Source: an uncultured bacterium
Lineage (GTDB): Bacteria; Auribacterota; Erginobacteria; Erginobacterales; Erginobacteraceae
NCBI GenBank assembly: GCA_937885075.1
Contig: CAKZYZ010000354.1
Location: forward strand, 1-47,775
DNA: 47,775 nucleotides
Reading direction: 5' to 3'
Part shown: positions 1 through 47,775 of the stretch, piece after piece
Layout of the letters: each line of letters opens with the position of its first letter
Numbering within the stretch: position 1 is the first letter of the stretch
The notes under the pieces: generated by a model
Told to the model about the DNA's origin: nothing
Databases searched by the model: none
The model's input: only the letters and a program-made list of their open reading frames with translations
Program-made: the position numbers and the translations under genes

Positions 1-2
1 AG

Positions 3-845
3 ATGGAAGAAGCGCTCCAAAAGAGCGAGGTCCGTTACCGGGCGGTGGTGGAGGACCAGACTGAACTGATCTCCCGGTATTTACCGGATTTTACCTGCAC
101 CTTTGCCAATGAGGCTTACTGCCGCTATTTTGGATATGAGTGTGATAATCTGATAGGGCAGAGTCTGCGTGCCCTCTTCCCGGAAAAAGAACTCCCTCAT
201 CTGGAGAAGCAGTTGGCCGCGATGACTCCGGAATCTCCGGCCATGATTCATGAGCAGAAGATTATCGGCGCGCGGGGTGATCTCCGCTGGCAGCTCTGGA
301 GCAACCGGGCGATCTTTGATAAGAGAGGAAAGGTCATTGAATATCAGTCGGTAGCCCGGGATATCACTGAACGGCGAAAGGCGGAGGTGGCCTTAAAGAA
401 ATCCCGCCGAATCCTTAAGGAACAGAAGAAGGTTCTGGAACAGAAGAATGTGGCCCTCCGGGAGATTCTGGAGCAGATCGGTTTTGAGAAGAAACAGATC
501 AAGGACAATGTGATAAAAAATGTGGATGAACTGCTCATCCCCATCATCCGGAAGATGAAGACCAGAGCCACCGGCCAGATGACCGTATATGTCGAACTGC
601 TGGAGAAAAACCTGGAAGAACTGGCCTCAGCCTTCGGAAAGAAAATATCCCGGGCCGAATTAAAATTAACCCCGCGGGAGATTGAGGTCTGCTCCCTGAT
701 CAAGAACGGGCTTGCCAGCAAGGAGTTGGCGGAGATTCTTCACATCTCGGTCAAAACGATAGAGCGCCACCGGGAGAGTATCCGGAAGAAGTTCGACATT
801 CAGCATAAGCAGATTAATCTATTTACTTTTCTACAACAGTTATAA
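3..845 (+). CDS. PAS-domain / LuxR-type HTH transcriptional regulator (probably 5'-truncated at window edge)
   Basis: PAS/PAC-like segment (YRAVVEDQTELISRY...FANEAYCRYFG...VARDITERR), coiled coil, C-terminal LuxR HTH (LTPREIEVCSLIKNGLASKELAEILHISVKTIERHRESIRKK). Confidence 0.9.
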   Translation: MEEALQKSEVRYRAVVEDQTELISRYLPDFTCTFANEAYCRYFGYECDNLIGQSLRALFPEKELPHLEKQLAAMTPESPAMIHEQKIIGARGDLRWQLWSNRAIFDKRGKVIEYQSVARDITERRKAEVALKKSRRILKEQKKVLEQKNVALREILEQIGFEKKQIKDNVIKNVDELLIPIIRKMKTRATGQMTVYVELLEKNLEELASAFGKKISRAELKLTPREIEVCSLIKNGLASKELAEILHISVKTIERHRESIRKKFDIQHKQINLFTFLQQL

Positions 846-871
846 CCCAATTTATTCATAAATTGGGTTAT
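842..871. terminator. Perfect 14-bp inverted repeat overlapping the regulator stop codon (terminator or operator)
   Basis: ATAACCCAATTTAT-TC-ATAAATTGGGTTAT followed by a short T run; the 2-nt spacer would also suit a protein-binding dyad. Confidence 0.45.
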
Positions 872-1179
872 TTTAAAAAAATGCCGGAGGTGTCATCGCC
901 GGCAACAATATAATGTGTTGATAATGAGTTATTTTTTCCTATGAGTTATTGCCCGATAATTCGAGAGAGCGTTCCACTCTGCCGGATCTTTTCTAAATGG
1001 CGGCTTCCGAAACGTCCTCCGCCAAGCATAACTGCTAAATGAGCAGTTGAAAGGCAGCGCGGACTTTTGGAACTTTTCTGTTGATTCGCAAGTATTTATT
1101 ACTCAAGTTCTATCCAGTTTCGAAAGTCAGGGGAGTATTTAATTAAATAGAATCGTGGCAAAAATTGGAGAAGAAAGTT

Positions 1180-2559
1180 ATGGCTTCATTGGAAAAATTA
1201 GCGTTAATGCTTCAGCGGGCTAAAGACGGTAAACCCTGTACTCTTAGAGAATGGGAGATAGTGGTTTTACCTCAATCGGTAAAAAAGATCCTTAAAAAGT
1301 TTGATTTAGAGCAGACCTTTAATAAAGACGAACCGGTCAACCAGGATATGGAACTGGCCGACCGGTTTTTTCAGGCCGGACTGGAATTAGCAACAGAGAT
1401 CGGTCTGATGTGTCCCGATACCGAATCCACCATCCAGCTCAGCCGGGAGGAGATCCTGGAAGGGGTGGAAGCCGCCCCCGATCACCTGACCCTCGGGGAA
1501 GGCAACGATCGGATCACCATCCATGCTCGCCGGATCGAGGATCCGATCCCGCCGGTTCTGGGAGGGCCTCTGGCCATCCAGGTTTCGGAAGAACTCTATG
1601 TCCCGATTGCCGCCGGTATTTTGAAGAGCCGGAAGGTCCGGGTCCAGCAAGGTCCGTCGATTGACCGGGTCTTTGATCTCCCCGTTTATTCCGGCACTCC
1701 CTTTGAGACCATCGTCGCCTTCCGGGAGAACCGTCTCCGGGAAGAAGCCCAGTGGCGGGCCGGTCGTCCCGGGATCCCCAACATCACGATCGCTTCCAGC
1801 ACCACCGAGTTCGGCAATCTGGGCGGTTTCGCCGGATCGACCCGGCCTGACAATCCGGCCATAGCGGTTATCCTCCACCCGGCCGAGCTGAAGATCTGTT
1901 ACGCCAGTTTTCACAAGGCCGCCGCGGCGATCGGATACGGGGGCTACATCTTCTCCGGCACTAACTCGATGATCGGCGGTTACACCGGAGGAGCTGAAGG
2001 CGCGACCGTGGGAAATATCGCGACCGTGTTGCTCCAGTTCCCGGTCATGCAGGCGGATATGTCGAACTCGTCACTCTATGATGTTCGGATGGACTCGGTC
2101 TGCGGGAGGCATGGCCTCTGGGCGCTGAGCATGGCCAATCAGGCGATCAGCAACAATACTCACCTCCTTGACCACAAAGTCATCAATCAGTCCGCCGGTC
2201 CCTGCACCGAGGAGATCCTCTATACCACCGCGGCCGGCCTGATCGCGTCCGGGGTATCCGGGATGGAATTCAACCTCGGTCCCCGCTCCGCCGGGGGACG
2301 GTTCAAGAATTACCTCTCCCCGTTGGAGCACTGGTTCTCGGGTGAGGTCTTTGAAGCCAGCGCCAAACTATCCTTATCCCAGGCCAACGAATTGATCCTT
2401 TATCTGCTCAGTAAATATGAGGATACCCTGAAAGATCCTCCGAAAGGCCAGAGCTTTACCGAGTGCTTTGACATAAAAACTCTGACCCCGACCAAGGAAT
2501 GGCAGAAAATTTATGACCGGGTTAAAGATGACCTGACGGCGCACGGGATGGAGTTTTAG
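1180..2559 (+). CDS. mtmB: Monomethylamine:corrinoid methyltransferase MtmB-family protein, no in-frame amber codon
   Basis: Resembles recalled MtmB motifs along its whole length (RAKDGKPC, GGP, AGRPG, ELKI, GGYTGGAE, AGPCTE, PPKGQSFTECFDIKTLTPT). ATG 1180 with GGAG at 1167-1170 preferred over TTG 1165. Confidence 0.85.
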   Translation: MASLEKLALMLQRAKDGKPCTLREWEIVVLPQSVKKILKKFDLEQTFNKDEPVNQDMELADRFFQAGLELATEIGLMCPDTESTIQLSREEILEGVEAAPDHLTLGEGNDRITIHARRIEDPIPPVLGGPLAIQVSEELYVPIAAGILKSRKVRVQQGPSIDRVFDLPVYSGTPFETIVAFRENRLREEAQWRAGRPGIPNITIASSTTEFGNLGGFAGSTRPDNPAIAVILHPAELKICYASFHKAAAAIGYGGYIFSGTNSMIGGYTGGAEGATVGNIATVLLQFPVMQADMSNSSLYDVRMDSVCGRHGLWALSMANQAISNNTHLLDHKVINQSAGPCTEEILYTTAAGLIASGVSGMEFNLGPRSAGGRFKNYLSPLEHWFSGEVFEASAKLSLSQANELILYLLSKYEDTLKDPPKGQSFTECFDIKTLTPTKEWQKIYDRVKDDLTAHGMEF

Positions 2560-2579
2560 TCCCGCCGATGGCGGGACTA
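2557..2579 (+). terminator. GC-rich hairpin at the mtmB stop
   Basis: TAGTCCCGCC-GAT-GGCGGGACTA; no long U tract, so it may be a REP-like stem instead. Confidence 0.4.
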
Positions 2580-2608
2580 ACGTTGAAAAATAAGAACGTT
2601 GAAAAGGG

Positions 2609-2842
2609 AGGGATCGGTAATCAGTAATCAGTGATCGGTGATCAGTCAACCGGGTGGCCGAGTGTTCTTTTCCTGACAACCGATTACCGCTTACCGATTA
2701 CTATCCTTTTAAAGGGGCCGAGGTAGGGGGATCAATCGGTGTTAATCCGTGTAATCCGTGGACAGAAAAGGGGGGGAGGTAGAGGGAAGCAATTAGTGCA
2801 AATTGGTGTAATTAGTGGACAGCAAAGCCGCCAAGCCAAGGT
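2609..2842 (+). repeat. Composite ~235-bp intergenic repeat, copy 1 (7-mer hairpin + GCCGAGG linker + two 9-mer modules)
   Basis: Near-identical colinear copy at 14719-14954; partial copies at 13311-13430 and 11950-12061. Confidence 0.9.
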
Positions 2843-2858
2843 TGAAGGAGCAGGACCA

Positions 2859-5150
2859 ATGAACAAAACCAGCGGATACAAGTATGTCGGAAAACCTGTT
2901 CTCCGGATTGATGTTCGGGAGAAGGTGACCGGCCAGACCAAATATTCTACCGATCTTTACTTTAAAGATATGCTTCGGGCGAAAGTTCTCAGAAGCCGCT
3001 ACCCCCACGCGAAGATTCTTAAGCTGGACGTGGAGAAAGCGAGGCGCCTTCCCGGGGTAGAGGCGGTTCTCACCCATGAAGACGTTCCCGGTCATAACGG
3101 CTTTGGAATTATCGAACCCAACTGGCCGGTCCTCTGTTCCGACCGGGTCCGTTACCGGGGGGACGCGATCGCTCTGGTGGCGGCGGTAGATGAGCGGACC
3201 GCCGAAGAAGCTCTCTCCCTGATCGAGGTGGAGTATGAACCGCTGGAAATTATCGATACCCCGGAGGAGGCTCTCCGTGAGAATGCTCCCCTGATTCATG
3301 AGGATGGGAATATCCTCCATACCATGGAGTTGAGCAAGGGAGACGCGGAGACGGGATTCGAAGAATCGGAGATTATCCATGAGAAGACTTATAATACCCA
3401 GTTCATGGAACACGCCTATATTGAGACCGAGGGTGGGGTAGCAATCTATAATGAAGATGACGGCGTTATCACCATCTGGTGCGGCAGCCAGTATGTTTTT
3501 CGCGATCAGCTCCAGGTAGCCCGCAGCCTTGACTGGGACCCCGAGAAGATCAGGGTTATTGGTTCTCCGGTCGGGGGTGCCTTCGGGGGGAAGGATGAGA
3601 TCAGCACCCAGATTCATACCGCGCTGCTGGCGCTCCATACAAAAAAACCGGTCCGTCTTCACTGGACCCGGGAAGAATCGATCGTGGTTGGTCCCAAGCG
3701 CCACGCGTTTAAGACTGATTTCAAGATTGGAATGAACAAAGCCGGCCATTTCCAAGTCATTGATCTATCTCTGGAAGCCAATGGTGGGCCCTACGATACC
3801 ATCAGTGGTCCGGTTCTCAATGTAGCGGTGGAAGTAGGGTCAGGTCCCTATCGGTATTCAAATTCACATATCAAGGGGGTGACAGTCTATACCAACAATA
3901 CGGTAGGAGGTGAATTTCGTGGATTTGGCGGTCCTCAGACTTCATTCGGTATGGAGCAGGAGATTGACCGGCTGGCCGAAGAGATCAAGATGGATCCGAT
4001 CGAATTTCGGCTCCATAACGCGGTGGAGAAAGGAGATATCTCTGTTATCGATCATGAATTAAAGACCAGTACCGGCACCAAAGCGACCCTGCGGGCCGCC
4101 CGGGATACCGACCTCTGGCGGAACCGGGAGAAGATCAAGCGTGATCTCGGGGAAAAGTATCCGGACTGCCAATTTGGTGTCGGGGTAGCGACGATCATGG
4201 TTCCGGTTGGACTGGGGGTTGGTATCCCCGACTTCGCCAATGTGGTAATTGAAATCGGTGAAGAAGGGAGCGTAACTCTACGGACCGGAGCGATTGAGAT
4301 CGGCCAAGGAAACCTGACCGCCTACGCCCAGATGCTGGCTGAATCGCTGGAGTGCGATATCGAAAAGATTGAAGTGATTCATGGAGATACATTTCTTACT
4401 CCTGATTCGGGGTCGGTCACCGCTTCTCGTTCAATTATGATGGTTGGGAACGCTATCCTTAACGGGGTGAAACAATTGATCCCCCGGTTGATATCCCTTG
4501 GCGCGGATCTCCTGGAAGTCCCGGAGGAAGAAGCGGAGTATGGCGGTGGCCGGGTCTCTCTGAAGAAAGATCCCGGCCGGGCGGTCACTATCGCCCAACT
4601 GGCTGATGCCGCGCTCCGGCGAAAAGATCCCTTGAAGGTTACCGGGACCTCTAATATGCCGGAATCGGATAAGGATTTTGGCGATGGCCTTCCCCATATC
4701 TGTTATACCTATAATACTCAGTTGGCCCTGGTAGGGGTTGATATGGGGACCGGTGAAGTTGAAGTTAGAAATACCATCTCACTCCCGCAGTTGGGAAGGG
4801 CGATAAACTCGGCCGGGGTGGAAGGGCAGTGTGAAGGTGCTACAGTAATGGGACAGGGGTACGCTCTTTACGAAGACGTAATAGTTAAAGAAGGGGAATT
4901 TAAAAATACCGGATTCTCCACCTATATTATCCCCACCTCTCTCGATGCTACCGATCATGAGACAGTGGTCGTTGACCTACCGGAGCTCGAAGGACCCTTC
5001 GGTGCCAAGGGGATCGGAGAAGCCTCCACCTGCACCATCGCCCCGGCCATCGCCAACGCCATCTATGACGCGGTAGGGATCCGATTCGATTCCCTGCCGA
5101 TTACCCCGGAGAAGGTTTGGAAAAAGATTAGGTTGGGCAGTGGGGAGTAG
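2859..5150 (+). CDS. Xanthine dehydrogenase/aldehyde oxidase family molybdopterin-binding subunit
   Basis: KVTG...Y, HAKI, GGAFGGK, FRGFGGPQ, EIGQG, GQCEG...GQGYAL, GAKGIGE motifs. ATG 2859 preceded by AAGGAG; the upstream ORF extension to 2739 lies inside the repeat. Confidence 0.93.
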   Translation: MNKTSGYKYVGKPVLRIDVREKVTGQTKYSTDLYFKDMLRAKVLRSRYPHAKILKLDVEKARRLPGVEAVLTHEDVPGHNGFGIIEPNWPVLCSDRVRYRGDAIALVAAVDERTAEEALSLIEVEYEPLEIIDTPEEALRENAPLIHEDGNILHTMELSKGDAETGFEESEIIHEKTYNTQFMEHAYIETEGGVAIYNEDDGVITIWCGSQYVFRDQLQVARSLDWDPEKIRVIGSPVGGAFGGKDEISTQIHTALLALHTKKPVRLHWTREESIVVGPKRHAFKTDFKIGMNKAGHFQVIDLSLEANGGPYDTISGPVLNVAVEVGSGPYRYSNSHIKGVTVYTNNTVGGEFRGFGGPQTSFGMEQEIDRLAEEIKMDPIEFRLHNAVEKGDISVIDHELKTSTGTKATLRAARDTDLWRNREKIKRDLGEKYPDCQFGVGVATIMVPVGLGVGIPDFANVVIEIGEEGSVTLRTGAIEIGQGNLTAYAQMLAESLECDIEKIEVIHGDTFLTPDSGSVTASRSIMMVGNAILNGVKQLIPRLISLGADLLEVPEEEAEYGGGRVSLKKDPGRAVTIAQLADAALRRKDPLKVTGTSNMPESDKDFGDGLPHICYTYNTQLALVGVDMGTGEVEVRNTISLPQLGRAINSAGVEGQCEGATVMGQGYALYEDVIVKEGEFKNTGFSTYIIPTSLDATDHETVVVDLPELEGPFGAKGIGEASTCTIAPAIANAIYDAVGIRFDSLPITPEKVWKKIRLGSGE

Positions 5151-5302
5151 GCAGTGGGCAGTGGACCGGCCCTGTAGCCGCGGTCGCTGACCGCGGATGG
5201 GGGAATGGGGAGTGGGCAGAGGTAGAAGCAGGGATGAGGAGGTAGGAGCAGGGAATGGCAGGGACTGAACGTCGAACTTCGAATGCCGAACTTCGAACGT
5301 CG
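5134..5302 (+). repeat. Repeat cluster at gene end: GGCAGTG 7-mers, a GTAG-type REP hairpin, TCGAAC 7-mers
   Basis: GGGCAGTGGGGAGTAGGCAGTGGGCAGTGG overlaps the stop; GTAG-CCGCGGTC-GCT-GACCGCGG near 5174; GAGGTAGAAGCAGGGA recurs near 13011; TCGAAC runs recur near 11890 and 41360. Confidence 0.7.
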
Positions 5303-5464
5303 CATAGCTTGCAGCGCCTCGCAAAATGTCTTCGGCACCGCAGGGTAAACCCCGTAAAATGATTTCGTCACCTCGTGGTAAAAATTCGTAGTTCTTTTTT
5401 ATTTAGCGAAGATTCGCGGTTTAATCACTTACAAAACTAAGTTATGGGAGGAGTATAATAACTC

Positions 5465-5779
5465 ATGGCTAAAGCGGAGATCAAACCAGGGATCTGTGGT
5501 TTTACCACCACGGTAGAGGTGTGTAAGACCGGGGTTCGTTCCTGTTCACTGACGGTTAAAAGCGACTGTTCCCACATCCGGGAACTGGCCTCGAAACTGA
5601 CCGAACTTGACCCCTTCCGGGAGATTGCATTTCGCGGGGAAGGGCCACTGGTCTTCCGGGAGGCAGCAAGAACTCTTCCTCATCCCGCCTGTCCGGTTCC
5701 GATCGGGATCATCAAAGCGATCGAGGTGGAAGCCGGTCTGGCCCTCCCCCGGGATGTGGAGATAAGGTTGAGCAAGTAA
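5465..5779 (+). CDS. Small conserved Cys-containing protein (DUF6951-like)
   Basis: PGICGF...SDC...HPACPVP...IEVEAGLALP pattern; GGGAGGAG RBS upstream. Confidence 0.7.
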   Translation: MAKAEIKPGICGFTTTVEVCKTGVRSCSLTVKSDCSHIRELASKLTELDPFREIAFRGEGPLVFREAARTLPHPACPVPIGIIKAIEVEAGLALPRDVEIRLSK

Positions 5780-6074
5780 AGAATGAATAAATACTCTTAC
5801 GATTGCTTGGCGGCGGTTGAAAAAGAAAACGCGCTTGAATAAAAAGCGGTACTACCCCGGTAGTGCCGCTTTTCTGATACTCCCCCATATTGTTCTATTA
5901 TCCCCGCCTCTTCCCATGTTATAATTCGCTCCAGAGGATAAAAATTTAGCGCCTTCGGCGCTAACGTTAAAAAATAAAGCCGTTGAAGAATAAGAACGTT
6001 GAAGAAAAAAAACGTTAAACGCCCAGCAAAATGCGGAGCGGCTACCATCATCACGAAATTTATGGAGATAATAA

Positions 6075-8566
6075 ATGACTCTTCAGTACCTTGGACAAAA
6101 TCTTTCCCGGCCTGACGCGTTTGACAAAATAACCGGGGCGGCCACTTATCTTGATGATATCCGCCTTCCCGGTCTTCTTCATATGGCGGTTCTCCTCCCT
6201 GAAGACGCGCACGCGATAATCCGTTCAATCGATGTAACCGAGGCTGAAAGGTCTCCGGGGGTAGTACAGGTGGTTATCGGACGTGATTGCCCATCCCGTC
6301 ATGGGATCGATTTTCGGGACCGGCGGCCGCTGGCGGTCGATCGGGTTCGCCACGTCGGTGAACCGGTGGCGGCGGTTATCGCTGAAGATGTCCGTCAGGC
6401 CCGTCTCGCCGTCCATAAGATCCGGGTTGAGTATGAGCAGTTACCGGTTTACACCGATGGACGCGCGGCCATGGCGGGTGGAGCTATCTTGATTCATCCG
6501 GAGACCGACCCGGAAGAGTATCCCGCCAGCTGGAATCATCTTCCCGGGACCAATATTGTCAATCATCAGGTACTGAAGAAGGGGAACCTCGATCAGGGGG
6601 TTGCCGATTCCGATATTACTGTCGAAGGTGAATTTAATTATCCGTTTTCCGTCCCCGGAGCGATTGAACCGCATGGAGCGATTGTCTGGTTTAAAGGGAA
6701 TGGGATAATTGAGGCGTGGCTCTCCTGTATCCGTCCCTTCATGGTAAGAAAAATGCTGGCTGAGATTTACCATCGGCCGGTAAGCTCCGTCCGGGTACAC
6801 GTCCCGGAGGTGGGAGGATGTTTCGGGGATAAATCCGGAACTCACTTTGTCTTTACGGTGGCCGCGGCGGCCAGCCGTATCCCCGGCCGGCCGGTTAAAT
6901 GGTTTGCTACCCGCAAAGAATCTTTTCTCTGCGGTTCGATCGGAAATGGGATCAGAACTCGTCTGAAGATCGGCGCTGATTCCAGAGGAAATCTCACCTT
7001 CTTTAAAGGAGTCGTCCATCACTCGGTAGGGGCATATTCTGACATAGGGAGCGGTGTGATGACAGCCGCCCTGGCGAATATCACGGGCCCGTATGAGGTT
7101 CCCAATTACCAACTGGAAGGATCTTGTGTCTATACCAATACGCCCCCGGTCGGGGCACTCCGCGGCTTCGGCAACCAGTCGGCCTTTTTCGCCACGGAAA
7201 GGCTGATGGATATGCTGGCAAAAAAATTGAAGATGAATCCGGTCCGCTTGCGGGAGATAAATCTTCCGCGAGCCGGTCAGGGGAATCATCCCGGTGACCT
7301 GGGGGATGTTGGTGGATGTGTAAGTATCGTTGCCGAGAAACTTTATCCCCGACCCAAGCCGGTTGAGGATGAATTGTATTTTTACGGGCGCGGTTTTTCC
7401 GTTCTTAGAAAAACCCCCGGTCCGACCGGATTCTACGGCCGGAGCTGTTATCTGAAATTCAATGGAGATGGATCCGTAACTTTAAATTTCGGAACAGTGG
7501 ATATGGGAGGGGGGCATCGCAATGCCATGCGCCAGATCGCGGCGGAAACGCTGCGGATCTCTCCGGAGAGGATTACGGTCTCCTCCGATATCGATACCCA
7601 GACATCTCCCTGGGAGTGGCAGACAGTGGGCTCGCTTTCGGTTTTACTCTGCGGGCAGGCGGTGGTCGAGGCCGCCGGGAAGGCGATTGAACTATTGAAA
7701 GAGACCGCCGCCCGGGTTCTTGGATGTCCATCGGGCCAGCTTAGCTAGACCTTACTCGAAAAGCCTTTTAAACCACGAAGAACACGAAGTTCACGAAGGA
7801 ATTTGAAGAAACAAAGGAAAATTCCATAGTTTTCTTTGTTTTTCTTCGTGTTCTTCGTGACCTTCGTGGTGAATATTTAGTTTTTTAGCACAGAATGTTA
7901 AAAATACCTTTTCGAGTACGGCCTAGCTACGATGGTGAACAGGTCTTCAAAACGTCCGATCCCGCGGTTCGGGTTCCAGTCGCCGGTCTGGCGCACGGTT
8001 TTCGCGATGAGTCGGGAAGGACGATCGGTGGTGAGATCCAGACCACATCAAATGTACATCTGGATAACCGGTTCCTCCCCGGTCGGGACGGAGGAGGACA
8101 GTTTGAATCAGTCTTTATCTATGGCGCCCAGGGGTGTGAACTGCGGATCCATAAGGAGACCGGGCGCGTAATCATCGATCACTTTATCTCGTCTTTTGAT
8201 GTGGGCCGGGTTATCAATCCCCAACAGATCCGGGGGCAGGTAACCGGCGGCGTGATGATGGCGCTTGGCGCGGCGTTGAACGAAGAACTGAAATTTGATC
8301 GACTGGGAAGACCCCTCAATCCATCCTTCGGCCGGTATCGCTTGCCGACTATCTCCGACGCGCCGCTCAGGCAGACGATTGAGTTTGTGGAGACCCCGTT
8401 AGAGATCGGCCCTTTCGGAGCCCGTCCGATCGGAGAGGGGACGGTGGTGGGAGTAACCCCGGCGATTCTGAACGCTATCGCCGACGCGACCGGAATCCAG
8501 TTCTACGATCTCCCGGTCACCCCCGACCGGATCAAGGCGGCCTTGAAAAATGCATCGGGATTTTGA
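6075..8566 (+). pseudogene. Second xanthine dehydrogenase family Mo subunit, interrupted by a MITE
   Basis: ORFs 6075-7748 (GGCFGDK, LRGFGNQ) and 7895-8566 (DVGRVINP, GQVTGG, GARPIGE) join in frame (..GQLS-YDGEQV..) when 7748-7929 (182 bp) is removed, giving 769 aa. Confidence 0.9.
7748..7923. mobile_element. 176-bp MITE-like insertion
   Basis: 16-bp TIRs GACCTTACTCGAAAAG / CTTTTCGAGTACGGCC (2 mismatches); TAGCTA duplicated at 7742-7747 and 7924-7929; internal 9-mer periodic hairpin CCACGAAGAACACGAAGTTCACGAAG...CTTCGTGTTCTTCGTGACCTTCGTGG. Confidence 0.9.
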
Positions 8567-8772
8567 TTTAAGATGGTTTTGGATCATGGCATCGCCTTTG
8601 TTGCCCATTAAGAATAGGCAATAAATGGGCAGAATTATATGATTGTCATCAATATATTTATGTGAGAAAATATTTAATCTAGTACTACGCTCCCGCGTGG
8701 TAATGTTTAGCCGTATGTCCCTGTTTTGTAATTTTTCCGAGAACCATCCGGATCCCGATTTATTCAAAACAT

Positions 8773-8820
8773 AATAATTTTTACAAAGTAAAAATTATTG
8801 TCCCGGTTGAATCAACCGGG
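8773..8820. promoter_or_regulatory. Two adjacent perfect palindromes upstream of the amidohydrolase-ABC operon (candidate operators)
   Basis: AATAATTTTTAC-AAA-GTAAAAATTATT (8773-8799) and CCCGGTTGA-A-TCAACCGGG (8802-8820) in an AT-rich intergenic region. Confidence 0.4.
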
Positions 8821-8857
8821 GCCGGATAAAGTAGCGAACGAAGGAGCTAATTTATAA

Positions 8858-10345
8858 ATGAAAGACAGACGATTCATACTGGCCCGGACCAGGCTTCTGG
8901 TCCCGTTGAGTGACGCGCTGGGAGAGGATACCCGGATTACCGACGGGTATGTCCTGACCGACGGTTCCCGGATTAAAGAGGTGGGTTGCTACTCTCCAGA
9001 ACGGGGGAGAGAGATTGTCGCGGAGTGTGGCAGCGAGCTACTGGTCCTGGGAGCGGAACCGAAGGACTCATATTCCGAGGAGGATATCCCGATGCTTGAC
9101 GGGGTGGCCCTTCCCGGATTTATCAAGTGCCACGGGCACGACCATGAGTCGCCGATCATCGGGATCTCCAAGGATGAGCCACTGGTTGACTGGCTTGATC
9201 ATACCGTAAATATGTTTACCGGCTTTATGAATACCCGGAGGGAAGAGTTGACCGAACGCTTCGGGAAGTCACCCAATCTGATCCCTTACCTTAAGGCCCG
9301 CCTTGACGATATCCACTACGGGATTACCTCCTGCCTGGTAAATCATACCAGTTTCAACAAATACCGGATTGATGATCTGGTCTCTGCCAATCTGGCGTCC
9401 GGGAGTAAGATGACGATCGCGGTAGGGAGTTCCGATCAGAACTATGACCCGCGGGTAATGGAGACAATCGATCAGGCGGTAGATCGCCTGGAGCAGGCGC
9501 AAAAATCGTTTGGCGAGACCGAAAGGGTCGAGATCATCCCCGGCCCGGATCAGATATTTTCCAACAGCCCCGAGATGCTCTCCGCCCTGAAGAATTGGGC
9601 CGACCGTTACGGCAAACTGGTCCACGTGCATAGTTCCGAGGAGCCGGATACCACCCGGTGGTTCGCTGAAGAGTACGGCAAAACCCCGATTGAGATGGCC
9701 GCGAGCGCGGGTTTTCTAAATTCATACACCCTCCTGGCCCACCAGTGCAACAGTACCGACCGAGATCTGGAGATAATCCGGGAGTCGGGCGCGACCGTGG
9801 TCCACAACCCGCTGGCCAATACCATCATCGGCGATGGGATGCCGCCGATCATCCGGATGATGGAGATGGGTATCCCGGTCGTGATCTCCACCGATGGCGC
9901 CGGGGCGGCCGACAATCAGAACATCATCAACGCCGCCCGCCTGGCCGCCCAGTATCAGAAAGCCTATCACCGGGATGCCACGCTCCTCCCCTCACTCACC
10001 CTGCTGAAGATGATCACCGTTGACGCGGCCCGGGCCCTCCGGTTAAACGCGGGACGGCTGGAAGAGGGCAAAGACGCCGATTTCATCATCCTCGATCTCA
10101 AACCTTCGAACCTGGTCCCCAGCCGGGCCGACAATATAATTGAAAATATTATTTGGGCCGCGGACGGCAATGAAGTACAATGGATGGTAGCTAACGGACT
10201 GTTGCTCCGGGATGACTATCGGGCAGTCCGCCTGGACGAGAAGATGATCAAAAAAGAAACCCAGCAGCTCTCGGAATTAATGATTGAATTCAGGGATCGC
10301 ACGGAAGAGATTGTCGCCACCGGGATAAGAGGTGAACAGAACTGA
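8858..10345 (+). CDS. Amidohydrolase family metal-dependent deaminase (MTA/SAH or purine deaminase-like)
   Basis: LPGFIKCHGH (HxH), HVHSSE, LAH, HNPLAN, STDG, GRLEEGKDADF motifs. Confidence 0.9.
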   Translation: MKDRRFILARTRLLVPLSDALGEDTRITDGYVLTDGSRIKEVGCYSPERGREIVAECGSELLVLGAEPKDSYSEEDIPMLDGVALPGFIKCHGHDHESPIIGISKDEPLVDWLDHTVNMFTGFMNTRREELTERFGKSPNLIPYLKARLDDIHYGITSCLVNHTSFNKYRIDDLVSANLASGSKMTIAVGSSDQNYDPRVMETIDQAVDRLEQAQKSFGETERVEIIPGPDQIFSNSPEMLSALKNWADRYGKLVHVHSSEEPDTTRWFAEEYGKTPIEMAASAGFLNSYTLLAHQCNSTDRDLEIIRESGATVVHNPLANTIIGDGMPPIIRMMEMGIPVVISTDGAGAADNQNIINAARLAAQYQKAYHRDATLLPSLTLLKMITVDAARALRLNAGRLEEGKDADFIILDLKPSNLVPSRADNIIENIIWAADGNEVQWMVANGLLLRDDYRAVRLDEKMIKKETQQLSELMIEFRDRTEEIVATGIRGEQN

Positions 10346-11499
10346 AAAACCGTTTCCAGCTCAGTAAGGCGATTGCCAACCTCACGCCGATAGGGGCTCT
10401 CATCCTGGCCCTGATGGTCGGGGTGGTGATGCTGGTGCTGATGGGGGTCAACCCGATTATCGCCTTCGGGGCTCTCCTTAACGGGGCCTTCGGTAATAAG
10501 TTCGCCCTGGCCAACACGGTGGTAAAAGCGACCCCGATCCTCTTTGTCGGCCTGGGGATCTGTATCTCTTTCCGGGCCGGAGCCTTGAATATCGGAGGGG
10601 AAGGGCAGTTGGTGGTTGGCGGCCTCGCGTCTATCTCGATCGCCCTGGCGATACCGGAATGGCCCGGCTGGATGGTTATCACCTTAGCCTGTCTGGGAGG
10701 GATGATCGCCGGAGCGATCTGGGGCGGAATCGCCGGGGTGCTCAAGGCCTATTTTAAAGTAAATGAGGTCCTCTCCACGATCATGCTCAACTATATCGCC
10801 GTCTATCTGATGACCTTTCTAATCCACGGCGTATTGATGGACCCGAAACAGAGAGAGAGCGGATCCTTTATCCCGGAGACGGCGCGGATCGCCCGATCCT
10901 GCGACCTGCCCCGTCTTATTCCCACCCGTGCCCATCTGGGGATTGTGATCGCGATTGTCTTAGCCTTCGCGGTCTATCTCTTTCTCTGGCGGACCACGAT
11001 CGGGTTTCGCCTCCGCATGGTGGGAAAGAGCCCACGGGCCTCTCTCAACGCCGGAGTCAATGTCAAGAGTTACACGATCCTGGCACTTCTGCTGGGCGGG
11101 GCCTTCGCCGGACTGGGAGGCGCGGTAGAGATACTGGGGACCCGCTATAATATGTTCACCGATAGTTCGATGTCCTGTTTCACCTCCAGCGCGGGCTTCA
11201 ATGGAATTGTGGCTGCCCTCTTCGGGCAGCTTCATCCGATCGGGGCTATCCCGGCCTCATTCCTGCTGGGCGCCCTCCTCTCCGGGGCTCAGAAGATGCA
11301 GCGGGTGGTCCAGGTACCCTCCGCCCTGATCGGGACATTGAACGGTTTAATAGTCCTTTTCGTGGTAGGGAGCGAGGTCATCCGCCGGCGTCTCTCATCC
11401 CGGGCCGAGCTTTCGGCGGAGAAAGAAGCCGACTTCAAAAGGCCTGATGACTCGGACTTCGAAGAGTCCGGACAGGACGGAGAAGACGGTAAGCAGTAA
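10342..11499 (+). CDS. Nucleoside/sugar (CUT2/Nup-type) ABC transporter permease; probable CTG start
   Basis: NIGGEGQ, NEVLSTIMLNY, GFNGIVAALFG motifs. Frame is open back to CTG 10342, overlapping the upstream TGA, with GAGGTG 7 nt before; first ATG is 10414. Confidence 0.85.
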   Translation: MKNRFQLSKAIANLTPIGALILALMVGVVMLVLMGVNPIIAFGALLNGAFGNKFALANTVVKATPILFVGLGICISFRAGALNIGGEGQLVVGGLASISIALAIPEWPGWMVITLACLGGMIAGAIWGGIAGVLKAYFKVNEVLSTIMLNYIAVYLMTFLIHGVLMDPKQRESGSFIPETARIARSCDLPRLIPTRAHLGIVIAIVLAFAVYLFLWRTTIGFRLRMVGKSPRASLNAGVNVKSYTILALLLGGAFAGLGGAVEILGTRYNMFTDSSMSCFTSSAGFNGIVAALFGQLHPIGAIPASFLLGALLSGAQKMQRVVQVPSALIGTLNGLIVLFVVGSEVIRRRLSSRAELSAEKEADFKRPDDSDFEESGQDGEDGKQ

Positions 11500-12073
11500 A
11501 CAGTAAACAGTAAGCAGTAATCTGTGAGCGGTAAGCGGTTGGCCGAGCACCGTAGTGTTGATTTTACCGCTTACTGCTAACTGTTTACCGCTTACTATTT
11601 TTGACAGGACGATTAAGAAAGCAAAAAAACTTAAAGGCAGGACGATTACAGGCAGGACGATTAAAAAAGCAAAGAATTAAAGGCAGAATGATTACGGGCC
11701 CCGAATGGAATTAGGGGGGGACTTGAATGATTAAAAGATAGACTGATTAAAATTGGAATAAATATAGGCAGAATAACAATTGGGATGTTGTTTTAATATT
11801 TTTAAAAGCAGGTGCGAGGTGAGGCTAATCATTCTGCCCGTAATCATTCTGCCTTATAAGGGGCCGAGGTGGGGGGCAGTATAAAGACTGAACATCGAAC
11901 GTCGAACGCTCAACTTCGAACGTCGAACGAAAAGAGGCTGAGGCAAGGCATCAATTAGTGTGAATTAGTGTAATTAGTGGACTGCAAAGCCGCCAAGCCG
12001 AGGCGTAACAATCAGAGTAATCAGAGTAATCCGTGGACAAAAAGGGGCCGAGGTAGGGGGAAATAGTCCTGTC
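11488..12073 (+). repeat. Nested modular intergenic repeat array between the two permeases
   Basis: GTAAGCA 7-mer hairpin (11488-11597), GACAGGACGATT and GGCAGAATGATT arms, their inverse AATCATTCTGCC and AATAGTCCTGTC, TCGAAC and ATTAGTGTA/ATCAGAGTA modules separated by GCCGAGG linkers. Confidence 0.85.
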
Positions 12074-12084
12074 AGAGCAAAGCT

Positions 12085-13005
12085 ATGTTGAAAGAAACAA
12101 TAATCGGAATCGCCGGATCGGGGATCCGACTGGCTACGCCCTATCTCTATGCCGCGATCGGGGAGGCCTTCGGGCAGCTCTCCGGGGTGCTCAACTTAGG
12201 CGTTGACGGGATCATGCTGATGGGCTCCTTCGCGGCCTTCTTCGTAGCCTTCAAGACCGGGAGTCTGCTCCTGGGGCTTCTGGCGGCGGTTATCGTAGGC
12301 GGTCTGATGGGGCTCTTCATGGCCTTTATCAGCGTGACCATGCAGGCGGAGCAGGGGATCAGCGGGATTGGTCTCTACCTCTTCGGGTTGGGATTGAGCG
12401 AGTTGCTCTTCAAGAAGATGCTGGGAACGGTGCAGACCGTAAATGGCTTCGCGCCGGTGCCGATCCCGCTGCTGGCAAAGATCCCGATTCTGGGGGAGAT
12501 CTTCTTCCAGCAGAATGTCCTGGTCTACGGGGCGTTTCTTCTGGTGCCGGTGGCCTGGTTTGTTATCAACAAAACACCATTAGGGCTCAAGGTCCGGGCG
12601 GCGGGCCAGAATCCGCAGGCGGCGGACTCCCTGGGGGTGAATATCAATCGGGTCCGTTATCTGGCGGTAACGGTGGGGGGAATGCTCGCCGGGATAGCCG
12701 GAGCATCGCTCTCGATCGCTCTCCTTAATCTCTTCCAGCAGAATATCACCAACGGGATGGGATTTATCGCGGTGGCACTGGTCTATTTCGGACGCTGGCG
12801 CCCGATGGGGATACTGGTAGGGGCGCTCCTCTTCAGCATGGTCAACGCCTTTCAGATCTGGGCCCAGGTCCAGGGGATCGGAATACCGCCCGACTTCATG
12901 CTGATGATCCCCTATATTATTACCATTGTGGTCCTGGCGGCAATGGTGAAACAGCGTGTCCGGAGTCCGGCGGCGCTGAATAAGCCGTTTGAGAGAGGAG
13001 AATGA
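12085..13005 (+). CDS. Nucleoside/sugar ABC transporter permease (second subunit)
   Basis: GE...SGVLNLGVDG, GLKVRAAGQNP.AADSLG, GMGFIAVALV.FGRW.P motifs. Confidence 0.9.
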   Translation: MLKETIIGIAGSGIRLATPYLYAAIGEAFGQLSGVLNLGVDGIMLMGSFAAFFVAFKTGSLLLGLLAAVIVGGLMGLFMAFISVTMQAEQGISGIGLYLFGLGLSELLFKKMLGTVQTVNGFAPVPIPLLAKIPILGEIFFQQNVLVYGAFLLVPVAWFVINKTPLGLKVRAAGQNPQAADSLGVNINRVRYLAVTVGGMLAGIAGASLSIALLNLFQQNITNGMGFIAVALVYFGRWRPMGILVGALLFSMVNAFQIWAQVQGIGIPPDFMLMIPYIITIVVLAAMVKQRVRSPAALNKPFERGE

Positions 13006-13010
13006 GTCAA

Positions 13011-13465
13011 GAGGTAGAAGCAGGGAAAAGCAGGGAGAAGAACAACAAGTTTAAAGTGCCTAAAGTGCGCTAAAGTGCCTAAAGTTGTTCGCTTTCGCCT
13101 AGATTTCAGGCTTCTGGCTTCAAAGAAAATAGATACGAGACAGGGGATAGCGGAATGTCCAATATCCAACGGCCAATAACCAATCTCCAAATGCGAATGG
13201 CCAACATTGCAGGTGAATTTGGAAATCAACCTTCGCTAAATCCCCGAAACAAGTTCGGGATGCAAGCACTTTGGCGGACCTGTTGGAAATTCATTATGGG
13301 GCCGAGGGAGGGATTGGTAATCAGTAATCAGTGATCGGTAATCAGTCACCGGGTGGCTGAGTGTTCTTTTACTGGTAACCGATTACTGATTACTGATTAC
13401 TATCCTTTTAAAGGGGCCGCGGCAGGGGGGATTCTTGCGTATTTTGCGTCTTTTTGCGGCTAATA
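13011..13465 (+). repeat. Modular intergenic repeat array
   Basis: TAAAGTGCC 9-mers (13051-13086; inverse copy 21405-21440), CCAAT 7-mers, GTAATCA hairpin (13311-13405), linker and TTGCG module. Confidence 0.8.
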
Positions 13466-13698
13466 TAGGAGCCGGGGGGGAGTTGTTTGATTTTTGATGC
13501 TTGTAATTTCTAATTAATCCGCGGCTGCCGCGAAGATACCGGACAGGAGGTGATGATCAGGCAGCAGAGAAAAAGCTGGAATTGAATTTAACCGGCGAAA
13601 AAGTCATGCCTGTTTCTCAAAATTATTCGTCGAAAGCAAAAGTTTTAACAATTATCTTATTTTTCCGGAGGAAAAATAAGATAGGGAGGAGAGAAAGA

Positions 13699-14673
13699 AT
13701 GAAATTAAGGAATTTAATAGTAGGGTTAGTCGCGCTGGCGCTGATATTGACCGGGCTCACCTCGGGCGCCGAGGCCAAACCGTTCCGGGTAGCCTGGGTC
13801 ATGCCCAGTACCATCAACGATTACGGTTGGTGCCAGTCTTTTTATGAAGCTCTGGTTGAGATTCAGAAGGAGATGGGGGGAAAAGATAAATTTGAATTCA
13901 CTTATTCCGAACTTCTCTTCATGCTGGATGACGCTGATGCCGCGATCCGAGATTATGCCAGCCAGGGATATGATCTGGTTGTAGCTCATGGCTCCCAGTA
14001 CGGCAGTCTCCTCAAGAATATCGCTCCGGATTTCCCTGAAATCAGTTTTTGCTGGGGTACCGGCGGAGATCCTTTTACCGATCTGGGGATCAAAAATGTC
14101 TTTGGATACAGCAACCTGGCTGATCAGTCCGGTTTCGCCATGGGCGCTCTGGCGGGAAAATTAACCAATAGCGGAATCATCGGCTGGGTTGGTCCGGTTG
14201 AGGCCAGTTCAACCAAGTCATTCGCCGATGGTTTCAAAAAGGGGGTTAAATATACCAATCCCACCGCCAAGGTTAATGTAACCTGGACCGGTTCCTACTC
14301 CGACCTGGCTCTGGCCTCCGAGGCGGCCCAGGCCCATATCGCCGCCGGCGCCGATGTACTGGCCGGTCACGCTCAGATCCAGGTAGCCATTATTAACGCC
14401 TGCGCGCAGAAAGGGGTATATTTTCTCGGTGCTCAATCCAATCAGATCCCCTTCAAGCCTGATACCGTAGTAGCGAGTCAGGTCAATATGTGGAAGGTAG
14501 CACTGGCGCCAATGATTAAGGCGATTCAGGGCGGCAAACTGGGCGGAGAAAAATTTGAGCTGACTTTAGAGAACGGTGGCCAGGTGATTGTGGTTAACGA
14601 TCCGCTGCTGCAGAAGGCCTTCATCGGTGATACCGTCCAGAAGATCATCGACGGCAAGATCAAGACGGACTGA
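13699..14673 (+). CDS. BMP family ABC substrate-binding protein (purine/nucleoside type)
   Basis: Signal peptide; INDYGW, YASQGYDLVVAHG, GWVG, GSYSD motifs; ATG 13699 with GGAGGAG RBS. Confidence 0.9.
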   Translation: MKLRNLIVGLVALALILTGLTSGAEAKPFRVAWVMPSTINDYGWCQSFYEALVEIQKEMGGKDKFEFTYSELLFMLDDADAAIRDYASQGYDLVVAHGSQYGSLLKNIAPDFPEISFCWGTGGDPFTDLGIKNVFGYSNLADQSGFAMGALAGKLTNSGIIGWVGPVEASSTKSFADGFKKGVKYTNPTAKVNVTWTGSYSDLALASEAAQAHIAAGADVLAGHAQIQVAIINACAQKGVYFLGAQSNQIPFKPDTVVASQVNMWKVALAPMIKAIQGGKLGGEKFELTLENGGQVIVVNDPLLQKAFIGDTVQKIIDGKIKTD

Positions 14674-14689
14674 ACAAGAAGTAAGGGAC

Positions 14690-15070
14690 GAATATCCAAT
14701 GACCAATGTCCAATATGAAGGGATCGGTAATCAGTAACCAGTGATCGGTGATCAGTCAGCCGGGTGGCCAGGTGTTCTTTTACTGATAACTGATCACCGC
14801 TTACTGATTACTATCCTTTTGAAGGGGCCGAGGTAGGGGGATCAATCAGTGCAAATCTGTGTAATCCGTGGACAAAAAAAAGGGGGGGAGGTAGGGGGGG
14901 TAAATTAGTGTACATTAGTGTAATTAGTGGACTGCAAAGCCGCCAAGCCAAGGTGAAACAATTCGCGCAATTCGTGTAATTCGTAGTTCATTTAAGCGAC
15001 CGGCCGAAGCGAAACAATCAGAGTAATCCGTGTAATCTGTGGACAAAAAGAAGGGGCCGAGGTAGGGGGA
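14690..15070 (+). repeat. Modular intergenic repeat array including composite repeat copy 2
   Basis: 14719-14954 matches 2609-2842; further ATTCGTGTA and ATCCGTGTA modules; exact 20-mer AAGGGGCCGAGGTAGGGGGA at 14822 and 15051. Confidence 0.9.
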
Positions 15071-15103
15071 AACAAAAGAAGTAATCAGTGGACTGAACCG
15101 AAG

Positions 15104-16657
15104 ATGACTACCGACCAGACAGCAATCAATTTAATCAAGGTGGACTCCCTGGAGGCCCGGGGGATCGTGAAACGATTCCCCGGGGTCCTGGCCAACGACC
15201 ATATTGACTTCGAAGTCCATGCCGGTGAAGTACATTCGCTCCTGGGAGAGAACGGAGCGGGCAAGTCCACCCTGATGAAAATCCTCTACGGGATGTATCA
15301 GCCCGACGAGGGGGAGATTTTGGTCAACGGCAAGGTGGTCCGGATCCGTTCCCCTCTCGACGCCATGAGCCACGGGATCGGAATGGTCCATCAGCACTTC
15401 ATGCTGGTTCCGACCCTTACGGTGACCGAGAATATAGCTCTGGGTCTTCCTTCCTCGCGGAAAGTTCTTCTGGACCTGGACGTGGTGGCCCGGCGGATTG
15501 AGGAGTTGGCTGCTATCTATCATCTCCAGATAAACCCCAAAGCGCCGGTCTGGCAGCTCTCAGTGGGGGAGCAGCAGCGGGTGGAGATCCTGAAGGTTCT
15601 CTACCGGGGCGCTTCGGTCCTGATCCTGGATGAGCCGACCGCGGTCCTGACCCCCCAGGAGGTGGATGGTCTCTTCAAGACTCTCCACAAGATGGTGGCT
15701 CAGGGCCACGCCCTGGTCTTTATCAGCCACAAGCTCTGGGAGGTGATGGCTCTCTCCAATCGGGTGACGGTACTTCATACCGGGCGGATGGTAGGAGAGT
15801 TGCCGATTGAGGAGGCGGACGAGAGGAAGCTGGCCAGTATGATGGTGGGGCGGGATTTTCTGATGCGGGTGGATCATCCGGAGGTGGAGATGGGGGAGGT
15901 TCATCTGGAGCTGAAAGGGATCCGGGCTCTGGGGGAGAGCGGACTGGAGTCGCTCAAGGGAGTTGATCTCCGGATACGGTCCGGTGAGATCCTGGGATTG
16001 GCCGGGGTTTCGGGGAACGGACAGCGGGATCTGGCCGAGGTGATCGCCGGGTTGAGACCTCCGACGGCCGGGGAGGTCTTCATGGAGGGGGTGGACGTGA
16101 CCGGCTGGACCCCGGCGAAACTACTGGAGCACGGTCTCTCCTATATCCCGGAGGCGCGGATGGTTGATGGAACAGTGGGTGATTTTTCTGTTTCGGAGAA
16201 TCTGATTATGAAGGATCATACCTACCCACCCTATGCCGATGGAATCTTCATGAACTTCAAGAATATCGCGAAAGAAAGCAAGCGATTGGTCGAGACATTC
16301 GATATCAAGACCCCTTCCATAGCTACTCCGATCAAGAACCTCTCCGGGGGGAATATCCAGAAGCTGATTCTGGCCCGGGAGATATCGAGAGGACCGCGGG
16401 TACTGGTCGCGGCCCAGCCGACCCGGGGACTGGATATCCGGGCAACCGAGTATGTGCGGCGGCGGATCACCGAGCAGCGGGAGAAGGGAGTTACCACGCT
16501 CCTGATTTCGGAGGATCTCGATGAGATTCTCTCGCTCTCCGACCGGATCGCGGTGATCTTCGAGGGAGAGATCATGGGGGTGGTGGACCGGGATGATGCC
16601 ACGTTTGAGAATTTGGGGCTGATGATGGGGGGGAGGAAGATGGAGACTGAAGAATGA
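15104..16657 (+). CDS. ABC transporter ATP-binding protein (tandem ATPase, CUT2 type)
   Basis: GENGAGKSTL, LSVGEQQRVE, LILDEPT, second domain LSGGNIQK, QPTRGLD. Confidence 0.95.
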   Translation: MTTDQTAINLIKVDSLEARGIVKRFPGVLANDHIDFEVHAGEVHSLLGENGAGKSTLMKILYGMYQPDEGEILVNGKVVRIRSPLDAMSHGIGMVHQHFMLVPTLTVTENIALGLPSSRKVLLDLDVVARRIEELAAIYHLQINPKAPVWQLSVGEQQRVEILKVLYRGASVLILDEPTAVLTPQEVDGLFKTLHKMVAQGHALVFISHKLWEVMALSNRVTVLHTGRMVGELPIEEADERKLASMMVGRDFLMRVDHPEVEMGEVHLELKGIRALGESGLESLKGVDLRIRSGEILGLAGVSGNGQRDLAEVIAGLRPPTAGEVFMEGVDVTGWTPAKLLEHGLSYIPEARMVDGTVGDFSVSENLIMKDHTYPPYADGIFMNFKNIAKESKRLVETFDIKTPSIATPIKNLSGGNIQKLILAREISRGPRVLVAAQPTRGLDIRATEYVRRRITEQREKGVTTLLISEDLDEILSLSDRIAVIFEGEIMGVVDRDDATFENLGLMMGGRKMETEE

Positions 16658-16684
16658 ACTTCGAACTAAAACAAAAAGACAATT

Positions 16685-16945
16685 AGACAAGACGATTTAG
16701 GGACAGGACGATTAAAAGCAAAAAGAATTGTGGCAGGACGATTATAGGCAGGACGATTAAAAAGCAAAAAAACTTAAAGGCAGAATGATTACGGGCAGAA
16801 TGATTAAAAAGCAAAGGAATTAAAGGCGGAATGATTAAAAGAAAAATAATATAGCCCGAGGCGAGGCTAATCATTCTGCCCCAAATTATTCTGCCTTAAA
16901 AGGCCCGAAGTGAGGCAAATCGTCCTGACTGTAATAGTCCTGCCA
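16685..16945 (+). repeat. Nested inverted repeat array (CAGGACGATT outer arms, CAGAATGATT inner arms); empty GxxExxY-type site
   Basis: Tandem ~45-bp left units, then GCCCGAGGCGAGGC-TAATCATTCTGCC and GCCCGAAGTGAGGC-AAATCGTCCTG right arms. Confidence 0.85.
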
Positions 16946-17147
16946 TAAAAAAGGGGGTGAAGTGGGGGGAGAAGGATCAGAAAGTGACAACTTTAAATCA
17001 GGACAATTTTGGATATTGGGTATTGGTTGACTTCGCCAAGGATACGGCGGACAAGTTGAAAATTTAATAAGGAGGTAGTGAATGGTTTAGATGAAGTAGT
17101 ATTGTGATAAAATCGGGTTAAATGTCTAAACGAATGGAGGAGAAGTC

Positions 17148-18185
17148 ATGAGAGTACGATGGATGTCTTCTGTTGTAGCAGTGTTAATGGTTGTTGGTAC
17201 TATGATCTGCGGAAGCTGGAGTGAAGGCGCGGATGAGGCCGCGCCCAAGAGCGTACGGATAGCGGTTGTTAATTCTTTGATCAAGGAGCTGCCCTGGAAC
17301 ACCGGGCTGGTCCAGGCACTGGAGCGGGTGAGCGAAGAGAAGCCGTTCGGCCTGACGGTGAAATGGGACTTCGTGGAGAATGTCAGCAATGCCGACGCGC
17401 AGCGGGTGATGAACGAACTGGCCAAGACCGGCAAGTACGATATCATCTGGGGGCATGACCCTTATCCCGAGGCCGTGAAAGTCCTGAGCAAAAAGTATCC
17501 GGATATCCTCTGGGTGATTGCCGGAGCCGGAAACGAGGTTATCGGTCCCAATGTTTACTGGGTTGATGAATTTCTTCACGAGGCGGGATACCTCTGCGGG
17601 ATGATCGCGGGGATGATGACCAAGACCGATGTGGTCAGTGTGGTCGCTTCCTACCCCTATCCTCCCATCAATCTTCCCGTCAATGGATTTTTTGATGGAG
17701 CCAAGGCGGTCAACCCCAAGGTTAAGGGAAAGGTAACCTACATTGAAGCCTGGCTCGACCCGATGAAGGCCAAAGAGTCGGCCCTGGCTCAGATCGCGGC
17801 CGGTTCGGACTTTGTCTATGCCGAGCGCTTCGGCCCTTTTGAAGCCTGCAAGGAGAAGGGTGTCGGCGCTTTTGGTCATATGGTTGACCAGTGGGATATC
17901 ACTCCCGAAGTGGTTGTTTCCAGCACCATGTATATGTGGGATCCGGTTATTAAGTATGTCATCAAGGACTGGCTTAACTTTAAAAAGACCGGCAAACCCC
18001 TGAACGCTCCCCAGGAGCGGATCATCTTCACCATGAAGAATGGCGGAGTCGATATCGCCCCCTACCATCTCTGGGATAAAAAGATACCCCAGAAGGTCAA
18101 GGACGCGGTCGCGCAGGCGAAGAAGGATATCATCAGCGGAAAACTGGTGGTTCCCCAGCGTCCGGAGAAAGCGGTCTCCGATTGA
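17148..18185 (+). CDS. Second BMP family ABC substrate-binding protein
   Basis: Signal peptide; PWN, YDIIWGH, GYLCGMIAG, W.DP.KAKE.ALAQI..G.D motifs. Confidence 0.9.
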   Translation: MRVRWMSSVVAVLMVVGTMICGSWSEGADEAAPKSVRIAVVNSLIKELPWNTGLVQALERVSEEKPFGLTVKWDFVENVSNADAQRVMNELAKTGKYDIIWGHDPYPEAVKVLSKKYPDILWVIAGAGNEVIGPNVYWVDEFLHEAGYLCGMIAGMMTKTDVVSVVASYPYPPINLPVNGFFDGAKAVNPKVKGKVTYIEAWLDPMKAKESALAQIAAGSDFVYAERFGPFEACKEKGVGAFGHMVDQWDITPEVVVSSTMYMWDPVIKYVIKDWLNFKKTGKPLNAPQERIIFTMKNGGVDIAPYHLWDKKIPQKVKDAVAQAKKDIISGKLVVPQRPEKAVSD

Positions 18186-18213
18186 TCCTTTAAAATTTAA
18201 CCTACCATCGAAT

Positions 18214-18252
18214 AAAGCCCGTTTCTGCCCGGCGGGGCGGAAGCGGGCTTTT
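18214..18252. terminator. Probable bidirectional intrinsic terminator between convergent operons
   Basis: AAAGCCCGTTTCTGCCC...GGGCGGAAGCGGGCTTTT stem with A/T tails. Confidence 0.7.
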
Positions 18253-18326
18253 GCCCATAATAGCTTTTATTATTCCCGGCGTCGACGCGCTGAATAAATT
18301 TGCCCGAACGAAGTGAGGGGAAGTTC

Positions 18327-20354
18327 TTACTCTTTATAGTAGGCCTGGTAATAATAATAATAATTCTGCCCCCGGTGGATATCGGCGCCGTTCAGGATAA
18401 TGCCGATAAAGCGTGCGTTGGCCTGCTCCAATTTCTCCCGGCAGAAAGCAGCTATCTTTCCACTGGTTTTGCCGGCCCGCAGCACCATGATTACCCCATC
18501 GGCCAGTTGCCCCAGAATGGTAGCGTCGGTAACCGATAGAAGGGGAGGGGAATCCATGATAATCCTGTCCCAGCGGTCGCCGGCTTCAGTGAGAAATTCC
18601 CGGAATCGCCGGGAGTTAATCAGTTCCGAAGGGTTGGGGGGGATATGACCGCTGCCGATAATTTCCAAACCGGGAAATCCGGATGGTTGAACGACTTCAT
18701 CGATTGTGTTTCTCCCCGAGAGGAGTTCGCTCAATCCTTTCGCCCCCCTATCCAATCCAAAGATCTTTTCGATCCGGGGTTTACGCATATCGCTATCGAT
18801 CAATAGAACTCTCTCTTCTCCATGTGCCAGGATCAGAGACAACATGGTTGAGACTTCGGTCTTCCCCTCCTGAGGCAGCGAACTGGTTACCAGGATAATC
18901 CGGGGCGATCTATCGGGAGAGGAGAAGTAGATTCCGGTCCTTATCGTTCGATAGGCTTCCGGGATTAACCCCAGCGGGTGTTTCATAATCTCCAGAGGTG
19001 TAGTTTGGGAGCTGATATTAACCTGAGAATAGAGAGGAATGGCACCCAGGAATGGAATTTTTAGAATCTTCTTCGCTTCAAGAGAAGTCTTGATGGTGTT
19101 ATCTATATTCTCCAGCAGGAAGATGGCGCCGATGCCCCCAACGGTTCCAATAACCAGAGAGAGCATCAGGTTAAATAATTTTCTGGGTTTAAACGGTGCC
19201 CTCGGCACTTCCGCGTAATCAACTATTCTGATGTTCGTTATCTCAATATCCTTAGTCATGCTGGTCTCATTAACCCGGGAAAGCAGAGCCTGTTGTCCCT
19301 CACTCCTGATCAGCACTTTTGTTTTGAGATCCTCCAGCGCCGCCTCTTTCCTCTCCATATTGAAGGCTAATGTCTTCTGTTTCTCCAGCTGGGATAAAAG
19401 TTCCGCCTCATTGGCCTGAGCCATTTCATATTCGGTATGGAGACCCTGAATAATTTTTTCTATCTCTTCTTTTAGATTGGAGCGTACATTTTTTATCTCG
19501 GCTTGCAGTTGGAGTGTTCGGGGGTGCCTGGCCTTATACCTCTGAGAATTCTCCGCGAGATCAGCCTGAAGCTGGATCAGGCGATTTTTCAACTGCATGA
19601 TGATAGAGTGATAGCGGATCTGGGGGAAGGTCTCCAACGATAAATTCTGAGCCGAATACTTCTTCAGATATTTTAGCTGAAGTTCTTTTTCTTCTCTTTC
19701 TCGCTTGACATTAGAGTAAGATTCCGAGAGCCGATCCAGTTCATCCCGGACATCTTCCAGGGATATTATTCGCTCACGTTCCTTGTAGTCTATCAGCTCT
19801 TTCCGGGCTTTTTTTACTATTTCATTCTGAGAATCGAGTTGTTTGGTCAATTGAGAGAGAGCGGTTTGAATCGCTTTCAATTTTGACTCTATGGCCAGGC
19901 GGATGAACTGGTCTATCCATAAATTTGCCACCACCGCCGTCAGTTCAGGATTATCTCCTACTATCTTGATATCAACCAGCTGGCTCTGAGCGATCGGTTT
20001 AATAGATACCATACCGAGAAGCCTGGATATGCTCAATCCGGAGGCTGCTTCAGCAGGGAGATTTTCCAGTACTTTTTTGGCCAGAGATCGTGATTTTAAA
20101 ATTTTATATTGAGTATTGTAATAATCAAGTTGTTTGCCGGAGATGGAATAAAGCTCTTTAAATGGGACTATCCGGGGCATCCGGGGTTCAATATTTACTC
20201 TCGTGGTAGCCTGATAGAGGGGAGTCGCGGTAAAATTCGCGATGGCTACCACTGTGAAGATAATCACTACGGTAGCGATTAAGACCCATCTTCTTCGGGA
20301 GATAATATAAAGCTTCTCTCTCAGGTTGAATTCAACTGATTTAGATGGGGTCAT
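18327..20354 (-). CDS. wzc: Polysaccharide co-polymerase / tyrosine autokinase (Wzc/GumC)
   Basis: N-terminal TM, long coiled coil, second TM, EAYRTIRT, Walker A SSLPQEGKT, LLIDSDMRKP, DSPP, C-terminal YYYYYQAYY cluster. Confidence 0.93.
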   Translation of the reverse strand: MTPSKSVEFNLREKLYIISRRRWVLIATVVIIFTVVAIANFTATPLYQATTRVNIEPRMPRIVPFKELYSISGKQLDYYNTQYKILKSRSLAKKVLENLPAEAASGLSISRLLGMVSIKPIAQSQLVDIKIVGDNPELTAVVANLWIDQFIRLAIESKLKAIQTALSQLTKQLDSQNEIVKKARKELIDYKERERIISLEDVRDELDRLSESYSNVKREREEKELQLKYLKKYSAQNLSLETFPQIRYHSIIMQLKNRLIQLQADLAENSQRYKARHPRTLQLQAEIKNVRSNLKEEIEKIIQGLHTEYEMAQANEAELLSQLEKQKTLAFNMERKEAALEDLKTKVLIRSEGQQALLSRVNETSMTKDIEITNIRIVDYAEVPRAPFKPRKLFNLMLSLVIGTVGGIGAIFLLENIDNTIKTSLEAKKILKIPFLGAIPLYSQVNISSQTTPLEIMKHPLGLIPEAYRTIRTGIYFSSPDRSPRIILVTSSLPQEGKTEVSTMLSLILAHGEERVLLIDSDMRKPRIEKIFGLDRGAKGLSELLSGRNTIDEVVQPSGFPGLEIIGSGHIPPNPSELINSRRFREFLTEAGDRWDRIIMDSPPLLSVTDATILGQLADGVIMVLRAGKTSGKIAAFCREKLEQANARFIGIILNGADIHRGQNYYYYYQAYYKE

Positions 20355-20366
20355 CGGTGTCTCCGG

Positions 20367-21143
20367 TTAAAAGAAGCTCTCCGGGACCCAGATCAGGTCC
20401 CTTGGTTTCAGGGGGATATCCTTGGAAAGGTCTCCGTCTCCCAGGATATCTTTGAGCGGGATAGAAATAGTTTTTTCTCCCCCGTTCAATTTTCGGATCA
20501 CAGTTGTACCGTTGGGACTGGCGATCTTTGTCAGGCCACCCGCCAGGGCTATAGCCTGGGTTACGGTCAGACGCCCTTTGATCTCATAGCTTCCCGGTTT
20601 CTTTACCTGCCCCAGGATTGATATGGTACTGTATTCCTTGATCGTAATATTGACCGAGGGCGAGATCAGGTAGTCTTTCTCCAGCTGTTCTTCCAGCCTT
20701 TTCTCCAATTGAAACGGAGTGTATCCTATCGCCCTGACTTCTCCCAGCAGCGGAAAAGAGATCGATCCCTTCTCCGAAACCCGGACAATCTGGGATAGCT
20801 CATCTTCTCCCAGGACAGAGATATCGAGGACATCATTGGAGCTGATCAGGTAGTCCGAGTTTTCCACGCTCTCCCCGGCTGAATCTTCAAGTTGATCTGG
20901 AGAATTCTCTTCCGATCCTACTATTGCTTCTGGTCTACCGGTATGGTCCGAGGCGGCAGGGGTATCTTCAGCCGGAACACCCGGATGTGAATAAAAGAGC
21001 TTTACTTCAGCATCCGATTGGTCCTGGGTAATGGGTTCGGGGGTAGATCCGCACCCGGTTCCGAGGGCGATAGCGCCCAGCAGCATGATTGCCGCCGGGT
21101 ATAAAAAAAAAGAGCCGAATATTTCGGCTAAAGTTTCTTTCAT
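20367..21143 (-). CDS. wza: Polysaccharide export lipoprotein (Wza/GumB family, SLBB domain)
   Basis: Lipobox-like GTGC; DY.I...D.L.ISV, G.ISFPLLG, GQVKKPG.Y, AIALAGG, VPESFF. Confidence 0.9.
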   Translation of the reverse strand: MKETLAEIFGSFFLYPAAIMLLGAIALGTGCGSTPEPITQDQSDAEVKLFYSHPGVPAEDTPAASDHTGRPEAIVGSEENSPDQLEDSAGESVENSDYLISSNDVLDISVLGEDELSQIVRVSEKGSISFPLLGEVRAIGYTPFQLEKRLEEQLEKDYLISPSVNITIKEYSTISILGQVKKPGSYEIKGRLTVTQAIALAGGLTKIASPNGTTVIRKLNGGEKTISIPLKDILGDGDLSKDIPLKPRDLIWVPESFF

Positions 21144-21479
21144 GCGTCTATTATGCGTTATCTTCGTCTAGAAGCAATCTATTAATTGCCCGATTTGAAG
21201 TTTAGGAATATTTTTTCTGTTGCGACAATCCAATAATGCCAGTCTTCTCTCAAAAGAGCTTAGCAACCGCTATGCTCGGGCAACTTTTCCTCTAAGGAAA
21301 GCAGGAAATCAGGAGAATTAAAATCCTCTCTCCTCCTGCCTCCCTTAGGGGGTATTGAAATTATGCAATTTAATGCTCAGATTCGCTGGCGAGGCGAATC
21401 TTTTAACTTTAGGCACTTAAGCGCACTTTAGGCACTTTTAACTTAAGAACATTGCCCGAACGAAGTGAGGGCTAAGTTC

Positions 21480-22688
21480 TTAATATGTCGCCGAAAGTTC
21501 CAGAGTAACCCGGTTATTCTGATAATCCCCCCCGGTTCGATTGGAGTCGCGTGCTCTGTATTCATAGGCAAGCCGTGCCTGCAGCCAGGTCTGGATCTGG
21601 TATCTGATACCGATCTCCGGTCTCCAGACATCATCCCTCCGCTTGCTGCCATCGAGAGTAGAAGTTTTGGGGTACCGGTAGTTATTGTATTGTATCTGGA
21701 TATATCCGCGGATCTTATGTGCCAACTGCTGGCTATATGCCAGCCAGCCCCGGTTGAGGAGATAGTAGCTGTTCTCACCGAATGTTGATTCCCGGGTAGT
21801 TCTCTCCCAACCTCCCCTCAGGTTGCTGTTACGGGTGATAGCGTACTCCAGTGTGGCAAAGCCGACTATACCGGTATAGTCGTCCCATACCGAGTCATCA
21901 TCGTACCGGCGATCCTGATAGCCAACTTTGGTCGTCGCGGTCAGCTTACCAGTAAGTTCTCCTTTAAGGCCGGCCCGAAGCTCGTTGTAATAACCGTCCC
22001 GATTCCAATCCTGGCTATAGATGATTCGATCGTAGGTATATTCCAGCAGGACCTTGGTCTTGGGGGCGATCCGGTAGAAGCCGGTGAGAATTCCAAAGTG
22101 TTCCTGGTGGTCATAGGGCCGGTAGATATCATCCTTGTAATCCTGTAAGAAATGTTTGTATTTCCCCTGAAGTTCAAAAGCGTTGGCTGAGTAGAGCAGA
22201 GCTGCCGAGGCGGTATTTTCAATGCGTTTTACCCGGTCCTGGAAATCGGTATTTTCCCGGGAAGAAGTATCGAGAAAGAGTTCCTCTATCTTCAGGGAAA
22301 ACGAGGAGGCTCTCAGATTTAGCATTCCTTTCAGCCGGTAATCCTGATGGTTTTGAGATGGGTGGTCTTTAAAGTAATGGAGAGAAGCGAGGAAATCCAG
22401 CATGAAGACATTATCATCCCAGGGAAATTCCAGAAAGACCCCCGGCATAATAATCCCGATAAGATCATCCTCCTTGCCTTTTTCGGTCAGAAAGATGTTG
22501 TCATCGTACTGCCCCTTCAGCTTGAGAATGGGATGAATAACCAGATTGCCCTGGGTAATACCGGTCCCCGGGGCCCCAACCTCCAGCCCGGCCGCGGTAT
22601 TCATCCCCGACAGCGAGATACTGAGGAAGAATACTATCCCCCAGAACCCGAGGGTAATGAATGGAGTTGTTTTTTTAGATTTTCTCAC
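21480..22688 (-). CDS. Exopolysaccharide-associated outer-membrane beta-barrel protein (BBP2/EpsL-like)
   Basis: Signal peptide, YDDNIF motif, alternating aromatic beta strands, RDSN...Y..NR C-terminus ending in Y; directly upstream of wza. Confidence 0.8.
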   Translation of the reverse strand: MRKSKKTTPFITLGFWGIVFFLSISLSGMNTAAGLEVGAPGTGITQGNLVIHPILKLKGQYDDNIFLTEKGKEDDLIGIIMPGVFLEFPWDDNVFMLDFLASLHYFKDHPSQNHQDYRLKGMLNLRASSFSLKIEELFLDTSSRENTDFQDRVKRIENTASAALLYSANAFELQGKYKHFLQDYKDDIYRPYDHQEHFGILTGFYRIAPKTKVLLEYTYDRIIYSQDWNRDGYYNELRAGLKGELTGKLTATTKVGYQDRRYDDDSVWDDYTGIVGFATLEYAITRNSNLRGGWERTTRESTFGENSYYLLNRGWLAYSQQLAHKIRGYIQIQYNNYRYPKTSTLDGSKRRDDVWRPEIGIRYQIQTWLQARLAYEYRARDSNRTGGDYQNNRVTLELSATY

Positions 22689-22696
22689 GGAAGGAA

Positions 22697-23308
22697 CTAT
22701 GGTTCAAACGGACTGGCGGGACTGATATCGCCCCCTTCCTCAATGGGTAGTTCCGGACCGATAGTATCTTCCATCGGTTCGAGCCAGGCCACATCCCCGG
22801 GAGTGAGGGTGATTCTTTCGTCCTCCCAGAGAACCACCAGGTCCCCTGAGATAACTTCAATCATTGTTCCCGGTGGCAGAATCGGAAGCGGTTCACCGGC
22901 TTTAACAAAGATGACAGTCCCATCGGGGAGAATAATTTTCAGCTCGCCGGTGAACTGGATAACCTTCTGGGCGGTTACCCCCGGTCTGGTAATCCGGGCT
23001 ATCTGGCCTGCCTTCAGAGTTATAATATTCCCCGAGAGAACCCCGGTACATTCTTCTGACAACACCTCGATCATGGTTTTTTCCGGCAGCTGAGGAATGT
23101 TATCTCCTACCTTTAGCTGCTGGACGTCCCCGGAGGGGAGGGTTATCTTGATGGCCCCGGTAAAATCTATGATCTTTTCAACGTCTATGACGCTGGCTTT
23201 TCCCTCCCCGGTCTTCTTGCAGCCCGTCATACTTCCGATGGTGGAGATGATCATTGCCATCACAATAAAGGCCATACCTACCGTTCTGACGGTGGTTCTT
23301 ATCTTCAT
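22697..23308 (-). CDS. Putative lipoprotein with two ~65-aa beta-rich repeats
   Basis: Signal peptide with MTGC; FTGAIKITLPSG...TMIEVLS and FTGELKIILPDG...TMIEVIS repeats; acidic Pro-rich tail ending SPASPFEP. Confidence 0.7.
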   Translation of the reverse strand: MKIRTTVRTVGMAFIVMAMIISTIGSMTGCKKTGEGKASVIDVEKIIDFTGAIKITLPSGDVQQLKVGDNIPQLPEKTMIEVLSEECTGVLSGNIITLKAGQIARITRPGVTAQKVIQFTGELKIILPDGTVIFVKAGEPLPILPPGTMIEVISGDLVVLWEDERITLTPGDVAWLEPMEDTIGPELPIEEGGDISPASPFEP

Positions 23309-23432
23309 AACATCTTCTCCTATGTTTGAGCTCCGGAGAGCATATTTAAATTTTGACAGAAAAATCCCACAAAATCCTACAATGATTAATAATGATTAAT
23401 GTAACCCTATTAAAGGAGGAAGTCAATAAAAA

Positions 23433-23477
23433 AACAGACAACAGACAACAGAAGACAGAAGACAGAAAACAGACAAT
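23433..23477. repeat. ACAGA(C/A) 7-mer run
   Basis: ACAGACAACAGACAACAGAAGACAGAAGACAGAAAACAGACAA just downstream of the 23511 stop. Confidence 0.7.
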
Positions 23478-23510
23478 CTGGCGCCGTTAGGGTCCGACCT
23501 GATACCCTGA

Positions 23511-25562
23511 TCAATGCCAGAGAAGATTCGCGGGGATCGGGCCTTCTTCCTCTCCCGGGGGGGCCCAGCGGACTTTCATGATCGCTCCCCAGGCGCTGTC
23601 GAAGTATTTTATCTTGATCCGGTGAAACCCCTGATCCAGCTTGATGGTATTGGATTCATATTTGATCCCGTGGGTTCCCCCGTTATTAACTACCAGCTGA
23701 TCGTCAATAAAGATCCAGGATCCATCATCCGATTCGGTGGCGAAGAGATATTGTCCGGTCCGCTCGATCTCTATCAGGCCCTCCCAGATGATGCTGAAGG
23801 GAGAGGTGATATTTAGTCCGGCTTTTTTCTCGTCCTCATTGTTGTAATAGAAGTCGAATTTACTCTCAGTCTTGACGAAGTTGGGCTTACCCACCGGGTT
23901 GATCTTCTTGAAGTACTTGGCTTTCAGACCCGGTTTCAGAGAAGCCTTGTCAACCTGAACCGGTTCGGTTCCTTTTATCTCCTCTTCCGGCTGCTTCCCT
24001 TTGTGGAGCCGGGTGTAGAGATAGAGGTCCAGTCCGGGCCGGACACTGTATAGTTCGGAATAGTAGGTATCTTTCAGAGTCTTTTCCAGCTCATCCTGGT
24101 TCTTGGTCCGACCCAGGACAATCGGAGCGTCGGAATCGTCGATAATCTTTCCCCAGTAACCGACGTGCTTATATTTTCTCAGATACCACTGGAGCGGCCA
24201 GTATTCATCGGAGACAATCTTGATCTCGGTATCGTAGCCCTGGGCCTTGCTATGAGCGTAATCCTCCAGCCGTTCCATCAGATCGTTGATGTCGCGACGG
24301 GTCTGGGAGTAGACAATCTGGTGGGAGTCATCGTCATATTCAATAAAATTTACCGTCCAGCTAATACCCGAGCCCCAGGCCAGGAGGACCACCGCGCCGA
24401 CCCCGGTCATGATTGATACCATGATCGTAGAACCCCGGACCGAACGGTAAACATTTTCTACAAAGAACCCGGCCAGCAGAGCCAGGGGGAGGATGAAATT
24501 CAGGGACAGCCAGGGGGTTTTATAGGGGACGGAGGAGTAGATGAAGAAGAGAATCACCGCCCAGAAGATGGTGAATACCGCGAAAGCGTTTCTTTTGATA
24601 AAAGCGTACCATCCTCCCAGTATCCCCAGAATAAAGATGGGGAGTTCATAATCCCGGAGGAGCCACCACCAGTACCAGAATGGTTTTTCGTGCCCGGCCC
24701 CCTTGGTCCCGGTCTTTTCCCAGATCAGAAGACTGTTGATCAGGTCGCTGGTGGTGCCCTTGGCGTTGGTAAAGAGAGAGGAGAAATAGACGGTAATGAT
24801 AAAGATGAAGACCAGCACCGCCAGCCAGACAAACTGGTAATGGGATTTCATCCAGTTCCCGATAGAAACTATGAGCTTTCGAGGAGCAAGTTCATTATTT
24901 TTTCGGGTGACCGAGAACCAGAAGTAGGTGCCGACCGCGGCCCAGAACCAGGCCGCCCCGGTCATGATGTAGGTTTCCTTGTTGGTGATCACCCAGGCCC
25001 AGCAGGCAGCCATCAGGATGAAATAGATCGGCTTCTTGGATTCCCAGAAACGGATCGCTCCGACAATTGTCCCCAGGGTGAAGAAAACCAGAAAAGTCTC
25101 GTGGATATTGGTTCGGGCGAAGAAGAGATTAGTGGGGGAGATCGCCAGAAGGAATCCCGCAGTTACCACCCCCACCCTTCCGATTTTTCTCCGCAGCGGC
25201 CAGAGCAGTCCGATTGTCAGAGAGCCGAAGAGGGCTACCATGCAGCGCAGCGAGAATATGCTCTCGTGGATGGAGAGCGGGATAATATCGGTAAAGAATA
25301 GAAAAGGGCCGTGATAGTTCTCCGGGTCGTATTTCCATCCGGTGGGAAAATCGGCTTTCAGGTTGAGTAAGAACCAGGAGTTTACTCCCTCGTCATGGTG
25401 GAGCGGTTTCAGTTCCAGGTCATAGAACCGCAAAAACGCACCCAGGCAGAAAGCCACCAGGAAGAGAATGGTGATAACATTCTTCGCCCGATTCCCCAGA
25501 ATGAAGACCGATCTGGTTGGGGGAGGGGGTTGTTTCTGTATTATTCGTTTCTTTTTTGTCAT
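23511..25562 (-). CDS. GT-C fold membrane protein (TIGR03663/Agl23-like) with C-terminal PA14 domain
   Basis: LHHDEG, YDP..YHGP, NKE, YKTPW, YWPL.WYLR motifs; PA14 signature F.TESDDGS.IFIDDQLVVNNGG.H. ATG 25562 preferred because the ATG at 25589 lies within the repeat. Confidence 0.85.
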   Translation of the reverse strand: MTKKKRIIQKQPPPPTRSVFILGNRAKNVITILFLVAFCLGAFLRFYDLELKPLHHDEGVNSWFLLNLKADFPTGWKYDPENYHGPFLFFTDIIPLSIHESIFSLRCMVALFGSLTIGLLWPLRRKIGRVGVVTAGFLLAISPTNLFFARTNIHETFLVFFTLGTIVGAIRFWESKKPIYFILMAACWAWVITNKETYIMTGAAWFWAAVGTYFWFSVTRKNNELAPRKLIVSIGNWMKSHYQFVWLAVLVFIFIITVYFSSLFTNAKGTTSDLINSLLIWEKTGTKGAGHEKPFWYWWWLLRDYELPIFILGILGGWYAFIKRNAFAVFTIFWAVILFFIYSSVPYKTPWLSLNFILPLALLAGFFVENVYRSVRGSTIMVSIMTGVGAVVLLAWGSGISWTVNFIEYDDDSHQIVYSQTRRDINDLMERLEDYAHSKAQGYDTEIKIVSDEYWPLQWYLRKYKHVGYWGKIIDDSDAPIVLGRTKNQDELEKTLKDTYYSELYSVRPGLDLYLYTRLHKGKQPEEEIKGTEPVQVDKASLKPGLKAKYFKKINPVGKPNFVKTESKFDFYYNNEDEKKAGLNITSPFSIIWEGLIEIERTGQYLFATESDDGSWIFIDDQLVVNNGGTHGIKYESNTIKLDQGFHRIKIKYFDSAWGAIMKVRWAPPGEEEGPIPANLLWH

Positions 25563-25667
25563 CAGGACTATTTGCCTCGCATTGGGCATTTTGACAGGAC
25601 CATTGCAGACAGGACTATTTGCTTCGCATTGGGCTTTTTGACAAGACCATTGCAGACAGGAATATTA
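25563..25667 (-). repeat. Downstream flanking array of the GxxExxY gene
   Basis: GACAGGACCATTGCAGACAGGACTATT units separated by GC(C/T)TCGCATTGGGC linkers; inverted relative to 26477-26627. Confidence 0.9.
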
Positions 25668-25676
25668 TTTACTTGT

Positions 25677-26474
25677 TTAAGGTCGGATTGTCCTCATTGT
25701 TAATTGTTGGCCTTTTAAGTTAATCCATTGCATAGCTTTTAGTGAAGTATTCACCAGAAAAAGTTGAAGTTGGTCTTTATATGACCTAATAGATTTTACC
25801 GAGGAGAGATGGACGGCAAGCTCTGGATTAAGGAGATTTACTTTTTGTGTTCCCAGAACAGTTCCTTTGTTTATTATCTCCACTTCTGCCGTAAATGCCT
25901 GCTCACCACCTCGAAAAAACTCGATAGCTTCACGATATAGAGCAATATCCAGGAACATACCCCAGTCGGAGATAAGACTGATTATAAATTCCCGCAACCA
26001 TATGCTATCTTGATCAATATCCTCCCAATCATCCTGATCTACTTTAAATCGCTCTCTATCCCGAGGAGTTAATGAAGTAGTTACAAATTCACTTTTCACA
26101 GAAGAAGTCCGCATACTCACCAGTTTCCCATATTGAAAATCGGTCAGGAAGAGATAATTCATAACCTGGCACCGGTGCTTAGAATTAAGAGACATCGTTG
26201 TCTTCAATTCATAAATAATGCGACGATTGATAATCAGGTCAATAAAGTATTTTTTAGAAAAATCCTGATACTTTACCTGAACCGGGACTTCCGCCTCAAC
26301 TTCCATCCCTGCTTCAATGCAGCGACTCATTATAGCTTCCTGATATATCTTTTCGTCAAAGAGTCGCCCCAGATCATTCTGAATAGAAAAAATAATCCCC
26401 ATTACATCATGATCAAGGTAATGATATTCATCCTTTGTCATTGCTTGAGGCTCAATTGAACAGTGAATAGTCAT
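25677..26474 (-). CDS. GxxExxY family PD-(D/E)XK nuclease-like protein with a degenerate second domain
   Basis: LGRLFDEKIY, EVPV.V.Y, IDLIIN..IIYELK, Q.MNYL, GKLV motifs; second half repeats the fold (WGMFLDIALY...QWINL) without the D/ExK residues; visibly more AT-rich than neighbours. Confidence 0.85.
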   Translation of the reverse strand: MTIHCSIEPQAMTKDEYHYLDHDVMGIIFSIQNDLGRLFDEKIYQEAIMSRCIEAGMEVEAEVPVQVKYQDFSKKYFIDLIINRRIIYELKTTMSLNSKHRCQVMNYLFLTDFQYGKLVSMRTSSVKSEFVTTSLTPRDRERFKVDQDDWEDIDQDSIWLREFIISLISDWGMFLDIALYREAIEFFRGGEQAFTAEVEIINKGTVLGTQKVNLLNPELAVHLSSVKSIRSYKDQLQLFLVNTSLKAMQWINLKGQQLTMRTIRP

Positions 26475-26476
26475 TT

Positions 26477-26627
26477 AATCGCCCTGTCTTCAAATCTTTT
26501 TGTCTTTTAATAGTCCTGTCTGCAATCGTCCTGTCTTCAAATCTTTTTGTTTTTTAATAGTCCTGTCTGCAATCGTCCTGTCTTTAAATCTTTTTGTCTT
26601 TACATAGTCCTGTCTTAAATCGTCTTG
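26477..26627 (-). repeat. Upstream flanking array of the GxxExxY gene (about three 47-bp tandem units)
   Basis: AATAGTCCTGTCTGCAATCGTCCTGTCTTCAAATCTTTTTGTC units fill the gap from the radical SAM stop to the nuclease start. Confidence 0.9.
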
Positions 26628-26629
26628 CA

Positions 26630-28054
26630 TTAATCCCGCTTCTTCATCCCGAATACTTTCAGTCCTGCTTTCGTTTTTCGTTTAAATTCGCCCCAGGACC
26701 GGACCTTGAGCATTTTTCTGATAATATAAGAAGGGCGAGTATAGAACTTCTTATAGGCGAAGATCAACAATTCTTGCAGTTCCCGGTCGGAAAAATTTTC
26801 ATTCCAATAAGGTGGATTAAAATCCGGGGTAGGATTTTTCGCGAACTCCCGCCAGTGATCTTTAGTGAAGACCCCTTCTTTCAATCCCCGGGTGTAGATC
26901 TCGGTGGCGGGGAAAGGACAGAGAATGGTAATGTGGACAAAATCCGGCTTTAATTCCAGCGAGAAATCTATGGTCCGCATGATATCCTCCCGGGTCTCAG
27001 AGGGAGAACCGATCATGAAATATGCCAGGGTCTCGATCCCCAGTTTCTTTGTCATCGCGACCGTCTCTTTGACCTGATCCAGTGTGATCCCTTTATTCAG
27101 AACTTTAAGTATCTTCTCCGTCCCCGCTTCCACCCCGTAATGAATCCGTTCGCAGTTCGCTTCTTTCAGTCTTTGGAGCAGTTCCTCATCCACGCAGTCA
27201 ACTCGGGCCCGGATATCCCATCCGATATCCAGTTTTCTTTTGATGATCTCATCGCAGACCGCCATAGCCCTCTCCCGATTGACGGTAAAAGTATCATCGT
27301 AGATCAAGAACTCCCGAATTCCGATCTCCACGCACTCCTCCATCTCGTCGACCACATTTTTCGCCGAGCGATAGCGGAACTGTTTTCCCAGATGGGGTCG
27401 GGCGCAGAAGGAGCAGCGAAATGGGCAGCCCCGGCTGGTGAACATGGTGGTAATCGGCTGCCGTTTGGCCATTACCGAGCTATACTTCCGGTAGGGAGAA
27501 AGCCGGCGGGCGGGGAAAGAGAGACTGTCCAGGTCCCCGCATAAGGGCGGAATGGGGTTCCTCCGGATTTCGTTATTATCAAGATAGGTCAGACCGGGGA
27601 CTTTATCCAGGGGGAGATTCCCTTCCAGTTGGTCGAGCAGTATAGCAAAGCTCTCTTCTCCCTCGCCGCTGATAACATAGTCGATATCCGGGAGGTTTAT
27701 GGTCTCGACCGGATAGAGAAAGGCGTGTACACCTCCCACGACTATGGGGATATCCGGAGATATCTCTTTAGCCAGGCGTGCGGTCTTCAGTACATCGAGG
27801 ATGGTGAAGGTCATGGCGGTCAGACCGATCAGGTCGGGTTGAGTGGTCCTGATCCGTTCTTTCAGATCGGAGTAGGAGAGTTCCTCCACCTGAGCGTCAA
27901 TAACCTCGACCCGGTGAGAGGAATGATCCTGGAGAAACCCGGCCAGATAGAGGAGTCCCAGGGGAGGGTTGTAGCCCCGGGCTTCGTCGATCAGGGCCGG
28001 GTTATTCCCGACCAGTTCATTCTCCCGGGGGGGGTTGATTAAAAGGACTTTCAT
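26630..28054 (-). CDS. B12-binding domain radical SAM protein (class B methyltransferase-like)
   Basis: PPLGLLYLA, VVGGVHA, GEGE, TSRGCPFRCSFC (CxxxCxxC), DDTF, YGVEAG, FMIGSPSET. Confidence 0.92.
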   Translation of the reverse strand: MKVLLINPPRENELVGNNPALIDEARGYNPPLGLLYLAGFLQDHSSHRVEVIDAQVEELSYSDLKERIRTTQPDLIGLTAMTFTILDVLKTARLAKEISPDIPIVVGGVHAFLYPVETINLPDIDYVISGEGEESFAILLDQLEGNLPLDKVPGLTYLDNNEIRRNPIPPLCGDLDSLSFPARRLSPYRKYSSVMAKRQPITTMFTSRGCPFRCSFCARPHLGKQFRYRSAKNVVDEMEECVEIGIREFLIYDDTFTVNRERAMAVCDEIIKRKLDIGWDIRARVDCVDEELLQRLKEANCERIHYGVEAGTEKILKVLNKGITLDQVKETVAMTKKLGIETLAYFMIGSPSETREDIMRTIDFSLELKPDFVHITILCPFPATEIYTRGLKEGVFTKDHWREFAKNPTPDFNPPYWNENFSDRELQELLIFAYKKFYTRPSYIIRKMLKVRSWGEFKRKTKAGLKVFGMKKRD

Positions 28055-28086
28055 CGAAGGCTCGCAGTCATTTTATCTGGGTTAAA

Positions 28087-28256
28087 ATCCACCACCGACC
28101 CTGTGTCGGTGGAGATGTGATTGATTACTACCACCATCCCCGCACCACCCCCCTCACCTCCCGCGCTGGAGGCGCGGGAGGTGAGGGGGTGAGGGGGAGA
28201 GATATCGTAAATTAGTTGTTAGTCATATCTCCACCGACACAGGGTCGGTGGTGGAT
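28087..28256. repeat. REPIN-like nested palindrome (34-bp outer inverted repeats, GC-rich inner hairpin)
   Basis: ATCCACCACCGACCCTGTGTCGGTGGAGATGTGA ... TCATATCTCCACCGACACAGGGTCGGTGGTGGAT (1 mismatch); inner CCCCCTCACCTCCCGCGC-TGGAG-GCGCGGGAGGTGAGGGGG. Confidence 0.85.
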
Positions 28257-28366
28257 AACAAAATCCAAAGAATTAAAGTGTTACGTTATCTGTTATTTCG
28301 AATTTAATCTCGACATATAAATAAAAATATAATTAGCATCTCTTCACCCAAAATGACTGAGAAACC

Positions 28367-29227
28367 CTACCGGTCAGTGCGTTTGTCGATCAGGTCGGCT
28401 ATCAGTCCCAGAGCCATGATCTGGACCGCCGTCATGGTGATCACGATGACGGTGATGTCCATCACCTGGGGGGTGAAGAATTTAGAGTAAATAAATACCA
28501 GGATTGCCAGGAGAAAGAGGATCAGGCTGAAGGGGATAAATATCTTTAAGGGGTTAAAGTAAAGACTGGTCCGCAGGATGAGATTGAGGAGGTTGAAGGT
28601 ATCCTGGATCGGCCGGAACTTGGATTTGCCGGTCCGTTTATTGTAATTGATGGGGATGTATTTAACCCGGTAATTGTTGCTTAGAAGAGCCACGGTAATC
28701 GTGGTGGTAAACGAAAAACCATTGGGGAGGATATTGAAAAACTTCAAGGCAACACTTCTCTTGAAGACCCGCAACCCCGAGTTCAGATCCGGAATCTTCA
28801 TCCCGACCAGGTAGTCCGCCATCTTCTTGAGCAGCCACTTGGGAAATCTCCGGTGGGGCGGGATAGCGACACTGCCGCCGGTCCGGGATCCGACCACCAT
28901 ATCATAATTATCAGCGGCCTTGATCAGGGCCGGGATCGCGTCCTGGGGGTAGGTCCCGTCCGCGTCCAGGATCAGAATATCATCATATTGCGCCTCTCTG
29001 ATCCCGTCTTTCAGGGAAGCGCCGTATCCCCGGTTGACCGGATGATCCAGGAGCGTCCCCCCCAGATCCTTCACGATCTCCCCGGTCCGGTCGGTAGATC
29101 CGTCGTTCACCACGATAATTTCAAATGCTATATCGAGTTTACGGAGAACCGCGGTAAGTTCTGAAATAACCCGCGCGATCCCATTCTCCTCGTTATAAGC
29201 GGGAATTATGGCTGAAATAGCTTTCAT
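28367..29227 (-). CDS. GT2 glycosyltransferase, polyprenol-phosphate sugar synthase (DPM1/ArnC-like) with C-terminal TMs
   Basis: IIPAYNEE, VNDGSTD, NRGYG, DADG, GSR, DLNSG, R.GKSK; ATG 29227. Confidence 0.9.
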   Translation of the reverse strand: MKAISAIIPAYNEENGIARVISELTAVLRKLDIAFEIIVVNDGSTDRTGEIVKDLGGTLLDHPVNRGYGASLKDGIREAQYDDILILDADGTYPQDAIPALIKAADNYDMVVGSRTGGSVAIPPHRRFPKWLLKKMADYLVGMKIPDLNSGLRVFKRSVALKFFNILPNGFSFTTTITVALLSNNYRVKYIPINYNKRTGKSKFRPIQDTFNLLNLILRTSLYFNPLKIFIPFSLILFLLAILVFIYSKFFTPQVMDITVIVITMTAVQIMALGLIADLIDKRTDR

Positions 29228-29388
29228 ATTGCGGTCATAATAATAACAACGCGTCTCTATTGTCAACTGATACTAACAGCATTTTCATATTGGTTGTAGG
29301 GATAGTTTTTGCTATTATTCATCAATAGTGTATCTACTTTCCCAAGACATAAAAATTGCCACGCCATCGGGGCTAATTTTATATAGAT

Positions 29389-30861
29389 ATGAAAAAGCTG
29401 GCATTCCTGGTTGTCATCCTGGCGACGGTTGTCATGTTTTATCGGATTAATAGATACCCCATCTCCTTCTCCATATATGAGGGCTTATCCGGATTAACAG
29501 CCACTAAGATTATCGAAGGTGACCGTGAGATAATCCAGAGGGTGTGGGAGAAGCCGATCAGGAACCAGTCGGGAGGTGGTGCTGGCATCGGGTCTGCCGA
29601 TAATGATATCTTCTATATCTTCCCTACCGTTTTGTTCATGGAATTATTCGGGGGTCGGGACAGTTATCTGCTCCTCAGGTTGACATCGATGATATACGGG
29701 ATCCTGTCGGTATGGGTTCTCTACCTGCTGGGTTCGAAGTTGTTCAATCGTACCGTGGGGGTGATCGCGGCTTTTCTCCTGGCCACCTCCTCCTGGGCGC
29801 TGGTCTATAGCCGGATCAGCTATGATGTGAGTGCCACCATTCTCTTTGCCCTGGTCTGTTTCTACCTTTACGCCGCGAGCGATCGTCCGAACAACCCGAT
29901 TGGCTACATGATATTAGGCGGATTAATGGGCCTGGCCACCTACTTCTATGTCCCGGTGAGGATTATTTTCCCGCTGGTGGTGGTAAACATGATATTAAGA
30001 ATGGTCATGGAGAGGGGATACTTCCGAACCCATTATCAGTATTTTATCCTCATGATCGCTTGTTTCATTCTTTCCCTCCACCTGCAGGGAGGAGATCTGA
30101 GCACCTATTTTGTTAAAAATGTGCCGCTGGGATTCGGGGCCTGGGCGAAAAGTAATAATATGTGGTCACAGCTGTGGTTAAACGTAACATCAGCCTATCG
30201 AGAATTGTTCGTGGAGTGGGGTTGGGGTCACAGCATCATCGCCGAACGGGGAGGTAGCTTTGATTTTATTACCGGGTATTGCCTGCTGGCGGGATTTCTC
30301 TGGTCGGTCTTCAATTTTAACAAGCAGCAGTACCGGTTCGTAATCATCTGGGTGCTGGCGGTAATGCTTCCTGCGATTATGACCACCGGTGAAGCCCGGC
30401 GCGCTATCCTGGCGACGACACCCATTTATCTTATTGCAGCCATCGGCATCTATTACCTGTTCTATTATCTCACAAAAAGGATGGGGCGCTTTCGGGAACC
30501 GGTGATGGCTATCCTGGTCCTGGTGGTTATCCTGCCGGCGGGATACCTGAACCTGAAAAATTACTTCGGGTTATACGAAAAAGCGTATCGCGATCCGCAT
30601 AATATCTTTGTGAAATATCGCGATCAGCGGGTCAAGCTTGTTAGGCTGATGAAAGACTCAAAAGTTTACACCGATCTATTCCGGGCGGAACTGGGTTGGC
30701 CCCAGGGAATCGAGTATGAGGCCCGACGGCTCGGTTTCAAAAAAGACCGGTATGAACTTCTTCCCCCGAATCTAGCCCGGGAAAATTTTAACCGGGCTCC
30801 CCCTCCCTGTGCTTTATACCTGAGCAGTGGAGAATTGAAGGTGAAAGAAATTAAGCCGTGA
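29389..30861 (+). CDS. ArnT/PMT-like GT-C membrane glycosyltransferase
   Basis: Multiple TMs; SIYEG loop, LRLTS..YG, AAFLLATS.W...YSR, GLATYFY.P. Confidence 0.75.
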   Translation: MKKLAFLVVILATVVMFYRINRYPISFSIYEGLSGLTATKIIEGDREIIQRVWEKPIRNQSGGGAGIGSADNDIFYIFPTVLFMELFGGRDSYLLLRLTSMIYGILSVWVLYLLGSKLFNRTVGVIAAFLLATSSWALVYSRISYDVSATILFALVCFYLYAASDRPNNPIGYMILGGLMGLATYFYVPVRIIFPLVVVNMILRMVMERGYFRTHYQYFILMIACFILSLHLQGGDLSTYFVKNVPLGFGAWAKSNNMWSQLWLNVTSAYRELFVEWGWGHSIIAERGGSFDFITGYCLLAGFLWSVFNFNKQQYRFVIIWVLAVMLPAIMTTGEARRAILATTPIYLIAAIGIYYLFYYLTKRMGRFREPVMAILVLVVILPAGYLNLKNYFGLYEKAYRDPHNIFVKYRDQRVKLVRLMKDSKVYTDLFRAELGWPQGIEYEARRLGFKKDRYELLPPNLARENFNRAPPPCALYLSSGELKVKEIKP

Positions 30862-30889
30862 TATGCCGGGACCTCTCTTTTCCCGTATA

Positions 30890-33049
30890 TCAAGGGAGAG
30901 CGGGGGAGAGGACCGTGTAATAGATCCAAGGGGCACAATCCTGTGATTTCTCTATAACCGCCCCGGTTCCAAACTTCTCCTCGAATACCGGCACCAGTTC
31001 TTTCTGTTCGAAGATAAACCCGGCCCGGGGGATGACTGCTCCCACCTGGCTGAAAATCTCCGGGAGTTCTTGGGTCGAGATGTAACCGTAATTTTTCATT
31101 AACCCGTCTCCCGGTTTGCCCGGCCGGGGATAGTCCTCCGGGATGTGATAATGCAGCGCCCGGACTTTCGGGTAGGTGATAAAATCGATTATCCGGTTCT
31201 GGAGATAGAGCGGAAAACTCCCTCGGACGATAAAGAAATAATATTGGTCAAGATGATCCCGGATAAACTCTCCGGATTCCCTTCGCATCCGGCAGACCCG
31301 ATACTCCCAGTGGGGGGATAGGAAGGTGATATAAAAGCTCCCGGCCAGGAATAAGAGGATGAGGGGGAATATAACAATTCCGGCGGTGATCCGATCCGGC
31401 AGTCGCCCCTTTTTCAGCAATCCCCGGGCCAGGAGATAGAAGGGGAGCGCGGTAAAGTAGGAAAATGAGGGGATTATCAGCATGAGATGGCGGAGACTGG
31501 CTTTATCCTGAAAGGTGGCAAAGATAATCTGGGGGATAAAGGCGGTAAAAAAGAGAATAATAAAGAAGAAGTTCAGGTCTTTTTTCCACTTAAAGAGACT
31601 GTAAAAAAATCCCATCACGAAGAAAGGAAAGAGCAGGGGATTGATAAAAGGGAGTTTGGGGGGGAGGAGGAATTCATGATGAGAATGGAGGAAGAGATAC
31701 CGGAATGATTTTTGTATATTTTCGATCAGATATTTCCCTGTCCAATGATAATTTATCTCAGCGGTATAGGTTGATTGAGGACCTTCCCGCTGCCAGATGA
31801 AATTTTTCGCCTGTTTCCCGGTACCGAGGAGCCATTCCCCCGGTCCCAGTCCGCTTAGAACTGAGATCAACAGGATGATCAGGATGAAGAGGGTCAGACT
31901 GACCCAGTGCCGCTTGAGGAATTCTTTCGTCAGGATAATCTGATGGAGAATCAGGCCGGCGGAGACCAGCAACATGATCTTTCCCACCATATAGAAGAGC
32001 CAGTAACAGGCCAGGCCGATCCCGGCGATAAAAAAGTACCGCCACCGTCGTGATTCAAATGCCTTGAGCAGCAGCCATCCGATAATAATAGCATAAAGCG
32101 GGGTGAGAGAGAGGGCCAGTCCGGCCCGGCTGATAACAATATGCCAGGTTGAGATGGCCATGAAGAAGGCGGATAGAAGCGCGAGAAGGCGGGATCCCCG
32201 CTGACGGACCAGTCCGTAGCTGGCCGCGATGGTTATGACCCCGAAGAGAGCCGATAATGAGCGGAGGGTGATTATACTGACCCCGAAGATCCGGAAAAAG
32301 AGGGCCAGGGGGAAGGCGAAGAAGGGAACACTGTAGGTGTTCATGATCGGCCGGGCGATAAAACTCCAGAGAAGAGGATGATAAGCCCGGTTCCCCTCCA
32401 TGATCTCAATCCCGGAAAGGCCGGTAGTCCCTTCGTAATCGAGCAGCGCCGCCGGCTGGAGGTCCAGCTGGTAAAACCGGAGAATAAAGCCGAGGACCAG
32501 GATTACTCCCAGTCCGATTATGGCGCCTCGCCGACTTAACGGCGGTGCCGCGGATTGATTATTCCTTTCCCTCCATCCGGCCGCGAGGACCAGGCCCGTT
32601 CCCAGAGCGCAGAGTATCCAGTAATTTAAAGGATGGAGTTCTCCCCAGAAAGTAAGGGCCAGTAATCCGGCCCCCACCCCCAGCCAGGAAGCTATGACTC
32701 CCCCGGATAATTTTTTATCCCGGATAATCAGGAGAAGGGCCCCGATGATAAAAACTGCTGATAAAATAATCCGTATCCGGTCCGGCGGATTGACTGCGGC
32801 ATTAAGGAGATCTTCTCCCAGGGTGGAGAGAGGTTTCACTAAAGGAGAGATAAATGCAAGTGCCCCCTTACCCCCCGGGGTAGCGGTGAGATTCACCAGC
32901 AGGAGAAGTCCGAAGGTCAGCAGGGCCGTGGAGAGTGACCCGGCCAGAATAATCATCAATCTTTTCCGCCGCGGTGATCGCCGGTCCAGAAGCCGGATCC
33001 CTACCCCGGTCAGTATTACCGCGGCAATAATTAATATGGCGTGGAGCAT
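30890..33049 (-). CDS. ArnT/PMT-like GT-C membrane glycosyltransferase
   Basis: LRFYQL...LDYEG, FGVS..TLR..SA.FG, AIS.WH...SR; many TMs. Confidence 0.78.
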   Translation of the reverse strand: MLHAILIIAAVILTGVGIRLLDRRSPRRKRLMIILAGSLSTALLTFGLLLLVNLTATPGGKGALAFISPLVKPLSTLGEDLLNAAVNPPDRIRIILSAVFIIGALLLIIRDKKLSGGVIASWLGVGAGLLALTFWGELHPLNYWILCALGTGLVLAAGWRERNNQSAAPPLSRRGAIIGLGVILVLGFILRFYQLDLQPAALLDYEGTTGLSGIEIMEGNRAYHPLLWSFIARPIMNTYSVPFFAFPLALFFRIFGVSIITLRSLSALFGVITIAASYGLVRQRGSRLLALLSAFFMAISTWHIVISRAGLALSLTPLYAIIIGWLLLKAFESRRWRYFFIAGIGLACYWLFYMVGKIMLLVSAGLILHQIILTKEFLKRHWVSLTLFILIILLISVLSGLGPGEWLLGTGKQAKNFIWQREGPQSTYTAEINYHWTGKYLIENIQKSFRYLFLHSHHEFLLPPKLPFINPLLFPFFVMGFFYSLFKWKKDLNFFFIILFFTAFIPQIIFATFQDKASLRHLMLIIPSFSYFTALPFYLLARGLLKKGRLPDRITAGIVIFPLILLFLAGSFYITFLSPHWEYRVCRMRRESGEFIRDHLDQYYFFIVRGSFPLYLQNRIIDFITYPKVRALHYHIPEDYPRPGKPGDGLMKNYGYISTQELPEIFSQVGAVIPRAGFIFEQKELVPVFEEKFGTGAVIEKSQDCAPWIYYTVLSPALP

Positions 33050-33194
33050 GAGAATTTAGCTTAGCAAGTTATTAAACCGCGAATCTCGCGAATCTTCGCC
33101 GTATAGAATCGCTCAATTTAGGTTTAATATTTACTCGCGATGTTGATTTGATTTTTTAAAACTGATGAATAGAGCTATAATTTATCCTTAATTC

Positions 33195-33336
33195 GTGTCT
33201 GAACGAAAACCCCGAAAACTAAGTCATTGCGAGGAGGAACGACGAAGCAATCTGCTTTGTTTGTGAGGAGATTGCTTCGTCGCTCTGCTCCTCGCAATGA
33301 CAAATTAAATGAAAATCGGGGTTTTCGGTCAGACAC
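33195..33336. mobile_element. 142-bp MITE-like element carrying a GTCATTGCGAG-type palindrome
   Basis: 21-bp TIRs GTGTCTGAACGAAAACCCCGA / TCGGGGTTTTCGGTCAGACAC (1 mismatch), flanked by TAATTC / TAATTA; inner hairpin 33223-33301. Confidence 0.8.
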
Positions 33337-33349
33337 TAATTATATTTAA

Positions 33350-35502
33350 CTATTGATTGATCTTATTTTTACGGAGAAAAAACAAGATTATCCGATTTTC
33401 ATCATCTTTAAACTCTTCTATCTGTCCATCGGGATCATATTTTTTCGCCTGATCTAATATTTCGCGATTCTCCGGGGAGTTGGCGATTATCAATCCGTAA
33501 TCGGGCTGCTTCTCCTTCCAGGTCCGGATAATAGTAGCAAAATCACCCTGACTCCGGTAGCGATAGAATGGATTCGTCCCCGGGATTTGCGGCTTTTATT
33601 GGCGTCGGCGGAGTAAAAATACTTATAAAGTTTTTTCACTTCGGGATAGGTAATAAAATCGATCACCTGGGGCGCGAAGATTGGGTGGCGCTTCATAATG
33701 ATATCCAGTCGATATCCTTCCCGGATCAGTTCGCTGATCTTCTCCCCGAATTCTCTCTCTCCCGGGTAGTAGCCCGAGGCGGAACTGGGAGTCTGAAAAT
33801 AGAGGCCGAGATTTGAGATGAAGATCAGGGAGAGAACTATGCTCAGTCCTATCCTGCCGGAGACGCGTATAAATTTATTCCGGCTTGCCGCCGGAAAGGA
33901 GAAAATATATTCCAACGCGCCCGCCGCCAGGATCGCGACTACGGGGAGAAGTAGAATACCCCTGCGGGGAACCCCCTGTTCGACCCGGGGGGCATTCATG
34001 ATCATGGGGAGGATGGCAAAGGCCAGCCAGACCAGTAAAAATACGCTACCGGTTTTCTTCCGGGTTCCGCCGGCATTCCCGATCCCGATAAGGAACAGGA
34101 GGAAGACCGCCCGGTTGATCAACGGCGCCCGGGGGGCAGGAAAATAGCGCCCTTCATTTTGATAGAAAAAATGGTTGAGCAGATTCCGGAGGTTCTGCTG
34201 GAGATGATCGAGGCAGACCCCCGGCTCAAACTCTCCCGCTTTAGTCTCATAACCGACAAATCCGGCGCCGCCCCGGTGCGCGGAGAGCTGTTTCAGTGGA
34301 TCGGAGAAACCGGCCGAGAAAATAAAGTATATCAGGAGAAAAAGCAGAAATCCCGCGGCCTGCGCGCGGAAGAACTTGCGGTTGAGTACCGCCTGATAGA
34401 TCCAGGTAATGATTATGATGGGGAGGATAATCTTAACCGGGAGATAGAAGTAGTTGTTAAGGCCCAGAACCATCCCCAGAATCGGATAGAAGATCTGACT
34501 CTTCTTGAGGGCGAGAAAGAAGAGCAGGAACGCTCCGGCGGTATAAAAGACGGTCAGGCTGGAATAATTACCCAGCCGGGCGACAGTGAGATACCAGGGC
34601 GAGAAGGCCAGGAGAAAGGCGGCCAATGCGGCCCGCCGATGACCGAAGAGGAGACGGGTAAGATAGTAGATGATGATTAAACTTCCCAACGCCCAGAAGA
34701 CTCCGGCAGTCCGGAGTGTGAAGATAGAAACCCCGCCGATCTTAAAAAGACCGGCCAGAAAATAGACAAAGAAAGGGGATGTGCGTGAATCGGCATAGGA
34801 ACGCTCCCAGAAACCCCAGATAACCTGCTCATAAATCGGATCGCCTTCCGTGATCTGGATCGCGGCCAGGCCGCTTCCCGCTTCGTAGTCCGAGAACCGG
34901 GAAGGAATCTCCGCCAGCCGGTAGAGATAAGTTATCAGGGCTATTGACAGGATGAGGAGCAGCCCCCACCTGCGGATAACGGAATCGGGGTTGTTGAATT
35001 GTGTTCTTCTCTGACTATAATTTACGATCGAGATGGCCGCTCCCGTAATGGATAGCAGCAGACAGAGGAATGTCTGAATGGAGAGGTTTTTCTCCGCCAG
35101 GAGCAGCCCCCCTCTCAAAGCCAGCGCCAGGCTGAAGGTCAGCCAGAAGACTGCCCAACCCTCCTTTCTCTTCCAGACCAGGGCTGAAATTCCGATCAGG
35201 AAGAGTACCGGGAGAGATAACACCATCAGAGCGGTCCCGTATGAAGCGGCGAACTGCTTGAGCAGGTTATCGATCTGAAAGAGAGACTGAAAGAGCGGCC
35301 GAAAGAAGGAGAGCGAATTATCTCCAATCCGTATAGCCAGGAGAAATATAACCAGGAGAGAGATGGTATAAATCCCGATCAGGAGGTATTCCCGCGGGTT
35401 AATCTGGCTCCGTCTCCATTTCAGGAATATCCCTCCGCCAATCAGGAGAAGGGCGATAACGAAAAGCCAGATATGTTGAGCAAGGAGTACAGGCAAATTC
35501 AA
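33350..35502 (-). CDS. ArnT/PMT-like GT-C membrane glycosyltransferase with a late frameshift
   Basis: LYRL...SDYEA, TLR, SPWY...AR motifs. Track ORF stops at 33490, but an alternative frame from ~33595 to TAG 33350 encodes ILDQAKKYDPDGQIEEFKDDENR, matching the paralog C-terminus LEQLRERFGRGRLEEYKDKFNR. Confidence 0.72.
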
Positions 35503-35641
35503 TCCCCCAGATCTTATCCCTCGCCTTTGGCTTGGGCAACTTTAACAGCTTAGGAAATCATGAAATCAGGAAGTGATTCTCCCCCAACCTGCCCCCACTT
35601 ATGGGGCAGAACCATTGCCCCCACCTTCTCCCTCTTCTTAT

Positions 35642-35953
35642 GACAGGACCATTGCAGTCAGGACTATTAGCCTCGCCTCGGCCTTTATTTCTCTTTGCCG
35701 TTAATAGTCCTGTCTGCAATCGTCCTGTCTTAAGTCTTTTTCCGTTAATGGTCCTGTCTGCAATCGTCCTGTCTTAAGTCTTTTTGCCGTTAATGGTCCT
35801 GTCTGCAATCGTCCTGTCTTAAGTCTTTTTCCGTTAATGGTCCTGTCTGCAATCGTCCTGTCTTAATTCTTTTTGCCTTTAATGGTCCTGTCTGCAATCG
35901 TCCTGTCTTAAGTCTTTTTGCCGTTAATAGTCCTGTCTGCAATCGTCCTGTCT
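35642..35953 (-). repeat. Six tandem 44-45-bp units plus inverted arm; empty GxxExxY-type site
   Basis: CCGTTAATRGTCCTGTCTGCAATCGTCCTGTCTTAAGTCTTTTT(G) x6 from ~35698; inverted GACAGGACCATTGCAGTCAGGACTATT-AGCCTCGCCTCGGCC at 35642-35683. Confidence 0.92.
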
Positions 35954-36046
35954 CAAATTTTTTCGTCTATTGGATATTCCTTGTTGAATATTGGATATGT
36001 AGTTCCCCGTTCCCAATCCCCATTCCCCAAATTTGTGCCAAAGGCG

Positions 36047-38137
36047 CTAATTTAAAAATAATGTCACCGCCCGCCTGCGGTTGAATTTGTCCTTGTACTC
36101 CTCAAGCCTCCCCCGTCCGAATCTCTCCCGGAGTTGCTCCAGATCGGAGCGGGATACTTTCCCGGAGGCGCAGACCAGGGCGGCCGGCAGTCGGGATGAG
36201 ATATCTTCCCATTTTAAGTTCCTTATCTGTTCGGGGGTGACATACTTGAACCCCCTGCTCCCGCGTCCCCTGGTTTCGTAAAGAATGAAGCTGAGTGTTT
36301 TGCGGCTCAGATCATTGATCGGGACCAGGTAGAGATAGTAATCTTTGATCAGGTCTTTGGCGTACTCATCATAGAACCTCTCTTCTTCCCAGCGCCCAGC
36401 CGGTTCGCTACTGTTAAAATATACCCGCGAGTTATCCGCTCCCACCGTGAGGAGGACCGCGATAATCGGTACCGCCGCCAGACCGGTCCCGATCCTCCCC
36501 CCTAGTCTCCCGGATTGTCTTAAGAGTTGCGAGAGCGGAATTGCCGCCAGACAATAGATAAAAGGCCAGGAAACCATCAACCGCCGGACCATAACCGGGG
36601 GGCGGGAGAGGAGATTGGGGATTAAGAAAGCGGCGGCAAAGAAGAGGAGGAGGCGGTAGTTCGCCTTTTTGATTCGGGAGAGGCTGAAGGCAATTCCCAG
36701 AAGAAATAGCGGAGGGATGAGCGGATTGAAATAGAGATTACCCCGGGGCCAGGGGTCGTAGTTGAACTTTCGATCGACAAAGAAGCTATAGATAAGTTTC
36801 TCCAGATTCTCCTGAACCAGGGGAATCCCGCGGATATAATCGGCTTCCGGAGTGTACCGGTGTCCCTGGGTCCGGTGCCAGACCGACTCATATCCGGCAA
36901 ACTTCGGCGCCATTACGTCCCAGGCGGGGATATTGAGCGTGGTCATCAGGATGATCACCGTGAGAACCAGTATAATAATTCCTATCAGGTTCTGCCGGAA
37001 CCATCTCCGTTTAAATATGCTGTAACAGATGATCACAACCGCGGCGAGGAGAACTGGATATTTAGCCGGGGAATAAAAATATCCCGCGAAAGAGACGGAT
37101 ATTCCCAGCAGAAGATAAGAGATAAGTTTACCACGGAGGAGAGCGCGGAGCAGAAGATAGACCACCAGGAGGCTTATCGCCTGGGTGGATATCAGGAGTA
37201 GTCCGGTCCGGCTGTAGTTAATATGGAGAGGGGATACTGCCAGGAGAAAGACTGTAATCAGTGCTAATCTTCGGCTGAAGAGAGTCGATACGATTCCGTA
37301 GGTGAGAAGGAGCGCGAAGATCCCCCAGGTCACCGCGACCATCTTTAAGGTAATCAGGGTTGCCCCGAATAGCTGAAAGAATAGAGCCGTATAATAGACA
37401 TAGACCGGGGAATAGTTTAGATGTCCCAACCCTCTCCAGATGGTTGATCTCCAGAGGTTGACATTGTGATGTCCGGAGAGAACCGAGAGCGCCTCCCGTC
37501 CGTAATCGGATTCGTAGTGGTCGAAACGATAGGATATCTCTCCCAGTTGATAGCTTCTCAGAAAGAATCCCAGGAGAATAATCAGAGCGAGGATGATGGC
37601 CGCGGTCATCCAATTAAGCTGGGCAAATTTTGTCTTTCTGCCGATCAGTCCGCTACTCCAGCCATAGAGGAAGGAGATTCCCAGAAAGAAGTAGGCCTGT
37701 CCCATCACCCCATGGCTGAGGGATAACCCTCCTAATAAGGCGGTTCCCAGGGAGAAGAGGAGGAGTATCAGAGGGTAGGATTCTTTTTTCTTGAAGATGG
37801 TTGTAAAAAGGGTGGTAACCAGAATCAGGGAGAGGAAGATGATGGTTATGACCCGGGAGTGGAGCGGGAGCCATCCGGAGAGAAGGCGACCCAGGGCAAT
37901 GGCGGGAACTATTAGGGATCCCATCACTTTTTCCGCCGGGAAAGTGAAAACTCCGGTAACGGAACCCATCAGGAGCAGTATAATCAGACCGGTCAGGAGA
38001 AAAATAATGCTCCGAACCAGATTTTTTCGATACCGCTCCGCCCGGAAGAACCCCTTCAGATGCAGTCCGAGCAAGATAAATATCACCCCGCCCGCGATGA
38101 GAATATAACGGACTATGGTGGGTAGTATGCCAATCAT
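36047..38137 (-). CDS. ArnT/PMT-like GT-C membrane glycosyltransferase
   Basis: LRSYQL...DHYES, FG..LITLK, AVSPLH..YSR, YFYSP; paralog of neighbours. Confidence 0.78.
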   Translation of the reverse strand: MIGILPTIVRYILIAGGVIFILLGLHLKGFFRAERYRKNLVRSIIFLLTGLIILLLMGSVTGVFTFPAEKVMGSLIVPAIALGRLLSGWLPLHSRVITIIFLSLILVTTLFTTIFKKKESYPLILLLFSLGTALLGGLSLSHGVMGQAYFFLGISFLYGWSSGLIGRKTKFAQLNWMTAAIILALIILLGFFLRSYQLGEISYRFDHYESDYGREALSVLSGHHNVNLWRSTIWRGLGHLNYSPVYVYYTALFFQLFGATLITLKMVAVTWGIFALLLTYGIVSTLFSRRLALITVFLLAVSPLHINYSRTGLLLISTQAISLLVVYLLLRALLRGKLISYLLLGISVSFAGYFYSPAKYPVLLAAVVIICYSIFKRRWFRQNLIGIIILVLTVIILMTTLNIPAWDVMAPKFAGYESVWHRTQGHRYTPEADYIRGIPLVQENLEKLIYSFFVDRKFNYDPWPRGNLYFNPLIPPLFLLGIAFSLSRIKKANYRLLLFFAAAFLIPNLLSRPPVMVRRLMVSWPFIYCLAAIPLSQLLRQSGRLGGRIGTGLAAVPIIAVLLTVGADNSRVYFNSSEPAGRWEEERFYDEYAKDLIKDYYLYLVPINDLSRKTLSFILYETRGRGSRGFKYVTPEQIRNLKWEDISSRLPAALVCASGKVSRSDLEQLRERFGRGRLEEYKDKFNRRRAVTLFLN

Positions 38138-38235
38138 AATGCCCTTATCGTTGCCTGTTTAACTTTGGTCATTTTTCGGAGACACAAATCTACTTCTGAT
38201 ATTTCCCTATAATGATGGCCAATGCTTGCAAGATC

Positions 38236-38928
38236 TTATTTTTGCGCAGCAAAAATAAGATTGGTGAAAGCCGGACCGGCGGAACGGGAGTTCTTTCCGT
38301 CGATGATATAGAAGAATCGCCCCTCCAGGGGGAAATTTTCCCGGGGCCATTCTCCGTTCCCCCGGAAAGTGACGGTATTGTTATCAGACGGCCAGCTACT
38401 CCCGACAAATAAACTCTTTTCACCGGTTGAAAATGTAAATGAACTCCATGCCCCGGCTTTTTCTCCGGTAAGAAATTTAGACTCAGCGATTTTTTTATCC
38501 GGTTTCCCGTCGCCATTGGTATCGGCATAAGCGATGATATTAAATCCTCCCTCATCTCCCGCCGCGCCATGAGCCATCTCCACCGTAATCTCTTCCCCGG
38601 ATAGATATTCCGGCTTTACGGCCCAGACCCAGTGCCGGTAACTTTCCCCGGGACGATAGACGGATGTGGTCAGCATCTTACCGTCATTCTGAATATTTCT
38701 AAGTTGTTTGGGAGGGTGGGATCTTTGAGGAGGCGGCATCCTTTCCGACTCTCCTTTCTTTGCCGGGGAAGATTCTCCCCGAAAGAATGACTGGATAGAA
38801 CTGATGAAAGGATAGGGGGCATTTTGAGGGAATACCGGACTGATACAGTCATAGATTACCCCCAGAAATATAAGTACCCCCAGCCAGATAAGAACCGTCC
38901 CCGCGAATTCACGATTGAAGATCTTCAT
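38236..38928 (-). CDS. Membrane-anchored/exported protein consisting of an unrecognised DxxxDG-loop beta domain
   Basis: N-terminal hydrophobic segment; AH...G.EGGF.I.AYADTNGDGKPD...SKFL...G.WS...FVGSSW shared with the C-termini of 39225-41300 and 41524-43719. Confidence 0.7.
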   Translation of the reverse strand: MKIFNREFAGTVLIWLGVLIFLGVIYDCISPVFPQNAPYPFISSIQSFFRGESSPAKKGESERMPPPQRSHPPKQLRNIQNDGKMLTTSVYRPGESYRHWVWAVKPEYLSGEEITVEMAHGAAGDEGGFNIIAYADTNGDGKPDKKIAESKFLTGEKAGAWSSFTFSTGEKSLFVGSSWPSDNNTVTFRGNGEWPRENFPLEGRFFYIIDGKNSRSAGPAFTNLIFAAQK

Positions 38929-39112
38929 TTTATATCTTCTCCCTTATTCCGATCTGCAGATCGGAATAATTGTAAAAGAATTGTGATAGATGTAATTAGT
39001 TCAGTATGATATATAAGTGCTGCTTTCTCCGCAACTATTTTGCGGTCAGGAGCTGAAGGCACTGAAAGCTTATATAATTCTTGTAAGCTTTCAGTGAACC
39101 TGTTCCCCCGTG

Positions 39113-39170
39113 CTCGTAGAGGCGACCTTCAGGTCGCCACTAATGGCAGCCTAAAGGCAGCCGCTACGAG
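39113..39170. repeat. GTAG-type REP doublet
   Basis: GTAGA-GGCGACCT-TC-AGGTCGCC and inverted GGCAGCCTAAAGGCAGCCGCTAC, flanked by CTTTCAGT..CC / GG..ACTGAAAG arms. Confidence 0.7.
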
Positions 39171-39224
39171 AGAATGTGGTCTACTGAAAGTTTTCTAATT
39201 TTTACGGAGTAATAATTACCGCGT

Positions 39225-41300
39225 ATGATATATAATCGCAAGATAGAGATAACGCTCTTCCTGGTCTTATTTCTCAGTTTCTCCTACTTCTATCAAGGCG
39301 GCGGCGCCAATCAGAATGCCCGCCTGGGACAGATGCGGGCGGTGGTGGAGAAAGGGCAGCTTCATTATCGGGGCATTCGTGTTCCGACTCACGATGTAGT
39401 TACCCGGAACGGTAAGGTCTATCCCAATAAGGCTCCGGGGATCAGTCTGAGCGGTGTCGCTCCCTATTTTCTGATCTCTCGACTCAAAGGGATAATTATC
39501 GAACTTTCTTCGGAAGACTTCTATCACCTCTTCTCCTGTTATCTCATTACGGTTCTTCTGGTGGGTCTCCCCTGCGCCCTGGGCGGGGTAATTTTCTTCC
39601 GATTGCTGGGTCTTTTTCATCCCGCGGCTATTCCGCGTCTGATATGTACTCTGGCGCTCTTTTTAGGGACCCCCGCCTTTGCTTACTCGACCGTGCTCTA
39701 TGGCCATATGGTCAGTTCTGTCCTGACAATGGTTGGATTCTATCTCCTCTATAAGTATCTCATCCTGGGACCTGATTCCCCCCGTGCCGGCTGGTATATC
39801 TTCCTGGCCGGACTGGCCTCAGGCTGGGCGGTGGTGACCGAGTACCCGACTGCTCTGATCGTCACGGTCCTGGCTCTCTATTGTTTTATCCACGCTATCT
39901 TTCGGAACGGAATTCGTTCATTCCGGTTCGGTTATTTCATACTCGGTCTGATCATCCCGGCGGGAGTGATGATGGGGTATAACTACCTGGTCTTTGACAA
40001 TCCTCTCTATGTCGCCTATTTTGATAAGACGGCCGCGCCCCATAAAGCCTACCAGCAGGGAGGGGTGCTGGGGTTAAATATCCATGCCCGGCAGTTTCTC
40101 AAGGCTCTCTATCAGACTTCCTTCGGCCCATTTCGCGGATTTTTTCACCTCTCTCCTTTTCTGATCTTAATCGCGCCCGGGATCTTCTACTTCGCTCGAA
40201 AGAAAGGGAAGCGAGCCCTCCTTATTACTCTCTGGATTCTTGTGTCCGCGTATTTCTTTATTAACAGTATATATCCATATTGGTATGGGGGAAAAGCCCT
40301 GGGTGCCCGTCACGCGATGGAGATCCTGCCCTATCTTGTTCTGCTGGCGTTCTTCTTCATCGTCCGGTTTCCCCGGCTTTCCGCGGTGCTGGCGGCGGTA
40401 TCGATCTTCTTCATGCTGACGGCTGTCTCGGTCCGGCCGGAAGAGTACGCCGCCCATCCCTTCCGGGATCTATATTTTTATGCTTTTTTCAACGGGGATC
40501 TCTCCCTTAACCATGAGACCACATTCCAGACCAACGCGGTTATCAGCAGTTCATACAATGCCTTTAATCTGGGAGAAGTGGCCGGGATGAAGGGACAGCT
40601 CAGTCTCATACCACTATATTTAATCTGGCTGATAGGAGGTGTATTTATGTTTAATTACAGCAGAAAAGAAGATAATAACCGGGTAACCGGACCAGCCGGA
40701 GGAACTTCTCCGGGGCTGCAGAAAGTCCTGATCGGTCTTCTTATAGCGGTCCTGATCGTCGGGGTGTTGAACCTCCTTTACCAGCTTCAGCTCAAATCGT
40801 ATCTGGAGGAGATGTCCGGCGCGGGCGAGTTCCGGGTCAGCTCCGCCCAGGCGCCGCCCTCACGGGTCCAGGCCCGGACCTCACCCGGCCATCGGATACA
40901 GATCTGGGAAGTAACAAAGCCCTATTCCGCCGGGGAGGTTCTCAAGGTGAAGGTCCAGCACGCCGATTCCGGCAAAGAGGGGGGATTTTACATAGTGGCT
41001 TACGGGGATAAGAATAATGACGGAAAGCCGGATATAGAATTGGGAAAATCTCCCTTTCTCACCGCCCGGTCGGCCGGGGATTGGAGTTACTGGACGGTCA
41101 GCGCTCCGGAGGGGCGTATATTTGTCGGTGATACCTGGAATGAAGGCGCCCGGGTCTTCTTTGATCGGAAAGGCTGGTCCGGCAAGGATTTCTCTTCCAC
41201 CATGTATTATTCCACCAGCGGAGCCCCCATCCTCTCCACCGGGCCACGCTCGACCAATATGGCAGTGGAGGTTGTTGAGGAAGAAGAGGTGTCGGAATAA
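39225..41300 (+). CDS. Polytopic GT-C-like membrane protein with C-terminal DxxxDG-loop domain
   Basis: Many TMs, YPNKAPG, YST..YGH, VVTEY, RGFFHLSP, W.GG...GARH; shared C-terminal domain from ~40900. Confidence 0.68.
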   Translation: MIYNRKIEITLFLVLFLSFSYFYQGGGANQNARLGQMRAVVEKGQLHYRGIRVPTHDVVTRNGKVYPNKAPGISLSGVAPYFLISRLKGIIIELSSEDFYHLFSCYLITVLLVGLPCALGGVIFFRLLGLFHPAAIPRLICTLALFLGTPAFAYSTVLYGHMVSSVLTMVGFYLLYKYLILGPDSPRAGWYIFLAGLASGWAVVTEYPTALIVTVLALYCFIHAIFRNGIRSFRFGYFILGLIIPAGVMMGYNYLVFDNPLYVAYFDKTAAPHKAYQQGGVLGLNIHARQFLKALYQTSFGPFRGFFHLSPFLILIAPGIFYFARKKGKRALLITLWILVSAYFFINSIYPYWYGGKALGARHAMEILPYLVLLAFFFIVRFPRLSAVLAAVSIFFMLTAVSVRPEEYAAHPFRDLYFYAFFNGDLSLNHETTFQTNAVISSSYNAFNLGEVAGMKGQLSLIPLYLIWLIGGVFMFNYSRKEDNNRVTGPAGGTSPGLQKVLIGLLIAVLIVGVLNLLYQLQLKSYLEEMSGAGEFRVSSAQAPPSRVQARTSPGHRIQIWEVTKPYSAGEVLKVKVQHADSGKEGGFYIVAYGDKNNDGKPDIELGKSPFLTARSAGDWSYWTVSAPEGRIFVGDTWNEGARVFFDRKGWSGKDFSSTMYYSTSGAPILSTGPRSTNMAVEVVEEEEVSE

Positions 41301-41359
41301 TATATTCATTTGCAAAAGGATTAAAAATTTTTTAAAGGGACTGAGGCGATAAAAAAAAC

Positions 41360-41502
41360 GAATATCGAACCGCAGAATATCCAATATCGAATGTCGAAGT
41401 AAAAAAGCCAAGACAAAAGGCAACTTCGATATTCGGAGTTCGGTGTTCGATGTTCGATATTCTCTTTTTAATTCGCGAAGATTCGCGAGATTCGCGGTTT
41501 AA
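41360..41502 (+). repeat. 7-mer periodic hairpin plus ATTCGCG module
   Basis: GAATATCGAAC...ATGTCGAAGT / ACTTCGATATTC...GTTCGATATTC (41360-41462); GCGAAGATTCGCG..GTTTAA also at 5406-5424 and inverted at 33072-33099. Confidence 0.8.
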
Positions 41503-41523
41503 TTAATTGCGAAGCCAAGTTGT

Positions 41524-43719
41524 ATGAAAAAGTGGGTTTTTATAATATTTGCCGTAAACCTGATCATACGGCTATTTCTGATAAACTGGCACCCCGCCAT
41601 CTATACCGATAGCGTTCTCTATATGGGCGCGCTTGACCGGATTCGGGGGACCATTATTCTCCCGGCCTATCCCTATGCCATTGTCCTCCTCCGTAATATA
41701 TTCACTGATCCCGTTACCTCCGGGCGGCTGGTATCAATCCTGTCCGCCGCTCTCACGGTCTTCCCGATCTACGGACTGACCCGAATAATCTACCGGAAGC
41801 GTGCCGCCCTCTTTACCATCCTGCTCTATTCGGTCTCTCCCCTGATCTTCCGCTGGTCGCTCCGGATTTTTCCTCACAGCCTCTACGCTCTCTTTGTTCT
41901 TCTCTTCCTCTACGGGATATTTAAGTATATGGAGAGCGCTCGAGCCCTCTATTTAGCCGGAGGAATCTTTATGGGCGGTCTGGCCGTTCTGACCTACCCG
42001 ACCGGCCTGGTCCTGGTACCGGTCGCGGTGGTGGCCTTAGCCGGATACTTTGCCGGGATTGAATACCGGGAGAAGAGGATAAAGTTTACTCTCCTGGTCT
42101 TTATCGCCGGGTCTGTAATCCTGTCGATAGTCTGTTATATGGCAGCTCCTTTTCGGAATCTGATTGAGATATCTCTCTCGCGGGTCCTGAGCTTCTTTCC
42201 TGTTAAGATCCCTCCGGGATCACTCCTCTGGCAGCTTCTCTTTATCTGGGCCTGCTGGCTTTTTATCTCTCTGCTTATCGGGTTCTTCCTTCCGGGACCG
42301 GAACGGAAGTCAGGATGGTGGTACAAGAGGCCCTTAGTCTTCCTGCTCCTGATCTTATCATTCGGGAGTTTTGTCTTCCTCCATATCTGGCAGCATTACC
42401 TGGCTCGCAGCAACTGGTATCAGACCGGGATGCTGACATCTTACCGTTCTCTGGCCGGGCGCTGGGAGTCCTGGCTGACCCATTATATCTATTCATACCC
42501 CTATGTTCTCTTCTATCCGGTCGCGTTAGCCGCGCTTCTTGGTTTGATAGTTACTCTTATCAGATCCCGAAGATTGTTGCGGCGATGGATCTGGCTGGCA
42601 TTTTTCGGATATTTTCTGGTCGGGACCTTCTACGCCCTGGTGGTAAATAAATGGTGGACTCCAAGATATCAATATACATTGGTAGTTCTGGCCCTGGTCC
42701 CGGCCGGATATGGGTTGAGCTGGCTCTGGGGATGGAAGAAGATGAAATGGATAGGCAAGTTGGCTCTCTTTATCTGTTTAGCCGGGAGCCTCACCTTTAC
42801 CGTCTTCACCATCTACTGGTCACGGGATAGTTTTGCCGATATCAGCCGGAGTTCGCTCTACCTGAAAGATCATTATCTCGATCGGCGGATATTTACCGAT
42901 GAACTCCAGAAAGTTGGTTTTTTTGCTCAACGGCCGCTTAGAGGCTATACCCGCCGCTCAAGTTCAACAATGCGGAAGGGCGATATTCTGGTTCTCCACG
43001 GCTGGCATACCAACCTCCGGACTGAGTACGCTTACCTGAACCGGATCTATGAGATGAAAGTGCTGAAAAAGTTCCCGGTTGATATCATCCCGTTGATGGC
43101 GGATGATATCGTGGATTGGGCCGGGAAGAGACTCCGCCGCCGTGCCAACGCCCCGGTGGTCTGGGATGAGAGATTTGAGAAACAGCATATCGAGAGCTGG
43201 ATAATAGATATCAAAGAACGGCGTGATGGTGACGATGACTCTTTCCGCCCGGGAGAGCAGGTTAATCAGAGATTCGGACCAACTCTTCCCGGGACCGAGT
43301 ACGCCGACTATTACGATATCGGTATCTGGGAAGTTACCCGGAAAGTTAAAAAGGGGGAGAAAGTGGTACTGGAGATCGCCCATGCCCGGGGAGGACCCGA
43401 AGGAGCTTTCCGGATGGAAGTTTTTTCCGACAGTGACGGTGACGGGCTTCCGGATAAGAGGGTAACCCGCTCCTCCCGTTTAGAAAAAGCGAAGGAAGGA
43501 GAATGGAGCCGATGGGAGTTCGTCGCCCCCGGAGGGAAGATATTTGTCGGCAGCAGCTGGGAGTTGGGCTCCTGGGTTTATCACATCAAACCTCAGCGGT
43601 CTGGCGGCGATCTGGGTGAAGTGATGTATTACTCCCGCGGCGGCCCCCCCAGTCATAAAGCCGATCGGATCGGGAAGGTAAAGATCTCCTTCCCCGGCGG
43701 TAAAGTAAGTAGTCAGTAA
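41524..43719 (+). CDS. ArnT/PMT-like GT-C membrane glycosyltransferase with C-terminal DxxxDG-loop domain
   Basis: YTDS..Y, P.YP, GRLVS, SP...WS, LAVLT.P.G, PRY motifs; shared C-terminal domain from ~43320. Confidence 0.78.
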   Translation: MKKWVFIIFAVNLIIRLFLINWHPAIYTDSVLYMGALDRIRGTIILPAYPYAIVLLRNIFTDPVTSGRLVSILSAALTVFPIYGLTRIIYRKRAALFTILLYSVSPLIFRWSLRIFPHSLYALFVLLFLYGIFKYMESARALYLAGGIFMGGLAVLTYPTGLVLVPVAVVALAGYFAGIEYREKRIKFTLLVFIAGSVILSIVCYMAAPFRNLIEISLSRVLSFFPVKIPPGSLLWQLLFIWACWLFISLLIGFFLPGPERKSGWWYKRPLVFLLLILSFGSFVFLHIWQHYLARSNWYQTGMLTSYRSLAGRWESWLTHYIYSYPYVLFYPVALAALLGLIVTLIRSRRLLRRWIWLAFFGYFLVGTFYALVVNKWWTPRYQYTLVVLALVPAGYGLSWLWGWKKMKWIGKLALFICLAGSLTFTVFTIYWSRDSFADISRSSLYLKDHYLDRRIFTDELQKVGFFAQRPLRGYTRRSSSTMRKGDILVLHGWHTNLRTEYAYLNRIYEMKVLKKFPVDIIPLMADDIVDWAGKRLRRRANAPVVWDERFEKQHIESWIIDIKERRDGDDDSFRPGEQVNQRFGPTLPGTEYADYYDIGIWEVTRKVKKGEKVVLEIAHARGGPEGAFRMEVFSDSDGDGLPDKRVTRSSRLEKAKEGEWSRWEFVAPGGKIFVGSSWELGSWVYHIKPQRSGGDLGEVMYYSRGGPPSHKADRIGKVKISFPGGKVSSQ

Positions 43720-43898
43720 GTAAGTGGTAATCAGTAGCCAGTTGGCTTCGATTGTCCCTGCTCCTGAATAGATTTGAAATAAATTCGGGTTATGCTAAAG
43801 TAATTTAATAGATATTGCATTATATGAAGATTTTAATTTTTCCAAATGGCGTTAGCTTCAGTGTTTTTCCACTAAGTTAGCGCCGAAGGCGATAACTT

Positions 43899-44861
43899 AT
43901 GATTAAAAGCAAAAAAATCCTTCTCACCGGCGGGGCTGGATTTATCGGTACTCATCTATGCCGTATCCTTTCGGATGAGAATGAAGTGGTGATTTATGAT
44001 AACCAGCATCGTGACGCGATTCACCTGACCGATCTCCCCGATCATCCTCATGTCTCTTTCATTAAGGGTGATGTTCTGGATGCCGCCGGTGTGGCTGAAG
44101 CAATGGCCGGATGCCAGATGGTTATTCACCTGGCCGCGATTGCCGGGATCGATACGGTCAATAAACGACCTACCGTAACGATGAAAGTGAATATGACCGG
44201 GACCCAGAATGTGCTGGAGGCGGCGGTTAAAGAGGGTGTGGAGCGCTTGATCGACTTCTCCACCAGCGAGGTTTATGGCTCCTTTGTCTACAATGCCGAT
44301 GAAGGGGACTCCACCATTCATGGCCGGGTCGGGGTCCTCCGCTGGATATACGCGGTCAGTAAGCTGGCCGCGGAACATATGACCCATTGCTATCATGTAG
44401 AGTACGGTCTTCCGGCAGTTACCATCCGACCGTTCAACATATATGGCCCTTATCAGGTAGGGGAGGGGGCAATCCAGAAATTTGTTATGGCTGCTCTCAA
44501 TAATGAACCGCTCTTTATCAATGGAGACGGATCCCAGATCCGCGCTTGGTGTTATATCGATGATTTTGTCCGGGGGGCTCTTCTCTGTCTGGAAAATGAT
44601 TCGGCGGTGGGAGAGGTATTCAATATCGGCAACCATAGCGCGGCGGTTACCATCCGCGATCTGGCGGAGAAGATCATTCGTCTCTCCGGTTCATCATCAA
44701 AACTCCAATTTCGGGATGCCCTGGGCGCCGATGTAGCCCTCCGTATCCCCAGCACGAAAAAGGCCGCCAATCTGCTGGGATTTGAAGCTTCGGTAATGCT
44801 GGAGGAAGGACTGAAGCGGAGTATTGAATGGTATGGGAGAAGAAAAGATAGTAAGCAGTAA
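43899..44861 (+). CDS. NAD-dependent epimerase/dehydratase (NDP-sugar modifying extended SDR)
   Basis: TGGAGFIG, HLAA, STSEVYG, YAVSK (YxxxK), RPFNIYGP, GDGSQIR. Confidence 0.93.
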   Translation: MIKSKKILLTGGAGFIGTHLCRILSDENEVVIYDNQHRDAIHLTDLPDHPHVSFIKGDVLDAAGVAEAMAGCQMVIHLAAIAGIDTVNKRPTVTMKVNMTGTQNVLEAAVKEGVERLIDFSTSEVYGSFVYNADEGDSTIHGRVGVLRWIYAVSKLAAEHMTHCYHVEYGLPAVTIRPFNIYGPYQVGEGAIQKFVMAALNNEPLFINGDGSQIRAWCYIDDFVRGALLCLENDSAVGEVFNIGNHSAAVTIRDLAEKIIRLSGSSSKLQFRDALGADVALRIPSTKKAANLLGFEASVMLEEGLKRSIEWYGRRKDSKQ

Positions 44862-45082
44862 GCGGTAACCGGTAAGCAGTAAGAGTATCCAATAACCAAG
44901 TCGATTTTTAATACCCAACATTGACTTACCATCAACAAATAAATCAGGACTATTAAAATTGGATATAGACGAAGATTAATATTGTTGTTTAATTATGTTA
45001 TAATCATGATAAGATTTATATTTAGTTAGTAAAATATTGATATTAAACGTTGATTTAAAAAAAATATCATCAATTTATTGGC

Positions 45083-45874
45083 ATGAGGATACCTTCTAAA
45101 TGTAAAGCTTGGGCTGGTCAGATGGATGCGGGAGAGGCTGAGGGGAAAATATTGCAGAATATTAAATCCGATGCCTGTATAGAAAAGGAAAGGGAGGAAA
45201 AATTTTTTAAATTACTTATAGAGTCAGATTCTCCAAAAGATGCTGAGGAAGCTCGAAAACAAGCTATTAATATAGTTGAGAAAGATAAGGAATATTTTAC
45301 ATGCAGTGGTGATGAAGTACCTTCAGATATTTTTAAACTATTGCTCCGTTTTCAAAGACCGTCATCAATTGGTCATTCAATGCCTGCGGATAAAAAGGAA
45401 GAATTGTTTGCAAAATTCGGTATAACTTCATACAATACTGCGAATGAAGAAGAGGAAGATTTTCCGTTAGAATATGAAGATTTGAAAATAATTACTGATG
45501 AATATGATGGAGATGTTGTTTTAGGTAATAAGAAATCGTTAGATATAGTCTGGGTTGCAGATTTTAATAATTGTGAATCACTGTTAAGCGGAGTCAGAGA
45601 TTTACTTATAATTTTAGGATTGGATACTTTGTTGAATGAAAAAAAAGATATGTGCTTGATTTTACAATATACCAGGAGTAAACTTGTTGAATCGCTACAT
45701 GTTCCTCGAGCATTTGATGGTATTGGGAGCCCCCAATTTCAAGTTCAAAGCGATTGCGACGCGTATCATGGTATAACCAAACCGTTAGAAAATGGTTATG
45801 ATGGGCTACCAGAAGCTATACATCGGGGGTGTAAGGTCAAGTTAGAGGTATTTGATGTAAGGAGAATAGAATGA
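45083..45874 (+). CDS. Hypothetical protein, AT-rich island gene 1
   Basis: 263-aa ORF in AT-rich DNA; ATGA overlap with the next gene. Confidence 0.7.
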   Translation: MRIPSKCKAWAGQMDAGEAEGKILQNIKSDACIEKEREEKFFKLLIESDSPKDAEEARKQAINIVEKDKEYFTCSGDEVPSDIFKLLLRFQRPSSIGHSMPADKKEELFAKFGITSYNTANEEEEDFPLEYEDLKIITDEYDGDVVLGNKKSLDIVWVADFNNCESLLSGVRDLLIILGLDTLLNEKKDMCLILQYTRSKLVESLHVPRAFDGIGSPQFQVQSDCDAYHGITKPLENGYDGLPEAIHRGCKVKLEVFDVRRIE

Positions 45875-46986
45875 TCTCTCAAGAAGAAGTTATTAATAAC
45901 CTTGATAGACACACTCCTGAACAGATCTACGAATTAGTAGTCTCTGGTTTCAAAGGAGAAGGGTTTTTTCCTGTTCAGGGAGGGTGGATTGAAGAACCTC
46001 CCGAAGATGCATTTATTCAAATATACCGTTGCAATGAAATTTCTGAAGAAATTCGAGACTCTATTATAAAGGGTTGTATTTATTTATACGAAAGAGTTTT
46101 CAATTTTCTGAGCTTGTCCTCTAAGGAACGGATTGAAAAAAAAGAACTTGTTCAAAAGTTAATCACACTCTGTAGATTCGTTGATATTGCCAAACCAAAT
46201 GAATTGGAAGGTCAGGCTAAATCCATACTTCGTTTTGCATTAGAAGTTCAATACTTAGAACCGAAGATACTTGGGGCAGTGATACGGGCTGCTAGAAGAT
46301 ACAGTCAAAGTGGAGCGGATATCCCGATATGGGAAGATATAATTAAACGAAAAAACTTTTCAGCGTATGCTTTTCAGGCTCTTCTAAAAATAGATCCTTA
46401 TTATGAGAGTATAGAGGATCATCTAATAGATTTATGGCGTCATCAAATTCAAGATGGTTGGCCTATTAATGTTCCATTTCTGGCCCGAAGAATGGCCCAA
46501 CAGCAGGATTCTAATGATTCTATTATAAGGGTCTTAAGGGCCATTCAATTAGAAGATAATATTCTTTGGAAAAAGATCAGAACAAATCTATTATCTAATA
46601 CTTGGACTGAAAAATGGGTTGAATCAGCAGAATCATCTGAAATAGAAAAACAAACTGTTAAATCTATAACGGATTACATAATAAATAAAAAAGAAATGTC
46701 ATATTTAGAATATGATGATGACTACAAAATAGGTCTACATAAAGTTCTTGAAAGTGAGGAGATTGATCCGTTATATTTATATATTCATGTAGTTGGAAAA
46801 ATAGACGATGAAAAAAGAATAATGGTGCATACAATTACAGCTCAATCCCCTTTAACGGATGAATTAAAAGAGCGTACTTTTAAAACCGCATTTGATGAAA
46901 ATATCGATTATCTAATGAAAAGCATACAAAAAACTTTCGAAGAAGAACCAGAGCAGCTAATATGGGGGGATACTATTAATGCCTGA
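45871..46986 (+). CDS. Hypothetical, probably alpha-helical protein, AT-rich island gene 2
   Basis: 371-aa ORF, AAGGAG RBS, overlaps both neighbours. Confidence 0.72.
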   Translation: MISQEEVINNLDRHTPEQIYELVVSGFKGEGFFPVQGGWIEEPPEDAFIQIYRCNEISEEIRDSIIKGCIYLYERVFNFLSLSSKERIEKKELVQKLITLCRFVDIAKPNELEGQAKSILRFALEVQYLEPKILGAVIRAARRYSQSGADIPIWEDIIKRKNFSAYAFQALLKIDPYYESIEDHLIDLWRHQIQDGWPINVPFLARRMAQQQDSNDSIIRVLRAIQLEDNILWKKIRTNLLSNTWTEKWVESAESSEIEKQTVKSITDYIINKKEMSYLEYDDDYKIGLHKVLESEEIDPLYLYIHVVGKIDDEKRIMVHTITAQSPLTDELKERTFKTAFDENIDYLMKSIQKTFEEEPEQLIWGDTINA

Positions 46987-47721
46987 AAGAAAATTACAAA
47001 CTGGTTATGATAAAATGGATGAAGGCCTAAAATCCTTTTATAGCTTAATTGATGACTCCACAAGACTTGAGGCTTCAATAAAAGCATTCAAAAATTACGA
47101 TTTATCTTTAAAAGAATTAACAAAAATTGTCCCACCACCTGCTATACCATTAATAATAACATTATTGGGAGATAAGACATATAAATTCTTATTGCAAAAC
47201 TTCCCCAAGGTTGACCAGAGCATTTTTGAAGAAGCGAGGAAGTTAGCAAAACAGCATTTTCCCAGGGTCCCAGAACATCCAGCCGCACAAGAACTAATGC
47301 GTAATATTGCCGCTTCTCAAGAAAAAGCCAAAATAGACGCGGAAAAGATTTTTTCTATTAGGGAAAATAAAATTAAAAGTATTGATTATAATCGATTGTG
47401 GCAACAAGTGGATGACAAGCTTATTCCAATAATCCGTATCGGATTTAGAGGTATTGAAAATGAATCGCTATTAGATTCGACTTTAGAATGGGATAGTTTA
47501 ACTTTTCTTGCGCAAGCATTTATTGAATTATTACGAGAGGAGTTTGAACGTGCTCAAAAGATTGTAAAACCCCAGAAGATTATTAATATCGATAAAAAGA
47601 AAATAGAAGAAAACTTAAAAAGAATGATAACGGATCTTCATAAAATTAAGAAGTTAGGATCGGTTTATGGAATTGAACTTAATCCGAAAAAGAAAGAGGA
47701 CGAGAATTCTGATAAAAAAGA
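46979..47721 (+). CDS. Hypothetical protein, AT-rich island gene 3 (3'-truncated by contig end)
   Basis: Open frame runs into adapter sequence at 47722; the apparent DRKSVV-stop tail is adapter-derived. Confidence 0.7.
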
Positions 47722-47775
47722 AGATCGGAAGAGCGTCGTGTAGGGAAAGAGTGTAGATCTCGGTGGTCGCCGTAT
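47722..47775 (+). other. Illumina TruSeq adapter read-through (artefact)
   Basis: AGATCGGAAGAGCGTCGTGTAGGGAAAGAGTGTAGATCTCGGTGGTCGCCGTAT is the standard adapter/P5 reverse complement. Confidence 0.98.

What the first reader, a model, noticed from the sequence alone, without database searches (positions are those of the whole stretch)
1180..18185. Candidate anaerobic methylated-purine/nucleoside catabolic locus
Seen: co-directional mtmB-like gene, two Xdh-family Mo subunits, a deaminase-type amidohydrolase and a nucleoside-type ABC system with two BMP proteins, behind a PAS-LuxR regulator. Inference: uptake of an N-methylated purine or nucleoside, hydrolytic deamination, Mo-dependent ring hydroxylation and corrinoid-dependent methyl capture. 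That would be an O2-independent alternative to Rieske N-demethylases. I do not know of this combination being characterised.
Basis: inference. Interest (0 to 1): 0.7.

Follow-up and report, generated by a model that had tools for sequence, protein, structure and literature searches.

The report
Corrinoid methyltransferase genes inside purine-catabolism supercluster
An uncultured anaerobe keeps pyrrolysine-free relatives of methylamine methyltransferase next to xanthine-dehydrogenase-type, deaminase-type and purine-base-transporter-type genes, a pairing that recurs in other bacterial phyla and points to an untested oxygen-free way of stripping methyl groups from methylated purines.

Summary
Three corrections apply.

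- **Broken gene.** The second Mo-subunit gene is split by a 176-bp multicopy MITE at 7748-7923. A related metagenome contig (L083) holds it intact.
- **Transporter type.** The two BMP proteins are closest to solved proteins that bind free purine bases (AtzT, 3S99), not nucleosides.
- **"Missing" partners.** They lie just upstream of the window. Contigs C257, C328 and the window are collinear with L083. Together they form about 45 kb with 3 MtmB-like genes, 3 Mo subunits, one FeS and one FAD subunit, one corrinoid protein, one MtaA-like methyltransferase, 2 deaminase-type amidohydrolases, 4 BMPs and 2 ABC systems.

The linkage is conserved. Of 27 non-Pyl MtmB-like loci from other species, 14 hold an Xdh Mo gene, 16 an amidohydrolase and 26 a corrinoid protein. 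Of 5 Pyl-type loci, none holds an Xdh or amidohydrolase gene. Some linked amidohydrolases pass the 8-oxoguanine deaminase cut-off, and two loci carry xanthine/uracil permeases.

The methylated-purine reading is therefore supported by genomic context only; no substrate has been tested. I found no paper linking MtmB homologs to xanthine dehydrogenase.

The parts
3..845 (+). PAS-LuxR (GerE) transcription regulator; the 5' end is cut by the contig start
   Evidence: Pfam PAS_4 2.7e-12 and GerE 5.9e-12. Its first 30 codons lie on the tail of contig C328, and about 4 codons are missing compared with L083. G000 holds 13 paralogs, several of them beside Xdh or MtmB clusters.
1180..2559 (+). Non-pyrrolysine MtmB homolog, the putative substrate:corrinoid methyltransferase (MT1)
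   Evidence: PF05369 E 3.4e-80 over the full profile. PDB 1L2Q E 4e-53, with Pyl202 aligned to Ile202. It is 64-69% identical to five paralogs in G000 and 93% to the L083-L085 orthologs.
2859..5150 (+). Intact Xdh-family molybdenum (MoCo-binding) catalytic subunit, XdhMo1
   Evidence: Hammerhead, MoCoBD_1 and MoCoBD_2 domains. Best NCBIfam hit is pucD, 634 bits against a cut-off of 783.65. Best PDB hits are 4-hydroxybenzoyl-CoA reductase alpha and nicotinate dehydrogenase. The G-x-G-E motif is present near the C-terminus.
5465..5779 (+). DUF6951 protein, 104 aa, 5 Cys; function unknown, probably a bystander
   Evidence: PF22263 E 1.4e-31. Kept at this place in L083 and L084. It has no Xdh or MtmB neighbours in the 12 loci from 12 Clostridia-class genomes examined.
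6075..7747 (+). Second Xdh-family Mo subunit (XdhMo2), N-terminal 557 codons up to the insertion
   Evidence: Hammerhead, MoCoBD_1 and MoCoBD_2 positions 44-147. It is 27% identical to XdhMo1. The ortholog in L083 is one intact 776-aa ORF.
7748..7923 (.). 176-bp MITE-like palindromic element with a 6-bp target duplication TAGCTA; it disrupts XdhMo2
   Evidence: Sequence read directly. Internal inverted heptamer repeats. 141 blastn HSPs in G000, including 7 other full-length copies at 98.9-100% identity. Absent from the same site in L083.
7924..8566 (+). XdhMo2 C-terminal part, in another frame; an ATG inside the MITE at 7895 opens a 223-aa ORF
   Evidence: MoCoBD_2 positions 188-283. It aligns to residues 591-802 of XdhMo1.
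8858..10345 (+). Deaminase-type (COG0402/TRZ-ATZ-like) amidohydrolase
   Evidence: Amidohydro_1 2.1e-40. The best NCBIfam hit is 185.7 bits against a cut-off of 617, so none passes. H-x-H, H-x-x-E, a later His and an Asp are visible in the sequence (the meaning of the motif is recalled). Orthologs at 55-59% in 14 of 40 relatives are unlinked to the panel genes.
10414..11499 (+). ABC permease (BPD_transp_2)
   Evidence: PF02653 3.4e-40.
12085..13005 (+). ABC permease (BPD_transp_2)
   Evidence: PF02653 2.4e-37.
13699..14673 (+). BMP-family substrate-binding protein a; the likely start with a signal peptide is at 13699, and the ORF is open from 13582
   Evidence: PF02608 5.3e-43. Nearest PDB entries are 3S99 (3.6e-23) and AtzT 6PI5 (1.7e-22). 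N-terminus read.
15104..16657 (+). Tandem-domain ABC ATPase
   Evidence: ABC_tran 1.1e-50, two stretches.
17148..18185 (+). BMP-family substrate-binding protein b
   Evidence: PF02608 3.4e-29. Nearest PDB entries are AtzT 6PI5 (1.4e-27) and 3S99 (5.8e-23).

Best explanation
The window is the downstream third of a catabolic supercluster of about 45 kb for an N-methylated, purine-type heterocycle.

**Shown**
- Contigs C257, C328 and C354 (the window) of this MAG are collinear with one metagenome contig (L083).
- Together they encode:
  - a corrinoid methyl-transfer system: three non-Pyl MtmB-like MT1 paralogs, one corrinoid protein, one MtaA/URO-D-type MT2 and CobW;
  - three Xdh-family Mo catalytic subunits with a single FeS subunit and a single FAD subunit;
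  - two COG0402 deaminase-type amidohydrolases;
  - two BMP-type ABC importers with four binding proteins;
  - an ammonium transporter, a triple RidA fusion and one PAS-LuxR regulator.
- The same mix recurs around relatives of the MtmB-like protein in Bacillota and Chloroflexota: MtmB-like plus corrinoid protein, Xdh, purine-type amidohydrolases, and a BMP or xanthine/uracil permease.

**Inferred**
1. The BMP importers take up free methylated purine bases.
2. Each MtmB-like paralog removes one ring N-methyl group, passing it to the Co(I) corrinoid protein. No pyrrolysine is needed, because an amide, imide, azole or cationic ring nitrogen is a good leaving group, much as in quaternary-amine and aryl-methyl-ether demethylases.
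3. MT2 passes the methyl group on to a C1 carrier.
4. The amidohydrolases remove exocyclic amino groups.
5. The Mo subunits, sharing one FeS/FAD module, hydroxylate or reduce the purine ring.
6. The product enters an anaerobic purine pathway whose homologs lie elsewhere in the genome.

In this particular genome, XdhMo2 is inactivated by a MITE. The C328 Mo gene carries a 1-nt deletion, which may be real or an assembly error.
For: **Supercluster**
- L083 reads: MtmB (partial) - XdhMo - MtmB - FeS - FAD - BMP - PAS-LuxR - MtmB - XdhMo1 - DUF6951 - XdhMo2 (intact) - amidohydrolase - permease - permease.
- Its first 891 nt match the end of the C257 MtmB gene at 87.7%. C328 and the window follow at 82-91%.
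- The regulator gene is split between the C328 tail and the window head.
- C257 carries Amt, 3xRidA, amidohydrolase, BMP, ATPase, two permeases, URO-D, CobW, corrinoid protein and MtmB.

**Cross-species linkage**
- Counts are: Xdh Mo 14 of 27, amidohydrolase 16 of 27, either 21 of 27, corrinoid protein 26 of 27, BMP 6 of 27.
- Pyl-type loci (TAG at the Pyl position): 0 of 5 for Xdh and for amidohydrolase.
- Xdh-linked rows occur in all three main subclades of the quick tree.

**Interleaving**
- C328 and L083: Mo - MtmB - FeS - FAD.
- L015: Mo - corrinoid - hydantoinase - M20 peptidase - MtmB.
- L014: FeS - FAD - Mo - FeS/Mo - xanthine/uracil permease - pterin-binding MT2 - corrinoid - MtmB.
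- L017: MtmB - corrinoid - BMP - Mo - FeS - FAD - MocA - xanthine/uracil permease.

**Purine signals**
- 8-oxoguanine deaminase equivalog passed: 689, 669 and 568 bits against a cut-off of 532.
- Dihydropyrimidinase/hydantoinase equivalog passed: 421 and 417 bits against 393.
- pucD is the best hit for 7 of the 8 linked Mo subunits scanned; for XdhMo2 it is another xanthine dehydrogenase model, XdhA.
- The BMPs are nearest to AtzT (guanine KD 110 nM; passages of PMC6834077) and to 3S99.
- G000 has homologs of the E. coli 2,8-dioxopurine pathway enzymes YgeX, YgeY, HyuA, YqeA, YgfK and SsnA. HyuA-like and SsnA-like genes sit next to one MtmB paralog on C427 (pathway from passages of bioRxiv 10.1101/2025.04.24.650524).

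**Precedent**
- The only non-Pyl MtmB with a shown function, MtqB, demethylates quaternary amines (PMC13044021, abstract and passages).
Against: - No substrate, activity or expression was tested. No RNA run was available.
- The window's own amidohydrolase subtype is not the one that recurs next to MtmB-like genes elsewhere. Its orthologs in 8 relatives have none of the panel genes nearby.
- No protein in the window reaches an equivalog cut-off.
- XdhMo1's best solved relatives are 4-hydroxybenzoyl-CoA reductase and nicotinate dehydrogenase, not XDH.
- G000 has 16 Xdh Mo loci and 15 BMP genes, so co-location inside this one genome is less surprising than it looks.
- Many of the 27 comparison loci are kin (for example L021/L023 and L037/L039/L041), so the counts overstate independence.
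- Another non-Pyl MtmB paralog of Ca. Formimonas was the most induced protein on dichloromethane (PMC9768040 passages), so the family's substrates are diverse.
- The C257-to-C328 junction rests on synteny only.
- One or two of the three Mo genes in G000 are damaged.
Confidence: 0.5

Rival explanations
1. Same architecture, but the substrate is another methylated N-heterocycle rather than a purine. Candidates are N-methylpyridinium compounds such as trigonelline or homarine (demethylated to nicotinate or picolinate, then hydroxylated by a nicotinate-dehydrogenase-like Mo enzyme), methylated pyrimidines, pterins, or O- or S-methylated heterocycles.
For: - XdhMo1's top solved relatives include nicotinate dehydrogenase (3HRD, E 1.8e-91) and 6-hydroxypseudooxynicotine dehydrogenase.
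- Linked hydantoinase-type enzymes pass the dihydropyrimidinase model.
- The polar ligand-contact residues of AtzT are replaced in both BMPs, while the stacking aromatics are kept. This comes from my own reading of the alignments against the residues named in PMC6834077.
- No window protein passes a purine-specific equivalog.
Against: - 8-oxoguanine deaminase equivalogs sit in linked loci.
- pucD, not a nicotinate or aldehyde model, is the best NCBIfam hit for 7 of the 8 linked Mo subunits scanned.
- Xanthine/uracil permeases occur in L014 and L017.
- SsnA-, HyuA- and YgeY-like genes of the anaerobic urate pathway are present.
- No enamidase or 6-hydroxynicotinate reductase context was seen in the loci annotated.
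Confidence: 0.2
2. The MtmB-like proteins are quaternary-amine demethylases like MtqB (tetramethylammonium, choline or a related osmolyte). They merely sit in nitrogen-compound catabolic islands and share no substrate with the Xdh, amidohydrolase and BMP genes.
For: - MtqB is the only characterised non-Pyl MtmB (PMC13044021).
- G000 is crowded with Xdh (16), BMP (15) and amidohydrolase (17) genes.
- 6 of the 27 loci show neither Xdh nor amidohydrolase.
Against: - The MtmB-like genes are interleaved with xdh subunit genes (Mo - MtmB - FeS - FAD in C328, L083 and L085).
- The association recurs in three phyla and in all main subclades.
- The 6 loci without the link are mostly short contigs of 4-15 kb.
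- The transporters are BMP or NCS2 types, not the BCCT or OpuA types usual for quaternary amines. The transporter families were seen; what is usual is recalled.
Confidence: 0.1
3. The amidohydrolases cut exocyclic N-methylamino groups (for example from N6-methyladenine or N2-methylguanine), as TRZ/ATZ hydrolases cut alkylamines from triazines. The MtmB-like protein then uses the released methylamine.
For: - The window amidohydrolase's best models are named N-ethylammeline chlorohydrolase / TRZ-ATZ.
- The BMPs' nearest solved relative is the atrazine-pathway protein AtzT.
- The MT1 is a homolog of monomethylamine methyltransferase.
Against: - Pyrrolysine, which is held to be needed for methylamine activation (recalled), is replaced by Ile.
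- G000's seven paralogs have no in-frame stop.
- The characterised non-Pyl member does not use methylamine (PMC13044021 abstract).
Confidence: 0.07
4. In this genome the locus is a decaying remnant with no present function.
For: - XdhMo2 is split by a MITE.
- The C328 Mo gene has a 1-nt deletion relative to L083 and L085.
- The spacers are swollen with repeats.
Against: - The other genes, including MtmB-like, XdhMo1, the amidohydrolase and all the transporter genes, keep full-length ORFs with full profile coverage.
- The MITE copies are 99-100% identical, so the insertion is recent.
- The deletion lies in a C-run of a low-quality assembly: 344 of 434 contigs carry adapter sequence.
- The relative L083 holds all the genes intact.
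Confidence: 0.08

Closest known systems
MtqB/MtqC tetramethylammonium- and choline:corrinoid methyltransferase system of Methanococcoides methylutens (PMC13044021)
   Same: The MT1 is a pyrrolysine-free member of the MtmB family that works with a dedicated corrinoid protein and an MT2. It is the only non-Pyl MtmB with a demonstrated function.
   Different: MtqB is archaeal and acts on quaternary amines, with no Xdh, amidohydrolase or BMP context reported. Here the MT1 belongs to a bacterial clade embedded in purine-type catabolic clusters. Orthology to MtqB was not tested, because no MtqB sequence was held.
Non-Pyl MttB-superfamily systems (MtgB glycine betaine, MtcB carnitine, MtpB proline betaine) and corrinoid O-demethylases of acetogens
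   Same: The logic is the same three-component one: MT1, corrinoid protein, MT2 and a reductive activase. It removes methyl groups anaerobically from substrates whose leaving group needs no pyrrolysine. L014 uses a pterin-binding MT2, like MtgA.
   Different: The MT1 fold family differs (PF05369, not MttB). The proposed substrate class is heteroaromatic ring N-methyl. The link to Mo hydroxylases is new.
Rieske N-demethylases NdmA/B/C(D/E) of caffeine-degrading Pseudomonas (recalled)
   Same: The proposed outcome is the same: position-specific N-demethylation of methylxanthines by several paralogous catalytic subunits that share accessory proteins.
   Different: The Ndm enzymes need O2 and release formaldehyde. 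This system would be O2-independent and would keep the methyl group on a corrinoid or C1 carrier. There is no sequence relationship, and no Rieske domain was found among the 31 window ORFs scanned.
Anaerobic urate / 2,8-dioxopurine pathway cluster (E. coli xdhD-ygfK-ssnA-hyuA-ygeWXY; bioRxiv 10.1101/2025.04.24.650524)
   Same: It has an Xdh-family Mo enzyme, an SsnA-type and a HyuA-type amidohydrolase, and an M20 amidase. Homologs occur in G000, and some lie beside MtmB-like genes on C427 and in L015.
   Different: The known cluster has no corrinoid methyltransferase components. The window itself holds only the Xdh-family and COG0402-type members.
AtzT / 3S99 purine-base-binding BMP proteins (PMC6834077)
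   Same: These are the nearest solved relatives of both window BMPs. The stacking aromatic positions are kept: Tyr45 to Trp and Trp194 to Tyr in BMP a, and Trp194 to Trp in BMP b. This is my reading of the alignments.
   Different: The hydrogen-bonding residues Ser97, Glu165, Asn218 and Asn220 are all replaced, so the ligand is probably not plain guanine. Identity is only about 25%.

Membership tests
MtmB, pyrrolysine-dependent monomethylamine:corrinoid methyltransferase | Full-length match to the MtmB family profile (PF05369) and the MtmB TIM-barrel sequence | tested here: met
   E 3.4e-80, profile positions 6-449 of 450. 1L2Q E 4e-53 over residues 12-457.
MtmB, pyrrolysine-dependent monomethylamine:corrinoid methyltransferase | In-frame UAG (pyrrolysine) at the position of M. 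barkeri Pyl202 | tested here: not met
   The ORF has no internal stop. Position 202 is Ile. By contrast, 5 Ruminococcus/Clostridiales loci carry TAG there.
MtmB, pyrrolysine-dependent monomethylamine:corrinoid methyltransferase | Cognate corrinoid protein encoded alongside | tested here: inconclusive
   There is none in the window. One lies about 9-10 kb upstream in the reconstructed supercluster, next to the C257 paralog. It is adjacent in 26 of 27 loci from other species.
MtqB (non-Pyl MtmB acting on tetramethylammonium and choline) | Membership of the MtqB clade, or its active-site signature | not tested
The paper (PMC13044021 passages) places MtqB near the Pyl MtmBs. In the quick tree the window protein lies in a separate 35-row clade away from the Pyl rows.
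MtqB (non-Pyl MtmB acting on tetramethylammonium and choline) | Methyl transfer from tetramethylammonium or choline | not testable with these tools
   This needs an enzyme assay.
Xanthine dehydrogenase (PucD/XdhA-type Mo hydroxylase) | Hammerhead, MoCoBD_1 and MoCoBD_2 architecture | tested here: met
   for XdhMo1. For XdhMo2 it is met only when read across the MITE, or in the L083 ortholog.
Xanthine dehydrogenase (PucD/XdhA-type Mo hydroxylase) | Score above an NCBIfam xanthine dehydrogenase equivalog cut-off | tested here: not met
   pucD 634.4 against 783.65; Se-dependent XDH 521 against 830; XdhA 472 against 780.
Xanthine dehydrogenase (PucD/XdhA-type Mo hydroxylase) | [2Fe-2S] and FAD subunits encoded with the Mo subunit | tested here: met
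   They are not in the window. Fer2_2 and FAD_binding_5 genes lie on C328, directly upstream, at C328 4581-5063 and 5308-6165. Adjacency is shown.
Xanthine dehydrogenase (PucD/XdhA-type Mo hydroxylase) | Purine-binding residues of structurally defined XDH | tested here: inconclusive
   Bovine and R. capsulatus XDH never ranked among the printed alignments. E. coli XdhA itself differs at the motifs I could see, so these residues would not discriminate.
COG0402 purine/nucleoside deaminases (guanine, 8-oxoguanine and MTA deaminase, SsnA) | Amidohydrolase fold with the metal and catalytic residues | tested here: met
   PF01979 2.1e-40. H-x-H, H-x-x-E, His and Asp are seen in the translation. The assignment of the motifs is recalled.
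COG0402 purine/nucleoside deaminases (guanine, 8-oxoguanine and MTA deaminase, SsnA) | Score above any equivalog cut-off | tested here: not met
   The best is 185.7 against 617; 28 families matched, and none of the 25 listed reaches its cut-off.
BMP/PnrA-type nucleoside ABC importer | BMP binding protein(s), two BPD_transp_2 permeases and a tandem ATPase | tested here: met
BMP/PnrA-type nucleoside ABC importer | Closest to nucleoside-binding (ribose-contacting) members | tested here: not met
   The top solved relatives are the base binders AtzT and 3S99 (E 1e-22 to 1e-27). The chains I recall as nucleoside binders (BmpD 6SHU, the 6Y9U group) score about 1e-13. Ligands of AtzT and 3S99 are from PMC6834077.
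2,8-dioxopurine (anaerobic urate) gene cluster | [quoted passage not shown] | tested here: not met
   The window holds only Xdh-family and COG0402-type genes. Homologs are scattered on C53, C196, C243, C361, C427 and C70.

The most novel reading that the evidence does not exclude
The three MtmB-like paralogs of the supercluster are position-specific, corrinoid-dependent N-demethylases for poly-N-methylated purines: methylxanthines such as caffeine, or the methylguanines and methyladenines of nucleic acids and marine invertebrates. They share one corrinoid protein and one MT2. Three interchangeable Mo catalytic subunits share one FeS/FAD module. This would make the system an anaerobic, methyl-conserving counterpart of the NdmA/B/C oxygenases. 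It would also give the first physiological role to the large bacterial clade of non-Pyl MtmB homologs and link nucleobase turnover to C1 metabolism in anoxic habitats.
Probability: 0.25. Interest if true: 0.85.

Novelty: new variant of a known kind. Interest (0 to 1): 0.68.

Why it matters
Non-Pyl MtmB homologs form a large family: 1,061 sequences in the tree of PMC13044021. Only one member has a known function, and it acts on quaternary amines in a methanogen.

A conserved, cross-phylum embedding of a bacterial clade in purine-type catabolic clusters gives that clade a concrete substrate hypothesis that can be tested directly.

No enzyme is known for anaerobic N-demethylation of methylated purines. 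A 2026 preprint (10.64898/2026.01.06.697959, passages read) reports 13CH4 from N-13C-methyl caffeine in anoxic sediment without identifying the enzymes.

If the reading is right, methyl groups of methylated nucleobases feed C1 metabolism in anoxic sediments, groundwater and guts. One locus (L017) comes from a gut Oscillospiraceae MAG. The family would also offer O2-independent N-demethylation catalysts.

Tried and rejected
- **XDH substrate residues.** I tried to map the substrate-binding residues of structurally defined XDH onto XdhMo1. Bovine and R. capsulatus chains never ranked among the five printed alignments, with either XdhMo1 or E. coli XdhA as query. E. coli XdhA itself differs at the visible motifs, so I dropped this test.
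- **DUF6951 as a missing electron-transfer partner.** Rejected. The second copy in G000 is 4.4 kb from an Xdh operon, among unrelated genes. The 12 loci from 12 Clostridia-class genomes that I annotated show no Xdh or MtmB neighbours. The atlas search returned only DUF6951 clusters.
- **Promoter and terminator scan of 800-18400.** It found 25 promoter-like sites against 14.1 expected, and 14 terminator-like sites against 19.2 expected. This says nothing about operon structure.
- **Expression.** No RNA holder was listed.
- **Empty MITE site in public runs.** Contigs of four runs showed both junctions in X1, but no contig joined across the site. The empty site was then found in L083 instead.
- **Formimonas proteomics.** I asked whether the Ca. 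Formimonas ortholog (L014) is the non-Pyl MtmB protein induced on dichloromethane. The gene id was not found in the two supplement files held. That genome has 8 MtmB-family genes. By position the induced one is probably another paralog, but this is not settled.
- **More of the 249-kb metagenome record upstream of L083.** The record is not held, so I did not pursue it.
- **Tree.** The careful tree search did not finish in the time allowed. Only the quick tree is reported.
- **Literature.** "MtmB" plus "xanthine dehydrogenase" returned 0 papers. "MtmB" plus "purine" returned 20 papers, and none of the 10 listed titles is on this subject. One further loose search was uninformative.

Full report
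**What is in the window**

Twelve co-directional ORFs fill 3-18185 on the + strand; after that the strand switches to polysaccharide-export genes. Pfam assigns them as follows.

| Coordinates | Assignment |
|---|---|
| 3-845 | PAS-LuxR regulator |
| 1180-2559 | MtmB family, E 3.4e-80, whole profile covered |
| 2859-5150 | Xdh-family Mo subunit (XdhMo1) |
| 5465-5779 | DUF6951 protein |
| 6075-7748 and 7895-8566 | second Xdh-family Mo subunit (XdhMo2), in two ORFs |
| 8858-10345 | Amidohydro_1 protein |
| 10414-11499, 12085-13005 | two BPD_transp_2 permeases |
| 13582/13699-14673 | BMP protein a |
| 15104-16657 | tandem ABC ATPase |
| 17148-18185 | BMP protein b |

- The MtmB-like ORF has no internal stop. 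The pyrrolysine of M. barkeri MtmB (chain position 202 of 1L2Q) aligns with Ile202.
- No window protein reaches an NCBIfam equivalog cut-off. XdhMo1 is closest to pucD (634 bits against 783.65). The amidohydrolase is closest to TRZ/ATZ-type and deoxyadenosine/MTA deaminase models (best 185.7 against 617).
- The amidohydrolase sequence shows H-x-H, H-x-x-E, a later His and an Asp. I recall this set as the catalytic residues of COG0402 deaminases.
- The rest of the window holds no [2Fe-2S] subunit, FAD subunit or corrinoid-protein gene.

**The second Mo gene is broken by a mobile element**

- Between 7748 and 7923 lies a 176-bp element with terminal and internal inverted repeats. It is flanked by a duplicated TAGCTA.
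- Removing the element and one copy of the duplication restores the frame. The two ORFs align to consecutive parts of XdhMo1.
- The element gives 141 blastn HSPs in the genome. Seven other full-length copies are 98.9-100% identical, and many partial copies sit at contig ends.
- In the related metagenome contig L083 the orthologous gene is one intact 776-aa ORF with full Pfam coverage. The window-to-L083 alignment jumps exactly over the element.
- Contigs of four public runs showed both junctions, but none joined across the empty site.

**The window is only part of the unit**

The genome (G000, 4.4 Mb in 434 contigs, 87% complete) has seven MtmB-family genes. Six are 64-69% identical to the window's and one is 27% identical. 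Their neighbourhoods, from Pfam on 41 ORFs, are:

| Contig | Gene order |
|---|---|
| C272 | PAS-LuxR, DUF1611, BMP, corrinoid, MtmB, MtmB, PAS-LuxR, DUF1611 |
| C194 | corrinoid, MtmB, amidohydrolase |
| C328 | Mo, MtmB, FeS, FAD, BMP |
| C257 | amidohydrolase, BMP, ATPase, permease, permease, URO-D (MtaA-like), CobW, corrinoid, MtmB |
| C427 | PAS-LuxR, amidohydrolase, cyclase, DUF2284, RidA, amidohydrolase, MobA, PAS-LuxR, MtmB, hydantoinase, SsnA-like amidohydrolase |

A scan of metagenome contigs found three contigs with 93%-identical orthologs of the window's MtmB-like protein. L083 reads:

MtmB (cut) - Mo - MtmB - FeS - FAD - BMP - PAS-LuxR - MtmB - XdhMo1 - DUF6951 - XdhMo2 - amidohydrolase - permease - permease.

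- Its first 891 nt match the 3' end of the C257 MtmB gene at 87.7%. C328 follows at 83%, and the window at 82-91%.
- Within G000, the C328 tail encodes the first 30 residues of the PAS-LuxR regulator and the window head continues it. About four codons are missing compared with L083.
- Both the C328 and C257 tails end in Illumina adapter sequence. 344 of 434 contigs contain the adapter core, which explains the artificial breaks.
- The C328-to-window junction is thus shown directly. The C257-to-C328 junction rests on synteny with L083 and L085.

The reconstructed supercluster of about 45 kb contains:
- 3 MtmB-like genes, one corrinoid protein, one MtaA-like MT2 and CobW;
- 3 Mo subunits, one FeS subunit and one FAD subunit;
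- 2 COG0402 amidohydrolases;
- 2 ABC systems and 4 BMPs;
- an ammonium transporter and a triple RidA fusion;
- one regulator.

The C328 Mo gene has a 1-nt deletion in a C-run relative to L083 and L085. Given the quality of the assembly, this may be an error.

**Is the linkage conserved?**

A scan of one genome per species with the paralog alignment gave 37 loci. I labelled their ORFs by phmmer, using a panel built from this genome's own proteins plus four proteins taken from the fetched loci.

I set aside 10 loci before the main count:
- 5 Pyl-type loci, with TAG at the Pyl position;
- 2 very distant non-Pyl loci (25-27% identity);
- 3 broken or fragmentary loci.

| Feature within the held flank (up to 10 kb) | 27 core non-Pyl loci | 5 Pyl-type loci | 2 distant loci | 3 ambiguous loci |
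|---|---|---|---|---|
| Xdh Mo gene | 14 | 0 | 0 | 0 |
| Amidohydrolase | 16 | 0 | 0 | 3 |
| Xdh or amidohydrolase | 21 | 0 | 0 | 3 |
| BMP | 6 | 0 | 0 | 0 |
| Corrinoid protein | 26 | 4 | 2 | 2 |
| Xanthine/uracil permease | 2 | 0 | 0 | 0 |

- The six core loci with neither Xdh nor amidohydrolase are mostly short contigs of 4-15 kb.
- Kin inflate these counts (for example L021/L023, L032/L035 and L037/L039/L041).
- Even so, Xdh-linked loci occur in Peptococcaceae, Oscillospiraceae, Dehalococcoidales, Anaerolineales, Caldilineales-type Chloroflexota and this Auribacterota-like lineage. They also occur in all three main subclades of the quick tree. That tree uses SH-aLRT support only, and the careful search did not finish.
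- The six close G000 paralogs plus Ca. Erginobacter form one clade (support 99), sister to the Bacillota rows (support 100).
- Within the phylum sample, the MtmB family was found in only 2 of 41 genomes. This fits acquisition followed by expansion.

**Why purine-type**

Pfam and NCBIfam on selected loci show the following.

- L014 (Ca. Formimonas): FeS - FAD - Mo - FeS/Mo fusion - xanthine/uracil permease - pterin-binding MT2 - corrinoid - MtmB-like.
- L017: IclR - MtmB-like - corrinoid - BMP - Mo - FeS - FAD - MocA - xanthine/uracil permease.
- L041 contains a RACo activase.
- Amidohydrolases in L021 and L041 pass the 8-oxoguanine deaminase equivalog (689, 669 and 568 bits against 532).
- Hydantoinases on C427 and in L015 pass TIGR02033 (421 and 417 bits against 393). 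L015 also has an M20 peptidase.
- pucD is the best hit of all five linked Mo subunits scanned, below its cut-off; in the window it is also the best hit of XdhMo1 but not of XdhMo2, whose best is XdhA.
- Both window BMPs are nearest to AtzT and 3S99. AtzT co-purified with guanine (KD 110 nM), and 3S99 was deposited with adenine (passages of PMC6834077).
- By my reading of those alignments, the stacking aromatics are kept but the four hydrogen-bonding side chains are replaced.
- G000 also encodes homologs of the E. coli anaerobic urate pathway: YgeX 374 bits, YgeY 320, HyuA 276, SsnA 234, YgfK 224 and YqeA 213. The pathway is as described in passages of bioRxiv 10.1101/2025.04.24.650524.
- A paralog of the window's amidohydrolase sits in an Xdh - FAD - FeS - amidohydrolase - SsnA-like - YgfK-like cluster on C53.
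- Genome-wide, G000 has 16 Mo-subunit loci, 15 BMP genes and 4 corrinoid proteins by profile search, and 11 FeS, 10 FAD and 17 amidohydrolase hits by phmmer. It looks like an N-heterocycle specialist.

**Mechanism proposed (inference)**

1. BMP importers take up methylated purine bases.
2. MtmB-like MT1 paralogs pass ring N-methyl groups to the shared Co(I) corrinoid protein.
3. MT2 passes the methyl group on to a C1 carrier.
4. COG0402 enzymes deaminate.
5. Mo subunits, working on one shared FeS/FAD module, hydroxylate or reduce the ring.
6. The anaerobic purine pathway finishes the degradation.

Pyrrolysine would not be needed, because an amide, imide, azole or cationic ring nitrogen is a far better leaving group than an amine. 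The same logic explains the non-Pyl quaternary-amine enzymes (established knowledge, recalled).

**Weak points**

- Nothing is assayed and no expression data exist.
- The window's own amidohydrolase subtype is not the recurrent one. Its orthologs, 55-59% identical in 14 of 40 relatives, have none of the panel genes nearby in the 8 loci checked.
- XdhMo1's best solved relatives are not XDHs.
- The family's substrates are clearly diverse. Another Formimonas paralog was the most induced protein on dichloromethane (PMC9768040 passages), and that genome has 8 family members.

**Comparison with what is known**

- The only non-Pyl MtmB with a function is MtqB, which acts on tetramethylammonium and choline (PMC13044021, abstract and passages). 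That paper calls the remaining non-Pyl MtmBs enzymes of unknown function.
- No paper in the library holds both "MtmB" and "xanthine dehydrogenase".
- Twenty papers hold both "MtmB" and "purine"; none of the 10 listed titles concerns this link.
- The paper describing Ca. Auribacterota has no occurrence of MtmB, xanthine or purine.
- A 2026 preprint reports anaerobic N-demethylation of caffeine in sediment with the enzymes unknown.

**Verdict**

I rate it a new variant of a known kind: a corrinoid three-component methyltransferase applied to a new substrate class and coupled to Mo hydroxylases.

Noticed in passing
window 7748-7923; also many contig ends of G000: A 176-bp MITE-like element with a 6-bp target duplication. 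It gives 141 blastn HSPs in the 4.4-Mb assembly, many of them 99-100% identical, which suggests recent activity. Its depth in public-run contigs is 10-100 times that of the flanks.
   Followed up: yes
window 2560-2858, 11500-12085, 13005-13580, 14673-15104, 16657-17148: The spacers between the cluster genes are 300-580 nt long and filled with hairpin-forming short tandem repeats and a 182-nt repeat. They include a 19-nt G-rich motif found 267 times on 129 contigs (up to 2 mismatches). These are genome-wide REP-like elements, not specific to the cluster. The same spacers are shorter in the relative L083.
   Followed up: partly
G000 contig tails (C328:7444 onward, C257:21066 onward): Contigs end in Illumina adapter sequence followed by A-rich junk. 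344 of 434 contigs contain the adapter core. The assembly breaks are therefore artefacts, and contig ends should not be read as biology.
   Followed up: partly
G000 C328 about 770 (L010:740-850): The Mo-subunit gene upstream of the window has a 1-nt deletion (CC instead of CCC) relative to L083 and L085, which splits it into two frames. It is either a real frameshift or an assembly error.
   Followed up: partly
G000 genome-wide: The genome holds an unusual load of N-heterocycle genes: 16 Xdh-family Mo subunit loci, 15 BMP genes, 17 amidohydrolases of the panel types and 13 PAS-LuxR regulators. Relatives in the same family have 2.3-4.5 Mb genomes, and only one of the 40 other genomes searched has an MtmB-family gene.
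   Followed up: partly
window 5465-5779; G044:C1:1995901-1996203 and G045:C3:82495-82803: DUF6951 is a 104-aa protein with 5 Cys. Two of the 20 matches in Clostridia-class genomes carry one in-frame TGA, so selenocysteine forms are possible. The family also matches in Methanosarcina acetivorans.
   Followed up: no
G000 C45 (L067:959-4059): An AllG (oxamate carbamoyltransferase subunit) homolog and a double-cyclase protein lie just upstream of another FAD-FeS-Mo operon. An AlkD-type DNA alkylation repair gene lies 5 kb downstream.
   Followed up: no
window 26451-26658 and 35648-35981: Arrays of 44-47-nt tandem repeats sharing the core AATAGTCCTGTCTGCAATCGTCCTGTC lie between glycosyltransferase (PMT_2) genes. 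Inverted copies lie at 25563-25667 and 16685-16850.
   Followed up: no
window 18327-47743: The rest of the window is an exopolysaccharide/glycosylation region: a Wzz-GNVR tyrosine-kinase-type protein, Poly_export, a BBP2 porin, seven PMT_2-family proteins (one with a PA14 domain), a GT2, a B12-binding radical SAM protein and an epimerase. It is unrelated to the finding.
   Followed up: no
L027, L028, L031, L036, L045: Ruminococcus and Clostridiales MAG loci carry MtmB genes with a single in-frame TAG at the pyrrolysine position, next to a corrinoid protein and a RACo activase. These are apparent Pyl-type MtmB systems in gut Bacillota.
   Followed up: partly

Follow-up and report, generated by a model that had tools for sequence, protein, structure and literature searches.

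The periodic modules that fill intergenic gaps of this genome were found to double as inverted arms around small genes of the GxxExxY nuclease family (PD-(D/E)xK, Cas4-like fold). This new result was obtained for the window, i.e., the whole 47,775-nucleotide stretch that was analysed, and for further contigs and genomes. By analogy with known palindromic repeat systems, the intergenic arrays may represent amplified copies, without a gene, of the arm units found in palindromic elements associated with nucleases: a REPIN/RAYT-like system with a different enzyme. This account, with arms, turnover and carriage on RNA all included, was regarded as probable, if only slightly so. An earlier, sequence-only reading had described the arrays as gene-less. 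Most module copies indeed lacked a gene, but modules also formed arms around GxxExxY genes, one of them in the window (Table 1).

Array units paired a periodic module with a purine-rich, Shine-Dalgarno (SD)-like linker after it. Modules fell into about 10 families and comprised a 7-14-nt word in 2-4 imperfect direct copies. Every periodic module previously named was found in the sequence, as was the exact 20-mer linker AAGGGGCCGAGGTAGGGGGA at its four reported positions (2712, 12042, 14822 and 15051). GCCGAGG occurred at each of the variant sites 11863, 11997 and 13301, and looser variants were seen near 13416, 14947, 16853 and 16902. However, GCCGAGG, which had been named as the conserved linker, was not enriched as a bare 7-mer in the window (13 versus 9.1 ± 3.2 in shuffles). 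The conserved core was instead AAAGGGG-NN-GAGG-NN-GGGGG (9 matches in the window, 0.35 expected), with the linker dinucleotides CC and TA as the most variable positions. Searches for AAGGGGCCGAGGTAGGGGGA in the window at up to 3 mismatches yielded 8 matches, all on the plus strand, with 0.02 expected (100 shuffles). The reported duplication was also recovered: 2609-2842 was colinear with 14719-14954, with 210 of 236 columns identical (counted from the conservation line).

Table 1. Array, hairpin and nuclease-gene features of the window (L, linker; L', linker variant).
Position	Strand	Feature	Basis	Properties
2612..2710	+	Hairpin, heptamer-periodic arms (GTAATCA type), then CCTTTT; starts duplicated block	inverted repeats	RNA fold -33.3 kcal/mol, z -4.2; hairpin class in convergent versus divergent gaps, 32 versus 6
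2711..2858	+	Array L - B - L - A - L'	sequence	B, AATCCGTGT x3 + GGACAG; A, AATTAGTG x3; L' AAAGCCGCCAAGCCAAGG merges into true SD GAAGGAG, ATG at 2859; unstructured RNA, z +1.2 (178/200 shuffles fold equally well or better); genome copies per position, 63 to at least 127
7750..7925	+	Miniature element, ~175 nt, CACGAAG-periodic hairpin arms, outer inverted ends	sequence	fold z -8.7; arm type found at 141 places in the genome
11487..11600	+	Heptamer-arm hairpin (AGTAAAC type), overlaps permease stop codon	inverted repeats I2/I4	-50 kcal/mol, z -6.0
11601..11700	+	Antisense E-type modules GGCAGGACGATT, GGCAGAATGATT, A-rich spacers between	sequence	left arm of long interrupted palindrome; pairs with 11826-11855 (I15, 20 nt, 100% complementary); spacers not linker complement
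11808..12084	+	Array L' - E3 - L (11858) - G (TCGAAC periodic) - L' onward		second half A - L' - B - L (12042) - partial E unit; ATG 12085, no separate SD between last linker and ATG; module string ELGGABL
13045..13465	+	J module (TAAAGTGCC), CCAAT-heptamer hairpin + nested insert, second hairpin, linker, D	sequence	heptamer hairpin 13312-13405, linker 13411, D module TTTTGCG x3; hairpin -49.9 kcal/mol, z -8.7
14719..15103	+	Second block copy (hairpin - L - B - L - A - L') + extension	alignment	after block, C - L' - B - L (15051) - partial B unit; ATG 15104; module string HhLBLACBL; 14955-15103 unstructured RNA, z +2.2
16685..17005	+	E-type composite palindrome, gene-less	inverted repeats I3, I6	left arm, antisense modules + A-rich spacers; right arm, sense modules + linker variants; -95 kcal/mol, z -8.9 (0/200 shuffles fold as well); followed by conserved box GTGACAACTTTAAATCAGGAC (66 genome copies)
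25570..25676	-	Right arm: sense E modules + linker variants, directly past nuclease stop codon
25677..26474	-	GxxExxY / PDDEXK_3 nuclease-family gene, 265 aa, within E-type palindrome	profile matches	TIGR04256, E 8.9e-23 (80.9 bits, cut-off 35); PF13366, E 1.2e-24
26475..26629	-	Left arm: antisense E modules (GACAGGACGATTGCAGACAGGACTATT) + A-rich spacers, stops 33 nt before start codon
35560..35990	-	E-type composite, gene-less: six antisense units, then sense units + linker variants		same sense as adjoining minus-strand genes; module string eEEEEEE

A genome-wide scan, as proposed earlier, detected 35 exact linkers and 90, 205 and 339 copies at up to 1, 2 and 3 mismatches, respectively. Since the 339 copies were spread over 144 of 434 contigs, the phenomenon is not local to the region first described; within the window, arrays also occurred outside that region, at 25570-26640 and 35560-35990. 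Spacing between linkers peaked at 50-58 nt (68 pairs). In module strings from the whole genome the linker was the hub of module transitions, with 9 module types after it and 7 before, in agreement with its proposed role as the junction of a combinatorial mosaic. With ORFs and gene starts taken from a crude caller, 14-mers recurring at least 8 times covered 28% of non-ORF DNA versus 2.1% of ORF DNA and were found in 1301 of 2445 gaps. Small hairpin inserts (~24-38 nt) were nested within periodic modules. In a sample of the phylum, the linker was present in 8/8 genomes of the same family, in 1/1 of the sister family and in 0/31 others; the linker system was thus confined, as far as found, to the window's family and a single genome of a sister family in a Candidatus Auribacterota-like group. 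Module types in relatives were the same as in the window's genome.

The gene-bearing element of the window (25570-26629) had an arm alignment score of 53, versus a 95th percentile of 28 in controls. All eight GxxExxY copies in the genome had flank inverted-repeat scores of 33-59 (median of 316 control genes 17, 95th percentile 28), and 16 of 17 GxxExxY genes from 17 other genomes scored above the highest of 54 neighbour controls. The arms mostly lay 0-40 nt from the ORF. The catalytic D..ExK triad was conserved in GxxExxY proteins, and an AlphaFold model (pLDDT 93) showed Cas4 SSO0001 as nearest fold, followed by lambda-exonuclease types. Arms of the eight genomic copies belonged to the abundant module families B, E1/E2, E3 and CACGAAG; those in genome G005 were likewise modules (a C module and another). 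Modules A, F, G, H, I and J were found around none of the nuclease genes examined. Antisense modules lay upstream of the genes and sense modules downstream, the latter, in the window's family, often with linkers: for 16 genes of this family, linker-like motifs were found downstream in sense orientation at 7, upstream at 2 and in antisense orientation at 0.

The miniature element at 7750..7925, whose CACGAAG arm type also brackets a GxxExxY gene on contig C299, interrupts a molybdopterin-subunit gene; in the related metagenome contigs L040 and L042, the element was absent and this gene continuous. The gene-bearing element was likewise absent from the same gap in the relatives examined: no GxxExxY ORF was detected in 5 relatives within 1.5 kb past the orthologous rSAM gene (motif test, ORFs of at least 70 aa), and in genome G006 the homologous gap measured only 25 nt. 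Protein and arm similarity were correlated (Mantel r 0.54; 0/5000 permutations as high), for which common descent partly accounts. On plasmids from other phyla, 2 of 4 GxxExxY genes examined were directly bracketed, and a Treponema plasmid gene, whose product was 53% identical to the C390 protein, was flanked by the B-module word AATCCGTG. The genes on contigs C390 (genome G000, B arms) and C30b (G005, C arms) both lay between cysD-like and cysN-like genes and encoded proteins that were 52% identical; their different arm types at a like position indicated that arms may change around a resident gene.

These observations bear on a rival account in which the arrays are selfish or neutral mosaics shuffled by homology alone (unequal crossing-over, gene conversion, template switching at linkers) and GxxExxY genes are uninvolved, being homing-type genes or hitch-hikers in pre-existing palindrome loops. 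This possibility, which we consider unlikely, is difficult to reconcile with the tight bracketing of local and foreign genes alike and with arm types that follow protein clade across families and into the Treponema plasmid; moreover, identical units in hundreds of unlinked gaps require some means of transfer. It does fit the more than tenfold excess of gene-less over gene-bearing module copies and the lack of correspondence between gene and linker counts (12 genes and 1 linker in genome G001, 8 and 205 in G000). It is also favoured by exact tandem blocks in linker register on contigs C67 and C273 and in G005 (arrays of 58 and 123 nt). Neighbouring units did not clearly resemble each other more than distant units did (0.13 versus 0.18 for E, 7 pairs; the opposite order for A/B, 4 pairs).

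Window and L040 genes were 83-91% identical in DNA, and their arrays differed entirely. The earlier prediction that whole modules change at linkers was only partly borne out in same-locus gaps of L040 and L042. One complete unit of D plus linker had been gained or lost, with breakpoints within linkers, and a D module was swapped for an A/C-type module between conserved linkers. Other breakpoints lay within modules, where a 7-nt period slip and nested hairpin insertions occurred, so that breakpoints were not all at linkers. Ordinary slippage, as expected in the homology-only account, thus does occur; the view that the arrays are more than its product was nevertheless supported. The unit indel and the module swap, together with the linker's position as hub of the array grammar, would suit the cassette system suggested by the sequence-only reading, in which the linker would be the site of insertion or exchange by a dedicated recombinase, comparable to attC/attI in integrons. 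Exchange of units at the linker was supported; the cassette interpretation itself appears highly improbable. The linker lacked palindromic or attC-like structure (certain variants consisted of purines only), the units carried no genes, Y1 transposase genes were not adjacent to arrays, and some breakpoints lay within modules. No integrase-type machinery was noticed, the integron integrase itself being outside the scope of the search. Recombination between 20-nt linker copies would be expected to yield the same breakpoints, with no nuclease required.

Array units were co-oriented, with no antisense units of A, C or F and one each of B and D within arrays. In co-directional gaps, array linkers were sense in 134 and antisense in 15 cases (about 9:1), and modules showed the same bias (sense/antisense: A 53/5, B 74/9, D 16/2, I 36/2). 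At places of conflict between local GC skew and gene direction, linkers sided with the gene in 21 cases and with skew in 2. The sense strand contained 32% A, 32% G, 16% C and 20% T, and 39 arrays folded worse than shuffles (mean z +0.85). Duplexes of linkers with the anti-SD of the 16S tail, GGAUCACCUCCUUU, had a mean of -10.4 kcal/mol, versus -4.6 kcal/mol for random 20-mers. Antisense arrays would yield C-rich, anti-SD-like RNA, and their rarity probably reflects removal by selection. Canonical SDs are used in this genome, with an SD of their own in 41.6% of 1949 genes as called but in 0/18 genes whose last linker ended 14-36 nt before the ATG; in the latter, the role of the SD seems to be taken by the last linker.

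These properties are consistent with a second rival, in which arrays are kept mainly for a role in RNA, either recruiting or holding 30S subunits (standby, distant SD, re-initiation over long intercistronic gaps) or shielding mRNA and avoiding Rho. Besides sense bias, anti-SD pairing and missing SDs, this account is favoured by a true SD and ATG often located at the linker's expected place after module D, by a lack of structure beyond what composition explains, by C-poor arrays in a genome that encodes Rho, and by an ABC-transporter operon whose gaps were filled by arrays. Precedents have been described in STAB-SD 5' mRNA stabilisers (PMC4113751) and TAACTGA-type repeats (PMC4679880). The STAB-SD, as described, is likewise an SD-like sequence positioned apart from a start codon and able to base-pair with the 16S 3' end; unlike the hundreds of reiterated copies found here, it is a single element and blocks RNase J1 (PMC4113751). 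As the main explanation, an RNA role nevertheless seems rather doubtful. Arrays at a given gene were not conserved between relatives, whereas true SD regions were: downstream of 13500, the real-SD stretch was kept in L040 and the array at 13045..13465 was not. Furthermore, 54 linkers lay in convergent gaps, i.e., in 3' regions, real SDs were AAGGAG rather than G-runs, and no RNase J was detected above cut-off in the genome (87% complete).

Arrays might alternatively act at the DNA level: transcription factors or nucleoid proteins would bind the ~9-10-bp periodic modules in the manner of operators or iterons, and the linker would be a promoter-proximal element. The module period approximates one turn of the DNA helix, modules A and B were commoner in divergent (14 and 19) than in convergent gaps (5 and 7), and a promoter-like box followed E arrays. 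Very little credence was given to this proposal, in view of hundreds of copies in mixed-order stacks inside operons and of array turnover between close relatives. A consensus promoter scan was uninformative (20 found versus 11.4 ± 3.4 in shuffles, none in arrays). In both palindrome arms the spacers stayed purine-rich on the sense strand, a pattern suggestive of RNA rather than duplex DNA.

Among known systems, REP/BIME elements and REPINs with their RAYT (Y1) transposases, as described in PMC2817692 and PMC3116915, share with the arrays high-copy extragenic repeats in mosaics, a single-copy enzyme gene bracketed by cognate repeats alongside many gene-less copies, and a separate repeat type for every enzyme paralogue. 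They differ in that the enzyme here belongs to the PD-(D/E)xK GxxExxY family, arms are periodic direct repeats instead of one short palindrome, and array units are co-oriented rather than alternating and share a purine-rich linker. The 20 Y1 genes of the genome showed no association with arrays. In integron cassette arrays, too, units are ordered, can be exchanged and share the sequence at their junctions; here, units are gene-less and were linked to no integrase, the junction lacks an attC-type palindrome and arrays extend over hundreds of gaps.

Cyanobacterial STRR are comparable short repeats. In Nostoc, Elhai and colleagues reportedly found, in 2008, small dispersed repeats that had settled within heptamer repeats; these small repeats resemble the nested hairpin inserts only, and not the linker arrays. 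TAACTGA-type heptamer repeats of Beggiatoaceae, cyanobacteria and Bacteroidetes are likewise short, forward, intergenic direct repeats near start codons that often lack an SD, and change in period-size indel steps between strains (PMC4679880). As described there, they come without linker, module mosaic or associated gene; the repeats studied here have periods of 7-14 nt, about 10 families and a nuclease-family gene between inverted copies. Mycobacterial interspersed repetitive units (MIRU), according to PMC12548453, are similar as gene-oriented, ~50-nt tandem units in operons, whose insertion at start codons impairs expression little. They differ in a short ORF translationally coupled to the host gene (PMC12548453); no conserved ORF of this kind was noticed in the arrays, whose modules, on reading of their sequence, had stop codons in two frames.

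In the favoured interpretation of arrays as amplified arm units, each predicted nuclease would bind the periodic module cognate to it and make a cut nearby. Whole units would then be gained, lost or exchanged as the cut is repaired by recombination among the numerous linkers, in keeping with the differences between same-locus gaps of relatives. The resulting arrays may ride on mRNAs in sense orientation, where they would be G/A-rich, C-poor and unstructured, with a linker able to pair with the 16S anti-SD tail. These results suggest a previously undescribed partnership of repeat and enzyme that continually reshuffles intergenic DNA.

The 20-mer AAGGGGCCGAGGTAGGGGGA, placed by the sequence-only reading at positions 2712, 12042, 14822 and 15051 of the window, was present exactly at all four sites. 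A search allowing up to 3 mismatches returned 8 matches in the window, all on the + strand, against 0.02 expected. Variant sites named in the same reading were also recovered, with GCCGAGG at 11863, 11997 and 13301 and looser variants, readable in the sequence, at the remaining ones. The claimed block duplication was genuine: 2609–2842 was colinear with 14719–14954 (210 of 236 alignment columns identical, counted by eye), and a third copy of the block's hairpin was located at 13312–13405. The choice of GCCGAGG as conserved core had to be abandoned, as the bare 7-mer was not enriched in the window (13 seen versus 9.1 ± 3.2). A profile anchored on the first GGG after 161 copies of the periodic module B (119 of the 161 had GGG within 14 nt) gave the linker as AAA GGGG [C/G][C/G/A] GAGG [T/C][A/G/T] GGGGG A, with conserved G-runs and GAGG and with 'CC' as its weakest part. 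The linker was without inverted symmetry, and variants such as AAGGGGGAGAGGTAGGGGGA consisted of purines only. The likeness to a gene-less cassette array drawn from the sequence was therefore not of the integron type, in which an attC-like imperfect palindrome would mark the junctions; such a palindrome was absent from the linker junctions.

Genome-wide scanning, suggested earlier as a check on the linker, yielded 35, 90, 205 and 339 copies at 0, 1, 2 and 3 mismatches, respectively, on 144 contigs of the genome under study (G000; 4.41 Mb, 434 contigs including the window C354, 87% complete, 50% G+C), and a reversed-pattern control gave 0 matches. In the flagged gaps, nearly every base belonged to sequence with between 15 and more than 127 copies genome-wide. 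These counts ruled out a CRISPR array, since the 'spacers' were themselves repeated to this extent; Rfam (window positions 1–20000, E-value mode) returned just hairpin noise, namely matches of microRNA models to hairpins, all under gathering scores. Sequence composed of 14-mers with at least 8 occurrences accounted for 28% of non-ORF DNA (230 kb) versus 2.1% of ORF DNA, and occupied 40 nt or more in 1301 of the 2445 gaps that were 30 nt or longer. Repeat units of this kind made up about 7% of G000, and over half of the intergenic gaps were built of them.

In a 41-genome sample, the linker (at most 2 mismatches) occurred in all 8 same-family genomes (1–58 copies each) and in the single sister-family genome, and in 0 of the 31 other genomes. 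Exact copies were also found in metagenome-assembled genomes (MAGs) titled PVC group bacterium, uncultured bacterium and Candidatus Erginobacter occultus, a member of Candidatus Auribacterota, and relatives contained the same module types. A term search of the main text of the paper that named these MAGs (PMC9324843) returned neither 'repeat' nor 'intergenic'. When contigs from four sequencing runs were mapped, repeat bins showed 10–100 times the depth of gene bins, with many joints to other copies, and the contigs of these runs yielded no usable population indels. Window positions 12908–13108, which hold the TAAAGTGCC module, had the top summed contig depth in all four runs (108–483 versus 2–10 for genes), which points either to high abundance of the module or to its presence in other organisms of the four samples as well. 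Illumina adapter-like sequence (AGATCGGAAGAGC...) occurred at the ends of G000 contigs C34, C45, C163 and C388 and after some modules, in many cases directly behind a repeat unit; such repeats interrupt the assembly, and the adapter was retained.

Genes 10414–18185 of the window form a BMP/PnrA-type ABC-transporter operon whose intercistronic gaps are filled by arrays. Two element classes were distinguished: structured palindromes with periodic arms, and unstructured direct arrays of alternating module and linker. Hairpins were confined to the H, E, I and CACGAAG elements. Compared with shuffled sequences, RNA folding gave z-scores of −4.2 to −8.7 for the heptamer hairpins and −8.7 for the CACGAAG element. 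Direct arrays folded worse than shuffles, with z-scores of +1.2 and +2.2 for two window arrays and a mean of +0.85 (74% above 0) for 39 arrays of linker, A, B and D units genome-wide. In the palindromes, the left arm consisted of antisense modules separated by A-rich spacers rather than by the linker complement, so that purines prevail in both arms on one and the same strand. The last linker of E-type elements was regularly followed by a conserved box, GTGACAACTTTAAATCAGGAC; it was found at window positions 16975–17005 and at 66 places in the genome, and resembles a −35/spacer/−10 arrangement. A scan for consensus promoters and terminators gave no signal in the arrays, within a loop limit that excludes long hairpins.

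The shuffling of module order noted from the sequence was borne out, as a combinatorial though not random grammar. Linker-to-linker spacing peaked at 50–58 nt (68 pairs) and near 112 nt. The module after a linker was A in 31 cases, B in 29, C in 5, D in 11, E in 47, F in 18, G in 13, I in 4 and K in 36, and A was mostly followed by B (59 times), to which it was joined by the variant linker AAAGCCGCCAAGCCGAGGCG. Inside arrays, no antisense A, C or F unit was found, and one antisense B and one antisense D unit were. Similarity of adjacent versus distant units showed opposite trends, on just 7 and 4 pairs. Some modules contained nested hairpins of ~24–38 nt; three families of these small GC-rich hairpins, resembling very small mobile inserts, were seen within periodic modules (for example at C25:16692–16747, C71:32823 and C250:10885 in G000, and at 8330–8885 in the related contig L040). 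The ORF at 1165–2559, directly upstream of the first array, gave a full-length match to the monomethylamine methyltransferase MtmB (E 3.4e-80), in a bacterial MAG.

Turnover of the arrays was followed at the same locus in three syntenic contigs (L040, L041 and L042) from one metagenome scan. Gene DNA identity to the window was 83–91% for all three and 87–96% between L040 and L042; L040 and L041 were 99.6% identical and free of indels across 11.8 kb. The window and L040 held different elements in every gap of the operon, with short stretches bearing real Shine-Dalgarno sequences (SDs) conserved. For instance, the 586-nt array before window position 12085 was replaced in L040 by a gap of ~190 nt that bears a hairpin and is without linker. 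In the gap before the ATPase gene, L040 and L042 had a hairpin, a linker, an F module and a B-like module in common. The expectation that relatives differ by whole units at linkers was upheld there in part, by one D+linker unit, with breakpoints inside linkers, and by a D module swapped for an A/C-type module between conserved linkers. The other differences, one 7-nt period within F and nested inserts within G, were changes inside modules. Recombination between linker copies would give the same breakpoint picture as addition or exchange at the linker. Comparison of L042 6905–7440 with window 13006–15103 showed that the substrate-binding-protein gene (window 13582–14673) was absent from L042, where a single repeat-filled gap separated the permease and ATPase genes; its loss may represent a deletion between arrays. 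A miniature element (Table) splits the molybdopterin-binding subunit gene of the window into ORFs 6075–7748 and 7895–8566, and this gene was uninterrupted in L040 and L042. Comparison of the gap at 8566–8858 with relatives revealed no clean single insertion with target duplication, the gap being too diverged. A further relative (L009) carried an array upstream of a homologue of the xanthine-dehydrogenase-type gene, whose orthology is unclear because protein identity was just 57%.

Orientation was assessed on gene calls made by a crude caller, whose 3513 ORFs cover 81.5% of the genome. Linkers in co-directional gaps were sense in 134 cases and antisense in 15; a further 54 lay in convergent and 27 in divergent gaps, and 52 of the 339 lay inside called ORFs. 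Sense/antisense counts were 53/5 for module A, 74/9 for B, 16/2 for D, 46/9 for G and 36/2 for I. Divergent gaps were favoured by A and B, and convergent gaps by the hairpin classes E and H. When the direction of the gene conflicted with the local GC skew, the linker followed the gene 21 times and the skew 2 times, a weak control because genes themselves shape that skew. Arrays contained 32% A, 32% G, 16% C and 20% T on their sense strand.

The 3' end of the 16S rRNA was GGAUCACCUCCUUU, and GGAG and AGGA peaked 9–13 nt upstream of ATG codons, which indicated that canonical SDs are in use. Linker/anti-SD duplexes had a mean energy of −10.4 kcal/mol (339 linkers) versus −4.6 for random 20-mers. 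Among ATG genes with the last sense linker ending 14–36 nt upstream, 0 of 18 had an SD 4-mer of their own, compared with 15 of 23 at a linker distance of 40–60 nt and 41.6% of 1949 genes overall. After D modules, a real SD and start codon often occupied the linker's place, as they also did in a comparison genome (G005). This SD mimicry resembles STAB-SD, an SD-like sequence complementary to the 16S 3' end and away from the start codon; sense-oriented repeats beside start codons, as seen here in the sense bias and in the missing SDs near linkers, are likewise a feature of TAACTGA repeats and of MIRUs. The sense bias probably reflects what mRNAs tolerate or use, namely purine-rich, unstructured, SD-like sequence; the opposite orientation of an array would give C-rich, anti-SD-like, Rho-prone RNA. 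Rho was present in G000. For RNase J, the best TIGR00649 score in this 87%-complete genome was 23.5 bits against a cut-off of 400. CsrA was considered as a reader of the GGA motifs and dropped, PF02599 being not found in the same 87%-complete genome.

Array modules also surrounded genes of the GxxExxY (PDDEXK_3) nuclease family. The window member (Table), which lies outside the range flagged by the sequence-only reading, had E modules on both sides: antisense ones upstream and, downstream, sense ones accompanied by linker variants. All 8 PF13366 matches in G000 were flanked by inverted repeats with scores of 33–59 (250-nt flanks), relative to a median of 17 and a 95th percentile of 28 for 316 control genes. 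Their arms were abundant module families and matched 4–143 genome places.

Table. Elements and GxxExxY genes of G000 with the repeat words of their arms; positions refer to the window.
Feature	Position	Strand	Repeat or arms	Genome places	Remarks
E-type composite palindrome	16685–16975				RNA fold −95 kcal/mol, z −8.9
Miniature element, ~175 nt	7750–7925		CACGAAG-periodic hairpin		outer inverted ends, TAGCTA on both sides
GxxExxY/PDDEXK_3 gene	25677–26474	−			TIGR04256 80.9 bits (cut-off 35); PF13366 87.4 bits (cut-off 22)
C390 arms			one antisense B unit, gene, five B units with variant linkers, then A + linker
C390 GxxExxY protein, 129 aa			own module AATCCGTG x3
C262 arm word			AATCTGTGT
C88 arm word			AATCCGTATAATCCGCGG
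C299 arm word			CACGAAG	141
C17 arm word			CCTTCCTGC
C354 and C250 arms			E1/E2	106–143
C426 arms			E3

In G005, one GxxExxY gene lay between antisense and sense CCATCACATCCAATCGTCTGT arms, with seven units and linkers downstream, and another was preceded by four antisense C modules. A further 20 loci were taken from 20 other genomes of the phylum, and 17 of them held a scorable gene; the arm score of 16 of these 17 genes exceeded the maximum (24) of 54 neighbour-ORF controls. The arms lay mostly 0–40 nt from the ORF and consisted of periodic words, among them the D-like TCTTTGCG. Protein and arm similarity were correlated across 26 elements (Mantel r 0.54, 0 of 5000 permutations as high), a correlation to which shared descent contributes. 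Sense linker-like motifs occurred within 300 nt downstream of 7 of 16 GxxExxY genes of the family, upstream of 2 and in antisense at 0, compared with 1 of 10 downstream of GxxExxY genes from other families. Bracketing of GxxExxY genes by the array modules was tight and clade-specific.

The gene-bearing element of the window (25570–26629) was absent after the orthologous radical-SAM gene in each of the 5 relatives compared; the next gene was the same in 3 of them, at a distance of 25, 183 or 221 nt, and the synteny of the other two was unconfirmed. Between cysD-like and cysN-like genes, a GxxExxY gene was found in both G000 (C390:13266–13656) and G005 (C30:19450–19785; L037 7421–7813). These two proteins, from two genera, were 52% identical and had different arms (B in G000, C in G005). 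In other phyla, eight plasmid records matched GxxExxY, and four were examined, from Bernardetia, Treponema, Gemmatirosa and Persicobacter. The Bernardetia gene was bracketed by 28-nt CACAGAGA-periodic arms and the Gemmatirosa gene adjoined a periodic hairpin; no clear bracketing was seen for the Persicobacter gene. On Treponema saccharophilum plasmid pTS1 (L148 555–1015), an annotated GxxExxY gene was bracketed by CACGGATTCG and CGAATCCGTG, the latter being the B-module word of G000, and its protein was 53% identical to that of C390.

An alignment of 18 GxxExxY sequences contained the G..E..Y motif and a D...ExK catalytic triad, with G, E, Y and K invariant and the triad D and E in at least 90%. 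An AlphaFold model of the C390 protein (P0001; pLDDT 93.1) had Cas4 SSO0001 (4ic1) as its best Foldseek match (E 2e-4, TM 0.58), followed by lambda-exonuclease types. The model predicts a PD-(D/E)xK nuclease fold, with an alpha-beta-beta-beta-alpha-beta core, for this paralogue. A PDB sequence search with the nuclease profile gave 0 matches. The entry for PDDEXK_3 in a superfamily survey lists its function as 'Unknown' (PMC3424549), and in the listed papers on the family the titles and the opening lines of the abstracts did not concern repeats.

We infer that the arrays consist of arm units, amplified from palindromic elements that are associated with the nuclease. The nuclease would recognise its own module and promote gain, loss and exchange of units at linkers. 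Against such a nuclease-driven model, GxxExxY gene counts did not track linker counts, modules A, F, G, H, I and J were without a gene-bearing copy among the loci examined, and the two genes at the same cysD/cysN position carried different arms.

The arrangement shares its logic with REPIN/RAYT: an enzyme gene between inverted cognate repeats, many gene-less copies and a separate repeat for each paralogue. By analogy, it appears to work like REPIN/RAYT without being a member, as the defining features of REP/BIME fail. REP/BIME units are short imperfect palindromic hairpins that alternate in orientation, whereas the direct arrays were non-palindromic and their units did not alternate. A RAYT partnership was rejected on the 20 Y1_Tnp (PF01797) matches, since the 19 flanks inspected held the genes' own ends or classical REPs and no linker arrays, and Y1_Tnp counts in relatives did not follow linker counts. 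Most Y1_Tnp ORFs (e.g. C361:25755–26753) were of ~250–350 aa and had inverted ends of their own, of the GGGGTC..ACC type; two short ORFs (C207:453–923 and C219:8777–9343) lay among classical REP-like hairpin arrays.

To our knowledge, short periodic intergenic repeats (STRR, TAACTGA, tandem heptamers) have been catalogued for decades with no agreed origin, and GxxExxY is a widespread small nuclease family, named by annotation pipelines and uncharacterised. The coincidence of repeat sequences with the arms around GxxExxY genes provides a candidate enzyme for periodic repeats. A wider proposal, which we regard as speculative and rather doubtful, is that short periodic tandem repeats of bacteria have GxxExxY nucleases as their enzymatic partners: every paralogue would have a 7–14-nt word of its own to recognise, reside between inverted arrays of that word and drive array copying, amplification and exchange. 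In this lineage, exchange would take place at a G-rich linker that mimics an SD and that hosts put up with, or make use of, on their mRNAs. If true, this would represent a second REPIN/RAYT-like symbiosis with a different enzyme, and could account for repeats of the heptamer, STRR and TAACTGA types in other phyla. Because the units are found within operons and their turnover is seen among close relatives, they have consequences for gene-start calling, operon prediction and MAG assembly in the phylum, and for how its regulation is interpreted. The SD-like linker is a natural experiment on the tolerance of reiterated ribosome-binding look-alikes in mRNAs.

Follow-up and report, generated by a model that had tools for sequence, protein, structure and literature searches.

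The window, the stretch of 47,775 nt analysed here, contains between positions 25563 and 26627 a gene for a predicted GxxExxY nuclease that is framed by inverted arrays of short tandem repeats. We consider that this cassette may be the protein-coding member of a gene-repeat partnership like that of REPINs and RAYTs but using an unrelated nuclease, a reading to which we give about an even chance of being correct. Six observations carry it: the architecture of the cassette, its recurrence at every long-type copy of the gene, the existence of orthologous sites with and without the cassette, the co-occurrence of gene and repeat across genomes, a motif class that follows the protein clade, and the conservation of the catalytic residues.

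Architecture of the cassette

The features of the window referred to below are listed in Table 1. In sense orientation, the nuclease gene is preceded by a 5' arm array made up of 3.1 tandem copies of a 47-bp unit (92% matches), in which each unit has two copies of the 10-nt subrepeat CAGGAC.ATT at a spacing of 15 nt, together with an A-rich linker; the ATG of the gene lies 2–3 nt past the end of this array. The 3' arm array contains 2.2 copies of the inverted 47-bp unit (92% matches), each composed of AATAGTCCTGTCTGCAATGGTCCTGTC and a linker of the GCCCAATGCGAGGC type, and, linkers excepted, its units are the reverse complement of the 5' units. Inspection of the sequence shows a conserved G-G mismatch between the two arms. 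The final 3' subrepeat is immediately followed by the ATG (25562) of the PMT_2/PA14 gene downstream, which is the likely start of that gene judging from the N-termini of its relatives. A 23-nt core of the repeat, allowing up to 3 mismatches, was found 13 times in the window against 0.00 expected from 100 shuffles.

Table 1. Location of the nuclease cassette, its neighbours and the gene-less frames in the window
Feature	Position	Strand	Basis
GxxExxY/PDDEXK_3 gene, long-type, 265 aa	25677..26474	-	ORF list; Pfam and TIGR profile matches
5' arm array, sense-upstream of the nuclease gene	26475..26627	-	TRF 26477-26624; pattern matches at 26513 and 26560; sense-strand reading; subrepeat positions
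3' arm array, sense-downstream of the nuclease gene	25563..25676	-	TRF 25563-25666; pattern matches; sense reading
B12-binding radical SAM protein, upstream neighbour	26630..28054	-	Pfam; synteny in relatives
PMT_2 and PA14 protein, downstream neighbour	23511..25562	-	Pfam
Gene-less frame	35607..35953	-	TRF 35690-35953, period 45, 5.9 copies, 95% matches; subrepeat positions
Gene-less nested frame	16685..17010 (arms about 16704-16943)	+	TRF; subrepeat positions
Gene-less composite frame	11603..12073 (about 11605-12071)	+	TRF; subrepeat positions

The sequence-only reading of this DNA had placed an AT-rich GxxExxY gene between two glycan genes, with 47-bp tandem units running up to its ATG and inverted arms running up to the next ATG. 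The arrays are as it described them, and the base composition agrees with it as well, the nuclease gene having a GC content of 38.6%, the flanking genes 51.6% and 51.9%, and the window 49.9%. Its description of the neighbours holds on one side only. The PMT_2/PA14 gene is polysaccharide-related, as is the cluster around the cassette, in which Pfam detects a GT2, six PMT_2 proteins, Wzz and Poly_export, but the upstream neighbour, encoding a B12-binding radical SAM protein, is no evident glycan gene.

Scanning of the cassette's strand for promoters and terminators gave nothing convincing adjoining the cassette; since the neighbouring genes are on the same strand, the cassette is probably read through from a host operon. 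Folding prediction for the sense RNA has the 5' arm base-paired with the 3' arm, with the ORF enclosed between them, in the minimum-energy structure and also in the centroid.

Two known kinds of element were considered and rejected. A CRISPR array does not fit, since the stretches between the subrepeat doublets are conserved and whole units match at 92–95%. An integron cassette (attC/IntI) does not fit either, none of the 30 window ORFs scanned matching an integrase or recombinase family, and the gene having arrays of repeats on both sides instead of a single imperfect palindrome. Nor is the cassette located inside a 23S rRNA gene, as an intervening sequence of that RNA would be: it lies between two protein-coding genes, and an Rfam search of the window at gathering thresholds gave no match.

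The predicted nuclease

Residues 21–128 of the 265-aa protein match PF13366 PDDEXK_3 (E = 1.2e-24, 87.4 bits with a cut-off of 22) and TIGR04256 GxxExxY (E = 8.9e-23, 80.9 bits with a cut-off of 35), and the family match is confined to these residues. The N-terminal half is a PD-(D/E)XK domain with E41, D79, E89 and K91, and the C-terminal half has secondary-structure elements in the same order with the catalytic residues missing; comparison of the two halves by hhalign gave a P value of 0.0013. In an alignment of 65 sequences, G36, E41, D79, E89, K91, Q103 and Y107 are invariant. The AlphaFold2 model (pLDDT 96.8) likewise consists of two PD-(D/E)XK-like halves, and its top Foldseek match is Cas4 SSO0001 (E = 4e-4), further matches being other PD-(D/E)XK nucleases. 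The best fold matches are the DNA nucleases Cas4, AdnA, MGME1 and lambda exonuclease, and a tRNA-splicing endonuclease appears among the weak ones, at rank 41. According to the profiles and the model, the protein is a two-domain GxxExxY PD-(D/E)XK nuclease with a predicted active N-terminal half and a degenerate C-terminal half.

GxxExxY proteins usually consist of a single domain of about 120–160 aa, a size that this protein, with 265 aa and a degenerate second half, does not have. A profile search returned 11,714 cluster representatives of the GxxExxY/PDDEXK_3 family at E ≤0.001 and 531 of the long type at E ≤1e-30; among the best 150 of the 531, 142 have lengths of about 250–285 aa, and the other 8 range from 206 to 340 aa. 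By these sequence comparisons, the long-type proteins form a distinct long subfamily.

The nuclease matches none of the PADLOC defence families, no PDB entry below E 0.1 in a sequence-profile search and no phage record, and plasmid records gave only 3 partial matches, of the short type. The function of PF13366 is given as 'Unknown' in a table row of PMC3424549. Our literature search found no published description of a GxxExxY gene-repeat system; an earlier one is possible in subscription journals and supplementary files, which were outside the search. Literature on GxxExxY (TIGR04256), PDDEXK_3 (PF13366), TIGR02436 and PF05635 gave nothing linking these families to repeats, the GxxExxY papers not being functional, and none was found that links PDDEXK to REPIN, RAYT or REP. 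Nothing relevant was found on PF05635 or intervening-sequence proteins with intergenic or inverted repeats, or on short tandemly repeated repetitive intergenic hairpins.

Paralogues and orthologous sites

The genome contains 8 GxxExxY genes, of which 3 are of the long type: the window copy (C354, 265 aa), C250 (242 aa) and C426 (275 aa). All 3 have forward arms upstream and reverse arms downstream, drawn from one repeat family. Flanking inverted repeats with a score of at least 18 were found for 7 of the 8 GxxExxY genes, versus 110 of 3535 ORFs (3.1%). The subrepeat goes with the paralogue: C354 and C250, which share 80% amino acid identity, are flanked by CAGGAC.ATT alone (9 forward copies upstream and 5 reverse copies downstream, with no CAGAAT), and C426 (43% identity) has 11 copies of CAGAAT.ATT upstream and no CAGGAC there. 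In C426 the loop is parted by the gene, its A-rich half lying upstream and its G-rich half downstream.

The window copy and C250 share 84% nucleotide identity over window positions 25642–26580, i.e. the gene and the inner arms, and none beyond. At the window locus, the radical SAM and PMT_2 genes are adjacent, without the cassette, in five relatives (G005, G006, G004, G001 and G013), in which the spacer is about 30–250 bp and contains other hairpins, versus 1067 bp here; the neighbours of the C250 copy are likewise adjacent without the cassette in G003, G002 and G005. Filled and empty forms, as postulated from the sequence, are present for both loci. No target-site duplication is readable, because the number of units in the terminal tandem arrays varies and the neighbouring genes at the empty sites are only 66–77% identical, with other hairpins present.

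Degenerate and variable forms were also observed. G005 has internally deleted copies in which aa 1–50 are joined out of frame to about aa 198–263, with the arrays still framing them, C17 has a mini-copy of a short-type cassette, and two near-identical loci differ in the number of array units (5 versus 1). Among eight public runs, none of them recorded as RNA, four were compared with the window, and these consist of contigs only. Five joints in them that skip 867–934 bases do not indicate excision at the window locus: they carry loop sequence of gene-less frames and come from paralogous frames. In the contigs of one public run, both flanks were covered, the gene was not and the flanks were unjoined, which is no evidence of absence.

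Gene-less frames

The same architecture had been read, without a gene, at three other sites of the window. All three hold up, each with forward arms followed by reverse arms, and about 108 intergenic loci with gene-less frames of this one repeat family were found genome-wide. Read on the minus strand, the frame at 35607 consists of six 5'-type units, a 34-nt loop (an A-rich linker and GGCCGAGGCGAGGCT), one 3'-type unit and one degenerate unit; positions 35630–35780 are predicted to form a DNA hairpin of -31.5 kcal/mol (z -9.15). The other two frames are nested, with CAGGAC arms outside and CAGAAT arms inside. The order in the frame at 16685 is CAGGAC forward, CAGAAT forward, loop, CAGAAT reverse, CAGGAC reverse and a conserved tail (...AGTGACAACTTTAAATCAGGAC), whose motif GTGACAACTTTAAATC occurs 32 times in the genome versus 0 for the reversed control. 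In the frame at 11603, forward arms of both types (CAGGAC and CAGAAT) are separated by a 133-nt centre from CAGAAT reverse arms; modules of other short-repeat families come next, and a last AATAGTCCTG is found before the following ATG. Frame arms begin with GACAGGAC or GGCAGAAT, and no GTAG or CGTC tag was seen in the printed frames.

Among the 108 loci, 70 have the order forward-then-reverse and none has reverse-then-forward alone. Conservation extends beyond the arms to a promoter-like tail and to linkers, both A-rich and G-rich, in which GAGG motifs occur. In 29 of the 35 cases that could be called, the purine-rich strand runs in the direction of the co-directional neighbours, and of the 70 frames most lie between co-directional or convergent genes and only 3 between divergent ones. 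The conserved linkers and tail and the orientation bias could mean that the frames have a host or RNA-level role independent of the nuclease.

Co-occurrence of gene and repeat

The pattern CAGRAYNATT-N4-7-CAGRAYNATT was searched for in 79 genomes of the phylum, with the reversed pattern as control (0–1 matches). It is present in 7 of them (G000, 254 matches; G064, 84; G062, 74; G063, 16; G061, 10; G005, 9; and G002, 9) and has 0 matches in the other 72. Intact long-type genes, with up to 4 copies per genome, occur in G000 and G061–G064 only, and all 5 have the pattern. The two remaining pattern genomes are G005, which has gene remnants, and G002, a close relative that is 88% complete and in which the long-type gene was not found with the query used. 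Full-length homologues from another family of the phylum, sharing 36–44% identity, are flanked by cognate repeats too.

The sample was extended to 80 homologous loci across phyla (29–47% identity), 75 of which were testable for inverted repeats in the flanks. Scores of at least 16 were obtained for 54 of the 75, with shuffle maxima of 14 or less, and the other 21 fell under the threshold. In a set of 65 loci, the 2 x 250 bp of flank contain 3 or more anchored motifs at 56 loci and fewer at 9; the spacing between motifs in the same orientation is 15 nt in 122 cases and 16 nt in 40. Related motifs of 10–11 nt flank the gene in MAGs labelled KSB1, Calditrichaceae, Thermodesulfobacteriota, Verrucomicrobiota, Planctomycetota and Acidobacteriota, and one Pirellulaceae subclade has a different motif. 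Of 5 further genomes searched for the cognate pattern, 4 have it in dispersed form (294, 55, 37, 16 and 0 matches, with 0 for the reversed control). Position 8 of the motif (T/C versus A) coincides with two protein clades, each with 100% SH-aLRT, and requires 1 change on the tree versus a mean of 19 after shuffling, none of 500 shuffles being as low, although this agreement amounts to a single change and kin are not independent.

These results agree with what the sequence-only reading had anticipated of a genuine partnership: homologues flanked by cognate repeats, including all 3 long-type paralogues of this genome, a repeat abundance that is not independent of the gene, and co-variation of protein clade and repeat family. 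In the 65-locus set, the commonest architecture is that in which the insertion separates the arms (F, gene, R; 19 loci). In 9 loci a complete hairpin is present on each side of the gene (FR, gene, FR), which fits poorly with a simple logic of insertion splitting its target.

Comparison with known systems

RAYT genes are themselves flanked by REPs. REPINs, formed by two inverted REPs, are non-autonomous and depend for their replication on single-copy RAYTs, and in BIMEs the REPs are regularly spaced and alternate in orientation (PMC3337134, 10.1101/2022.05.22.493013, PMC2817692), one end of the REP palindrome being marked by a conserved GTAG or CGTC tag (PMC3733652). The system described here is similar in that i) one or a few enzyme genes are accompanied by many short extragenic hairpin-forming repeats of one family per genome, ii) the repeats occur in inverted pairs and the composite mosaics are regularly spaced, as in BIMEs, iii) gene and repeat family co-occur across genomes, all 5 genomes with an intact gene being among the 7 of 79 with the pattern, iv) inverted cognate repeats flank the gene, here and in the 54 loci of other phyla, and v) the repeats outnumber the gene (108 loci versus 3 genes). 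It differs in its enzyme, which belongs to the PD-(D/E)XK (GxxExxY) group and not to the HUH/Y1 (IS200-like) transposases; PDDEXK_3 is the sole Pfam family above cut-off in the 265-aa protein, and Y1_Tnp gave no match. Its arms are arrays of 10–11-nt subrepeats at 15–16 nt with A-rich and G-rich linkers rather than a single short palindrome tagged with GTAG or CGTC, and, unlike the single-copy RAYTs, the long-type gene can be present in several copies.

The PD-(D/E)XK fold also occurs among homing endonucleases, I-Ssp6803I being an example. As with free-standing homing endonuclease genes, a small nuclease gene of foreign base composition is found here at a site with filled and empty forms, where the insertion parts the two halves of a symmetric site. 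In contrast, the putative target is a repeat present about 100 times per genome rather than one conserved gene of the host, repeat arrays travel with the nuclease gene, which at some loci has complete hairpins on both sides, and an intron or intein context is absent.

The stem of 23S rRNA intervening sequences is excised by RNase III. The PF05635 family is described as encoded within these sequences (PMC3936711). They resemble the cassette in having a small ORF inside inverted repeats able to form a long stem and in being sporadic among relatives, and PF05635 genes of the present genome are found in the same kind of frame. Unlike them, the cassette is inserted between protein-coding genes, its ORF encodes a predicted nuclease, its stems consist of tandem subrepeats, and it has dispersed counterparts without a gene.

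Several binding sites per terminal inverted repeat are characteristic of the IR/DR transposons (e.g. Sleeping Beauty) and of the ends of Tn7 and Mu, and MITE derivatives are known. The cassette similarly has inverted ends with at least 2 directly repeated short sites at fixed spacing, and its internally deleted, gene-less forms outnumber the coding copies as MITE derivatives do. It differs from these elements in having no DDE, serine or tyrosine recombinase, and its ends are open-ended tandem arrays in which the number of units varies.

Proposed mechanism and alternative explanations

In the mechanism that we propose for this gene, which lies in the loop of a hairpin-forming frame with arms made of arrays of 10–11-nt subrepeats at 15–16 nt spacing, the protein would recognize paired subrepeats on both arms and cut the DNA in or near the loop. 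Other frames would then acquire the gene through repair templated by a filled frame, the arrays providing the homology, and gene-less frames would expand, contract and spread by this same process of cutting and repair. In a read-through transcript, pairing of the arms around the ORF would hold expression down. We infer repeat binding and cleavage, mobility, a DNA rather than an RNA substrate and repair-mediated copying from the arrangement of genes and repeats; the protein may spread the gene-less frames or may merely land in them.

Landing without spreading is the essence of an alternative that we regard as unlikely, in which the nuclease is a free-standing homing endonuclease that parasitizes pre-existing repeats. 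The frames would be host elements, or would have spread in some other way, and their loops would offer a repeated harmless landing site, so that the gene copies itself by repair into cut empty frames and gene-less frames are not propagated. Such a nuclease would account for the precise placement of the gene in the loop of a frame that is common without it, for the parted loop of C426, for separated arms being the commonest architecture (19 of 65 loci), and for 3 gene copies versus 108 frame loci. The conserved linkers, tail and orientation bias suggest that the frames have a function of their own, which is in line with it, as is the finding that orthologous intergenic sites in relatives hold unrelated hairpins without any cassette. 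However, frame-rich genomes without the gene would then be expected, whereas 72 of the 79 genomes lack the pattern and the two pattern genomes without an intact gene have 9 matches each, versus 10–254 in those with the gene. That the motif follows the protein across phyla is easier to understand if both travel together, and where the gene has a complete hairpin on either side, the supposed target has not been disrupted.

The frames may instead be transcribed hairpins that serve for processing, stabilizing or insulating within operons, the protein binding or cutting RNA hairpins, its own included, and the gene being released or regulated by stem cleavage, as in the 23S rRNA intervening sequences that encode PF05635 proteins. 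The location of most frames between co-directional or convergent genes, with the purine-rich strand as sense in the 29 of 35 called cases, the lack of a promoter or terminator beside the cassette on its strand and the pairing of the arms around the ORF in the predicted RNA fold are compatible with this RNA-level system, and so are the low-ranking tRNA-splicing endonuclease match and the occurrence in the same kind of frame of PF05635 genes, a family named after 23S rRNA intervening sequences (PMC3936711). The best fold matches, however, are DNA nucleases, the conserved G-G mismatch of the arms is not a wobble pair, and the Rfam search of the window gave no match at gathering thresholds. Nor does an RNA role alone explain the filled and empty orthologous sites, the presence at unrelated loci of two copies with 84% identity, the low GC of the gene or the series of decayed copies. 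We consider an RNA-level system quite improbable.

It is very improbable that recognition is absent altogether, with fragile or recombination-prone hairpin frames passively capturing small foreign genes and shared genome ancestry linking protein and repeat: unrelated GxxExxY and PF05635 families and one DUF6788 gene do occur in frames, and tree-motif agreement could be inheritance since kin share both proteins and repeats, but chance capture predicts neither the recurrence of related 10–11-nt motifs, mostly at 15–16 nt spacing, beside the gene in several phyla, nor two paralogues in one genome with a subrepeat each of their own, nor invariant catalytic residues.

Other genes in analogous frames

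The PF05635 genes of this genome are located in analogous frames with heptamers of their own, and their products are four-helix bundles with no known nuclease motif; one DUF6788 gene is also framed. The presence of PF05635 genes in such frames means that the frames may spread by something other than nuclease chemistry. At C219:8777–9343 the genome also has a RAYT-like gene, separate from these and accompanied by a REP of its own. Extending the gene-repeat partnership that we favour for the nuclease to these families, we tentatively suggest, as a possible but doubtful generalization, that GxxExxY and PF05635 proteins could be unrecognized partners of intergenic short-tandem-repeat hairpins in many phyla. 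Each subfamily would read its own 7–11-nt subrepeat in a simple, evolvable code, using doublets 15–16 nt apart in the case of the two-domain nuclease. Proteins and repeats would together make up a large class of intragenomic gene-repeat symbionts that parallels REPIN-RAYT, exceeds it in age and diversity, and includes the 23S rRNA intervening sequences as a special case.

Significance

A defined DNA motif at fixed spacing is now available for one subfamily as the first testable candidate substrate for GxxExxY/PDDEXK_3 proteins. If the partnership is true, REPIN-RAYT would not be the sole route to persistent families of dispersed hairpin repeats in bacteria, and an origin would be at hand for many unexplained intergenic tandem-repeat hairpins that break assemblies and shape operons. 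A compact two-domain nuclease whose specificity apparently shifts with a 10-nt motif would also be of interest as a sequence-reading scaffold, and the partnership would bear on how intervening-sequence-like cassettes arrive between and within genes.

Organization of the nuclease cassette

Residues 21-128 of the 265-aa protein of the cassette match both PF13366 (PDDEXK_3; 87.4 bits, cut-off 22) and TIGR04256 (GxxExxY; 80.9 bits, cut-off 35). Its gene has a GC content of 38.6%, against 51.6% and 51.9% for the two neighbouring genes, both of which lie within a polysaccharide gene cluster. The 47-bp units of the flanking arms each consist of a doublet of the 10-nt subrepeat CAGGAC.ATT, with a spacing of 15 nt, and a linker that is A-rich in the 5' arm and of the GCCCAATGCGAGGC type in the 3' arm. 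Allowing up to 3 mismatches, the 23-nt core has 13 copies in the window, with 0 expected. The three gene-less sites previously claimed in the window by the sequence-only reading exist and have the same arm order as the cassette; two of them are nested, with CAGAAT arms enclosed by CAGGAC arms. A scan of the cassette detected no promoter or terminator on its own strand, and in the sense RNA the 5' and 3' arms are predicted to pair with each other and enclose the ORF, so that the nuclease gene would be expected to depend on read-through transcription and to be translated at a low level.

Features of the cassette, its neighbours and other repeat arrays in the window
Feature	Position	Strand	Remark
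Long-type GxxExxY/PDDEXK_3 gene, 265 aa	25677-26474	minus	ORF
B12-binding radical SAM protein gene	26630-28054	minus	neighbour, same strand as nuclease gene
PMT_2/PA14 protein gene	23511-25562	minus	neighbour, same strand as nuclease gene
5' arm (sense reading), 3.1 tandem 47-bp units	26477-26624		reaching nuclease ATG
3' arm (sense reading), 2.2 inverted 47-bp units	25563-25666		reaching ATG of next gene
Intergenic inverted arrays of other 7-10-nt repeats	2613-2827, 13317-13401, 14722-14932, 41359-41496		also elsewhere in window

Inverted arrays built of different tandem repeats, 7-10 nt long (GTAATCA/TTACTGA, CGAATAT/TTCGATA, AATCAGTG and others), occur in most intergenic regions of the window, often with the G-rich linker AAAGGGGCCGAGGTAGGGGG on the 3' side, which is thus common to several repeat families. 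A coding gene appears to be split by a CACGAAG-family hairpin (AACCACGAAGAACACGAAG ... TTCTTCGTGTTCTTCGTG) at 7748-7895: the ORFs on either side (6075-7748 and 7895-8566) make up one xanthine-dehydrogenase-type large subunit, matching positions 44-147 and 188-283, respectively, of the MoCoBD_2 profile.

Repeat frames and their genes in the same genome

Across the genome, 73 of the 434 contigs carry the 23-nt core, with 199 matches in all, and counting at the subrepeat level (at least 3 subrepeats per locus) gives 108 loci. The arms run forward-then-reverse in 70 of these, reverse only in 18, forward only in 16 and in three parts in 4; reverse-then-forward alone was found in none of the 108. 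A gene-less frame typically opens with at least one 5' unit and continues with a 31-35-nt loop, made up of the A-rich linker and GGCCGAGGCGAGGCT, and at least one 3' unit. ATAAAAGGGGGTGAGGTAGGGGG follows every 3' unit, and a fourth part, a conserved tail, is often present. One such frame has a folding energy of -31.5 kcal/mol (z -9.15) as single-stranded DNA. Where the neighbouring genes are co-directional, the purine-rich linker strand corresponds to their direction in 29 of the 35 frames that were called, with 5 further frames ambiguous; only 3 of 70 frames are placed between divergent genes. Many CAGGAC frames are closed by a conserved tail of about 45 nt, ending in GTTTTAACAAGTAGAAAGTGACAACTTTAAATCAGGAC (in the window, at about 16960-17000), which can be read as a promoter-like pair, TTAACA and TTAAAT separated by 17 nt, directed towards the downstream gene; the tail motif GTGACAACTTTAAATC has 32 copies in the genome, against 0 for its reversed control.

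Eight GxxExxY genes, 3 long and 5 short, were found in this genome. All 3 long-type genes, on contigs C354 (the window), C250 and C426, are preceded by forward arms and followed by reverse arms of the repeat family described above; the inverted arms around the 5 short-type genes are built from different short tandem subrepeats (CGGATT, CACGAAG, CAGGAA-type and CACAGAT). At a score of at least 18, inverted repeats flank 7 of the 8 genes vs 110 of 3535 control ORFs (3.1%). CAGGAC.ATT is the only subrepeat at C354 and C250, whose proteins share 80% identity, while C426 (43% identity) has 11 upstream copies of CAGAAT.ATT and none of CAGGAC. The nucleotide identity of 84% between C354 and C250 covers the gene and inner arms (window 25642-26580), with no similarity beyond. 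On contig C17, a mini-copy in the same frame, retaining only the gene ends, lies beside a short-type gene. The C250 copy (4064-4859) differs from that of the window in a T-run near codon 27, by either a frameshift or an error in sequencing, so that its open frame, of 242 aa, starts at residue 26. The last 200 or so bases of contig C88, an adapter-like sequence followed by a poly-A-rich stretch, are probably an artefact.

Other small ORFs are framed as well. Of 20 framed by inverted repeats, 10 encode PF05635 proteins, four-helix bundles of the 23S rRNA intervening-sequence family (15 matches in the genome, 13 above the cut-off), on C351, C122, C305, C160, C349 (2502-2912), C273, C203, C340, C216 and C333. 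Each is enclosed by inverted arrays of a heptamer-like repeat of its own, and the repeat family tracks protein similarity: AAGTGCCTAAAGT for C349, C273 and C203 (82-92% identity), GTAAGCA and GTAATCG for C122 and C305 (68%), and TCGAA-type repeats for C333 and C340 (57%).

Cassette-free sites and distribution

The radical SAM and PMT_2 genes adjoin without the cassette in relatives of the same family and order (both genes confirmed by tblastn at 5 loci, in G005, G006, G004, G001 and G013), with spacers of about 30-250 bp vs 1067 bp in the window; these contain unrelated hairpins, some likewise of short tandem repeats. The neighbours of the C250 copy adjoin each other in G003, G002 and G005. 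In G005, an internal deletion of the gene, by which aa 1-50 are fused out of frame to about aa 198-263, is found at two loci that are 96-97% identical over 2 kb; both keep the framing arrays, with 5 and 1 upstream units, respectively.

Among the 79 phylum genomes searched, full-length long-type homologues (36-44% identity) were found elsewhere only in G061 to G064, of another family, flanked by the related subrepeats GCAGGACTATT (14 copies), GGCAGAATAATT and CAAAATGATT. The abundance of the repeat was found to go with the gene, as the sequence-only reading requires: the pattern CAGRAYNATT-N4-7-CAGRAYNATT occurs in 7 of the 79 genomes (254 in the window's genome, 84 in G064, 74 in G062, 16 in G063, 10 in G061, 9 in G005 and 9 in G002) and in 0 of the remaining 72 (reversed control, 0-1), although these 7 represent two lineages and thus few independent events. 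G002 (88% complete) is the sole genome with the pattern in which no gene was found. In two species of one genus, long-type cassettes (L030, G064:C31; L031, G062:C366) separate the genes for the small and the large subunit of a xanthine-dehydrogenase-type enzyme at one shared site, and differ in their arms (GCAGGACTATT x14 in one, GGCAGAATAATT x2 in the other). Of the short-type loci of other phylum genomes (L035-L058), 8 of 19 testable have flanking inverted repeats (score at least 16), with subrepeats ACAGGAT, CACAGAT or CGCAGAT, similar to the long-type motif.

Scanning species-representative genomes yielded 80 homologous loci (29-47% identity), in MAGs assigned by their NCBI titles to KSB1, Calditrichaceae, Thermodesulfobacteriota, Ignavibacteriales, Kiritimatiellales, Victivallales, Verrucomicrobiota, Planctomycetota, Acidobacteriota and others. 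The expectation that homologues are flanked by repeats was borne out: of the 75 with sufficient flanks, 54 have an inverted repeat scoring at least 16 between the two 300-bp flanks (shuffle maxima, 9-14). Of 65 aligned loci, 56 have at least 3 copies of the anchored motif CA-R-R-A-N-N-A-T in their 2 x 250 bp flanks, and same-orientation copies are mostly spaced by 15 nt (122 cases) or 16 nt (40 cases). The gene lies inside a split hairpin in 19 of the 65 and between two complete hairpins in 9, the remainder being mixed. The protein tree has two clades (100% SH-aLRT) coinciding with T/C (29 rows) or A (27 rows) at motif position 8, the 9 rows with fewer than 3 motifs being unlabelled. This is 1 change on the tree, compared with a shuffled mean of 19 and 0 of 500 shuffles as low; being a single change, the agreement is weak as statistics, but finer variants are common to subclades as well. 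Dispersed cognate patterns were found in 4 of 5 genomes from other phyla (294, 55, 37, 16 and 0 matches; reversed control, 0).

The long-type protein

Ten residues are invariant in 65 sequences (G36, E41, I43, D79, E89, K91, Q103, Y107, G172 and N252). The AlphaFold2 model (pLDDT 96.8, pTM 0.90) has two halves, each made up in turn of two helices, three strands, a helix and two strands. Profiles of the halves are colinear across 101 columns (P 0.0013), pairing GRFFDEKIY with WGAFLDxxLY, and the second half has no catalytic residues; the halves are probably an internal duplication. No solved structure matched the protein by sequence. In Foldseek, the model matched two Cas4 proteins (one of them SSO0001, E 4e-4) together with AdnA, MGME1, lambda exonuclease and CinB, a tandem-nuclease protein; TM-scores were low throughout (0.2-0.4). 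The long form makes up a separate family, with 531 cluster representatives at E <=1e-30; among the best 150 of these, 142 are about 250-285 aa long and the other 8 range from 206 to 340 aa.

Relation to known systems and possible mechanism

REPIN-RAYT systems are alike in working, but their defining HUH/Y1 enzyme is absent from the cassette, and its repeats lack the GTAG/CGTC tag of the REP family. Like homing endonucleases, the cassette follows a logic of filled and empty sites, and its layout, with an enclosed ORF, is that of the intervening sequences of 23S rRNA. In searches of the main texts of openly accessible papers, we found no publication linking GxxExxY/PDDEXK_3 proteins to repeats. 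A likely classical RAYT-REP pair is also present in the genome, as a Y1_Tnp (IS200-like) ORF of 188 aa (C219:8777-9343) flanked by the palindrome CGTTGTAGCCGCGGTCGGTGACCGCGGAA, which recurs on C57, C86 and C287.

The 15-16-nt spacing of the 10-11-nt motif, kept across phyla, and the two-domain protein point to direct recognition of subrepeat doublets. The main rival explanation is that the nuclease merely homes into frames spread by other means. In the model that we prefer, based on sequence comparison, the protein would recognise the doublets on both arms, cut DNA in or near the loop, and cause the gene to be copied through repair and the frames to turn over. A role of the frames at the RNA or host level would be compatible with their orientation bias, GAGG-rich linkers and promoter-like tail.
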